Part shown: in pieces, positions 1 through 64,000 of the stretch
How the letters are laid out: every line of letters begins with the position of its first letter
Numbering within the stretch: position 1 is the stretch's first letter
NCBI GenBank assembly: GCA_964187785.1
Contig: OZ076409.1
Location: 76,138,001 to 76,202,000 of the forward strand
Direction: 5' to 3'
DNA: 64,000 nucleotides
Source of the DNA: Amphiscolops sp. MND2022
Lineage: Eukaryota
Program-made: the position numbers and the translations under genes
The notes under the pieces: model-generated
The model's input: the letters and a program-made list of their open reading frames with translations, nothing else
What the model was told of the DNA's origin: nothing
The model's database searches: none

Positions 1-965
1 GCGCGCCTTGGGTAGGGTCCCTTGCGCGCTCTTGGGTATGGTGTTCACCAGCTAGGAAACAGGGGTCGATTTTTCGGGATCTCGTAAACTAGCCACACGA
101 TTTGGCTGAAATTTGGCACACGTACTCCCCTCGGCACGGTGAAGATGATTTCCTACTGACGTTTTTCCCGCAAAATTTTTTTTGTTGTCCAAAATAACGG
201 TTTTTGGGGTAAAATTTTGAATTTTTTTTAAATTTTATCTTATATCTCGCCACCGGTTTACGCTAGCGCTTCAAAACCCTGCTAAAGAAAGCTTGCAAAC
301 TGTCTCAGGAATGCGGTGTGAAATTTTCAGCTCAATCGGACTTAAACTCGGGGAGATATAGCGTTTTTCCGGAGCGGGGGGGTTTCATTTTTCTAACGGT
401 CCAGCTTATCTTAGCCATTTTTTTCGAAAATGTACTCGCCTAAAGACCTCCCCTGGCCGGTTTTATTCCCAGCAAAACCATTTGGCCCTAAATACGGAGT
501 TTCAGCGTTCCAGCATTCCCGGGCGAAAAGTTGTGGGACTTAGAAAAATTCAAAAATTTTCAAAAAAATTTTTTCCGTTTTCCGCCCTCCCCCCCTAGGG
601 GAAAAGACCCCCCAACCAGTAATTTGAGTGAATTCATGTGGAAAGGCCATGTTTAGACGAAAAAATTGCCGTTTAGAACGTCTTTCTATCTCAACCTGAC
701 ATTGACTTATGAAGCTTTAAAGGTGATGTTTGGACGTGTGAAGCATGTAAAAAAAGGAATTTTTTTGATTTTATTTCATCAGAAAGTCATTGAATCACAC
801 GCTGTGAAGCCCAGAGCGTGGTTTCTAATAGTTTGGTATCGTTTAAACGCATTTTGGTGTCTTTTTACTCTGTTTAAAAAACTTTTCTCCTGAAAATTAA
901 TAAATTTTGATTACTTTTCTTACTTTCCATTAATTTTTTTTCTTATATTTTTACTTGAAACAGTT

Positions 966-1009
966 GAGTACATTCCATCTCCCTTCCCGGGGGAGATGAG
1001 AATGTACTC
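966..1009. other. Family A long bulged hairpin (first copy)
   Basis: GAGTACATTC-CATCTCCC / variable loop / GGGAGATG-A-GAATGTACTC. One copy per standard family A unit, e.g. 5358, 7915, 12837, 22604, 27745. Confidence 0.85.
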
Positions 1010-1216
1010 GCAAAAAGCCGCGAACTACGGCCCATACCTTCCCGAGATACGCAGTATAAAGATAACATAATGGTCCAGACATTTTAATGGAGTTGTATCT
1101 TGGTAATATGTCTGGATTTGCAGAAAAATCAGCACGTGCCCTTTTATACCAAGTTGCTCGCAACGACAATTAATTTAAATCAACGCCCCCCACAAAAATC
1201 AACGCCCCCCGTCCGT

Positions 1217-1236
1217 GGGCATGCCGAGGCATGCCC
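1217..1236. promoter_or_regulatory. GGGCATGCCGAGGCATGCCC palindrome in the unit tail (first of 23 complete copies); p53-family consensus match and/or subterminal hairpin
   Basis: 9-bp inverted repeat about 35-60 nt upstream of CTAG. It matches RRRCWWGYYY x2 at 19/20 positions with zero spacer. Present in 11 family A tails and all 12 family B tails. Confidence 0.6.
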
Positions 1237-1282
1237 TTCGACGACGTGCACCAAAATATGCCCCGAGCGCGTTAGCAGCTAG

Positions 1283-4200
1283 GTGGCCGGGGGATTCCCC
1301 AATCTTCATTTTGAGGCGCGGGGAGGGTCCTGCGCCGAAGTGAAAAATACCTATTAACAACTAGTATAAAAAATGGTCACTTCTGAAGCCGATTTCGAAA
1401 ACTACCCACACGATTCGCCTAAAAATTTGCATGCGGCTCCCAATCGACATTCTAAGAGCAAATCCCTACTACCAATTTCCTGGGAAAATTCATTTTGATG
1501 GTCAAAATCTCTATTTTAGGTTCCAAAAATGGCATTTTTCTGGAAAATTTTTGTCCCAGAGTCGATTATTCGGAACTGGTGCTTCCAGCGCAGTAAAGCC
1601 TAGCTGATTTATTGTTGGGCACTTCATCAGGAGTCCGTATGCAAATTTTCGTCCAAATCGGATAAAAATTGACTGAGTAATAGCCGCAAATCCGACGATT
1701 TTTTCAGAAAATTTTCGTACATCTAGTCTATCTCTGCCGTTTTTTGCCCAGATTTTTTTCCAGGACCTCTCCTAAAGGCCTCCCCTGGCCGGTTTACCTC
1801 CCAGAAAAACCATTTGACCCTTTTGCCGCAGTTTCAGCGTTCCAGGATTCCCCGGGTAAAAAATAAATGACTTAGAATTTTTTCGAAAAATTTTCAAAAA
1901 TTTTTTTTTCAAATTCAGGCCTCCCAAAGGTAAGAAACTTCCACACAACTAGTATTGCAAGTGAATGCATGTGGAAAGTGCTTGAATAGACGAGAAAAAT
2001 GAGCTATTATAAAACTCTCTAGCTTAACCTGACGTTGACTTATGTTGTTTTGAAGGTGAGATTGGGGTGTGTGAATTACTAAATTTCGTCTAAACACCCA
2101 TTTTTCGTGAAGTCGAAATTCAGCTTTTGAAGCACAAATATTCTTTCTGATGCAACCAGTGGGGCACATGATATTCGAAAAGACCAATAGGATTGGTACA
2201 AGTGGCTCCAATATTACATGGGCAGCGATAAGACGTTATTCATAAAAAAAACTTATCAATTCAAGTAAACATATCGGAAGCCTGGGATCACAGTGAAAAA
2301 TGATTTCATCAAAAATTTACTCGTTTTTGTCAATCACTATGTACACAGAACGCGTACGCTGAGTTTCAGCACTAAAATAAGGTTTTTGAAGTAATCGGGC
2401 TGCTCAATTTGTGGCTTTTTATCATTTGACGTTATTTTGTTGCGTTTCTTATGTCTATTTTGCGTTTTTTTCCTCATAACTTTTTTCCAGGACATCATAG
2501 CCATTTTTGTTGCTCCTACGTTGCGTTGCAGCATCTGAAAACACATCTGCTGACAAACTTTGGTTGAAATCGGATCACCCCCCGCCGAGATAGAGGGGTA
2601 CCCCCCTCCGATTTTACCCCACAATTTTGTAAAAATGCCAATTTTGAGCATGAAGCTGTCGATTTAGCGTGTCCGTACCCTGCTGAAAATTTGTCGGGCG
2701 TAAGGCGTTACAGCTGATAACAGGTATGTTTTTTACCTTGTACCCCCCTGAGACCGAAAATGACATTTTTTATGTACTTTCAGACCGGAAATCAACATTT
2801 TTACAGATTCAAGCCACCCAAAGTCAAGAAACGTCCACACAACTAGGATTGCAAGTGAATGCATGTGGAAAGCCCTTGTTTTAGGGAGAAAAATCCCGTT
2901 TAGAACGTCGTTTTATCTTAACCTGACGTTGACTTATGTTGTTTTGAAGGTGCGATTGGGGTACGTGAAGTACCAAATATAGTCTGAAACACCCATTTTT
3001 CGTGAAGTCGATTTTCGAAATTCGGCTTTTGAAGCACAAATAATCATTCTGACGTAACCAGTGGGGCCCATGATACTCGAAAACACGAATGGTACTGGTA
3101 CCAACGGTTCCAATAACATATGAGCAGCGATAAGACATTATTCATAGCAAAATTTCTCAATTGAAGTAAACATCTGGGAAGCCTGGGATCACAATGAAAA
3201 GTGATTTCATCAAATTTGTACTCATTTTCGTCAATCACTTTGTACACAGAATGCATAGTGTGAGTTTTATCACTTGAATGATGTTTTTGAAGAACTTGGG
3301 CTGGTCAAGGTGATGTATGAGACATTTTTTTCATGTATACTACTATATTTCCTAAAACTTTTAACCCATTATCTCAAAACGCTAACTTTGCAAAATACGT
3401 TCAGTTACTTTATTCAACGATTAGAGTATCGGTGAACGGTGTGGTTGATCAGAAACTCTCAGTTCTTTTGTTTTACGAGATAATTCCCTTCCCATGCGTT
3501 ACATTTGTATCAGAAAAAAAGTAGAAGCTAAAAAATACGCTATTTTGCAAAGATAGAATCGCCACGATTGTGTCTAAAAACACTTTAAACACTTCTAACG
3601 CCACCTTACGGACCCAGGATGGTGGAAAATACCATTCACAATGTTGCAATGTGCTCTTTTTACAATCCAGGTTGAACAATTTTTGTATATTTTACAAGTA
3701 GCTGTTAACTGAATCTTGTGATAGCCTTTCAAGTTGGCCTTGTGTCAACTTGGGAAGGCTATCACCACAAAAAAACACTGAACAAAGTCACTTCTCGTTT
3801 ATGTCGTTTATGGGATAATGCTGGCGATAGTCGTTTTCGTGATTCTTTCCTACCGTTATTAGCTTCCATCAAGTCAGCTATCGATTGCATTCAGTCTTGA
3901 TAAAAACCTTATGAATTCGAAGACCTTTTTCTATTTTTTTTTGACGGCAGTACTTATGAAATTTATATTAAATCTAAACATTTAGTACAATAATTTTAGC
4001 TTTCTTTTACCGTTATCAGCCCCATCCACCCCGTACGTTCTCGTACCCCAACACAACAAATTCTCTGAGTCAACGCCACACACTCGCATCAATGCCCACA
4101 GTCCGTAGGCATGCCGAGATGAACGTCATCATTTTTTTGCCAAGATAACAGAATAAGTTAACATTATGTTGTTTCTCACGCGCAAGAGCGAGATTGAAGA

Positions 4201-4398
4201 TCCAAGTCGAAAAAAGATGTTGTCATAACTTTTACACTAATGTGTTCCTAATTTAAACAACAGAACCAATACTGACGCAATCTAATTACCCGACGCCACA
4301 TACCCTCATCAACGCCCACTGTCCGTAGGCATGCCGAGGCATGCCTTTCGACGACGTATGCCAAATACCTTCCAGCGACGCCCGCGCTCCCCGGCTAG
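1283..4398 (+). repeat. Expanded 3.1-kb unit with internal duplication and non-A interior
   Basis: ~1915-2345 is repeated, diverged, at ~2810-3290. The unit carries the B-type hairpin. A truncated tail at ~4070-4118 is followed by a complete tail at ~4290-4398. Confidence 0.8.
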
Positions 4399-7300
4399 GT
4401 GGCCGGGAATTTTTTTTCTGCTCAAATCTTTGCCGCTGGGGGAGGGGCCCCTTGCGGCTGCTGTTCGGTTTTACTACCTACCAAAACCTGCTTTTTTTTT
4501 CACGATCTCGAGAACCACCCGTACGATTTTCCTGAAAATTTGCATACAGGCTTAGAATCAAATCCTAAGAACTATTTCCTACTGGCGTTTTTCCGAATTT
4601 TTTCAAAAAGTTGGTCAAAAACGCAACAAAAGTTGCCAATGGACATAAAAAACGCAACTTTTCGACTTTTAGGGCTCATAACTTTTTCCAGAGTGCCCGG
4701 AGCGACCCGTGTGCATCGGACACTTTTGTTCAGCATTCTAGGAAGAGTGCGTGGGCAAATTTTTGTTTAAATCGGACAAAAATTGACTGAGAAATTAACG
4801 CAAATTTTGGTGCATTTTTTGCGAAGACTAGTCTATCTCTGCCATTTTCGCCCAAAACTTTTCCCAGAGCCTTTACAGGAGGCAACCCCTGCCCAAATTT
4901 CTGCCGAGCAAACCCATTTGGCCCTAAATACGAGGTTTCAGCGTTCTAGCATTTCCGGGCAAAAAGTTGTGGGACTTAGAAATTTTTCAAAAAAATGCAA
5001 AAATTGTAAAAAGTAACTTCCGGCGTCCCAAAGTCAAGAAACTTTCACACAACTAGTATTGCAAGTGAATGCATGTGGAAAGTACTTGGATAGACGAGAA
5101 AAATGAGCTATAGAACGACTCTCTAGCTTAATCTGACGTTGACTTATGACATTTTGAGTGTTAGCATCCTATAGGATTTTAATGTCAAAAATGAGATTTT
5201 GTAAGTCATGTCTCATCAAAAACTCGTCGGAATACGTTCAATCATCCCCATAGCTGTTCAATTACTGTGACTTAGTAGAGCAACGCCATTTAATGTCCTT
5301 GGACCCATTTTGAAAATTTTCGTTATCGTCTTATTCGTCCGATATCCCGAAACATTTGAGTACATTCCATCTCTCCCTTAAGGGGGAGATGAGAATGTAC
5401 TCGCCAAACACCTGACACAATGGCCCATATTGGTTTTTATTTGACCTTTCTCACGATTTTACACACGGATAGCTGTGTTTGGTAAAAGTTTTCCATTGCA
5501 CCATGTCTCCAGAAGCTAAACCACTTCTTTAGCCTACTACTTCTACTCAAACATCACTAACGTCAACGCCACATACTCGCATCAACGCCCACCGTCCGTG
5601 GGCATGCCGAGGCATGCCCTTCGACGACGTATGCCAAATAGCGCCACCTGGCGCCCCCAATTTCCGCTAGGTGGCCGGGAATTTTTTTTTCCACATAAAT
5701 CTTTGCCACTGGGGTAGGGGCCCCGAGTGGCTGTTGTTCGGTTTACTTCCCATAGGATTTGCCCGCTGCGGAGACGATCTCAGAAACTAGCCATACGATT
5801 TGGCTCAAACTTGGCACAGAGCCTCCTTGAAAGATTATAAGAACTTTTTCCTAGTGGCGTTTTTCGATTGAAATATTTTATGTTGACCAAAATTGCGTTC
5901 AAAGTGTCCATTGTTGCGTAATTTTTGTCTTTTTCAACTTTGATGGTCCATAACTTTTTTTGAGAAGCCCGGAGCGGGTCGCACGTGGACAACAATATTG
6001 CTCAGCATTAGAAGAGGAGTGTGTGGACAAATTGTCGTCCAGATCGGATGAAAATTGGTTGAGTAATAGCCGGAAGTTTGGCGCATTCCGTCGACTTTTT
6101 CCGAAAACCAAGTCTATCTCTGCCGTTTTTTGCCCAGATTTTTTTCCAGGTCTTCGTCTAAAGGCCTCCCCTGGCCGGTTTACCTCCCAGCAAAACCATT
6201 TGGCCCTAAATACGGAGTTTCAGCATTCCAGCATTCCCCGGGTAAAAGATAAATGACTTAGAATTTTTTCAAAAAATTATCAAAATTTTTTTTTTCAATT
6301 TCAGGCCTCCCAAAGTCAAGAAACTTTCACACAACTAGTATTGCAAGTGAATGCAGGTGGAAAGCACTTGAATAGACGAGAAAAATGAGCTATTATAAAA
6401 CTCTGTAGCTTAACCTGACGTTGACTTATGACAAATTTAGTGTGAACTTCCTATGTGCTAAAAAATCAAAAAACGTAAAAGTCTCTTTGAAAACTAATCG
6501 GAATACGTCCAGTCAACCCCAGAGCTGTTAAATTGCCGTTGTCTAGTGCAGCAACACCATTTAGAGTCTTCTGACCCGTTTTGATACCGTTTTGATACCG
6601 TCTTATTCATCCGATAGCACAAAACTGTTGCGTACATTCCATCTCCCCCTTTGTGGGGGAGATGAGAATGTACCCTCTAAATGACACGCACAATGGCCCA
6701 ATTTTATTTTTATACAACGTTTTCTAGGCTGCCGCGCAAGCCCACTAATATTTAGACTGGTTTCTTTCTCTTTCACTCCAAACTTTCCATGCTAACCACC
6801 TTACACACCACCAGCTCAACGTTACTTCTGTAACGTCAACGCCACATACTCGCATCAACGCCCACCGTCTGTGGGCATGCCGAGGCATGCCCTTCGACGA
6901 CGTATGCCAAATAGCGCCACAGGGCGCCCCCAATTTCCGCTAGGTGGCCGTGTCTTTTCGACGTGCTTTTGCATTGAGGAGTGGGTAGGGCCCCGCGACG
7001 ACCTAGAAGAATTGGATGCTCACCGAAACGTGCAGAATTCTACGAGATCTCATAGTTTGAGCCATACGATTTTTCTGAAATTTGGCATGTGGCCTGGAAT
7101 TGGTGAGTAGGTAAAACGTGTAGGAGGTGATTTTTCCCAAATTCCACTGTGAGACGAGATATGGGCAAATAACGGTCCCAAAAATGGCAAAAATGCACTT
7201 TTTTCAACTTTGTCAGCCCATATCTCGTTCCCAGGTGCCCGGAGCGGGACGCGTTAAGCTGATTATAAACTCTAGGGTGTTGAGGCTGTACGGTGAACTT

Positions 7301-8212
7301 GGGCCCGTTCCGATCGGACTTGTAGTCTTGGAGAAATAACGGTATTTTTGGGGAACCTTTTCTAACGGTCCAGCTTATCTTTGCCATTTTTTCGAAAATG
7401 TACTCGCCTAAAGGCCTCCCCCTGGCCGAATTTACTCCCAGCAAAACCATTTGGCCCTAAATACGGAGTTTCAGCGTTCCAGCATTCCCGGGCGAAAAGT
7501 TCTGGGACTTGGAAAATTTTCAAAAATTTTCAAAAATTTTTTTTTTCGTTTTCCGGGCCCCCAATGAAGGGGAAACGACCCCCCAACCAGTATTTTGAGT
7601 TAATTCATGTGGAAAGCCCTTGTTTTGACGAGAAAAATACCGTTTAGAACATCTTTTTATCTTGACTCAACGTTGACTTATGACGTTTTGAATGTGATGT
7701 AAGGATGTAGGAGGCATGTGATAAGTTGATGTTTTGAGTCTTTATCTCATATGAAAGCGGTTGAGATGCAAGCTGTCCTGCTCAAAACGTCTTTCGTTGT
7801 AATTTTCCAGTGCACCAATACCCTTTGGTGTCATATAAACATACTTTTTGTCGATATATTAACAATTTTAATGTATTTATTCCAATTTTTATTATCTTAT
7901 AACTCAAAACAGTTGAGTACATTTCATCTCCCTTTCGGGGGAGATGAGAATGTACTCGCTAAAGACCTAGCGCCATGACCAAAAGTTTGAAACCTACGTT
8001 TTTTATCTTCTTACAGACTTGTTTTTGTATTTTTTCGGAATTTTTTAAAAATTAATATACTTGAAATACATTACTTGACTTTACTACTACAACCCACCTC
8101 CAACGACAACGCCCCCCTGCTTGCATCAACGCCCACCGTCCGTGGGCATGCCGAGGCATGCCCTTCGACGACGTATGCCAAATGCCCAGTGCCACGCAGT
8201 CATTATCGCTAG

Positions 8213-10593
8213 GTGGTCGGGGCGCTCTCCCAACCTCTTCCGCCGCCTCGGGGAGGGTCCTGATTGGCGGCACCCCTTATGGAAAACTTACTGTTAGAAA
8301 CGCACCAGTGTAATGCTGATTTCGAAAACCACCCGTACGATTTTGCTCAAATTTTGCATGTAGCTCCCAAATTCCAATACAAGAACTAATTCCTACTGCC
8401 ATTTTTCCGGGAAAACTCAAAAAGTTGGTCAAAAATGACATTTTCTGAGTGAAAAATGGCCATTTTTTGACTTTTTTATTTTTGATCGGCTATAACTTTT
8501 TCCAGGGTGCTCGGATCGAAAAAAGTTTGTATAGGTAAAGTTGTTTGGCACTTCGCGTAGAACTCGTAGACAAATTTTGGTTGAGATCGGATGAAAATTG
8601 ACTGAGAAATAACCGAAAAACCATCGATTTTTTGAAAAAAATTTTGACACACTAGTATGACTCTGCCGTTTTTCGGCCAAAGTTCTTTCTAGAACCTCGT
8701 CTAAAGTCCTCCCCTGGCTGAATTACCTCCCAGCAAAACCATTTGGCCCATTTGCCGAAGTTTCAGCGTTCCAGCATTCCCCGGGTAAAAGATAAATGAC
8801 TTAGAATTTTTACAAAAAAATTTCAAAAAAAAATAATTTTTTCTTCAAGCTTCCCAAAGTCAGGGAACTTCCACACAACTAGTATTGCAAGTGAATGCAT
8901 GTGGAAAGTGCTTGAATAGACGAGAAAAATGAGCTATAGAACGACTCTGTAGCTTAACCTGACGTTGACTTATGACAATTTGAGTACGTGCTTGCTATGT
9001 GGTGAAATTGAGAAACAACCTAAAATGAAAGCTAAGTCTGATCTAAAACTTACCGAATTGCTTTTATTCAGCCCCAAAGCTGTTCAATTGCCGCTATGTA
9101 GTGCAGCAACACTATCCAAGGCTTTTTAGGACGTTTTTAAGATGTCATTATGTTCTTTTTGGACAGTTTTTTTTGTACAAATAGGACTTTATTTTTCGGG
9201 ACCTAACACTTTTTGCCAAAAAAGTCAAACTTCGTCCACACAACTTAGATTGCAAGTGAATGCATGCGGAGAGTGCATGAAGTGATGAGGAAAATGAGCT
9301 ATAGAACGCCCGTTTCCGACAACTTGACATGGACTTATAAGAGTTTGAAAAATCACAAAAAAAATGAACAACAATTCACTAACAGCGAGTTTGTAGTAAA
9401 TGGCCCATATTTCCATACACAAGATTCTCAGCACAATTCTATACCTTTTCGTTTTTGTTGTCCGTGATTGTGCAACAAATAAGTATTGGTAAAAGTTTCT
9501 GTAAAACATCGCCGGAAAGAGAAAAATGCGGAGTTTATGAGTAATTTTGTTTGAAAAATGACAAAATAGTCTATCTCTGCCGTTTCAGCACAAATTTTTT
9601 AAAAAAAGACGCCCAGTAGGTAACCCATGGGCTAATTTCGTCTCAACAAAACGGTTGGGGTCATTTGCCGCAGTTTTAGCTTTATAGCATTCTCCGGGTA
9701 AAAGTTGTTGAACTTAGAAAATTTTTGAAATTTTTTCAAATTTTTTTTTTTAACTTCAGGCGGCCCAAAGTCAAGAAACTTCCACACAACTAGGATTGCA
9801 AGTAGATGCATGTGGAAAGCCCAGTAATTGGGGAGAAAAATGCCGTTTAGAACGTCTCTTTATCGTAACTTGATGTTGACTTATGATTCTTTAAATGGGA
9901 GCTTGATTTGAGGTTAAGAAGTCAAAGTGTGTAAATGGAACGTAAGTCTGGTCAAAAACTCATTGGAATACATGCAATGAACCTCAACTTATCCTCAATT
10001 ACAGTTGTCTAGTGCAAAGGTCTTTCAAAGTTGTTTAACTTCTTTTGATAAGTGTTGATGGTATAAACCATCAGTTATAGAGAAACACGTAAGTACATTC
10101 TCATCTCTCCCCATCGGGGGAGATGAGAATGTACTCACCAAAGGTCAAAACTACTAAATGCCTTTTTTCTGTACCATTTTATGTCACTGTCGAAACAAAC
10201 ATAAACAAATTAGTTTCCGACTCCTCCTTGGGGTTTTGGTTTGACTTCTGTAAAAAAAAGGGTACGAGGACTTGGAGATCTTTTAAGTGTTCCAAAAGAG
10301 ACCTCCTATTTCACACCGTGGAAAACTTGAAGACATTTGTCATGAAATCACCTACTAGGCTTCTCTCTGAGTACGCAAGTTCAATAAGTAACACATTTTA
10401 TCTTCCATATTTGCTCCGATGACCAGGATTGGAAACTAAATTAACCCAAGGTACTTAGCCAAAACGAGCAATACCAACTTTTGATTGAAAACCTCATCAC
10501 AGTTTTTCTTTGAAAATTACCTTCATTGACTTCTCAATTTATCAACTCAATCTCCTTAAGCGGCCCTATTTTGACACAAGCCTGCAGCGCTAG
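8213..10593 (+). repeat. Composite 2.4-kb unit with extra headless, diverged core copies
   Basis: Core blocks recur at ~9220-9345 and ~9565-9890 without a CTAGGTG junction. A single long hairpin lies at ~10092-10137. Confidence 0.75.
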
Positions 10594-13500
10594 GTGGCCG
10601 GGAATTTTTTTTTCAGCAAAATCTTTGCCGCTGGGGGAGGGGCCCCGGGCGGCTGTTAACCGGAATTCATACTATGCAAAACCTATCACAATTCTCAGAT
10701 CTCAGGATCCAGCCTGTAGGATTCGCTCAAATTTGGCACAGAGCCTCCTTGAAAGATTATAAGAACTTTTTCCTAGTGGCGTTTTTCGATTGAAATATTT
10801 TATGTTGACCAAAATTGCGTTTAAAATGCCCATTGTTGCGTTTTTATTGTCTTTTTCGAATTTGACGGTCCATAACTTTTTTTGAGGTGCTCGGAGCGGG
10901 TCGCACGTGGAGAACAATAGTACTCAGCACTAAAAGGGGAGTGCGTGAACAAAATTTCGTCCAAATCGGATGAAAATTGGATGAGTAATAGCCGGAAATT
11001 TGGCGCATTTTGTCGACTTTTTTCGAAAACCCAGTCTATCTCTGCCGTTTTTTGCCCAGATTTTTTTCCAGGTCCTCGCCTAAAGGCCTCCCCTGGCCGG
11101 TTTACATCCCAAAAAAGCCATTTGGCCCTTTTGCCGCAGTTTCAGCGTTCCAGCGTTTCCCGAATAAAAGATAAATGACTTAGAATTTTTTCAAAAATTG
11201 TTCAAAAATTTTTTTTTCAATTTCAGGCCTCCCAAAGTCAAGAAACTTCTACACAACTAGTATTGCAAGTGAATGCATGTGGAAAGTGCTTGAATAGACG
11301 AGGAAAATGAGCTATTATAAAACTCTGTAGCTTAACCTGACGTTGACTTATGACATTTTTAGTGTGAGCTTCCTATGTGCTAAAAAATCAAAAAAACGTA
11401 AGTCTCTTTGAAAACAAATCGGAATACGTCCAGTCAACCCCAGAGCTGGTAAATTGCCGTTGTCTAGTGCAGCAACGCCATTTAGAGTCTTTTGACCCAC
11501 TTTGATACCGTTTTGATACCGTCTTATTCATCCGATAGCACAAAACTGTTGCGTACATTCCATCTCCCCCTTTATGGGGGAGATGAGAATGTACCCGCTA
11601 AATGACACGCACAATGGCGCAATTTTATTTTTATACAATGTTTTCTAGGGTTTCGCGCAAGCCCACTAATATTTAGACTGGTTTTTTCCTCTTTCACTCC
11701 AAACTTTCCCTACTAACCACCTTACACACCATCAGCTCAACGTTACTTCTGTAACGTCAACGCCACATACTCGCATCAACGCCCACCGTCCGTGGGCATG
11801 CCGAGGCATGCCCTTCGACGACGTATGCCCATTAGCGCCACAGGGCGCCCAATTTTTTCTAGGTGCCGGGATTTCTATTCGATAAAGTATGTGGCGCGTG
11901 TGGGTAGGGTCCCTGGCGCGCTCTTGGGTATGGTGTTCACCAGCTAGGAAATAGGGGTCGATTTTTCGGGATCTCCTAAACTAGCCACACGATTTGGCTG
12001 AAATTTGGCACACGTACTCCCCTCGGCACGGTGAAGATGATTTCCTACTGACGTTTTTCACGCAAAATTTTTTTTGTTGTCCAAAATAACGGTTTTTGGG
12101 GTAAAATTTTGAATTTTTTTTAAATTTTATCTTATATCTCGCCACCGGTTTACGCTAGCGCTTCAAAACCCTGCTAAAGAAAGCTTGCAAACTGTCTCAG
12201 GAATGCGTTGTGAAATTTTCAGCTCAATCGGACTTAAACTCGGGGAGATATAGCGTTTTTCCGGAGCGGGGGGGTTTCATTTTTCTAACGGTCCAGCTTA
12301 TCTTTGCCATTTTTTCGAAAATGCACTCGCCTAAAGGCCTCCCCTGGCCAGTTTTATTCCCAGCAAAACCATTTGGCCCTAAATACGGAGTTTCAGCGTT
12401 CCAGCATTCCCGGGCGAAAAGTTGTGGGACTTAGAAAAGTTCAAAAATTTTCAAAAAATTTTTTTTCCGTTTTCCGCCCTCCCCCCCTAGGGGAAAAGAC
12501 CCCCCAACCAGTAATTTGAGTGAATTCATGTGGAAAGGCCATGTTTAGAGGAGAAAAATGCCGTTTAGAACGTCTTTTTATCTTGGCTCAACGTTGACTT
12601 ATGACGTTTTGAATGTGATGTTTGGAAGGTGTGAAGCACGTGAAAAGTAAACGTTATGAGTAATTATCTGATCTGAAAGCCATTGAGATGCAACCTGTTT
12701 TGCTCAAAACATAATTCATATCCGTTTAGTAGTCAATCAACACCCTTTGTTGTCGTTTGACATCTTTTTTTGTTGATATAAGAAAAAATTTTGTGTATTT
12801 ATTCATTTTTTTCTCATCAAATAACTTGAAACAGTTGAGTACATTCCATCCCCCCTTCACGGGGGAGATGAGAATGTACTCGCAAAAAGCCTCAAACAAC
12901 GGCCCTTACCTTCCTGAGCTACGCAGTATAAAGATTGCATATTGGTTCCGACATTTTGATAGAGTTATATCTTGGTAATCTGTCTGGATATGCAGAAAAA
13001 CCAGCACGTGCTTTTTTATACCAAGTTGCTCACAACGACATTTATTTTATATCAACGCCCCCATATTTATCAACGCCCCCCGTCCGTGGGCATGCCGAGG
13101 CATGCCCTTCGACGACGTATACCAAGATATGTTCGAGCGCGTTAGCCTAGGTGCCAATCCCCCCCGGGATGCCACAACTTCGAGGGCGGGGTAGGGCCCC
13201 CTGCCCGAGTCCAAATCCAACGGCGCTAAACTTCGCGCCTATAACGTAAGGCGTTTTCCATTTCTAGAGGCGATCTCGAAAACGGCCCTATAGAATTGGC
13301 TCAAAATTTGCATACGGCTTCCTCTAGCGATTCTAAGAACTTTTCCCTACTACCGTTTTGCCCAAAAAAATTTTTTTGTTGACTTATAGACAATTTTAGG
13401 TGCCGAAAATGGCGTTTTTTCGAAAAATTTTTTTTCAAGAGCCCATATCTCGCTCCCAGGTGCTCGGAGCGGGTCGCATGTGGACGTCGATATTGCTAGG

Positions 13501-13980
13501 CACTTCGTAAGGAGTCCGTAGACAAATTTTCGTACAGATCGGATGAAAATTGACTTAGTAATAAAAAACTTTGATTTGCATTTTTTCGAAAATTTATGAA
13601 ATCCCAGTGTATCTCTGCCGTTTTTTGCCCAGATTTTTTCCAGGACCTCTCCTAAAGACCTCCCCTGGCCGGTTTACCTCCCAGAAAAACCATTTGGCCC
13701 TTTTGCCGCAGTTTCAGCGTTCCAGAATTCCCCGGGTAAAAGTAAAATGACTTAGAATTTTTTCGAAAAATTTTCAAAAAATTTTTTTTCAACTTCAAGC
13801 CTCCCAAAGTCAAGAAACTTCCACACAACTAATATTGCAAGTGGATGCATGTGGAAAGTGCTCGAATAGACGAGAAAAATGAGCTATTATAAAAGTCTGT
13901 AGCTTAACCTGACGTTGACTTATGACAATTTTGAGTATAAGTGAATTTTAAATTCATGGTATTTCTAACTAATTTTTTTT

Positions 13981-14167
13981 CTTTTTCCAGGTGTCGGAGT
14001 TAACTTTTCTGCGTACAGGTAATGTTTAGTTACAGGTTACGTCTGGTAAGTTTGCGGTAGGGTTGTGAGCAGCGAATTATGTTTGAATGAATTTCCAGTT
14101 ATCCTTAATCTTTGTCATGAAGCGATGCCTTTCTCTGGTGATGTCTAACACAACAGCGTTTTTTAAG
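13981..14167 (+). other. Putative spliced 5' UTR of the Rep gene
   Basis: Polypyrimidine tract plus acceptor ctttttccag| at 13990, candidate donors cag|gtaatg (14019) and ctg|gtaagt (14046), and candidate acceptor ttttaag| at 14167 upstream of ATG 14186. Confidence 0.45.
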
Positions 14168-14185
14168 ATTTGATTTGCATTGATT

Positions 14186-17100
14186 ATGTCGCGTGGTCGA
14201 CCAACTGGAAGCAGAGGTAGAGGCAGGCGTGCCACCAATCGGAATCGATGCCCAATTCACAATATCTTTCTCTCTGGCGAAGTATGCAGAAGATGCGAGG
14301 AGATACAGCAGTTTGAGGAACAGCAAGAGATGCGCGTAGAAGCAGCTACAGATGAAATTGAAGACAGTGTCCCCTTTCCCCCAGATGTCCCCAACGGTGC
14401 TGAGACGAGACAGGAGATGTGCGCAAAGTGTTGCAGGACGACAACGGACAATTACAGACTTGACTTTCAAACTTTACACCGTGACTCACTTCATACAACT
14501 ATGTTTGGTAAAACAGTGGCAGAGATGACTGGTGAAACAGCTACTCTCTGTCAAGAATGTGTTACTTACAACAACAATGCGACTCGTCATACTGATTGGC
14601 CTAATGCCTGGCCAAGCGTTATGTATACTTTACTTTTCGAAACTCATAGGTTTAGTTCTGACGCCGAAAAACTGTTTTACTTACTACCACATGAAATTAG
14701 ACAATCTTATAAAAATCACTTCAATGTAATTCATCCAACGGTGTCTACTGATACGACTGTTTCTACTTTCAGGGATATAACAAAAGAAAAAGAACATTTT
14801 TGGCAACTTATTAACAACCGAAAAGCTAAGACTTTAGTACAAGCTCTCACTAATTTCTGTTTCCCGAATGTTAGGTGTCCCGCGGGTTGCTTTGAATTCG
14901 TCGAGAAAGCTAATGGAATTTGCTTTGCTCATTTTCTAAACTACCTGTACCCTACTTTTACCAGTTTTAATGCCAACAGTAGGAAATTTTTGAATGGAAC
15001 ACGTGATGACTTTTTGGAACCAGTTACACTTTTGCAAAAATTTAAAATTTCTCCATGTATTATCAAAAACGAAAAAGGGTTGCAGCTTGTTACGTGTTCT
15101 GACCATAGTAAAGGCGTTCCTTTGAAATACGTACATGTACCAACTAACCCAGTTTCAGCTAATATAAGTCCGAAATTCGCAGACAGGTTAGCTCCAATGG
15201 TGTCCAGTGTTAGGACTTTTCGACCACTGAAGATCGGGTCAAAAAGTTGCACTTTCACAATGTGCCGCGTTGACAGTGGAAGGGTCAGCGGCGTAAGTTC
15301 AACTGTTCTGCACAAGTACAGGTACTTCGAGGCTCCTTATAATAAGCTTTTGATAAAACTAGAGAAACTTTTGATAAACTTTCGCGGTGACATCAAAGAC
15401 GTGATTAGAACATGTTGTAAAAATGAGGAGCTTAGTGAGAGTGCGGCTGAGCATTATTTGAATTCTTTACCACCGGTTACTTCTGCTCTTGTTGAAAAAC
15501 ATTGTTCAAACGCTGTTGTGTTCGACATGAACACTCTGATGAGAATGAAAGACTTTGTAGAAAGCTGTCCTGATGACATAGTAAGACAAGAAGACTTAAA
15601 AATACCTTTAGTTTTGGGACACAAGTTTGATGACTACGGGCAAGAACCCCCTTGTTTTCCTAAAGCTTTCATCGATGATACCAACATTTTTCCATTCGTT
15701 GCGGCTTTCTCCACAAACAGTTCACTCTTTCATAAACTTGTTAGCTCAGCAACAGATGATGAACATTCACAGGTTGTTTTGAGAATGTTACAAAAACTTA
15801 GACAAAACACTCGTTTACCTAAAACTAGAACCATTGAAGCAAACCTAAATCAATTTAAAAATGCTATCGTTCATCTTGTTGAAACGGAAAATGATCTATT
15901 TCTAGCCTTTTGTGAAAAATTAGAGGGTTGTTTGGTTGTAAAATGTCGACAAGCTGAAGTATCCAATTTCCTAATAGACTGCTCGAGGTATGATGTAATT
16001 TTGTTCGCTTCCTCTGCTTCCCACGGAAGAGAACATCAGATACCTTTCCAGTTGACTTCGATTAATGGTAAAACTTTTGATCTTACTTTAGTATCTGCTG
16101 AAGGCAAAGCTAGTGTCAGATATGGGGAGCCTTTTTACGGATTTTGGACTTTAAAAGAAAATGGTAACAAGTTTGTAAAAGATCCAATGCTCGAATATCA
16201 ATATAACCGAAACTGGAAGTTCCTAGTTTACACCTGTAGAACCGACTTGGAAGAAAAAACAAAACTGCGTTACTTGAAATACATGGGTGGTCAAGGTATT
16301 TTCTTTTGCCGGGAACATAATTTGCCTTTAACAACTGATTACCTTAGGAGCAATAGGAAATGTAGTGTTCCGAGAAACACCATTGGTATTTGTACTCGTA
16401 AGTCTGCGTGGCGCTGTCCTGAAAAAGAGTGCTGTGCCTCTGTTTGCAAAACTCACTTTGCCGAGTTCTGCGATAGCACCGATCGTGTTCTCGTCGATAA
16501 CACACCGTCTGTTGAACCGATCAATGACAGCAGTGACGAAGAACATGATGTGCCAGCAGCTGAGGTTGACGAGCCGGTCGTGGGACACGACAACTTGTTT
16601 AATTTGGACTCTGTTCAAAGACCAGAAGAAGACCCAGAAGCAAATATGAACGAGTTCGACTGCCCTGAGTTAATTGTCGATGCGGGAGTACAGGAATCCG
16701 GCAATTTTGCTACAGACTCCGGCTGCGAACCTGTTTACTTATGTAATGACTCCAAATTTGTGCCAATGCACGTTTTATTAAATGGTGAATGTCAGCTAAT
16801 GAAACGGTTGAAGTATCCTAAGCACGTAGGCAAAAAATTTCAACGATTTTTTCAAAATTTTGTATCAACACTACCAGGTAGGTCAATTCCTTTACTTCAA
16901 CCTGAGGCTTGTTTGTTCCCTAGCATTTTTTATAAACAATTAGAAGATGGGTCTTTTCCCGGCGCTTTGCCGTTTTTCCTTTACGACGACAAAAAGGCGA
17001 ATTCCAAATTTGATTATGATGGCTTGCACGAACACTTAAGGTTAAGACTTAAAGACGGAACACTTCTAACATCATCAAACTTGTCATACATCATGCACGC

Positions 17101-17824
17101 ATTCGATGCCGTTTTAAATTTATCCTTAACAAAATGCCACACAAACCAGTTTTTCAAAAGAGGTTTGCAGACAATTTCTATTGGTAAGTATAGACCACAC
17201 CAGCTAACGTCAACAGAAAGTGTTTTAAAAATGGACAGTGTCGATAGCGATGTACATGTTAACCGGTTGGGAACAGCTTGCGCATCTGAAACACCTGATT
17301 TGTTTGTAACATTCACTTGTAATCAAAAAGAACATCCGGGAGTAGCAGAAGTAGTACAGGCTATTTACGAACTTTTTGGGTCAGCAACAACAGAAGAGCT
17401 AAAAGAAATACTCCAAGCGTACATGGTAATTATTGTGCGATGTTGGACCAGAACCATCGAATTTTTACTAGACTACCTCAGGTTCTCTGACGAACACATT
17501 TTAGGCGAAATTTTGAAAGTGTGGGGTAGGGCTGAATTCCAGAGTGCTGCCGGAAATTTACAGCATTACCACATTCTTTTTTGGTTGAAACCTTCAGACG
17601 AAGACGTTTTGGAAAAAATTCAATGTGCTCAGAAACATGTTCTGCACCATTTTAAAAAACTGTTTGAAATCAATTTTGGGACTGTCAATAGTGAAGAACA
17701 CGCAGGTAGATTGTACGATGACTGTGTTCGTATTCAAACACATGACTGTGAAAAAGGCCACTTGTCCCTCGGAAGAATTATTCGCTTCTTTTACAAGCAA
17801 GATCAACTTCTTCAAGATTCCTAA
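14186..17824 (+). CDS. Helitron-like HUH endonuclease (Rep) protein, ~1212 aa, apparently C-terminally truncated
   Basis: First ATG at 14186. Rep motif 1 DLFVTFTCN (17297-17323) and motif 2 EFQSAAGNLQHYHILFW (17534-17584) match Helitron FxTFTCN and EFQxxGxxHxHxLxW. The N-terminus is basic (RGRPTGSRGRGRR) and there are several Cys/His clusters (CPIH..CRRC, CAKC..CQEC, CPAGC, CREH, CPEKECCASVCKTH). No YxxKY motif or Walker A was seen. Confidence 0.85.
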   Translation: MSRGRPTGSRGRGRRATNRNRCPIHNIFLSGEVCRRCEEIQQFEEQQEMRVEAATDEIEDSVPFPPDVPNGAETRQEMCAKCCRTTTDNYRLDFQTLHRDSLHTTMFGKTVAEMTGETATLCQECVTYNNNATRHTDWPNAWPSVMYTLLFETHRFSSDAEKLFYLLPHEIRQSYKNHFNVIHPTVSTDTTVSTFRDITKEKEHFWQLINNRKAKTLVQALTNFCFPNVRCPAGCFEFVEKANGICFAHFLNYLYPTFTSFNANSRKFLNGTRDDFLEPVTLLQKFKISPCIIKNEKGLQLVTCSDHSKGVPLKYVHVPTNPVSANISPKFADRLAPMVSSVRTFRPLKIGSKSCTFTMCRVDSGRVSGVSSTVLHKYRYFEAPYNKLLIKLEKLLINFRGDIKDVIRTCCKNEELSESAAEHYLNSLPPVTSALVEKHCSNAVVFDMNTLMRMKDFVESCPDDIVRQEDLKIPLVLGHKFDDYGQEPPCFPKAFIDDTNIFPFVAAFSTNSSLFHKLVSSATDDEHSQVVLRMLQKLRQNTRLPKTRTIEANLNQFKNAIVHLVETENDLFLAFCEKLEGCLVVKCRQAEVSNFLIDCSRYDVILFASSASHGREHQIPFQLTSINGKTFDLTLVSAEGKASVRYGEPFYGFWTLKENGNKFVKDPMLEYQYNRNWKFLVYTCRTDLEEKTKLRYLKYMGGQGIFFCREHNLPLTTDYLRSNRKCSVPRNTIGICTRKSAWRCPEKECCASVCKTHFAEFCDSTDRVLVDNTPSVEPINDSSDEEHDVPAAEVDEPVVGHDNLFNLDSVQRPEEDPEANMNEFDCPELIVDAGVQESGNFATDSGCEPVYLCNDSKFVPMHVLLNGECQLMKRLKYPKHVGKKFQRFFQNFVSTLPGRSIPLLQPEACLFPSIFYKQLEDGSFPGALPFFLYDDKKANSKFDYDGLHEHLRLRLKDGTLLTSSNLSYIMHAFDAVLNLSLTKCHTNQFFKRGLQTISIGKYRPHQLTSTESVLKMDSVDSDVHVNRLGTACASETPDLFVTFTCNQKEHPGVAEVVQAIYELFGSATTEELKEILQAYMVIIVRCWTRTIEFLLDYLRFSDEHILGEILKVWGRAEFQSAAGNLQHYHILFWLKPSDEDVLEKIQCAQKHVLHHFKKLFEINFGTVNSEEHAGRLYDDCVRIQTHDCEKGHLSLGRIIRFFYKQDQLLQDS

Positions 17825-18076
17825 AACTTGCGCTTTGTCAGTTTAAGCCCTTTAGGTGCTTAAACTGACTTTTTTCCTCTCTTTTCTCTTCTTTTCCGCC
17901 TTTTTCTTTTTTAGGGTTCTGGCGACGTGGAAGAGTGGAGAGGAAACTTGGCCTGCTTGCAGGATTGCCAGCTGTCTTCGTGGAAAAAGTTGTGCTTGTC
18001 TACGTCCTTGCTTCAACTTGGACCCGAAGCAGCTGTCTCACAAATTGCGCCCAGTTTGCCAAGTTTTCTGGGTTGA

Positions 18077-18245
18077 AACAAAAAACCAGAAATTCCAAAA
18101 AAAAACAAAAAAAGGCTGTTTACCAGCCTACAAAACATAAAAAAAATATGTATAACCCTGTAAAACCCAAAAAAAAACAAAAAAAAACAACAAAAAAACA
18201 AAAAAAACAAAAAAAAAACAAAAATCCAAAAAAAAACAAAAACAC
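18077..18245. repeat. A-rich low-complexity tract, (A)nC-like
   Basis: Runs such as aaaaaaacaacaaaaaaacaaaaaaaacaaaaaaaaaaca lie between the two ORFs. Confidence 0.9.
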
Positions 18246-18872
18246 TTTCAATAATGGAAAGTGTGGATTGTTTTTACTTTTTAAGCTTTTTCATCAACAT
18301 TTTTAAAATTTTCATAGTTTTTTAATACGAAAATCTTTTTACTCAATTCTGAATATTTTTAAAATTTTCCATTTTTTCCAATCTAATCCGAATTTTTCTA
18401 ATTCATCCAACTTTTCTGCAACTCGAACGTAGTTAATTGGCTCGACTCCACTATCTTTACTAATGTAATTTACTACACTAACAAAGAGGAGTTAAGCTCC
18501 TAATTTTACATTATCTTAAGCTTTTAATTGTACATAAACCTGTATATATTGAACTTGTCGATAGTGTTTTATTTGTATTATAATCATTAGCGTACAGTTC
18601 AGCAAGATTGGTGGTATGGACTTTTCAATGACTTCCCGGTTTCCATTAAAACAGGTGTCAATTTAATCCGTTCTAAACAATCGTAACTTGTATATGGTGT
18701 AAAACTGTACATATACATTTCCTTTTCACTGGTTTACTGACTCGTTTCGGACAATTCAAGAGTATTTTGAGACCAAAACTAATTGTGACCCGGCTTAGAC
18801 GAACGCTTCCATTTGCTTGGTGAAAAATAACATTTTGAAAACATGACTTATGTTTTCAGATTTCTTGTGAAT

Positions 18873-19859
18873 ATGCCGAGCTTCCTTGAAGCTAAATTGA
18901 ATCTTGCCAGTGCGCAATTGAAAACCGCGAAGTTTACCACAATTGATCCATCAAAGTTTGAAGGTCAGGACAACCTTCCAAGGCTCTTCAAACTGTCAGT
19001 CACCTTCTTGTATGCATCTCAGCCCGCCAAAAAGATAGGTTACTCCAAAACGACAAAGAATTATGGACAGGCCTCGAGGAAGTTGGAAGTTGACAAGTAT
19101 CATCGGTTCTTCCTCTTGAACGCAGCAGGTTCGTCATGCTGCTATGCCTTATTTTCCGAGAACTCAGAAGAATCACGAAAAATGTTAAGATATGCCGCGT
19201 ACTTTGGTCCGGGCACACAGCTCAATTTGTTAAAGCCGGAGTTGATTGGGCATCTGTCACGTGGGCAAACGATGCTGCTCAAAACAAATGAGCCCCTAGT
19301 ACCGGTTGCCACGCCAACTCAAATTCCAGTTCCGCCGCCTTTCGACGTCGAGAGCAGTAATTACTGCGGTTTCCTGTTCACTACCAAAGCCCTGAAGTTA
19401 GACTCCGCTTTGGTGGCTGAGAATGTCTGTCCCTCCACGCTTTGTGACGGGCAGACATATCACGAAGCGTGCCCATGCCTAGAAACAAGTCAGGACAAAA
19501 CTTGGGTTATCTCCCTGGCGTTCACTTGTCCCGAATTAACAACCGAAATCAACAATACCGGGGATGTTTTCAGAGTGACGTCAAACGCCCTAACCAATTT
19601 CTTTGTTACCCCAACTGCCCGTTGCTTAAAAGGTGACAATGAAAAGCTCGACAGGTTCGAGTTGGACGACGCTGTGGAAAAATTAATTGAAAGCGTGAAC
19701 GGATCACAAGGGTTCACAATCCAAGGGTGGTTTAAGCCAGCAATCGATGAGGAGGGGGTTGCTGTTGAGAATAAGAAATTCCATATTTGCAACATCGCGC
19801 CAGCAACTGCCCTCTCCGACACGCAGCTAGCCCTACGCTACAACGGAAAATCAACTTGA
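18873..19859 (+). CDS. Hypothetical accessory protein (~328 aa) with a Cys cluster; possibly OB-fold/ssDNA-binding
   Basis: 1-kb ORF with higher GC than its flanks. A splice-acceptor-like tgttttcag ends at 18859, just before ATG 18873 (the track's ATG at 18843 would then be intronic). Motif CPSTLCDGQ...CPC. The function is inferred only. Confidence 0.7.
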   Translation: MPSFLEAKLNLASAQLKTAKFTTIDPSKFEGQDNLPRLFKLSVTFLYASQPAKKIGYSKTTKNYGQASRKLEVDKYHRFFLLNAAGSSCCYALFSENSEESRKMLRYAAYFGPGTQLNLLKPELIGHLSRGQTMLLKTNEPLVPVATPTQIPVPPPFDVESSNYCGFLFTTKALKLDSALVAENVCPSTLCDGQTYHEACPCLETSQDKTWVISLAFTCPELTTEINNTGDVFRVTSNALTNFFVTPTARCLKGDNEKLDRFELDDAVEKLIESVNGSQGFTIQGWFKPAIDEEGVAVENKKFHICNIAPATALSDTQLALRYNGKST

Positions 19860-19894
19860 TGTGATGCAGAAAATACTAGCTACATTCAGCGCTG

Positions 19895-19944
19895 TTGTGG
19901 TGAATAGTGTGTGGTCCTTTTGAGACCTCGGCTATTCACCACAA
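19895..19944. other. Long hairpin 3' of ORF2 in the coding element
   Basis: TTGTGGTGAATAG / CTATTCACCACAA are perfect 13-bp arms, with an inner GGTC/GACC pair. Confidence 0.8.
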
Positions 19945-22900
19945 TTTAAACTCAAAATACTCTTGCTTGTTGTTGATAACATGTTATCGGTTATTTCTGT
20001 TTTAATTGAAACGAAATCCACAGGTAATGGGAAAATTGGAAAGGTAGATAAGAACTAATAGCATTTTTTCTACCTGGTACTTTTTTTTCAAATAAGCCAC
20101 TGAGTGAGCAGTTAGGAGGTTGACATGAAATCAAAGTAGGATTTTAAGAGAATTAAAAAAAACTCTAGTGTAAATTCTAAAACTCAATTGGAATATGTGC
20201 GAACATTTATGTAACGACAACACTACCGCATTCTTGAACATCATTAACCACTAATTAACCTATCAACCAACACCCGACTGAAGACGACCCTTCTCCAATC
20301 ACGTAAGTAACTTTTACCTTTTTAAACAGTTTCCTGCCTTCTTGACTCTCTCCGTTCAACCGTGCACGTCTAGGTGGTCGGTATTCTTTACTACCTCATG
20401 CTCTGAGGGCGGGGTAGGGCCCCTCGCCCGATCCTAATCCTTAGGATTTTAAACATAAGGCCAATAATTCAGATTTTGGCGATCTCGAAAACTAACCTTA
20501 CGATTTGGCTGAAATTTTGCATGCGGCTCCCTATGACAGATATAAGAACAAATCCCTAGTGGCATTTTGCTGGGAAAATTCAGTTTTTGGGTCAAAATCA
20601 CTATTTTAGGTCCAAAAAATGGCGTTTTTTCGGAAAATTTTTTTTCAAGAGCCAATATCTCGCTCCCAGGTGCTCGGAGCGGGTCGCATGTGGACGTTGA
20701 TATTGCTGGGCACTTCGTAAGGAGTCCGTAGACAAATTTTGGTTCAGATCGGATGAAAATTGACTGAGTAATAGAAAACTTTGAAAGGCATTTTGTCGAA
20801 AATTTTTGAAATCCCAGTCTATCTCTGCCGTTTTTTGCCCAGATTTTTTTCCAGGACCTCTCCTAAAGGCCTCCCCTGGCCGGTTTACCTCCCAGAAAAA
20901 CCATTTGGCCCTTTTGCCGCAGTTTCAGCAATCCAGGATTCCCCGGGTAAAAGTAAAATGACTTAGAATTTTTTCGAAAAATTTTCAAATTTTTTTTTTC
21001 AACTTTAGGCCTCCCAAAGTCAAGAAACGTCCACACAACTAGTATTGCAAGTGGATGCATGTGGAAAGTGCTCGAATAGACGAGAAAAATGAGCTATTAT
21101 AAACCTCTGTAGGTCAACCTGACGTTGACTTATGACAATTTTAGTGTGAGCTTGCTAAGTGACAAAAAATTTCAAAAATTGAAAATCGAAGCATAGTCTC
21201 ATCCAAACTCCTCGGAATACGTTCAATCCAAGCCAAAGCGGATTAAATCCAGCTATATAGTGCAGCAACACCATTCAAGTTGTTTTTGACTCCTTTTAAT
21301 AAGTTTTGACACTGTCTTATTCATCCGAAAGTTCGAAACAGTCAAGTACATTCCATCTCCCTTTAGGGAGATGGTAATGTACTCACCAAAAACCAAGTAC
21401 TATTGCCCTTTTTATACCTGGAAAGGCCCTAGAAATGCAGTAGCGTGAGCTCCAGGTCGTTTGCAGTAGCCTTCACGTGTGTTGTGACTTTGCTATAAAA
21501 CTAACTATGTTACTAAAAGTGAAAAAAAATTTCTCTTCAAAAAACTATTATATTTACACGTTTTGTTGTCAAATACAATTACTAAACAAATAGCGCCCCC
21601 TTGTCCACTGTTCAACCGTGCACGTCTAGGTGGTCCGGTACACTACCAACAAAACATTGTCGCGAGCAACGGGGAGGGTCCTGTAGCGAGCTTTATAGGA
21701 AAAAAACGGCGGAGCATATATACTAGGCAACATCGGCACTTTTACCCACGATCTCTGAAATGAACCATACGATCCGGCTCAAAATTTGCATACGGCTTCC
21801 TCTAGCGATTCTAAGAACTTTTCCCTACTGGCATTTTGCCCGGAAAATTCAAAAAGTGGGTCAAAATCTTAGTTTTTTGGTCGAAAAATGGCGTTTTTTT
21901 GGAAAAAATTTTTTTAAGAGCCCATATCTCGCTCCCAGGTGCTCGGAGCGGGTCGCATGTGGACGTTGATATTGCTGGGCACTTCTTAAGGAGTCCGTAG
22001 ACAAATTTTCGTACAGATCGGATGAAAATTGACTGAGTAATAGCCGCAAATCCGACGAATTTTTCAGAAAATTTTGGTACACCTAGTCTATCTCTGCCGT
22101 TTTTTGCCCAGATTTTTTTCCAGGACCTCTCCTAAAGGCCTCCCCTGGCCGGTTTACCTCCCAGAAAAACCATTTGGCCCTTTTGCCGCAGTTTCAGCGT
22201 TCCAGGATTCCCCGGGTAAAAGATAAATGACTTAGAATTTTTTCGAAAATTTTTCAAAATTTTTTTTTCAACTTCAGGCCCCCCAAAGTCAAGAAACTTC
22301 CACACAACTAGTATTGCAAGTGAATGCATGTGGAAAGTGCTCGAATAGACGAGAAAAATGAGCTATTATAAAGTTCTGTAGCTTAACCTGACGTTGACTT
22401 ATGACAATTTTAGTGTGAGCTTGCTATGTGAGAAAAAATTTCATAAATTGAAAATCGAAGCTAAGTCTCATCGGAATACGTTCAGTGGACCCCAGCGCTG
22501 TTTAAATGCCGCTGTTTAGTGCAGCAACGCCCTTTAAGGTCATTTGATCCATTTTTTACAGGTTTTGACACCGTCTTATCCATTCGAAAGTTCGAAAGAG
22601 TTGTGTACATTCCATCTCCCCCCTTCTATGGGGGAGATGGTAATGTACACGCAAAAAGCCAAGTACTACTGTTCTTTTTATACTTGGAGTGGCCTCGGCA
22701 ATGCAGTAGCGGGAGCTCCAGGTCGTTTGCCGTAGCCTTATTGTCTGTTTAGACTTTGCTACAACAGAAACTATGTTACTGATCATGAAAAAGATTGTTT
22801 CAATCCAAATGTTTTTTCAAATAATAATACCAAATAACACATGTCCATATATCCACTATTGCCACTAAATACTGGCGCATCGTCGCACAACGAAGCCTGC

Positions 22901-25900
22901 AGCGCTAGGTGCCGGGATTTCTATTCGTTCGAGTATGTGGCGCGTGTGGGTAGGGCCCCTGGCGCGCTCTTGTGTTTGGGGGTTTCCTACTTCTAAATCA
23001 CGTTCAGATTTCCGGGATCTCGTAAACTATCCATACGATTTGGCTGAAATTTGGCACACGTACCCCCCTCGGCACGGTGAAGATGATTTCCTACTGACGT
23101 TTTTCCCGCTAAACATTTTTTGTTGACCAAAATAACGGTTTTTGGTGGAAAATTTTTGATTTTTTTTAAATTTTATCTTATATCTCGCCACGGGTCCACG
23201 CTAGCGCTTCCAAACCTTGCTGACGAAACCTCGCAAACTGTCTCAGGAATGCTGTGTGAAATTTTCAGCTCAATCGGACTTAAACTCGGGGAGATATAGC
23301 GTTTTTCCGGAGCGGGGGGTTTCATTTTTCTAACGGTCCAGCTTATCTTTGCCATTTTTTCGAAAATGCACTCGCCTAAAGGCCTCCCCTGGCCGGTTTT
23401 ACTCCCAAAAAAACCATTTGGCCCTAAATACGGAGTTTCAGCGTTCTAGCATTCCGGGGCGAAAAGTTGTGGTACTTAGTAAATTTCAAAAATTTTCAAA
23501 AATTTTTTTTTCGTTATTTGGGCCCCCAAAGTGGGGGAAAAGACCCCCCAACCAGTAATTTGAGTGAATTCATGTGGAAAGGCCATGTTTAGCGGCGAAA
23601 AATGCTTTTTAGATCGTCTTTTTATTTTAACCTGTTGTTGACTTATGTTGTTTTGAAGGTGATGTTTGGATGTGTGAAGCATGTGAAAAGGTAATTTTTT
23701 GTGTCTTTATCTCTTCTAAAAGCCATTGAGATGCAATCTGTTTTGCTCAAAACGTAATTCAATGCAATTTGGCAGTCAATGAACACAATTTGGTGTCTTT
23801 TGTTATATTTTTCTGTTGATATAATAAAAAATTTTGTGTCTTTATTAATTTTTTTAAATAAAATAACTTGAAACAGTTGAGTACATTCCATCCCCCCCTT
23901 CCGGGGGAGATGGAAATGTACTCGCTAAAAGCCGCGAACAAGAGCCCATACCTTCCTGCGCTACGCAGTATAAAGATTGCATGTTGGTTCCGACTTTTTG
24001 GTAGTGTTATATCTTGGTAATTTGACTGAATATGGAGAAAAATCAGCAAGTGCTCTTTTATAGCAAATTGCTGACAACGACAATTTTTTTATATCAACGC
24101 CCCCATATTTATCAACGCCCCCCGTCCGTGGGCATGCCGAGGCATGCCCTTCGACGACGTATACCAAGATATACTCCGGAGCGCGGTAGCCGCTAGGTGC
24201 CATAATCCATCGATTTGCTCAACACTTCGAGGGCAGGGTAGGGCCCCTTGCCCGAGCCAAAACGTCGGATACTTACGACACTCAACGTAAGGCCAATGGG
24301 ACAGTCTAATATCGATCTCGAGAACTAGCCCCGCGATTTGGCTGAAATTTTGCATACGGCTTCCTATAACAATTCTAAGAACTATTTCCTACTGGCATTT
24401 TGCCCGGAAAAATCAAAAAGTGGGTCAAAATCTTAGATTTTTGGTCAAAAAATGGCGTTTTTTCAAAAAAATTTTTTTCAAGAGCCCATATCTCGCTCCC
24501 AGGTGCTCGGAGCGGGTCGCATGTGGACGTCGATATTGCTGGGCACTTCGTAAGGAGTCCGTAGACAAATTTTCGTCCAGATCGAATTAAAATTGACTGA
24601 GTAATAGCCGAAATTCGGACGCATTTTTTCGAAATTTTTGGTACACCTAGTCTATCTCTGCCGTTTTTTGCCCAGATTTTTTCCAGGACCTCTCCTAAAG
24701 ACCTCCCCTGGCCGGTTTACCTCCCAGAAAAACCATTTGGCCCTTTTGCCGCAGTTTCAGCGTTCCAGGATTCCTCGGGTAAAAGATAAATGACTTAGAA
24801 TTTTTTCGAAAAATTTTCAAAAATTTTTTTTTCAACTTCAGGCCTCCCAAAGTCAAGAAACGTCCACACAACTAGTATTGCAAGTGGATGCATGTGGAAA
24901 GTGCTCGAATAGACGAGAAAAATGAGCTATTATAAACCTCTGTAGCTCAACCTGACGTTGACTTATGACAATTTTAGTGTGAGCTTGCTATGTGAGAAAA
25001 AAATTCAAAAATTGAAAATTGAAGCTAAGTCTCATCCAAAACTCATCGGAATACGTTCAATCCATCCCAAAGCGGTTCAATTCCAGTTGAATAGAGCAGC
25101 AACACCATTCAAGGTCATTTGACCCATTTTGATAACTTTTGACCACGTCTTATCCATCCGAAAGTTCGAAACAGTTAAGTACATTCCATCTCCCCTCCGT
25201 GGGAGATGGTAATGTACTCGCAAAAAGCCAAGTACTACCACCCTATTCTACCCGTAGTGGTGCTAGAAATGCAGTAGCGTGAGCTCCAGGTTGTTTGCAG
25301 TAGCCTTTTCGTATGTTGTGATTATGTATTACAATTCTAACTCTGTTACTAAACATTAAAAAATTGTTTCAATCCCAAATTTTTTTTTCAACCTTAGTAT
25401 GTCACCAATAAAGATATATCCATCTTTCCTACTACAACCACCCTACCACCCGGCCCCTCGTATCTTTGTTCAACCGTACACGTCTAGGTGCCAAAACCCA
25501 ATGGTTTGCCAAACACTTCGAGGGCGGGGTAGGGCCCCCAGCCCGAGTCAAAAAGTCGAAGACTAACAACTTAAGGCCAATACTAAAACCTCCTATCGAT
25601 CTCGGAAACGGCCCATCAGATTTTGCTCAAATTTTGCATACGGCTTCCTCTAGCGATTCTAAGAACTAATCCCTACTGACGTTTTGCCCGGAAAAATCAA
25701 AAAGTGGGTCAAAATCTTAGATTTTTGGTTGAAAAATGGCGTTTTTTTGGAAAATTTTTTTTCAAGAGCCCATATCTCGCTCCCAGGTGCCCGTAGCGAC
25801 CAGACCTCGGACGGTACTATTGCTGGGCACTTCGTAAGGAGCCCGTAGACAAATTTTCGTCCAGATCGGATAAAAATTGATAGAGTAATAGCCGCCGATT

Positions 25901-28900
25901 TGGCGAATTTTTTCGACATTTTTCGAAATCCCAGTCTATCTCTGCCGTTTTTTGCCCAGATTTTTTTCCAGGACCTCTCCTAAAGGCCTCCCCTGGCTGG
26001 TTTACCTCCCAGAAAAACCATTTGGCCCTATTGCCGCAGTTTCAGCGTTCCAGGATTCCCCGGGTAAAAGTAAAATGACTTAGAATTTTTTCAAAAATTT
26101 TTCAAAATTTTTTTTTCAACTTGAGGCCTCCCAAAGTCGAGAAACTTCCACACAACTAGTATTGCAAGTGAATGCATGTGGAAAGTGCTCGAATAGACGA
26201 GAAAAATGAGCTATTATAAACCTCTGTAGGTCAACTTGACGTTGACTTATGACAATTTTAGTGTGAGCTTGCTATGTGAGAAAAAAATTCGAAAATTGAA
26301 AATCGAAGCTAAGTCTCATCCAAAACTCATCGGAATGGGTTCAATCCATCCCAAAGCGGTTTAATTCCAGCTATATAGTGCGCCAACACCATTCAGGGTC
26401 GTTTGACCCATTTTTATAACTTTTGACACCGTCTTATCTATCCGAAAGTTCGAAACAGTTAAGTACATTCCATCTCCCCTCCGTGGGAGATGGTAATGTA
26501 CTCGCAAAAAGCCAAGGTCCTACCGCCCTGTTCTATCCGGCGTTGCGCCAGAAATGCAGTAGCATGAGCTCCAGGTCGTTTGCAGTAGCCTTTACGGGTG
26601 TTGTGACTATGCATTACAAGTCTAACTATGTTACTGAACGTGAAAAAAATGTTTCACTCCAAAATTTTTTTTAACTATTTTATGTCATCAATAAAGATAT
26701 ATCCATCCATTTACTACTACCTACCCCATCACCCGCCCCCTCCACTATCTGTTCAACCGTTCACGTCTAGGTGGCCGCGTCTTTTGTCGAACTTTAACCA
26801 TGGAGGCGCGGGTAGGGTCCTGCGCCGACTTAGTGCCTTTACTATGATACAAAAATAGGTACCTGAGTAAACGATCTCGAAGATGAGCCGTCAGAAATTC
26901 CTGAAAATTTGCATGTGGCCCCCAATTGGCGAGCATATGAAAAGTGTAGGAGGTCATTTTTCCCAAATTCCACTGTGAGACGAGATAAACGCGAAAAATG
27001 AGGTAAAAAATGGACCCATTTTTGATAAATTTTGCAATATCTCGTTCCAGAGGCATCGGAGGTACCGTATACCTGACGTGGAAAATGCTCGGCATGTGAA
27101 GGGGGTTACGTGGACAAATTTTCGTCCAAATCGGATAAAAATTGACAGAGTAATAACAAATTTTTTTGTGCATTTTGGCGACTTTTTCAGAAAACCCAGT
27201 TTATCTCTGCCGTTTTTTGCCCAGATTTTTTTCTAGAACCTCTCCTAAAGGCCTCCCCTGGCCGGTTTACCTCCCAAAAAAACCATTTGGCCCTAAATAC
27301 GAGGTTTCAGCGTTCCAGCATTCCCCAGTGAAAAGTTATGGGACTTAGAAATTTTTCAAAATTTTTCAAATTTTTTCTAAAAAAAGTTCAGGCCGCCCAA
27401 AGTGAAGAAACTTCCACACAACTAGTATTGCAAGTGAATGCATGTGGAAAGCCCTGCACTTGACGAGAAAAATGCCGTTTAGAACGTCTTTTTATCTTTA
27501 CTTGATGTTGACTTATGATCTTTTGAGTAACGTATAACACGTGATCACAGTAGTGAAAATCCTAATTTTCAATATTTTTCAAACAATAACGCATGAAAAG
27601 AACCTGGAAAGGTTCCGATGGGTCAGTTGGGATGTCTGAAGCATGTGTACATTCCCGTAGTGTATAGCGGATGTATTTGGGACTTATTAGAAATTGTGAT
27701 ATAATTTAAACAAGTCTTTGTTTCTCTTAGAATCTTATGCAGTTGAGTACATTCCATCTCCCTCTCAGGGGAGATGTGAATGTACGTTTGCCAAATGCCT
27801 TGTAAAGTTCACATGTTTGATGGACTTAACTAAAAAAACAAGTGTGAGTTGCGTTTGCCGAATCGCTACAGCAAAAAATACTAAAACTTTAGTCAGATTG
27901 AATGGTTTTTGTCTTTAGTGTTTCTTCTTGTATAGCCGACTTCCACATCCAAATATTAACGCCCACCGTCCGTAGGCATGCCGAGGCATGCCTTTCGACG
28001 ACGTATGCCAAATACCCAATGCCACACAGTCTTTCCCCGCTAGGTGCCAAAATCTATTGATTTGCCAAACACTTCGAGGGCGGGGTAGGGCCCCCAGCCC
28101 GAGTCAAAAGTCGAAGACAAACAACTTAAGGCAACTGTCGAATTCTCCTATCGATTTTCTAAACGAGCCGTCAGATTTGGCTGAAATTTTGCATACGGCT
28201 TCCTATAACAATCCTAAGAACTAATCCCTACTGGCGTTTTGCCCGGAAAATTCAAAAAGTGGGTCAAAATCTTAGTTTTTTGGTCGAAAAATGGCGTTTT
28301 TTTGGAAAAAATTTTTTTAAGAGCCCATATCTCGCTCCCAGGTGCCCGTAGCGACCAGACCTCGGACGGTACTATTGCTGGGCACTTCGTAAGGAGTCCG
28401 TAGACAAATTTTCGTACAGATCGGATAAAAATTGACTGAGTAATAGCCGTCATTGGGACGCATTTTTTCGACTTTTTTCGAAAACCTAGTCTATCTCTGC
28501 CGTTTTTTGCCCAGATTTTTTTCCAGGACCTCTCCTAAAGGCCTCCCCTGGCCGGTTTACCTCCCAGAAAAACCATTTGGCCCTTTTGCCGCAGTTTCAG
28601 CGTTCCAGGATTCCTTGAGTAAAAGTAAAATGACTTAGAATTTTCTCAAAAAATTTTCAAAATTTTTTTTTCAACTTCAGACCTCCCAAAGTCAGGAAAC
28701 TTCCACACAACTAGTATTGCAAGTGAATGCATGTGGAAAGTGCTCGAATAGACGAGAAAAATGAGCTATTATAAAGCTCTGTAGCTCAACCTGACGTTGA
28801 CTTATGATAATTTTAGTGTGAGCTTGCTATGTGAGAAAAAATTTCAAAAATTGAAAATCGAGCTAAGTCTCATCCAAAACTCATCGGAATACGTTCAATC

Positions 28901-29327
28901 CACCCTAAAGCGGTTTAATTCCAGTTACTAAGTGCAGCAACACCATTCAAGGTCATTTAACCCATATTTATAATTTTTGACACCGTCTTATCCATTTGAA
29001 AGTTCGAAACAGTTGAGTACATTCCATCTCCCCTACGTGGGAGATGGCAATGTACTCGCAAAAAGCCAAGGTCCTACCGCCCTATTCTATCCGGCGTTGC
29101 ATCAGAAATGCAGTAGCATGAGCTCCAGGTTGTTTGCAGTAGCCTTTACGTATGTTGTGACTATGTATTACAATTCTAACTCTGTTACTAAACATGAAAA
29201 AATTGTTTCAATCCCAAAAATTTTCATTTCAACTTTAGTATGTCACCAATAAACATATATGCATCTTTCCTACTACAACCACCCTACCACCCGGCCCCTT
29301 GTCCACTGTTCAACCGTGCACGTCTAG

Positions 29328-32300
29328 GTGGTCGGTATTCTTTACTACCTCATGCTCTGAGGGCGGGGTAGGGCCCCTCGCCCGATCCTAATCCTTAGGA
29401 TTTTAAACATAAGGCCAATAATCCAAATGAAAGCGATCTCGAAAACTAACCTTACGATTTGGCTGAAATTTTGCATGCGGCTCCCTATGACAGATATAAG
29501 AACAAATCCCCACTGGCATTTTGCTGGGAAAATTCAGTTTTTGGGTCAAAATCACTATTTTAGGTCCAAAAAATGGCGTTTTTTCGGAAAATTTTTTTTC
29601 AAGAGCCAATATCTCGCTCCCAGGTGCTCGGAGCGGGTCGCATGTGGACGTCGATATTGCTAGGCACTTCGTAAGGAGTCCGTAGACAAATTTTCGTACA
29701 GATCGGATGAAAATTGACTTAGTAATAAAAAACTTTGATTTGCATTTTTTCGAAAATTTATGAAATCCTAGTGTATCTCTGCCGTTTTTTGCCCAGATTT
29801 TTTTCCAAGACCTCTCCTAAAGGCCTCCCCTGGCCGGTTTACCTCCCAGAAAAACCATTTGGCCCTTTTGCCGCAGTTTCAGCAATCCAGGATTCCCCGG
29901 GTAAAAGTAAAATGACTTAGAATTTTTTCGAAAAATTTTCAATTTTTTTTTCAACTTTAGGCCTCCCAAAGTCAAGAAACGTCCACACAACTAGTATTGC
30001 AAGTGAATGCATGTGGAAAGTGCTCGAATAGACGAGAAAAATGAGCTATTATAAACCTCTGTAGGTCAACCTGACGTTGACTTATGACAATTTTAGTGTG
30101 AGCTTGCTAAGTGACAAAAAATTTCAAAAATTGAAAATCGAAGCATAGTCTCATCCAAACTCCTCGGAATACGTTCAATCCAAGCCAGAGCGGATTAAAT
30201 CCAGCTATATAGTGCAGCAACACCATTCAAGTTGTTTTTGACTCCTTTTAATAAGTTTTGACACTGTCTTATTCATCCGAATGTTCGAAACAGTCAAGTA
30301 CATTCCATCTCCCTTTAGGGAGATGGTAATGTACTCACCAAAAACCAAGTAATATTGCCCTTTTTATACCTGGAAAGGCCCTAGAAATGCAGTAGCGTGA
30401 GCTCCAGGTCGTTTGCAGTAGCCTTCACGTGTGTTGTGACTTTGCTATAAAACTAACTATGTTACTAAAAGTGAAAAAAATTTCTCTTCAAAAAACTATT
30501 ATATTTACACGTTTTGTTGTCAAATACAACTACTAAACAAATAGCGCCCCCTTGTCTACTGTTCAACCGTGCACGTCTAGGTGGTCGGTATTCTTTACTA
30601 CCTCATGCTCTGAGGGCGGGGTAGGGCCCCTCGCCCGATCCTAATCCTTAGGATTTTAAACATAAGGCCAATAATCCAAATGAAAGCGATCTCGAAAACT
30701 AACCTTACGATTTGGCTGAAATTTTGCATGCGGCTCCCTATGACAGATATAAGAACAAATCCCTACTGGCATTTTGCTGGGAAAATTCAGTTTTTGGGTC
30801 AAAATCACTATTTTAGGTCCAAAAAATGGCGTTTTTTCGGAAAATTTTTTTTCAAGAGCCAATATCTCGCTCCCAGGTGCTCGGAGCGGGTCGCATGTGG
30901 ACGTCGATATTGCTAGGCACTTCGTAAGGAGTCCGTAGACAAATTTTCGTACAGATCGGATGAAAATTGACTTAGTAATAAAAAACTTTGATTTGCATTT
31001 TTTCGAAAATTTATGAAATCCTAGTGTATCTCTGCCGTTTTTTGCCCAGATTTTTTTCCAAGACCTCTCCTAAAGGCCTCCCCTGGCCGGTTTACCTCCC
31101 AGAAAAACCATTTGGCCCTTTTGCCGCAGTTTCAGCAATCCAGGATTCCCCGGGTAAAAGTAAAATGACTTAGAATTTTTTCGAAAAATTTTCAATTTTT
31201 TTTTCAACTTTAGGCCTCCCAAAGTCAAGAAACGTCCACACAACTAGTATTGCAAGTGAATGCATGTGGAAAGTGCTCGAATAGACGAGAAAAATGAGCT
31301 ATTATAAACCTCTGTAGGTCAACCTGACGTTGACTTATGACAATTTTAGTGTGAGCTTGCTAAGTGACAAAAAATTTCAAAAATTGAAAATCGAAGCATA
31401 GTCTCATCCAAACTCCTCGGAATACGTTCAATCCAAGCCAGAGCGGATTAAATCCAGCTATATAGTGCAGCAACACCATTCAAGTTGTTTTTGACTCCTT
31501 TTAATAAGTTTTGACACTGTCTTATTCATCCGAATGTTCGAAACAGTCAAGTACATTCCATCTCCCTTTAGGGAGATGGTAATGTACTCACCAAAAACCA
31601 AGTAATATTGCCCTTTTTATACCTGGAAAGGCCCTAGAAATGCAGTAGCGTGAGCTCCAGGTCGTTTGCAGTAGCCTTCACGTGTGTTGTGACTTTGCTA
31701 TAAAACTAACTATGTTACTAAAAGTGAAAAAAATTTCTCTTCAAAAAACTATTATATTTACACGTTTTGTTGTCAAATACAACTACTAAACAAATAGCGC
31801 CCCCTTGTCTACTGTTCAACCGTGCACGTCTAGGTGGTCGGTATTCTTTACTACCTCATGCTCTGAGGGCGGGGTAGGGCCCCTCGCCCGATCCTAATCC
31901 TTAGGATTTTAAACATAAGGCCAATAATCCAGATATTGGCGATCTCGAAAACTAACCTTACGATTTGGCTGAAATTTTGCATGCGGCTCCCTATGACAGA
32001 TATAAGAACAAATCCCTACTGGCATTTTGCTGGGAAAATTCAGTTTTTGGGTCAAAATCACTATTTTAGGTCCAAAAAATGGCGTTTTTTCGGAAAATTT
32101 TTTTTCAAGAGCCAATATCTCGCTCCCAGGTGCTCGGAGCGGGTCGCATGTGGACGTCGATATTGCTAGGCACTTCGTAAGGAGTCCGTAGACAAATTTT
32201 CGTACAGATCGGATGAAAATTGACTTAGTAATAAAAAACTTTGATTTGCATTTTTTCGAAAATTTATGAAATCCTAGTGTATCTCTGCCGTTTTTTGCCC

Positions 32301-33088
32301 AGATTTTTTTCCAGGACCTCTCCTAAAGGCCTCCCCTGGCCGGTTTACCTCCCAGAAAAACCATTTGGCCCTTTTGCCGCAGTTTCAGCAATCCAGGATT
32401 CCCCGGGTAAAAGTAAAATGACTTAGAATTTTTTCGAAAAATTTTCAAATTTTTTTTTTCAACTTTAGGCCTCCCAAAGTCAAGAAACGTCCACACAACT
32501 AGTATTGCAAGTGAATGCATGTGGAAAGTGCTCGAATAGACGAGAAAAATGAGCTATTATAAACCTCTGTAGGTCAACCTGACGTTGACTTATGACAATT
32601 TTAGTGTGAGCTTGCTAAGTGACAAAAAATTTCAAAAATTGAAAATCGAAGCATAGTCTCATCCAAACTCCTCGGAATACGTTCAATCCAAGCCAGAGCG
32701 GATTAAATCCAGCTATATAGTGCAGCAACACCATTCAAGTTGTTTTTGACTCCTTTTAATAAGTTTTGACACTGTCTTATTCATCCGAATGTTCGAAACA
32801 GTCAAGTACATTCCATCTCCCTTTAGGGAGATGGTAATGTACTCACCAAAAACCAAGTAATATTGCCCTTTTTATACCTGGAAAGGCCCTAGAAATGCAG
32901 TAGCGTGAGCTCCAGGTCGTTTGCAGTAGCCTTCACGTGTGTTGTGACTTTGCTATAAAACTAACTATGTTACTAAAAGTGAAAAAAATTTCTCTTCAAA
33001 AAACTATTATATTTACACGTTTTGTTGTCAAATACAACTACTAAACAAATAGCGCCCCCTTGTCTACTGTTCAACCGTGCACGTCTAG
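29328..33088 (+). repeat. Three near-identical adjacent family A units (1253, 1253, 1255 bp); a fourth close copy at 20374-21629
   Basis: Same head (ggtcggtattctttactacc), body and tail. ORF-track peptides recur at +1253. Confidence 0.95.
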
Positions 33089-36000
33089 GTGCCAAAACCC
33101 AATGGTTTGCCAAACACTTCGAGGGCGGGGTAGGGCCCCCAGCCCGAGTCAAAAAGTCGAAGACTAACAACTTAAGGCCAATACTAAAACCTCCTATCGA
33201 TCTCGGAAACGGCCCATCAGATTTTGCTCAAATTTTGCATACGGCTTCCTCTAGCGATTCTAAGAACTAATCCCTACTGACGTTTTGCCCGGAAAAATCA
33301 AAAAGTGGGTCAAAATCTTAGATTTTTGGTCGAAAAATGGCGTTTTTTTGGAAAAATTTTTTTCAAGAGCCCATATCTCGCTCCCAGGTGCCCGTAGTGA
33401 CCAGACCTCGGACGGTACTATTGCTGGGCACTTCGTAAGGAGCCCGTAGACAAATTTTCGTCCAGATCGGATAAAAATTGATAGAGTAATAGCCGCCGAT
33501 TTGGCGAATTTTTTCGACATTTTTCGAAATCCCAGTCTATCTCTGCCGTTTTTTGCCCAGATTTTTTTCCAGGACCTCTCCTAAAGGCCTCCCCTGGCTG
33601 GTTTACCTCCCAGAAAAACCATTTGGCCCTTTTGCCGCAGTTTCAGCAATCCAGGATTCCCCGGGTAAAAGTAAAATGACTTAGAATTTTTTCGAAAAAT
33701 TTTCAAAAATTTTTTTCAACTTCAGGCCTCCCAAAGTCAAGAAACTTCCACACAACTAGTATTGCAAGTGAATGCATGTGCTCGAATAGACGAGAAAAAT
33801 GAGCTATTATAAACCTCTGTAGCTCAACCTGACGTTGACTTATGACAATTTTAGTGTGAGCTTGCTATATGGTAAAAAATTTCAAAAATTGAAAATCGAA
33901 GCTAAGTCTCATCCAAAACTCATCGGAATACGTTCAATCCATCCCAAAGCGGTGTAATTCCAGCTATGTAGTGCAGCAACGCCATTCAAGGTCTTTTGAC
34001 CCATTTATATAAGTTTTGACACCGTCTTATCCATCCGAAAGTTCGAAACAGTTAAGTACATTCCATCTCCCCTCCGTGGGAGATGGTAATGTACTCGCAA
34101 AAAGCCAAGTATCACCGTCCTATTCTACCCGTAGTGGTGCTAGAACTGCAGTAGCGGGAGCGCCAGGCTGTTTACAGTAGCCTTTACGGGTGTTGTGACT
34201 ATGCATTACAAGTCTAACTATGTTACTGAACGTGAAAAAATTGTTTCACTCCAAAATTTTTTTCAACTATTCTATGTCATCAATAAAGATATATCCATCC
34301 ATTTACTACTACCTACCCCATCACCCGCCCCCTCCACTATCTGTTCAACCGTACACGTCTAGGTGCCGATCCCCTCCGGGATGCCACAGCTTCGAGGGCG
34401 GGGTAGGGCCCCCTGCCCGAGTCCAAAACCAACGGCGCTAAACTTCGCGCCAGAAACTTAAGGCGATATAGGATTCTAGAGGCGATCTCGAAAACGGCCC
34501 TATAGAATTGGCTCAAAATTTGCATACGGCTTCCTCTAGCGATTCTAAGAACTTTTCCCTACTACCGTTTTGCCCAAAAAAATTTTTTTGTTGACTTATA
34601 GACAATTTTAGGTGCCGAAAATGGCGTTTTTTCGAAAAATTTTTTTTCAAGAGCCCATATCTCGCTCCCAGGTGCTCGGAGCGGGTCGCATGTGGACGTC
34701 GATATTGCTAGGCACTTCGTAAGGAGTCCGTAGACAAATTTTCGTACAGATCGGATGAAAATTGACTTAGTAATAAAAAACTTTGATTTGCATTTTTTCG
34801 AAAATTTCTGAAAACCCAGTCTATCTCTGCCGTTTTTTGCCCAGATTTTTTTCCAGGACCTCTCCTAAAGGCCTCCCCTGGCCGGTTTACCTCCCAGAAA
34901 AACCATTTGGCCCTAAATACGGAGTTTCAGCGTTCCAGGATTCCCCGGGTAAAAGTAAAATGACTTAGAATTTTTTCGAAAAAATTTCAATTTTTTTTTT
35001 CAACTTCAGGCCTCCCAAAGTCAGGAAACGTCCACACAACTAGTATTGCAAGTGAATGCATGTGGAAAGTGCTCGAATAGACGAGAAAAATGAGCTATTA
35101 TAAACCTCTGTAGCTCAACCTGACGTTGACTTATGACAATTTTAGTGTGAGCTTGCTATGTGAGAAAAAATTTCAAAATTTGAAAATCGAAGTTATGTCT
35201 CATCCAAAACTCATCGGAATACGTTCAATCCATCCCAAAGCGGTTTATTTCCAGCTATAGAGTGCAGCAACACCGTTCAAGGTTATTTGACCCATTTTAA
35301 TAGGTTTGGACTCTGTCTTATTCATCCGAAAGTTCGAAACAGTTAAGTACATTCCATCTCCCCTCCGTGGGAGATGGTAATGTACTCGCAAAAAGCCAAG
35401 TATAACCGCCCTATTCTACCCGTAGTGGTGCTAGAAGAGCAGTAGCGTGAGCTCCAGGTTTGCAGTAGTCTTTATGTGTTATAATTATATTTTTCATAGC
35501 TAAAAATCTTACTAAACGTGATAAAAAAAATTACATCACTCAAAATTTTTTCAAATATTATTATATGTCCCCAATTGACGCACGTCAACTATTTCACTAC
35601 AACCACCCTACCACCCGGCCCCTCGTATCTTTGTTCAACCGTACACGTCTAGGTGCCAATCCCCCCCGGGATGCCACAACTTCGAGGGCGGGGTAGGGCC
35701 CCCTGCCCGAGTCCAAAACCAACGGCGCTAAACTTCGCGCCAGAAACTTAAGGCGTTTTCCATTTCTAGAGGCGATTTCGAAAACGGCCCATTCGATTTG
35801 GCTCAAATTTTGCATGCGGCTTCCTCTAGCAATTCTAAGAACTTTTCCCTACTACCGTTTTGCCCGGAAAATTTTTTTTGTTGACTTATAGACAATTTTA
35901 GGTGCCGAAAATGGCGTTTTTTCGAAAAATTTTTTTTCAAGAGCCCATATCTCGCTCCCAGGTGCTCGGAGCGGGTCGCATGTGGACGTCGATATTGCTA

Positions 36001-39000
36001 GGCACTTCGTAAGGAGTCCGTAGACAAATTTTCGTCCAGATCGGATGAAAATTGACTTAGTAATAAAAAACTTTGATTTGCATTTTTTCGAAAATTTATG
36101 AAATCCCAGTGTATCTCTGCCGTTTTTTGCCCAGATTTTTTTCCAGGACCTCTCCTAAAGGCCTCCCCTGGCCGGTTTACATCCCAAAAAAACCATTTGG
36201 CCCTTTTGCCGCAGTTTCAGCGTTCCAGGATTTCTTGAGTAAAAGATAAATGACTTAGAATTTTTTCGAAAAATTTTCAAAATTTTTTTTTCAACTTCAG
36301 GCCTCCCAAAGTCAAGAAACGTCCACACAACTAGTATTGCAAGTGAATGCATGTGGAAAGTGCTCGAATAGACGAGAAAAATGAGCTATTATAAAGTTCT
36401 GTAGCTTAACCTGACGTTGACTTATGACAATTTTAGTGTGAGCTTGCTATGTGAGAAAAAATTTCAAAAATTGAAAATCGAGCTAAGTCTCATCCAAAAC
36501 TCATCGGAATACGCTCAATCCATCCCAAAGCGGTTTAATTCCAGCTATATAGTGCAGCAACACCATTCAAGGTCATTTGACTCATTTCTATAGGTTTTGA
36601 CTCTGTCTTATCCATCCGAAAGTTCGAAACAGTTAAGTACATTCCATCTCCCCTCCGTGGGAGATGGTAATGTACTCGCAAAAAGCCAAGTACTACCGCC
36701 CTATTCTACCCGTAGTGGTGCTAGAAATGCAGTAGCGTGAGCTCCAGGTTGTTTGCAGTAGTCTCTATGTGTTATAATTATTTTTTTCATAGCTAAAAAT
36801 CTTACTAAACGTGATAAAAAAAAATACATCACTCAAAATTTTTTCAAATATTATTATATGTCCCCAATTGACGCACGTCAACTATTTCACTACAACCACC
36901 CTACCACCCGGCCCCTCGTATCTTTGTTCAACCGTACACGTCTAGGTGCCGGGATTTCTATTCGATAAAGTATTTTGCGCGGTTGGGTAGGGCCCCGTGA
37001 GCGCGCCAGGGGATTGTGTTAGAACAACCGGAAATTCGGCATACGATTTTGGCGATTTTCTAAACTATCCATACGATTTGGCTCAAATTTGGCATACGGG
37101 TTCCTGAGACAGATATAAGAACTAATTCCTACTGGCGTTTTGCCCGGAAAATTTTTTTTGTTGCCCAAAATTGAAATTTTCGGCAAAAAAATGCGATTTT
37201 TTTTGAAAAATTTTTTTTGAGAGGCCATATCTTTTTTCAGGGTGCCCGGAGCGGGACGCGTTAAACTGATTATAAACTCTACGGTTCATGGGCTTTACGG
37301 AGAACCTAAGCTCGTTTCGCTCGGACAAATAGTCTTGGAGATATAACGGGATTTTTTGGGAATTTTTTGAAAATTTTTCTAACGGTCCAGCTTATCTTTG
37401 CCATTTTTTCAAAAATGCACTCGCCTAAAGGCCTCCCCTGGCCGGTTTTATTCCCAGCAAAACCATTTGGCCCTAAATACGGAGTTTCAGCGTTCCAGCA
37501 TTCCCGGGCGAAAAGTTGTGGGACTTAGAAAAATTTCAAAATTTTTCAAAATTTTTTTTTCCGTTTTCCGCCCTCCCCCCCGAGGGGAAAAGACCCCCCA
37601 ACCAGTAATTTGAGTGAATTCATGTGGAAAGGCCATGTTTAGGGGAGAAAAATGCCGTTTAGATCGTCTTTTTATTTTAACCTGTCGTTGACTTATGTTG
37701 TTTTGAAGGTGATGTTTGGATGTGTGAAGCATGTGAAAAGGTAATTTATTGTGTCTTTAGCTCTTCTAAAAGCCATTGAGATACAAGGTGTAGCACTCAG
37801 AACGTGTTTAATTCTAAATTAGCAATGCATCAACACTTTTTGTGTCTTTGGACTCTGTTAAAAAAATTTTTCCCACTAAAATCAAAAATTATTTATAATT
37901 ATTCACATTTTTTTCTGATCTCATGACTCGAAACAGTTGAGTACATTCCATCTCCCTTCCCGGGGGAGATGAGAATGTACTCTCTAAAGACCAGGTACTA
38001 CAGTACTTACCTTCCCCGAGCAACGCCCCATAAAAATTGCGTTTTGATCATTCTATTTTGACATAATTCTATCTTTGTAATTTGACTGGAAATGAAGAAA
38101 ATCCGCACGTGCTCTTTTATATCAAGTATCTTAACAACGCCATCTCTTTAACGTCAACGCCCCATAGTTCACATCAACGCCCACCGTCCGTGGGCATGCC
38201 GAGGCATGCCCTTCGACGACGTATGCCAAAGATATTCCCGAGCGCGTTAGCCTAGGTGCCGGGATTTCTATTCGATAAAGTATTTTGCGCGGTTGGGTAG
38301 GGCCCCGTGAGCGCGCCAGGGGATTGTGTTAGAACAACCGGAAATTCGGCATACGATTTTGGCGATTTTCTAAACTATCCATACGATTTGGCTCAAATTT
38401 GGCATACGGGTTCCTGAGACAGATATAAGAACTAATTCCTACTGGCGTTTTGCCCGGAAAATTTTTTTTGTTGCCCAAAATTGAAATTTTCGGCAAAAAA
38501 ATGCGATTTTTTTTGAAAAATTTTTTTTGAGAGGCCATATCTTTTTTCAGGGAGCCCGGAGCGGGACGCGTTAAACTAATTATAAACTCTACGGTTCATG
38601 GGCTTTACGGAGAACCTAGGCTCGTTTCGATCGAACAAATAGTCTTGGAGATATAACTGCATTTTTTGGGAATTTTTTGGAAATTTTTCTAACGGTCCAG
38701 CTTATCTTTGCCATTTTTTCGAAAATGTACTCGCCTAAAGGCCTCCCCTGGCCGGTTTTCCTCCCAGCAAAACCATTTGGCCCTAAATACGAAGTTTCAG
38801 CGTTCTAGCATTCCCGGGCGAAAAGTTGTGGGACTTAGAAAAAATTTTTGGAAACGCAAAATTTGTAAAGTCAACTTCAGGTCTCACAAAGTCAAGGAAC
38901 TTCCACACTACTAGTATTGCAAGTGAATGCATGTGGAAAGTACTCGAATAGACGAGAAAAATGAGCTATAGAACAGCTCTGTAGCTTAACTTGACGTTGA

Positions 39001-39559
39001 CTTATGACAATTTTAGTGTGAGCCTGCTATGTGAGATAAAAATTCAAAATTGAAAATCGAAGCTAAGTCTCGTCCAAAACTCATCGGAACACGTTCAATC
39101 CATCCCAGAGCGGTTTAATTCCAGCTATATAATGCAGCAACACTATTCAAGACCATTTGATCCACTTACATTAGTTTTGACACCGTATTATTCTTCCGAG
39201 AGCACGAAACAGTTGAGTACATTCCATCTCCCTTTCGAGGGAGATGAGAATGTACTCGCTAAAGTCCAGGTACTACAGTCCATATTTGTTTTTATGCGAC
39301 GCTCCTATGGTTTGTATGGTAGTGCGTACACGTATTAATCTTTTAACTTATTTTTTGTTGTCTGCAGTTTGACTTTGACTTGACATAAACTGAACGTTTT
39401 GTCCTTACAACAGACATGACTAACGTCAACGCCCCATCCTTGCATCAACGCCCACCGTCCGTGGGCATGCCGAGGCATGCCCTTCGACGACGTATACCAA
39501 GATATACATCGAGCGCGTTAGCCTAGGTGCGGGGGGGTAACCCCAACAAAGATATTGGA

Positions 39560-39583
39560 GGATTCGGGTAGGGTCCTGAATCC
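39560..39583 (+). other. Head hairpin with conserved loop (example; equivalent near the start of each unit)
   Basis: GGATTCGGG-TAGGGT-CCTGAATCC. The loop begins 40-44 nt after the junction in the units I measured. Confidence 0.8.
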
Positions 39584-41038
39584 GATCTTAGTACCGTCAG
39601 CTATCAGTAGAAAATTTCCCTCAAAAACCGGGATCTCGGGAACTAACCGTAGGATTTGAAAGTTGGAGCGGCCCCCACCAGATTTTCCCGAATAGATCGC
39701 CCCCCACCGGGCTCCATACCCCGGAAAATTTTTTTTTGGCCACACGGGCGACAGTTAGGGGGTCATTTTAGGGGTAAAATTCATATTGGTCCATATAACT
39801 TTTTTCCTGTTGGTTTAAAAGTTTGGGAACCCTTCTAAAGGTTTTTCGACCATGTTGCAAGGGCTCCGGAGGTGCAAACCAAATTTTTCTATCTTGGAGC
39901 TATCTCCAAGTACCCCCCCGCTCAAACCGTTATTTTTCCGGAAACGCAGGTTTTTGACCCGGAAGGAGTCGTCTGAGCGCGGGGTCGTTAGGTGATGTTT
40001 TGGGGACGGCCTTGAGACAAAGTGGGGGACAAGTAGTTTGCCAACCTCAATTTACCCCCCGGACGGGAAATGACCGTTATATGAGCGTGAAAAATGCCCC
40101 CCTCCACGTTTTACCGCTATTTCCGGTGTGAAGGTGTGGGAGTAGCGCGTCGGGTGCCATATATCAAAAGTAGGTTTAGACAAGGATCTATCAAAAACAT
40201 GTGGTTTGGGACCCCCTGACCCAACCCGTTAGCGGGAAATGGGGCTTCCGCCTCCTTTTTTTTCGGTTAAAAACGGAAAATGGGCATTGAGGGGTAAATA
40301 TCTCGTGAACGCGTGGAGCTACGGTGTCCTTCACTACTACAAGGTTTCATACCCATGATATGGTGCCTTCAGGGGGGCAAACAGATTTCCGCTATCTATC
40401 AGCGTTACGGACTTGGCCCCCCAGCCTAACCGCTATGTGACCGGAAATGTCACTTTTTGAGCCCAAAGGGTCGGTCCCAGCCAGGGAACGTTAGATAACT
40501 TATTGTAGTACTCATTGAGACGAGTTGGGGGACATAGTTTCAGTCACCCCCGTTACCCCTTGGGACCGGAAATGACCGTTATGTGGGTAAAATTGGGATT
40601 TTTGTACTTTTTGAAGGGCAATTAGGTGCGGAAGGAGTGGTAATAGTTGCTTGGACACTATATGATGGAAGGGAGGACGTGAGGCGAACATTCGGACATA
40701 ACCGTTATGTTGACCCTAAAGTCCCCCTGGTACCGTAAACGACCGGAAATGGTCAAATTTTGTGTCTATTGGGTACAAATGTTTGGTATTTTGTAAATAA
40801 AAGTATCTATTAGGTGTTTCGACGGTCTGCAGTAGTGAACATAGTCATGAAACCTTGTCGGGGGGTAACGGTATATAGCACCGGAAGTCCAAACCGTTAG
40901 AGACGGGATAGGTTTTTTCGTTTTAAAATGTCTTTCGGCGTACTTTTGTCAACTAATATGGAATATTTTTTAAAATTAAAGTTTTTCCATATAGTTTCAG
41001 AGACTCCCAAACCTCAAACAACATAACCGTTACCTTAT

Positions 41039-41082
41039 GATAGCCTTTCAAGTTGGCCTGGTGTCAACTTGGAAGGGCTATC
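41039..41082 (+). other. Family B long hairpin (first copy in the B array; also at 3718-3765)
   Basis: GATAGCCTTTCAAGTTGGC-ctggt-GTCAACTTGGAAGGGCTATC pairs with G-T wobbles and one bulge. One copy per complete B unit. Confidence 0.85.
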
Positions 41083-44000
41083 CTTCAAAAATCGTTGATC
41101 AAGTGTGTTTTTGGGTATGTTTGAATCATTTTAGAATCAATTAGAGCTTCAAGAAAAATTTGCCAACGACAAAAACTATGTCGTGATGATTCCGTTATTA
41201 GAGTAATAGTTAACAAAATGTTGATAAAGTTGATTTTGTACATTTCAAATGTGTCCTTTATGCCAGAAAACCTTTTTACCAAACTAATGATATTGATTGA
41301 ATTGTATATAACAGGTAATAAAAGTTCAAATTGAATATTACGTTTCATTTTGTAAGCTGAAACGTGATATTATAGTTTAATTAACGTCAACGCCACATAC
41401 TTTACATCAACGCCCACCGTCTGTGGGCATGCCGAGGCATGCCCTTCGACGACGTATACCAAACACCCTCCATATCTACACCCTAACCGCGGTAGCAGCT
41501 AGGTGCGGGGGGGTAACCCCAACAAAGATATTGGAGGATTCGGGTAGGGTCCTGAATCCGATCTTAGTACCGTCAGCTATCAGTAGAAAATTTCCCTCAA
41601 AAACCGGGATCTCGGGAACTAACCGTAGGATTTGAAAGTTGGAGCGGCCCCCACCAGATTTTCCCGAATAAATCGCCCCCCACCGGGCTCCATACCCCGG
41701 AAAATTTTTTTTTGGCCACACGGGCGACTGTTAGGGGGTCATTTTAGGGGTAAATTTCATATTTGTCCATAAAACATTTTTCCTGTTGGTTTAAAAGTTT
41801 GGGAACCCTGCTGAAGGTTTTTCGACCATGTTGCAAGGGCTCCGGAGGTGCAAACCAAATTTTTCTATCTTGAAGCTATCTCCAAGTACCCCCCCGCTCA
41901 AACCGTTATTTTTCCGGAAACGCAGGTTTTTGACCCGGAAGGAGTCGTCTGAGCGCGGGGTCGTTAGGTGATGTTTTGGGGACGGCCTTGAGACGAAGCG
42001 GGGGATATATAGTTTGCCGACCCCAGTTTACCCCCCGGACGGGAAATGACCGTTATATGAGCGGAAAAAATGCCCCCCTTCACGTTTTACCGCTATTTCC
42101 GGTGTGAAGGAGTGGGAGTAGCGCGTCGGGTGCCATATATCAAAAGTAGGTTTAGACAAAGACCTATCGGAAACATGTGGTTTGGGACCCCCTGACCCAA
42201 CCCGTTAGCGTGGAATGGGGCTTCCGCCTCCTTTTTTTACGGTTAAAAACGGAAAATGTGCATTGAGGGGTAAATATCTCGTGAACGCGTGGAGCTACGG
42301 TGTCCATCACTACTACAAAGTTTCATACCCATGATATGGTGCCTTCAGGGGGGCAAACAGATTTCCGCTATCTATCACCGTTACGGACTTGGCCCCCCAG
42401 CCTAACCGCTATGTGACCGGAAATGTCACTTTTTGAGCCCAAAGGGTCGGTCCCAGCCGGGGCACGTTAGGTACCTTATTGAAGTACTCATTGAGACGAG
42501 TTAGGGGATACAGTTTCAGTCACCCCCCGTTACCCCTTGGGACCGGAAATGACCGTTATGTGGGTAAAATTGCAATTTTTGTGCTTTTTCGAGGGCATTT
42601 AGGTGCGGAAGGAGTGGTAATAGGTGCTTGGACACTATATGATGATAGGGAGGAAGTGAGGCGAGCATTCAAAAATAACCGTTATGTTGACCCCAAAGTC
42701 CCCCTGGTACCGGAAGTGACCCGTAACGGTCAAATTTTGTGTTTTTAGGGTACAAATGATTAGAATTTTTTGGAAAAAAGTACCTGGTCGGTGTTTCAAC
42801 GGCTTGCAGTAGTGAACATAGTCATGAAACCTTGTGGGGGGTAACGGTATATAGCACCGGAAGTCCAAACCGTTGGAGACAGGATAGGTATTTTGGTTTT
42901 AAATGCCTATAAGCGTACTTTTGTGGGTTGAATTGTTTCAATATCGACTAATTTGGATATTTTTTTGACATTGAAGGTTTTTTCAATAGTTTCAGGGACC
43001 TCCAATGCTTCAATCAATATAACCGTTACCTTATGATAGCCTTTCAAGTTGGCCTGGTGTCAACTTGGAAGGGCTATCCTTCGAAAATCGTAATTCAAGT
43101 GTGTTTTTGAGTACGTTTTTATTACTTTAATATCAATTAGAGCCTAATCATTAGTTTGCCAACGACAAAAACTATGACGTGATGATACCGTTAGTAGAAG
43201 AATAGTTAACAATTTGTTGACAAAATTGATTTTTTGCATTTTAAATGTTTCCTAAATGCCAGGAAAACAATTTATCTAATGAATGGTACTGATTGAACCC
43301 AAGTATCATTTGAAAAAAAGTTAAACATTGTTTTTTCGTTTCATTATGGAAGCTGAAACCTCACGTTTTAGGTCACTTAACGTCAACGCCACATACTTTA
43401 CATCAACGCCCACCGTCTGTGGGCATGCCGAGGCATGCCCTTCGACGACGTATACCAATTACATATATATCTACACCCACCCGCGGTAGCAGCTAGGTGC
43501 GGGGGGGTAACCCCAACAAATATATTGGAGGATTCGGGTAGGGTCCTGAATCCGATTTTAACTCTAATAGCTATCGATAGGAAATCTTGCAAAAATTTCG
43601 GGATCTCGTGATCTAACCATAGGATTTTAAAGTTGGAGCGGCCCCCACCAGATTTTCCGAAAATTAGCGCCCCCCACCGGGTTCCATACCCCGGGAAATT
43701 TTTTTCTGGCCACACGGGCGACCGTTAGGGGGTCATTTTAGGGGTAAAATTCATATTGGGCCACATAACTTTTTTTCTGTTGATTTAAAACTTTGGAACC
43801 CTGCTAAAAGTTTCTTGACCGTGTTGCAGGGGCCCCGAAGGTCCAAACCAAATTTTTCTATCTTGAAGCTATCTCCAAGTACCCCCCCGCTCAAACCGTT
43901 ATTTTTCCGGAAACGCAGGTTTTTGACCCGGAAGGAGTCGTCTGAGCGCGGGGTCGTTAGGTGATGTATTGGGGACGGCCTTGAGACGAAGTGGGGGACA

Positions 44001-47000
44001 AGTAGTTTGCCAACCTCAATTTACCCCCCGGACGGGAAATGACCGTTATATGAGCGTGAAAAATGCCCCCCTCCACGTTTTACCGCTATTTCCGGTGTGA
44101 AGGAGTGGGAGTAGCGCGTCGGGTGTTATATAACAAAAGTAGGTTTAGACAAGGACCTATCGGAAACATGTAGTTTGGGACCCCCTGGACCAACCCGTTA
44201 GCGGGAAATGGGGCTTCCGCCTCCTTTTTTTAGTGCTAAAACCGTAAAATGGGCATTGAGGGGTAAATATCTCGTGAACGCGTGGAGCAATCGTGTCCAT
44301 CACTACTACAAGGTTTCATACCCATGATATGGTGCCTTCAGGGGGGCAAACAGATTTCCGCTATCTATCACCGTTACCGACTTGGCCCCCCAGCCTAACC
44401 GCTATGTGACCGGAAATGTCACTTTTTGAGCCCAAAGGGTCGGTCCCAGCCGGGGAACGTTAGGTAACTTATTGTAGTACTCAATGAGACGAGTTGGGGG
44501 ATATAGTTTTAGTCACCCCCCGTTACCCCTTGGGACCGGAAATGACCGTTATGTGGGTAAAATTGCAATTTTTATACTTTTTCAAGTGTATTTAGGTGCG
44601 GAAGGAGTGGTAATAGGTGCTTGGACACTATATGAGGTAAGGGAGGACGTGAGGCGTGCATTCGGAAATAACCGTTATGTTGACCCTAAAGTCCCCCTGG
44701 TACCGTAAACGACCGGAAATGGTCAAATTTTGTGTCTATTGGGTACAAATGTTTTGTATTTTGTAGATAAAAGTATCTATTAGGTGTTTCGACGGTCTAC
44801 AGTAGTGAACATAGTCATGAAACCTTGTGGGGGGTAACGGTATATAGCACCGGAAGTCAAAACGTTGGAGACAGGATAGGTTTTTTGGTTTTAAAATGTC
44901 TTTCGGCGTAATTTTTCCGACTCTTGTGGACTATTTTTAAAAATTAAAGTTTTTCCATATAGTTTCAGAGACTCCGAAACCTCAACCAACATAACCGTTA
45001 CCTTATGATAGCCTTTCAAGTTGGCCTGGTGTCAACTTGGAAGCGCTATCCTTCTGAAATCGTTAATCAAGAGTGTTTTTGGGTAGGTATATATTGCATT
45101 AGTACCAATTAGAGCTTCATCAACAGTGTATCAACGACAAAAACTATGCCGTCATGATTCCGTTATTAGAATCATAGTGAGCAAATTGTTGAAAAAATGG
45201 TTTTTTCCATACAAAATGTGTCCTAAATGCCAGGCAACCTATTTACCTAACAAATGGTATTAATTGGAATGTATGTAACAGATTTATAAAAGTTCAAATT
45301 GAATATTACATTTCATTATGGAAGCTGAAACGTCATATTTTAGTTTAATTAACGTCAACGCCACACACTTTACATCAACGCACACCGTCTGTGGGCATGC
45401 CGAGGCATGCCCTTCGACGACGTATGACAAATCCATATCAAACGACGCCCGTACATCCCGGGCTAGGTGCGGGGGGGAAACCCCATCCCTTATCTTGGAG
45501 GATTCGGGTAGGGTCCTGAATCCGATTTTAGTTCGCCCAGCTCTCAGTAGAAATCTGGGAAATTTTTTGCGATCTCGTGATCTAACCATAGGATTTTAAA
45601 GTTGGAGCGGCCCCCACCAGATTTTCCAAAGTTATTCGCCCCCCACCGGGTTCCAGCGTGATTGAAATATTTTGTCGGGGTACACGGGCGACCGTTAGGG
45701 GTCATTTTAGGGGTAAAATTTATATCCGGTCGCATAACTTTTTTCCTGTTGGTTTAAAACTTTAGGACCCTGCTAAAAGTTTCTTGACCATGTTGCAGGG
45801 GCCCCGGAGGTCCAAACCAAATTTTTCTATCTTGAAGCTATCTCCAAGTACCCCCCCGCCCAAACCGTTATTTTTCCGGAAACGCAGGTTTTTGACCCGG
45901 AAAGAGTCGTCTGAGCGCGGGGTCGTTAGGTGATGTTTTGGGGACGGCCTCGAGACGAAGCGGGGGATATATAGTTTGCCGACCCCAGTTTACCCCCCGC
46001 ACGGGAAATGACCGTTATATGAGCGGAAAAAATGCCCCCCTCCACGTTTTACCGCTATTTCCGGTGTGAAGGAGTGGGAGTAGCGCGTCGGGTGTTATAT
46101 ATCAAAAGTAGGTTTAGACAAGGACCTATCGGAAACATGTAGTTTGGGACCCCCTGGACCAACCCGTTAGCAGGAAATGGGGCTTCCGCCTCCTTTTTTT
46201 ACTGCTAAAACCGTAAAATGGGCATTGAGGGGTAAATATCTCGTGAACGCGTGGAGCAATCGTGTCCATCACTACTACAAGGTTTCATACCCATGATATG
46301 GTGCCTTCAGGGGGGCAAACAGATTTCCGCTATCTATCACCGTTACCGACTTGGCCCCCCAGCCTAACCGCTATGTGACCGGAAATGTCACTTTTTGAGC
46401 CCAAAGGGTCGGTCCCAGCCGGGGAACGTTAGGTAACTTATTGTAGTACTCAATGAGACGAGTTGGGGGATATAGTTTCAGTCACCCCCGTTACCCCTTA
46501 AGACCGGAAATGACCGTTATGTGAGTAAATTTGCCGTTTTTGTCCTATTTGAAGGGCATTTAGATGCGGAAGGAGTGGTAATAGGTGCTTGGACACTATA
46601 TGAGGTAAGGGAGGATATGAGGCGAGCATTCGGAAATAACCGTTATGTTGACCCCAAAGTCCCCCTGGTACCGTAAACGACCGGAAATGGTCAAATTTTC
46701 TGTTTATAGGGTACAAATGTTTGGTATTTTGTAGATAAAAGTATCTATTAGGTGTTTCAAAGGCCTCCAGAAGTGAACATCGTCATGAAACCTTGTGGGG
46801 GGTAACGGTATATAACACCGGAAGTCCAAACCGTTGGTCACAGAATAGGTTTTTTGGTTTCAAAATGTCTTTAGGCGTAGTTTTATGGGTTGAATCGTCA
46901 TAATATCAACTATTACGGACATTTTTCGGAAAAAAAATTTTTTCACATTAGTTTCAGAGACCTCCAATGCTTCAGTCAACATAACCGTTACATTTTGATA

Positions 47001-50000
47001 GCCTTTCAAGTTGGCCTGGCGTCAACTTGGAAGGGCTATCCTTCTAAAATCGTTAATCAAGAGTGTTTTTGGGTAGGTATATGTTGCATTAGTACCAATT
47101 AGAGCTTCATCAACAGTTTGCCAACGGCAAAAACGATGTCGTGATAATTCCGTTATAAGAATATTATTTAAAAAATTGTTTACAAAGTTGATTTTTTTCA
47201 TTTAAAATGTGTCCTAATGCCACCAAATTGAATAAAATAATAAATGGTATTGACTAAAACTAAATAACATTGAAAAAGAAGATCAACATTTTTATTAGGT
47301 CTCATTATGGAAGCTGAAACCTCACGTTTTAACTTGATTAACGTCAACGCCACATACTTTACATCAACGCCACCGTCTGTGGGCATGCCGAGGCATGCCC
47401 TTCGACGACGTATACCAAACAACCTCCATATCTACACCCGATTGCGGTAGCAGCTAGGTGCGGGGGGGAAACCCCATCCCTTATCTTGGAGGATTCGGGT
47501 AGGGTCCTGAATCCGATCTTAGTTCGCCCAGCTCTCAGTAGAAATCTGGGAAATTTTTTGCGATCTCGTGATCTAACCATAGGATTTTAAAGTTGGAGCG
47601 GCCCCCACCAGATTTTCCAAAGTTATTCGCCCCCCACCGGGTTCCAGCGTGATTGAAATATTTTGACGGGGTACACGGGCGACCGTTAGGGGTCATTTTG
47701 GGGGTAAAATTTATATCCGGTCGCATAACTTTTTTCCTGTTGGATTAAAACTTTGGGACCCTACTAAAAGTTTCTTGACCGTGTTGCGGGGGCTCCGGAG
47801 GTCCAAACCAAATTTTTCTATCTTGAAGCTATCTCCAAGTACCCCCCCGCCCAAAACGTTATTTTTCCGGAAACGCAGGTTTTTGACCCGGAAGGAGTCG
47901 TCGGAGCGCGGGGTCGTTAGGTGATGTATTGGGGACGGCCTTAAGACGAAGTGGGGGACATGCAGTTTGCCAACCCCAGTTTACCCCCCGGACGGGAAAT
48001 GACCGTTATATGAGCGGGAAAAATGCCCCCCTCCACGTTTTACCGCTATTTCCGGTGTGAAGGAGTGGGAGTAGCGCGTCGGGTGCCATATATCAAAAGT
48101 AGGTTTGAACAAGGAACTATCGGAAACATGTGGTTTGGGACCCCCTGGACCAACCCGTTAGCGGGAAATGGGGCTTCCGCCTCCTTTTTTTACTGCTAAA
48201 ACAGTAAAATGGGCATTGAGGGGTAAATATCTCGTGAACGCGTGGAGCAATCGTGTCCATCACTACTACAAGGTTTCATACCCATGATATGGTGCCTTCA
48301 GGGGGGCAAACAGATTTCCGCTATCTATCACCGTTACCGACTTGGCCCCCCAGCCTAACCGCTATGTGACCGGAAATGTCACTTTTTGAGCCCAAAGGGT
48401 CGGTCCCAGCCGGGGAACGTTAGGTAAATTATTGTAGTACTCAATGAGACGAGTTGGGGGATATAGTTTCAGTCACCCCCCGTTACCCCTTGGGACCGGA
48501 AATGACCGTTATGTGGGTAAAATTGCAATTTTTATACTTTTTCAAGTGTATTTAGGTGCGGAAGGAGTGGTAATAGGTGCTTGGACACTATATGAGGCAA
48601 GGGAGGACGTGAGGCGAGCATTCGGAAATAACCGTTATGTTGACCCTAAAGTCCCCCTGGTACCGTAAACGACCGGAAATGGTCAAATTTTGTGTCTATT
48701 GGGTACAAATGTTTAGTATTTTGTAGATAAAAGTATCTATTAGGTGTTTCGACGGTCTGCAGTAGTGAACATAGTCATGAAACCTTGTGGGGGGTAACGG
48801 TATATAGCACCGGAAGTCCAAACCGTTGGTGACAGGATAGGTTTTTTGGTTTTAAAATGTCTTTCGGCGTACCTTTGTCGACTATTAAGGACTATTTTTA
48901 AAAATTAAAGATTTTCCATATAGTTTCAGAGACCTCGAAACCTCAACCAACATAACCGTTACCTCATGATAGCCTTTCAAGTTGGCCTGGTGTCAACTTG
49001 GAAGGGCTATCCTTCAAAAATCGTCAATCAAGTGTGTTTTTGGGTATGTTTGTATCATTTTAGAATCAATTAGAGCTTCAAGAAAAGTTTCCCAACAACA
49101 AAAACTATGTCGTGAAGATTCCGTTACTAGAATTATAGTTAGCAAATTGTTGAGAAAATTTTTTTTTCCAAATTAAATGTGTCCTAAATGCCAGGAAACC
49201 TATTTTACTAACAAATGGTATTGATTGGAATGTATGTAACAGATTTATAAAAGTTCAAATTGATTATTAGGTTTCATTATGGAAGCTGAAACGTAATATT
49301 TTAGTTTAATTAACGTCAACGCCACACACTTTACATCAACGCCCACCGTCTGTGGGCATGCCGAGGCATGCCCTTCGACGACGTATACCAAATACATACC
49401 TAACGACGCCCGTACATCCCGGGCTAGGTGCGGGGGGGTAACCCCAACAAAGATATTGGAGGATTCGGGTAGGGTCCTGAATCCGATCTTAGTACCGCCA
49501 GCTATCAGTAGAAAATTTCCCTCAAAAACCGGGATCTCGGGAACTAACCGTAGGATTTGAAAGTTGGAGCGGCCCCCGCCAGATTTTCCCGAATAGATCG
49601 CCCCCCACCGGGCTCCATACCCCGGAAAATTTTTTTTTGGCCACACGGGCGACAGTTAGGGGGTCATTTTAGGGGTAAAATTCATATTGGTCCATATAAC
49701 TTTTTTCCTGTTGGTTTAAAAGTTTGGGAACCCTTCTAAAGGTTTTTCGACCATGTTGCAAGGGCTCCGGAGGTGCAAACCAAATTTTTCTATCTTGAAG
49801 CTATCTCCAAGTACCCCCCCGCTCAAACCGTTATTTTTCCGGAAACGCAGGTTTTTGACCCGGAAGGAGTCGTCTGAGCGCGGGGTCGTTAGGTGATGTT
49901 TTGGGGACGGCCTTGAGACAAAGTGGGGGACATGTAGTTTTCCAACCTCAATTTACCCCCCGGACGGGAAATGACCGTTATATGAGCGTGAAAAATGCCC

Positions 50001-53000
50001 CCCTCCACGTTTTACCGCTATTTCCGGTGTGAAGGTGTGGGAGTAGCGCGTCGGGTGCCATATATCAAAAGTAGGTTTAGACAAGGATCTATCAAAAACA
50101 TGTGGTTTGGGACCCCCTGACCCAACCCGTTAGCGGGAAATGGGGCTTCCGCCTCCTTTTTTTTCGGTTAAAAACGGAAAATGGGCATTGAGGGGTAAAT
50201 ATCTCGTGAACGCGTGGAGCTACGGTGTCCTTCACTACTACAAGGTTTCATACCCATGATATGGTGCCTTCAGGGGGGCAAACAGATTTCCGCTATCTAT
50301 CACCGTTACGGACTTGGCCCCCCAGCCTAACCGCTATGTGACCGGAAATGTCACTTTTTGAGCCCAAAGGGTCGGTCCCAGCCAGGGAACGTTAGATAAC
50401 TTTTTGTAGTACTCATTGAGACGAGTTGGGGGACATAGTTTCAGTCACCCCCCGTTACCCCTTGTGACCGGAAATGACCGTTATGTGGGTAAAATTGGGA
50501 TTTTTGTACTTTTTGAAGGGCAATTAGGTGCGGAAGGAGTGGTAATAGGTGCTTGGACACTATATGATGGAATGGAGGACGTGAGGCGAACATTCAGACA
50601 TAACCGTTATGTTGACCCTAAAGTCCCCCTGGTACCGTAAACGACCGGAAATGGTCAAATTTTGTGTCTATTGGGTACAAATGTTTGGTATTTTGTAAAT
50701 AAAAGTATCTATTAGGTGTTTCGACGGTCTGCAGTAGTGAACATAGTCATGAAACCTTGTGGGGGGTAACGGTATATAGCACCGGAAGTCCAAAACGTTA
50801 GAGACGGGATAGGTTTTTCCGTTTTAAAATGTCTTTCGGCGTACTTTTGTCAACTAATATGGAATATTTTTTAAAATTAAAGTTTTTCCATATAGTTTCA
50901 GAGACTCCCAAACCTCAAACAACATAACCGTTACCTTATGATAGCCTTTCAAGTTGGCCTGGTGTCAACTTGGAAGGGCTATCCTTCAAAAATCGTTGAT
51001 CAAGTGTGTTTTTGGGTATGTTTGAATCATTTTAGAATCATTTAGAGCTTCAAGAAATGTTTGTCAACGACAAAAACTATGTCGTGATGATTCCGTTATT
51101 AGAGTAATAGTTAACAAAATATTGATTAAGTTGATTTTTTACATTTCAAAAGTGTCCTAAAAGCCAGAAAACCTCTTTACCAAACAAATGGTATTGATTG
51201 GATTGTATATAACAGGTAATAAAAGTTCAAATTGATTATTACGTTTTATTATGTAAGCTGAAACGTCATAATATAGTTTAATGAACGTCAACGCCACATA
51301 CTTTACACCAACGCCCACCGTCTGTGGGCATGCCGAGGCATGCCCTTCGACGACGTATACCAAATACATTTCATATCTACACCCACCCGCGGTAGCAGCT
51401 AGGTGCGGGGGGGAAACCCCAACAAAATTTTTGGAGGATTCGGGTAGGGTCCTGAATCCGAGTTCAGTGCTGCCAGCTTTCGTTAAGAAAATTTGGATAG
51501 GATTCGGGATCTCGTGATCTAACCATAGGATTTTAAAGTTGGAGCGGCCCCCACCAGATTTTCCGAAAATTAGCGCCCCCCACCGGGTTCCATACCCCGG
51601 AAAATTTTTTTCTGGCCACACGGGCGACCGTTAGGGGGTCATTTTAGGGGTAAAATTCATATTGGGCCACATAACTTTTTTTCTGTTGATTTAAAACTTT
51701 GGGACCCTGCTAAAAGTTTCTTGACCGTGTTGCAAGGGCTCCGGAGGTCCAAACCAAATTTTTCTAGCTTGAAGCTATCTCCAAGTACCCCCCCGCCCAA
51801 AACGTTATTTTTCCGGAAACGCAGGTTTTTGACCCGGAAGGAGTCGTCTGAGCGCGGGGTCGTTAGGTGATGTATTGGGGACGGCCTTGAGACGAAGTGG
51901 GGGACATGTAGTTTGTCAACCTCAGTTTACCCCCCAGACAGGAAATGACCGTTATATGAGCGGGTAAAATGCCCCCCTCCACGTTTTACCGCTATTTCCG
52001 GTGTGAAGGAGTGGGAGTATTGCGTCGGGTGTTATATAACAAAAGTAGGTTTAGACAAGGACCTATCGGAAACATGTAGTTTGGGACCCCCTGGTCCAAC
52101 CCGTTAGCGGGAAATGGGACTTCCGCCTCCTTTTTTTACTGCTAAAACCGTAAAATGGGCATTGAGGGGTAAATATCTCGTGAACGCGTGGAGCAATCGT
52201 GTCCATCACTACTACAAGGTTTCATACCCATGATATGGTGCCTTCACGGGGGCAAACAGATTTTCGCTATCTATCACCGTTACCGACTTGGCCCCCCAGC
52301 CTAACCGCTATGTGACCGGAAATGTCACTTTTTGAGCCCAAAGGGTCGGTCCGAGCGTGGGGTCGTTAGGTAACTTATTGTAGTACTCAAAGAGACGAGT
52401 TGGGGGATATAGTTTCAGTCACCCCCCGTTACCCCTTGGGACCGGAAATGACCGTTATGTGGGTAAAATTGCCATTTTTGTCCTATTTGGAGGGCATTTA
52501 GATGCGGAAGGAGTGGTAATAGGTGCTTGGACACTATATGATGTAAAAGAGGACGTGATGCGAGCATTCGAAATTAACCGTTATGTTGACCCCTAAGTCC
52601 CCCTGGTACCGTAAATGACCGGAAATGGTCTAATTTTGTGTTTATTGGGTACAAATGTTTGGTATTTTATGAATTAAAGTACATGGAAGGTGTTTCAAAG
52701 GCCTCCAGAAGTGAACATCGTCATGAAACCTTGTGGGGGGTAACGGTATATAACACCGGAAGTCCAAACCGTTGGTCACAGAATAGGTTTTTTGGTTTCA
52801 AAATGTCTTTAGGCGTAGTTTTATGGGTTGAATCGTCATAATATCAACTATTACGGACATTTGTCGGAAAAAAATTTTTTCACATTAGTTTCAGAGACCT
52901 CCAATGCTTCAGTCAACATAACCGTTACATTTTGATAGCCTTTCAAGTTGGCCTGGCGTCAACTTGGAAGGGCTATCTTTCTAAAATCGTTAATCAAGAG

Positions 53001-56000
53001 TGTTTTTGGGTAGGTATATGTTGCATTAGTACCAATTAGAGCTTCATCAACAGTTTGCCAACGGCAAAAACGATGTCGTGATAATTCCGTTATAAGAATA
53101 TTAATTAAAAAATTGTTTACAAAGTTGATTTTTTTCATTTAAAATGTGTCCTAATGCCACCAAATTGAATAAAATAATAAATGGTATTGACTAAAACTAA
53201 ATAACATTGAAAAAGAAGATCAACATTTTTATTAGGTCTCATTATGGAAGCTGAAACCTCACGTTTTAACTTGATTAACGTCAACGCCACATACTTTACA
53301 TCAACGCCCACCGTCTGTGGGCATGCCGAGGCATGCCCTTCGACGACGTATACCAAACAACCTCCATATCTACACCCGATTGCGGTAGCAGCTAGGTGCG
53401 GGGGGGTAACCCCAACAAATATATTGGAGGATTCGGGTAGGGTCCTGAATCCGATTTTAACTCTAATAGCTATCGATAGGAAATCTTGCAAAAATTTCGG
53501 GATCTCGTGATCTAACCATAGGATTTTAAAGTTGGAGCGGCCCCCACCAGATTTTCCGAAAATTAGCGCCCCCCACCGGGTTCCATACCCCGGGAAATTT
53601 TTTTCTGGCCACACGGGCGACCGTTAGGGGGTCATTTTAGGGGTAAAATTCATATTGGGCCACATAACTTTTTTTCTGTTGATTTAAAACTTTGGAACCC
53701 TGCTAAAAGTTTCTTGACCGTGTTGCAGGGGCCCCGAAGGTCCAAACCAAATTTTTCTATCTTGAAGCTATCTCCAAGTACCCCCCCGCTCAAACCGTTA
53801 TTTTTCCGGAAACGCAGGTTTTTGACCCGGAAGGAGTCGTCTGAGCGCGGGGTCGTTAGGTGATGTATTGGGGACGGCCTTGAGACGAAGTGGGGGACAA
53901 GTAGTTTGCCAACCTCAATTTACCCCCCGGACGGGAAATGACCGTTATATGAGCGTGAAAAATGCCCCCCTCCACGTTTCACCGCTATTTCCGGTGTGAA
54001 GGAGTGGGAGTAGCGCGTCGGGTGTTATATAACAAAAGTAGGTTTAGACAAGGACCTATCGGAAACATGTAGTTTGGGACCCCCTGGACCAACCCGTTAG
54101 CGGGAAATGGGGCTTCCGCCTCCTTTTTTTGGTGCTAAAACCGTAAAATGGGCATTGAGGGGTAAATATCTCGTGAACGCGTGGAGCAATCGTGTCCATC
54201 ACTACTACAAGGTTTCATACCCATGATATGGTGCCTTCAGGGGGGCAAACAGATTTCCGCTATCTATCACCGTTACCGACTTGGCCCCCCAGCCTAACCG
54301 CTATGTGACCGGAAATGTCACTTTTTGAGCCCAAAGGGTCGGTCCCAGCTGGGGAACGTTAGGTAACTTATTGTAGTACTCAATGAGACGAGTTGGGGGA
54401 TATAGTTTCAGTCACCCCCCGTTACCCCTTGGGACCGGAAATGACCGTTATGTGGGTAAAATTGCAATTTTTATACCTTTTCAAGTGTATTTAGGTGCGG
54501 AAGGAGTGGTAATAGGTGCTTGGACACTATATGAGGTAAGGGAGGACGTGAGGCGAGCATTCGGAAATAACCGTTATGTTGACCCTAAAGTCCCCCTGGT
54601 ACCGTAAACGACCGGAAATGGTCAAATTTTGTGTCTATTGGGTACAAATGTTTTGTATTTTGTAGGTAAAAGTATCTATTAGGTGTTTCGACGGTCTACA
54701 GTAGTGAACATAGTCATGAAACCTTGTGGGGGGTAACGGTATATAGCACCGGAAGTCAAACCGTTGGAGACAGGATAGGTTTTTTGGTTTTAAAATGTCT
54801 TTCGGCGTAATTTTTTCGACTCTTGTGGACTATTTTTAAAAATTAAAGTTTTTCCATATAGTTTCAGAGACTCCGAAACCTCAACCAACATAACCGTTAC
54901 CTTATGATAGCCTTTCAAGTTGGCCTGGTGTCAACTTGGAAGCGCTATCCTTCTGAAATCGTTAATCAAGAGTGTTTTTGGGTAGGTATATATTGCATTA
55001 GTACCAATTAGAGCTTCATCAACAGTGTATCAACGACAAAAACTATGCCGTCATGATTCCGTTATTAGAATCATAGTGAGCAAATTGTTGAAAAAAATGG
55101 TTTTTTCCATACAAAATGTGTCCTAAATGCCAGGAAACCTATTTACCTAACAAATGGTATTAATTGGAATGTTTGTAACAGATTTATAAAAGTTCAAATT
55201 GAATATTACATTTCATTATGGAAGCTGAAACGTCATATTTTAGTTTAATTAACGTCAACGCCACACACTTTACATCAACGCACACCGTCTGTGGGCATGC
55301 CGAGGCATGCCCTTCGACGACGTATGACAAATCCTTATCAAACGACGCCCGTATATCCCGGGCTAGGTGCGGGGGGGTAACCCCAACAAAGATATTGGAG
55401 GATTCGGGTAGGGTCCTGAATCCGATCTTAGTACCGTCAGCTATCAGTAGAAAATTTCCCTCAAAAACCGGGATCTCGGGAACTAACCGTAGGATTTGAA
55501 AGTTGGAGCGGCCCCCACCAGATTTTCCCGAATAGATCGCCCCCCACCGGGCTCCATACCCCGGAAAATTTTTTTTTGGCCACACGGGCGACAGTTAGGG
55601 GGTCATTTTAGGGGTAAAATTCATATTGGTCCATATAACTTTTTTCCTGTTGGTTTAAAAGTTTGGGAACCCTTCTAAAGGTTTTTCGACCATGTTGCAA
55701 GGGCTCCGGAGGTGCAAACCAAATTTTTCTATCTTGAAGCTATCTCCAAGTACCCCCCCGCTCAAACCGTTATTTTTCCGGAAACGCAGGTTTTTGACCC
55801 GGAAGGAGTCGTCTGAGCGCGGGGTCGTTAGGTGATGTTTTGGGGACGGCCTTGAGACAAAGTGGGGGACAAGTAGTTTGCCAACCTCAATTTACCCCCC
55901 GGACGGGAAATGACCGTTATATGAGCGTGAAAAATGCCCCCCTCCACGTTTTACCGCTATTTCCGGTGTGAAGGTGTGGGAGTAGCGCGTCGGGTGCCAT

Positions 56001-59000
56001 ATATCAAAAGTAGGTTTAGACAAGGATCTATCAAAAACATGTGGTTTGGGACCCCCTGACCCAACCCGTTAGCGGGAAATGGGGCTTCCGCCTCCTTTTT
56101 TTTCGGTTAAAAACGGAAAATGGGCATTGAGGGGTAAATATCTCGTGAACGCGTGGAGCTACGGTGTCCTTCACTACTACAAGGTTTCATACCCATGATA
56201 TGGTGCCTTCAGGGGGGCAAACAGATTTCCGCTATCTATCACCGTTACGGACTTGGCCCCCCAGCCTAACCGCTATGTGACCGGAAATGTCACTTTTTGA
56301 GCCCAAAGTGTCGGTCCCAGCCAGGGAACGTTAGATAACTTTTTGTAGTACTCATTGAGACGAGTTGGGGGACATAGTTTCAGTCACCCCCTGTTACCCC
56401 TTGTGACCGGAAATGACCGTTATGTGGGTAAAATTGGGATTTTTGTACTTTTTGAAGGGCAATTAGGTGCGGAAGGAGTGGTAATAGGTGCTTGGACACT
56501 ATATGATGGAATGGAGGACGTGAGGCGAACATTCAGACATAACCGTTATGTTGACCCTAAAGTCCCCCTGGTACCGTAAACGACCGGAAATGGTCAAATT
56601 TTGTGTCTATTGGGTACAAATGTTTGGTATTTTGTAAATAAAAGTATCTATTAGGTGTTTCGACGGTCTGCAGTAGTGAACATAGTCATGAAACCTTGTG
56701 GGGGGTAACGGTATATAGCACCGGAAGTCCAAAACGTTAGAGACGGGATAGGTTTTTCCGTTTTAAAATGTCTTTCGGCGTACTTTTGTCAACTAATATG
56801 GAATATTTTTTAAAATTAAAGTTTTTCCATATAGTTTCAGAGACTCCCAAACCTCAAACAACATAACCGTTACCTTATGATAGCCTTTCAAGTTGGCCTG
56901 GTGTCAACTTGGAAGGGCTATCCTTCAAAAATCGTTGATCAAGTGTGTTTTTGGGTATGTTTGAATCATTTTAGAATCAATTAGAGCTTCAAGAAATGTT
57001 TGCCAACGACAAAAACTATGTCGTGATGATTCCGTTATTAGAGTGATAGTTAACAAAATATTGATTAAGTTGATTTTTTACATTTCAAAAGTGTCCTAAA
57101 AGCCAGAAAACCTCTTTACCAAACAAATGGTATTGATTGGATTGTATATAACAGGTAATAAAAGTTCAAATTGATTATTACGTTTTATTATGTAAGCTGA
57201 AACGTCATATTATAGTTTAATTAACGTCAACGCCACATACTTTACATCAACGTCCGCCGTCTGTGGGCATGCCGAGGCATGCCCTTCGACGACGTATACC
57301 AAATACATTTCATATCTACACCCTAACCGCGGTAGCAGCTAGGTGCGGGGGGGTAACCCCTACAAAGATATTGGAGGATTCGGGTAGGGTCCTGAATCCG
57401 ATCTTAGTACCGCCAGCTATCAGTAGAAAATTTCCCTCAAAAACCGGGATCTCGGGAACTAACCGTAGGATTTGAAAGTTGGAGCGGCCCCCACCAGATT
57501 TTCCCAAATAGATCGCCCCCCACCGGGCTCCATACCCCGGAAAATTTTTTTTTGGCCACACGGGCGACTGTTAGGGGGTCATTTTAGGGGTAAAATTCAT
57601 ATTGGTCCATATAACTTTTTTCCTGTTGGTTTAAAAGTTTGGGAACACTTCTAAAGGTTTTTCGACCATGTTGCAAGGGCTCCGGAGGTGCAAACCAAAT
57701 TTTTCTATCTTGAAGCTATCTCCAAGTACCCCCCCGCTCAAACCGTTATTTTTCCGGAAACGCAGGTTTTTGACCCGGAAGGAGTCGTCTGAGCGCGGGG
57801 TCGTTAGGTGATGTTTTGGGGACGGCCTTGAGACAAAGTGGGGGACATGTAGTTTTCCAACCTCAATTTACCCCCCGGACGGGAAATGACCGTTATATGA
57901 GCGTGAAAAATGCCCCCCTCCACGTTTTACCGCTATTTCCGGTGTGAAGGTGTGGGAGTAGCGCGTCGGGTGCCATATATCAAAAGTAGGTTTAGACAAG
58001 GATCTATCAAAAACATGTGGTTTGGGACCCCCTGACCCAACCCGTTAGCGGGAAATGGGGCTTCCGCCTCCTTTTTTTTCGGTTAAAAACGGAAAATGGG
58101 CATTGAGGGGTAAATATCTCGTGAACGCGTGGAGCTACGGTGTCCTTCACTACTACAAGGTTTCATACCCATGATATGGTGCCTTCAGGGGGGCAAACAG
58201 ATTTCCGCTATCTATCACCGTTACGGACTTGGCCCCCCAGCCTAACCGCTATGTGACCGGAAATGTCACTTTTTGAGCCCAAAGGGTCGGTCCCAGCCAG
58301 GGAACGTTAGATAACTTTTTGTAGTACTCATTGAGACGAGTTGGGGGACATAGTTTCAGTCACCCCCCGTTACCCCTTGTGACCGGAAATGACCGTTATG
58401 TGGGTAAAATTGGGATTTTTGTACTTTTTGAAGGGCAATTAGGTGCGGAAGGAGTGGTAATAGGTGCTTGGACACTATATGATGGAATGGAGGACGTGAG
58501 GCGAACATTCAGACATAACCGTTATGTTGACCCTAAAGTCCCCCTGGTACCGTAATTGACCGGAAATGGTCAAATTTTGTGTCTATTGGGTACAAATGTT
58601 TGGTATTTTGTAAATAAAAGTATCTATTAGGTGTTTCGACGGTCTGCAGTAGTGAACATAGTCATGAAACCTTGTGGGGGGTAACGGTATATAGCACCGG
58701 AAGTCCAAAACGTTAGAGACGGGATAGGTTTTTCCGTTTTAAAATGTCTTTCGGCGTACTTTTGTCAACTAATATGGAATATTTTTTAAAATTAAAGTTT
58801 TTCCATATAGTTTCAGAGACTCCCAAACCTCAAACAACATAACCGTTACCTTATGATAGCCTTTCAAGTTGGCCTGGTGTCAACTTGGAAGGGCTATCCT
58901 TCACAAATCGTTGATCAAGTGTGTTTTTGGGTATGTTTGAATCATTTTAGAATCATTTAGAGCTTCAAGAAATGTTTGCCAACGACAAAAACTATGTCGT

Positions 59001-62000
59001 GATGATTCCGTTATTAGAGTAATAGTTAACAAAATATTGATTAATTTGATTTTTTACATTTCAAAAGTGTCCTAAAAGCCAGAAAACCTCTTTACCAAAC
59101 AAATGGTATTGATTGGATTGTATATAACAGGTAATAAAAGTTCAAATTGATTTTTACGTTTTATTATGTAAGCTGAAACGTCATATTATAGTTTAATTAA
59201 CGTCAACGCCACATACTTTACACCAACGCCCACCGTCTGTGGGCATGCCGAGGCATGCCCTTCGACGACGTATACCAAATACATTTCATATCTACACCCA
59301 CCCGCGGTAGCAGCTAGGTGCGGGGGGGTAACCCCTACAAAGATATTGGAGGATTCGGGTAGGGTCCTGAATCCGAGTTCAGTGCTGCCAGCTATCGTTA
59401 GGGATTTGAGAAAATTTTGCCGATCTCGTGATCTAACCGTAGGATTTTAAAGTTGGAGCGGCCCCCACCAGATTTTCTAAAGTTATTCGCCCCCCACCGG
59501 GTTCCAGCGTGATTGAAATATTTTGACGGGGTACACGGGCGACCGTTAGGGGTCATTTTGGGGGTAAAATTTATATCCGGTCGCATAACTTTTTTCCTGT
59601 TGGTTTAAAACTTTGGGACCCTGCTAAAAGTTTCTTGACCTTGTTGCAGTGGCTCCGGAGGTCCAAACCAAATTTTTCTATCTTGAAGCTATCTCCAAGT
59701 ACCCCCCCGCCCAAACCGTTATTTTTCCGGAAACGCAGGTTTTTGACCCGGAAGGAGTCGTCTGAGCGCGGGGTCGTTAGGTGATGTATTGGGGACGGCC
59801 TTGAGACGAAGCGGGGGACATGTAGTTTGCCGACCCCAGTTTACCCCCCGGACGGGAAATGACCGTTATTTGAGCGGGAAAAATGCCCCCCTCCACGTTT
59901 TACCGCTATTTCCGGTGTGAAGGAGTGGGAGTAGCGCGTCGGGTGTTATATATCAAAAGTAGGTTTAGACAAGGACCTATCAGAAACATGTAGTTTTGGA
60001 CCCCCTGGTCCAACCCGTTAGCAGGAAATGGGGCTTCCGCCTCCTTTTTTTACTGCTAAAACCGTAAAATGGGCATTGAGGGGTAAATATCTCGTGAACG
60101 CGTGGAGCTACAGTGTCCATCACTACTACAAGGTTTCATACCCATGATATGGTGCCTTCAGGGGGGCAAACAGATTTCCGCTATCTATCACCGTTACGGA
60201 CTTGGCCCCCCAGCCTAACCGCTATGTGACCGGAAATGTCACTTTTTGAGCCCAAAGGGTCGGTCCCAGCCAGGGAACGTTAGGTAACTTATTGTAGTAC
60301 TCAATGAGACGAGTTGGGGGACATAGTTTCAGTCACCCCCCGTTACCCCTTGGGACCGGAAATGACCGTTATGTGGGTAAAATTGCAATATATGTACTTT
60401 TTAAAGGACTTTTAGATGCGGAAGGAGTGGTAATAGGTGCTTGGACACTATATGATGATAGGGAGGACGTGAGGCGAGCATTCGGAAATAACCGTTATGT
60501 TGACCCTAAAGTCTCCCTGGTACCGGAAGTGACCCGTAATGGTCAAATTTTGTGGTTAAAGGTTACAAATGTTTGGTGTTCAATGGATAACAGTACCTAT
60601 TAGGTGTTTCGACGGTCTGCAGTCGTGAACATAGTCATGAAACCTTGTGGGGGGTAACGGTATATAGCACCGGAAGTGCAAACCGTTGGAGACAGGATAA
60701 GTTTTTTGGTTTTAAAATGTCTTTCGGCCTACTTTTGTTGACAATTATGGACTATTTTTGAAAAATAAAGTTTTTCCATATAGTTTCAGAGACTCCGAAA
60801 CCTCAACCAACATAACCGTTACCTTATGATAGCCTTTCAAGTTGGCCTGGTGTCAACTTGGAAGGGCTATCCTTCAAAAATCATTAATCAAGTGTGTTTT
60901 TGAGTATGTTTGTTTTACTTTAGAATCAATTAGAGCTTCAAGAAAAGTTTGCCAATGATAAAAACTATGTCGTGATGATTCCGTTATTAGAATAATAGTT
61001 AACAAAATATTGATAAAGTTGATTTTTTACATTTCAAATGTGTTCTGAATGCCAGAAAAACTCTTTACCAAACAAATGGTATTGATTGGATTGTATATAA
61101 CAGCTAATAAAAGTTCAAATTGAATATTACGTTTCATTATGGAAGCTGAAACGTCAAATTATAGTTTAATTAACGTCAACGCCACATAGTTTACATCAAC
61201 GCCCACCGTCTGTGGGCATGCCGAGGCATGCCCTTCGACGACGTATACCAAATTCCTCCAACACAACACCCCCGAGCGCGTTAGCAGCTAGGTGCGGGGG
61301 GGAAACCCCATCCCTTATCTTGGAGGATTCGGGTAGGGTCCTGAATCCGATCTTAGTTCGCCCAGCTCTCAGTAGAAATCTGGGAAATTTTTTGCGATCT
61401 CGTGATCTAACCATAGGATTTTAAAGTTGGAGCGGCCCCCACCAGATTTTCCAAAGTTATTCCTCCCCACCGGGTTCCAGCGTGATTGAAATATTTTGAC
61501 GGGGTACACGGGCGACCGTTAGGGGTCATTTTGGGGGTAAAATTTATATCCGGTCGCATAACTTTTTTCCTGTTGGATTAAAACTTTGGGACCCTACTAA
61601 AAGTTTCTTGACCGTGTTGCGGGGGCTCCGGAGGTCCAAACCAAATTTTTCTATCTTGAAGCTATCTCCAAGTACCCCCCCGCCCAAAACGTTATTTTTC
61701 CGGAAACGCAGGTTTTTGACCCGGAAGGAGTCGTCGGAGCGCGGGGTCGTTAGGTGATGTATTGGGGACGGCCTTAAGACGAAGTGGGGGACATGCAGTT
61801 TGCCAACCCCAGTTTACCCCCCGGACGGGAAATGACCGTTATATGAGCGGGAAAAATGCCCCCCTCCACGTTTTACCGCTATTTCCGGTGTGAAGGAGTG
61901 GGAGTAGCGCGTCGGGTGCCATATATCAAAAGTAGGTTTGAACAAGGAACTATCGGAAACATGTGGTTTGGGACCCCCTGGACCAACCCGTTAGCGGGAA

Positions 62001-64000
62001 ATGGGGCTTCCGCCTCCTTTTTTTACTGCTAAAACAGTAAAATGGGCATTGAGGGGTAAATATCTCGTGAACGCGTGGAGCAATCGTGTCCATCACTACT
62101 ACAAGGTTTCATACCCATGATATGGTGCCTTCAGGGGGGCAAACAGATTTCCGCTATCTATCACCGTTACCGACTTGGCCCCCCAGCCTAACCGCTATGT
62201 GACCGGAAATGTCACTTTTTGAGCCCAAAGGGTCGGTCCCAGCCGGGGAACGTTAGGTAAATTATTGTAGTACTCAATGAGACGAGTTGGGGGATATAGT
62301 TTCAGTCACCCCCCGTTACCCCTTGGGACCGGAAATGACCGTTATGTGGGTAAAATTGCAATTTTTATACTTTTTCAAGTGTATTTAGGTGCGGAAGGAG
62401 TGGTAATAGGTGCTTGGACACTATATGAGGCAAGGGAGGACGTGAGGCGAGCATTCGGAAATAACCGTTATGTTGACCCTAAAGTCCCCCTGGTACCGTA
62501 AACGACCGGAAATGGTCAAATTTTGTGTCTATTGGGTACAAATGTTTAGTATTTTGTAGATAAAAGTATCTATTAGGTGTTTCGACGGTCTGCAGTAGTG
62601 AACATAGTCATGAAACCTTGTGGGGGGTAACGGTATATAGCACCGGAAGTCCAAACCGTTGGTGACAGGATAGGTTTTTTGGTTTTAAAATGTCTTTCGG
62701 CGTACCTTTGTCGACTATTAAGGACTATTTTTAAAAATTAAAGATTTTCCATATAGTTTCAGAGACCTCGAAACCTCAACCAACATAACCGTTACCTCAT
62801 GATAGCCTTTCAAGTTGGCCTGGTGTCAACTTGGAAGGGCTATCCTTCAAAAATCGTCAATCAAGTGTGTTTTTGGGTATGTTTGTATCATTTTAGAATC
62901 AATTAGAGCTTCAAGAAAAGTTTCCCAACAACAAAAACTATGTCGTGAAGATTCCGTTACTAGAATTATAGTTAGCAAATTGTTGAGAAAATTTTTTTTT
63001 CCAAATTAAATGTGTCCTAAATGCCAGGAAACCTATTTTACTAACAAATGGTATTGATTGGAATGTATGTAACAGATTTATAAAAGTTCAAATTGATTAT
63101 TAGGTTTCATTATGGAAGCTGAAACGTAATATTTTAGTTTAATTAACGTCAACGCCACACACTTTACATCAACGCCCACCGTCTGTGGGCATGCCGAGGC
63201 ATGCCCTTCGACGACGTATACCAAATACATACCTAACGACGCCCGTACATCCCGGGCTAGGTGCGGGGGGGAAACCCCATCCCTTATCTTGGAGGATTCG
63301 GGTAGGGTCCTGAATCCGATTTTAGTTCGCCCAGCTCTCAGTAGAAATCTGGGAAATTTTTTGCGATCTCGTGATCTAACCATAGGATTTTAAAGTTGGA
63401 GCGGCCCCCACCAGATTTTCCAAAGTTATTCGCCCCCCACCGGGTTCCAGCGTGATTGAAATATTTTGACGGGGTACACGGGCGACCGTTAGGGGTCATT
63501 TTGGGGGTAAAATTTATATCCGGTCGCATAACTTTTTTCCTGTTGGATTAAAACTTTGGGACCCTGCTAAAAGTTTCTTGACCGTGTTGCGGGGGCTCCG
63601 GAGGTCCAAACCAAATTTTTCTATCTTGAAGCTATCTCCAAGTACCCCCCCGCCCAAAACGTTATTTTTCCGGAAACGCAGGTTTTTGACCCGGAAGGAG
63701 TCGTCGGAGCGCGGGGTCGTTAGGTGATGTATTGGGGACGGCCTTGAGACGAAGTGGGGGACATGCAGTTTACCAACCCCAGTTTACCCCCCGGACGGGA
63801 AATGACCGTTATATGAGCGGGAAAAATGCCCCCCTCCACGTTTTACCGCTATTTCCGGTGTGAAGGAGTGGGAGTAGCGCGTCGGGTGCCATATATCAAA
63901 AGTAGGTTTGAACAAGGAACTATCGGAAACATGTGGTTTGGGACCCCCTGGACCAACCCGTTAGCAGGAAATGGGGCTTCCGTCCCGTTTTTTTACGGTT

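Follow-up and report, generated by a model that had tools for sequence, protein, structure and literature searches.

The window analysed here, a 64,000-nt stretch of Amphiscolops sp. DNA, contains Helitron-type rolling-circle transposons that stand head-to-tail, begin with GTG, end with CTAG and insert at CT(A/T/G)G|G. As a rule, each gene-less element carries one long hairpin with conserved arms, and hairpins of different sequence are interchangeable in the same slot. The best of the readings we considered is that the hairpin acts in cis, on the displaced plus strand, as the signal from which synthesis of the second strand is primed. We put this forward tentatively, as somewhat short of an even chance.

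We identified 36 CTAG|GTG junctions and 35 complete units in the window. The 3' end was CTAG at all 36 junctions; CTGG and CTTG variants occur outside the window, and units at the edges of arrays, as well as a solo copy, likewise start with GTG. A solo 1,256-nt unit was compared with its empty paralogues, and 12 of 12 were empty with no target-site duplication, although that site alone is ambiguous over 6 nt. A second empty target has the left tetramer CTGG and the right tetramer CTTG, which indicates insertion without a target-site duplication. The two empty sites read CTTG|GT and CTGG|GA. No bases are added at insertion, and because a unit's own junction recreates the insertion site, units stack. 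Genome-wide there are at least 4,255 junctions, including one array of ~6 Mb. In each of the seven groups with at least three identical units, the copies had different neighbors, so both movement and selection act on single units. Conservation of the 5' core is 0.8-0.9. A candidate snRNA-type promoter was rejected, as U2 upstream regions had no proximal element in common with the unit core.

The coding unit in the window is a shortened copy of a full-length element of ~12.5 kb, and its 5' core is that of the A units. Full-length elements code for a RepHel protein with an SLX1-type nuclease domain and for an OB-fold protein. The RepHel remnant in the window has lost its helicase and GIY-YIG parts at a deletion join near position 17761. 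Full-length RepHel (2,370 aa) matches Helitron_like_N (39.7 bits) and PIF1 (44.9 bits), both above cut-off, and its HUH motif is conserved; the helicase match to Helraiser is weak (E 1.6e-4). The C-terminal domain matches the SLX1/HIGLE profile (E 7e-7). Comparing its fold with SLX1/HIGLE gave Z scores of 11.9, 10.8 and 10.2 (rmsd 2.7-3.0; 105-111 aligned), and we predict from sequence and fold that it is an SLX1-type GIY-YIG nuclease. ORF2 is predicted to bind single strands. The 220-aa middle ORF had no Pfam or NCBIfam match, and a minority lead to GDSL lipases came from the atlas (21-30% of members). Searches for homologues gave 23 and 25 proteins of the RepHel-GIY-YIG-like kind, with identities of 25-40% for some of them. 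Among the matches listed from viral and metagenome contigs there was no relative, four loci sharing only generic helicase motifs, and neither ORF2 nor the A pattern led to one in viral contigs.

We compared these elements to known Helitron groups. HLE1 elements such as Helraiser are alike in joining an HUH Rep and a PIF1 helicase in one ORF, in a CTAG 3' end (CTRR in the general form), in adding no bases at insertion, in an OB-fold/RPA-like gene downstream of RepHel, and in having head-to-tail junctions and non-autonomous derivatives with both ends in common, according to the available text of these reports (PMC4778049, PMC5876387, PMC11417382). The HLE1 5' end is TC and its target A|T, whereas the elements here have GTG and CT(A/T/G)G|G. 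They also have no palindrome 11 nt from the 3' end, their internal hairpin, 35-57 nt in length, lies at least 200 nt from it, RepHel is fused to the SLX1-type domain, and the arrays hold multiple families. Features of HLE2 (Helitron2/Helentron) were absent: we found neither the T|T target nor the DUF6570 marker, and no short terminal inverted repeats were evident at the junctions by eye. An HLE2 element, HelenSM92, has a captured GIY-YIG domain and in this respect resembles RepHel here; it is the one case reported for a Helitron-like element in the available text of PMC11417382. Telomere-targeting Helitrons of Paramecium also build a same-orientation compartment by sequence-targeted insertion, but their target is the telomeric repeat rather than their own junction, and the available text describes no internal hairpin (PMC13085455). 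The non-canonical ends, the short target that equals the element's own junction and the SLX1-type domain mean that finders relying on the TC...CTRR structure would likely miss this lineage. No description of it or of such internal hairpins appeared in the literature searched, which did not extend to Repbase, the HELIANO supplements or subscription papers.

Table 1. Features of the window, numbered from its first nucleotide.
Feature	Position	Strand	Remarks
A-type hairpin, first of 22	966..1009	+	~19 bp, one-base 3' bulge, free pyrimidine-rich loop
Other A-type hairpins (starts)	5358, 6630, 7915, 10091, 11551, 12837, 21344, 22603, 23879, 25177, 26461, 27745, 29015, 30296, 31549, 32804, 34054, 35345, 36635, 37939, 39215	+	
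A-type variant	10091..10136	+	No bulge; in 2.4-kb double-core unit
A-type hairpin	22603..22650	+	Two-sided change at outer pair
B-type hairpin	3720..3763	+	In 3.1-kb unit with A-type 5' part
B-type hairpin, first of 12 in 2-kb block	41039..41082	+	G.T pairs favor + strand
Other B-type hairpins (starts)	43035, 45007, 46997, 48968, 50940, 52934, 54906, 56879, 58855, 60828, 62801	+	
C-type hairpin	19895..19944	+	35 nt past ORF2 stop; family covaries across related full-length elements
Block of 21 A-type gene-less units plus coding unit	4399..39526	+	Gene-less units mostly 1.25-1.31 kb
Block of 12 B-type gene-less units	39527..63260	+	Units 1.97-1.99 kb
End of conserved ~750-nt 5' core (example)	5134..5148	+	Core common to A units and full-length elements
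Short subterminal palindrome (example)	5600..5619	+	Starts ~60-76 nt before unit end
Coding unit	13151..20373	+	Helitron with 5,254-nt internal deletion relative to 12,482-nt full-length copy (G000:C1:76.42 Mb)
RepHel ORF remnant	14186..17824	+	1212 aa; Helitron_like_N, HUH motif
ORF2	18843..19859	+	338 aa; predicted OB-fold protein, like MCM10/RPA/Teb1 single-strand binders
Junction CTAG|GTG (one of 36)	20370..20376	+	3' end joins next 5' end, head-to-tail

The original prediction, made from the letters of the window, was of one bulged hairpin per unit with three unrelated sequences in the same slot. Each of the 35 complete units indeed carries exactly one hairpin (21 A, 13 B and 1 C). A motif scan matched the A 5' arm 21 times, the A 3' arm 22 times, B 13 times and C once, spanning positions 966-62844; the 22nd A 3'-arm match is the variant at 10091-10136, which has an extra base. 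The three types lack mutual sequence similarity, as claimed (p 0.99, 0.84, 0.63), and a B-C relationship suspected by eye was not supported by the last of these values. Three sequences is correct for the window, but the slot holds many more kinds in all, and 19 types were compared for folding; neither this wider range nor the Helitron identity of the units was part of the original prediction. The bulge is usual and not obligatory, with perfect stems in A (10091) and in B. Because a B hairpin lies inside a unit with an A-type 5' part, the slot takes either type. Hairpins start 284-316 nt before the unit end in A units (500 in a double-core unit), 459-463 nt in B units (678 in the 3.1-kb unit) and 478 nt in the C unit. 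In a set of 222 distinct units without genes, 216 hold one hairpin and no more. Hairpins of gene-less units are located 201-635 nt before the end (1,510 in one double unit). Genome-wide arm counts (2,772 and 2,045) are of the same order as the junction count.

Full-length elements place their hairpins before RepHel, after RepHel or after ORF2. At least one was present in 16 of 17 such elements, with no shuffled control for the long spacers, and one element of a 10-element set had none. Three elements have hairpins solely upstream of RepHel, 10-13 kb from the 3' end. No A or B arms were found in the 11 full-length units tested.

The hairpins fold better than expected for their composition. On the + strand, z-scores for A, B and C were -6.0, -3.6 and -3.7 with RNA parameters and -6.0, -2.6 and -3.6 with DNA parameters, and 44 of 45 sampled units contained a segment at or below -20 kcal/mol, compared with 2 of 45 dinucleotide shuffles. 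As predicted, and as the functional claim of that prediction would require, the arms are conserved amid divergent flanks and the A loop varies freely. Identity in A is 0.96/0.93 for the arms, 0.59/0.46 for the flanks and 0.56 for the loop (31 representatives); in B it is 0.90/0.82 for the arms and 0.49/0.50 for the flanks, against a baseline of 0.42 (22 representatives). We confirmed the compensatory change reported at 22604. Covariation in the A family as a whole does not reach significance, however (2 of 15 pairs, with 209 of 500 shuffles equally high), and 11 of 55 variants fail to form this terminal pair. The A core shows no variation over 7 bp, and the two A arms are invariant to the same degree. 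The C family does covary, at 7 of 17 pairs and in none of 500 shuffles.

These patterns make it highly improbable that the hairpins are without function and owe their likeness to recent gene conversion or module swapping. The mosaic, modular make-up of the units and the presence of B hairpins in units with an A core are as that explanation would have it. Conversion would, however, homogenize the loop as well as the arms, and neither the compensatory changes in C nor a one-per-unit rule that holds across unrelated families fits; the explanation is largely contradicted already.

Of the three roles offered in the original prediction, a second-strand origin fits best, and we tentatively favor a role in priming. 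In this model, RepHel would nick a junction and peel off the plus strand, which the element's OB-fold protein would coat. The ~20-bp hairpin would remain folded and protein-free and would recruit host primase, and the resulting double-stranded circle would then insert at another junction. If every copy requires a hairpin in cis, each copy should retain one, and any stable hairpin family should fit the slot. The one-hairpin rule, the agreement of arm counts with the junction count and the single movement of units support a requirement in cis, and we also count in favor of priming the free position of the hairpin in gene-less and full-length elements and the predicted binding activity of ORF2.

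The strand bias of the hairpins, clear for B and weak for A and C, would agree with this model if the displaced strand is the one moved by Helraiser. On the + strand, G.T outnumbered A.C appositions 38:3 in B and 28:11 in A, and the + strand folded better in 18 of 19 hairpin types with RNA parameters and in 16 of 19 with DNA parameters. The z-scores are less decisive, as their strand asymmetry is clear only for B, with A and C alike on both strands. According to the available text of the Helraiser study, the transposon moves its plus strand and needs double-stranded circles, yet single-stranded circles introduced by transfection did not become double-stranded (PMC5876387). The authors attribute the double-stranded circles to ordinary lagging-strand synthesis (PMC5876387).

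Bacterial replicons offer precedents. The available accounts describe origins on the displaced strand of rolling-circle plasmids, ICEBs1 and phage G4 as orientation-specific stem-loops that in most cases lie upstream of the nick site and that may be redundant; some priming sites, among them those of G4 and RSF1010, have GNA mini-hairpins (PMC4595007, PMC13037366). In a gene-less circle, the hairpins here would likewise lie upstream of the nick site. Loops of the form c(GNA)g are reported to be far more stable in DNA than in RNA and to bind SSB poorly (PMC13037366). We found a c(GNA)g apex in 6 of 13 hairpin groups against 0.6 expected, in a post hoc test on groups that may be related; in one hairpin related to a GNA type the loop is AAA. 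These origins differ in being bacterial, often ~200 nt long with several stems, and read by RNA polymerase or DnaG/RepB', and priming activity was shown there, while the hairpins here are known from sequence.

Several observations count against priming. Host primase is not known to require a hairpin. The GNA apex is absent from A, B and C themselves, the 7-bp invariant A core exceeds the needs of a site recognized by structure, and the hairpin-less full-length element and the three with hairpins only near the 5' end are awkward. G.T pairs also suit RNA at least as well as DNA. The hairpin might act in the transcript, where it would be bound by protein and serve the stability, export or localization of the RNA, with the gene-less units needing transcription from their own 5' core in cis. 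G.U pairs are numerous, several types are located 35-360 nt after a stop codon, and the conserved 5' core would agree with transcription; the G and upstream types have conserved internal loops and RNA energies 6-10 kcal/mol better on the + strand. A gene-less DNA transposon has no obvious use for an RNA signal, however, and in the window family no hairpin directly follows RepHel. Loops of the c(UUCG)g and GNRA kinds were not enriched (0 of 42 A and 0 of 26 B variants), and Rfam gave no match at gathering score in the window and none to the long hairpins at E values up to 5 (17 kb searched). We regard this explanation as rather unlikely.

The nuclease domain suggests another use of the hairpin, as a single-stranded-DNA structure that RepHel's SLX1-type domain binds or cuts in processing or resolving the displaced strand. 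SLX1 cleaves stem-loops (PMC8599992), and bacterial Ssn GIY-YIG nucleases, encoded beside SRM/NTS hairpins, read the stem sequence and ignore the loop (PMC11893778), the pattern seen in the A family. The domain here differs in forming part of RepHel and in its greater likeness to SLX1/HIGLE than to bacterial proteins with a single domain. The absence of A and B arms from all 11 full-length units argues against key-and-lock pairing. No hairpin type goes with a particular nuclease family, and several families have lost residues of the catalytic motif while retaining hairpins. Adjacent segments correlate least at the hairpin (0.38), yet near-identical pairs stay linked there (0.87/0.73), and we saw no clear excess of crossovers of recent date. 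Resolving integration intermediates is another job the domain could have, and the substrate reading seems unlikely.

The original prediction offered a pre-miRNA or siRNA-like precursor among its candidate roles. Short small-RNA precursors (miR-451-like or Drosha-independent) would make the array a transposon-borne small-RNA cluster, and the uniform ~20-bp size and the free loop agree with this; the invariant lower stem of A could be a seed. Microprocessor substrates and canonical pre-miRNAs have a ~33-35-bp stem with a basal segment. The hairpins here have no basal stem and a median of 18-22 bp, reaching 28 bp in 10 of 212 cases. Neither A arm is more invariant than the other, compensatory changes account for turnover of the C stem, and the arms have no second match in full-length elements. 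A trans-acting product from thousands of copies would also not sustain selection on each copy. A small-RNA role is quite improbable.

The position of the C hairpin 35 nt past the ORF2 stop, which we confirmed, underlay a second candidate, an RNA 3'-processing signal. We weighed it together with a rolling-circle terminator shifted inward from its subterminal place, as the Helraiser hairpin is a terminator in the available text of PMC4778049 and 13 of the 35 window units lack the short subterminal palindrome. That hairpin measures 19 nt and sits 11 nt from the end, whereas distances here run from 200 nt to 13 kb. The long hairpin also coexists with the palindrome in the other 22 window units, and in 106 of 133 A and 57 of 57 B units overall, and CTAG depletion downstream of it is inconsistent across families. 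As a 3'-processing signal the hairpin is disfavored because neither AATAAA nor ATTAAA occurs in the 120 nt that follow each of the 132 A hairpins examined and 67 of 70 B hairpins, 14 of 29 ORF2 copies are not followed by a long hairpin, and hairpins solely upstream of RepHel would stop transcription, or copying, too early. Either role is very unlikely.

If priming is the role of the hairpin, it may be part of a broader plasmid-like cycle. It is possible, though doubtful, that this animal Helitron lineage combines its own single-strand-binding protein with swappable hairpins as priming sites and with an SLX1-type domain for processing, and that it inserts at a target of the same sequence as its circle junction. 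Such a target would lead families and parasites to pile into common arrays, and dozens of them would hence share multi-megabase arrays. The hairpins would then be single-strand origins in a eukaryotic transposon, which we did not find described in the literature searched. The mini-elements, which occur naturally in thousands, delimit a minimal cis kit of 5' core, one hairpin and 3' end, and with the natural hairpin swaps this makes the second-strand question directly testable. Whatever the role of the hairpin, the arrays mix many families rather than repeating one, and they show a route to a ~6-Mb single-orientation repeat block through repeated self-insertion instead of unequal crossing-over.

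A motif scan located the long bulged hairpins where the original prediction had placed them: 22 A-type, 13 B-type and one C-type. The window is cut by 36 CTAG|GTG junctions into 35 complete units, and each of these carries exactly one hairpin, as had been proposed. The hairpins fold much better than shuffled sequences by fold z-score, and a strong fold was seen in 44 of 45 sampled units versus 2 of 45 shuffles. No shared sequence was detectable among A, B and C in a similarity test, which bears out their description as unrelated. The claim of conserved arms amid divergent flanks also held. For 31 A representatives with 58% overall identity, arm identity is 0.96 and 0.93, flank identity 0.59 and 0.46, and that of the freely varying loop 0.56; for 22 B representatives, the values are 0.90 and 0.82 in the arms and 0.49 and 0.50 in the flanks. 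The compensatory change noted in one A-type hairpin is a real two-sided change, but the A family lacks significant covariation (2 of 15 pairs, a level reached by 209 of 500 shuffles). Its conservation is one of sequence, not covariation. The two bases facing the bulge vary freely, usually with one pairing G retained. In the C family, 7 of 17 pairs covary and none of 500 shuffles scored as high, in a control that is inflated by related rows. We conclude that the hairpin is a real, strongly conserved and uncatalogued cis element, for which we infer a role below.

The slot extends well beyond the window. Exactly one hairpin of type A, B, D, E or F (letters past C are our own labels) was found in 216 of 222 distinct units of 0.9-5 kb. 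Five of the other six carry two hairpins, three of them containing a missed junction, and one holds a variant missed by the pattern. Exact A arms occur 2,772 times genome-wide (control 4) and B arms 2,045 times (control 1; some perfect stems are counted twice). We folded 19 hairpin sequence types of 36-52 nt, and additional full-length elements yielded a further few of 35-57 nt. At least one hairpin was present in 16 of 17 full-length elements examined (7/7 in one set and 9/10 in another, counted without a shuffled control), in spacers before RepHel (the Rep-helicase protein), after RepHel or after ORF2. A long hairpin was absent behind ORF2 in 14 of 29 ORF2 copies. The short subterminal palindrome, present in 22 of the 35 window units, is a separate feature. 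Several full-length families (L013, L024, L026, L029 and L031) also have one to five copies of a 24-nt bulged hairpin with a 5-nt loop downstream of ORF2.

These positions argue against a terminator or 3'-end signal. Hairpins lie upstream of RepHel in some full-length elements, and the Helraiser hairpin is described as 19 nt long and 11 nt from the end (PMC4778049). The suggested 3'-processing signal fares poorly for the same positional reason, and no AATAAA or ATTAAA poly(A) hexamer was found in the 120 nt downstream of 132 of 132 A hairpins and of 67 of 70 B hairpins. The median stem length of 18-22 bp makes the suggested pre-miRNA role unlikely.

The genome carrying the window, which occupies G000:C1:76138001-76202000, measures 1.07 Gb. 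A profile search identified a Helitron_like_N domain in the long ORF of the window's coding unit. The coding unit has a full-length twin at a distance of 290 kb; where the coding sequences of the two were compared they match at 100%, except that the window copy has lost 5,254 nt. The twin codes for a 2,372-aa RepHel (PIF1 helicase, C-terminal GIY-YIG domain), a 220-aa ORF and ORF2. Both the profile match and the predicted fold (pLDDT 88, Z 10-12) assign the GIY-YIG domain to the SLX1/HIGLE type. SLX1 is reported to cut stem-loops (PMC8599992), and Ssn to read stems and ignore loops (PMC11893778); that the hairpin is a substrate of this domain is a live, though unlikely, alternative. The predicted ORF2 structure (pLDDT 92) has an N-terminal half that matches the OB folds of MCM10, RPA70 and Teb1 (Z 9.0, 7.9 and 7.9, where 8-9 is only moderate; rmsd 3.2-5.5; 102-112 aligned), and Foldseek concurs. 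Because full-length elements (12.4-14.8 kb) start with a ~750-nt core common to A units and terminate in CTAG, the A, B and other short units are their non-autonomous derivatives.

We examined how units end and insert. Copies of the coding element end in CTAG and continue into differing flanks. A solo 1,256-nt A unit lies in a young repeat, and its site is unoccupied in all 12 paralogues of this repeat that were retrieved; a second family, whose own end is CTTG, is inserted in a host repeat that was found empty 12 times. Since the empty sites read CTTG|GT and CTGG|GA, respectively, the target resembles the element junction. A duplicated target tetramer was ruled out by the CTGG|GA site of the CTTG-ended family. 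CTTG is also a target of bacterial IS91. In one class of ends, GTG follows in 39 of 42 cases. Identical units have differing neighbours in all seven groups of at least three copies, and therefore units arrive one at a time. Junctions number at least 4,255 genome-wide (control 15). All 17 sampled 10-kb stretches within C1:70.7-76.0 Mb hold junctions in one orientation, and three outside hold none. Such arrays are shared by numerous unrelated families of Helitrons, both autonomous and gene-less, and the largest array reaches ~6 Mb. Separately, tandem arrays of the element's 3' part only (ORF2 fragment, C hairpin, CTAG end) occur at several loci.

Locations of features in the window, elsewhere along C1-C3, and at loci with L numbers
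Feature	Location	Orientation	Remark
Long hairpins	window 966-62844		
Two-sided change, A-type hairpin	window 22604		
Coding unit	window 13151-20373	+	
ORF2	window 18843-19859	+	338 aa
Single-orientation arrays	G000:C1 ~70.5-76.5 Mb; also C1:3.5, C1:38.1, C2:102-103.9, C3:2.4-2.8 Mb	single orientation	junction example at window 20370-20376
3'-part tandem arrays	L005-L012 (G000:C1:4.38-4.40 Mb); L053		period ~1.6-1.8 kb; L005-L012 joined as CTAG|TACT
220-aa ORF	L016:4776-5435		between RepHel and ORF2
Splice-like signals	window 13960-14025		between core and RepHel start
Unit 5' end, example	window 39527-39575		

We compared the lineage with known Helitrons. It behaves as Helitrons do and is a member of their superfamily. 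By the definitions outlined in PMC11417382, however, three features of HLE1 are missing, as are those features of HLE2 that were tested. The same source describes one HLE2 family with a GIY-YIG domain. Head-to-tail arrays are known already (PMC5876387, PMC12001565), as are telomere-targeting Helitrons in Paramecium (PMC13085455); active wheat Helitrons, in contrast, are reported to use A|T targets (PMC13286980). The sections consulted of a centromere atlas preprint treat Helitrons only in general terms (10.64898/2026.09.17.752431). In the main-text portions of the openly accessible papers searched, we found no junction-targeting lineage with GTG ends and no internal interchangeable hairpins.

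Gene-less copies that move singly would be expected to keep just what is needed in cis. We tentatively favour a priming or SSB-exclusion site on the plus strand because the hairpin is position-free, plus-biased and interchangeable, Helraiser circles must be double-stranded, and there are likenesses to single-strand origins and a GNA apex. On the plus strand, the ratio of G.T to A.C appositions is 38:3 for B and 28:11 for A when variants are counted, and 7:2 and 7:3, respectively, when positions are counted; the plus-strand fold is better by energy in 18 of 19 types with RNA parameters and 16 of 19 with DNA parameters. A and C show little difference in folding between the two strands. Helraiser is described as moving the plus strand, and either lagging-strand synthesis or a primer like that of circoviruses has been proposed for the conversion to double-stranded circles (PMC5876387). 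Single-strand origins are described as stem-loops that depend on orientation and for the most part lie upstream of the nick site (PMC4595007). A c(GNA)g apex, reported to be much stabler in DNA than in RNA and to occur at phage priming sites (PMC13037366), is found in 6 of 13 hairpin groups versus 0.6 expected in a post hoc test. It is absent from A, B and C, and one relative of a GNA-apex type has an AAA loop. The G.T pairs suit RNA equally well, which counts against priming and speaks for an RNA-level element, a live reading that we consider rather unlikely.

Several further features of the elements were observed. The 220-aa ORF, deleted in the window copy, has no Pfam match and a weak GDSL-lipase lead in a protein atlas. 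GIY-YIG motif residues are eroded in several divergent families (L140, L144, L146, L149 and L151), and the domain occupies a frame separate from RepHel in L033. A 2,578-aa relative (P0175) has an OTU domain (PF02338) besides PIF1 and GIY-YIG. Upstream of RepHel in the coding unit, a pyrimidine tract with CAG resembles a splice acceptor and GTAATG resembles a donor, which suggests a small 5' exon or trans-splice site. The first 50 nt of units comprise an invariant GTG, a variable stretch often holding a small G/C hairpin, and a fixed G-rich motif ~40 nt in. Within a given A unit, variation in the first 120 nt tracks that in the last 85 nt (rho 0.64), and each is less closely coupled to the core. 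Finally, in a tandem U2 snRNA repeat (L134), a stretch ~230 nt upstream of U2 nearly matches, on the reverse strand, the 15-nt end of the unit core; this resemblance may reflect chance or a shared factor site.
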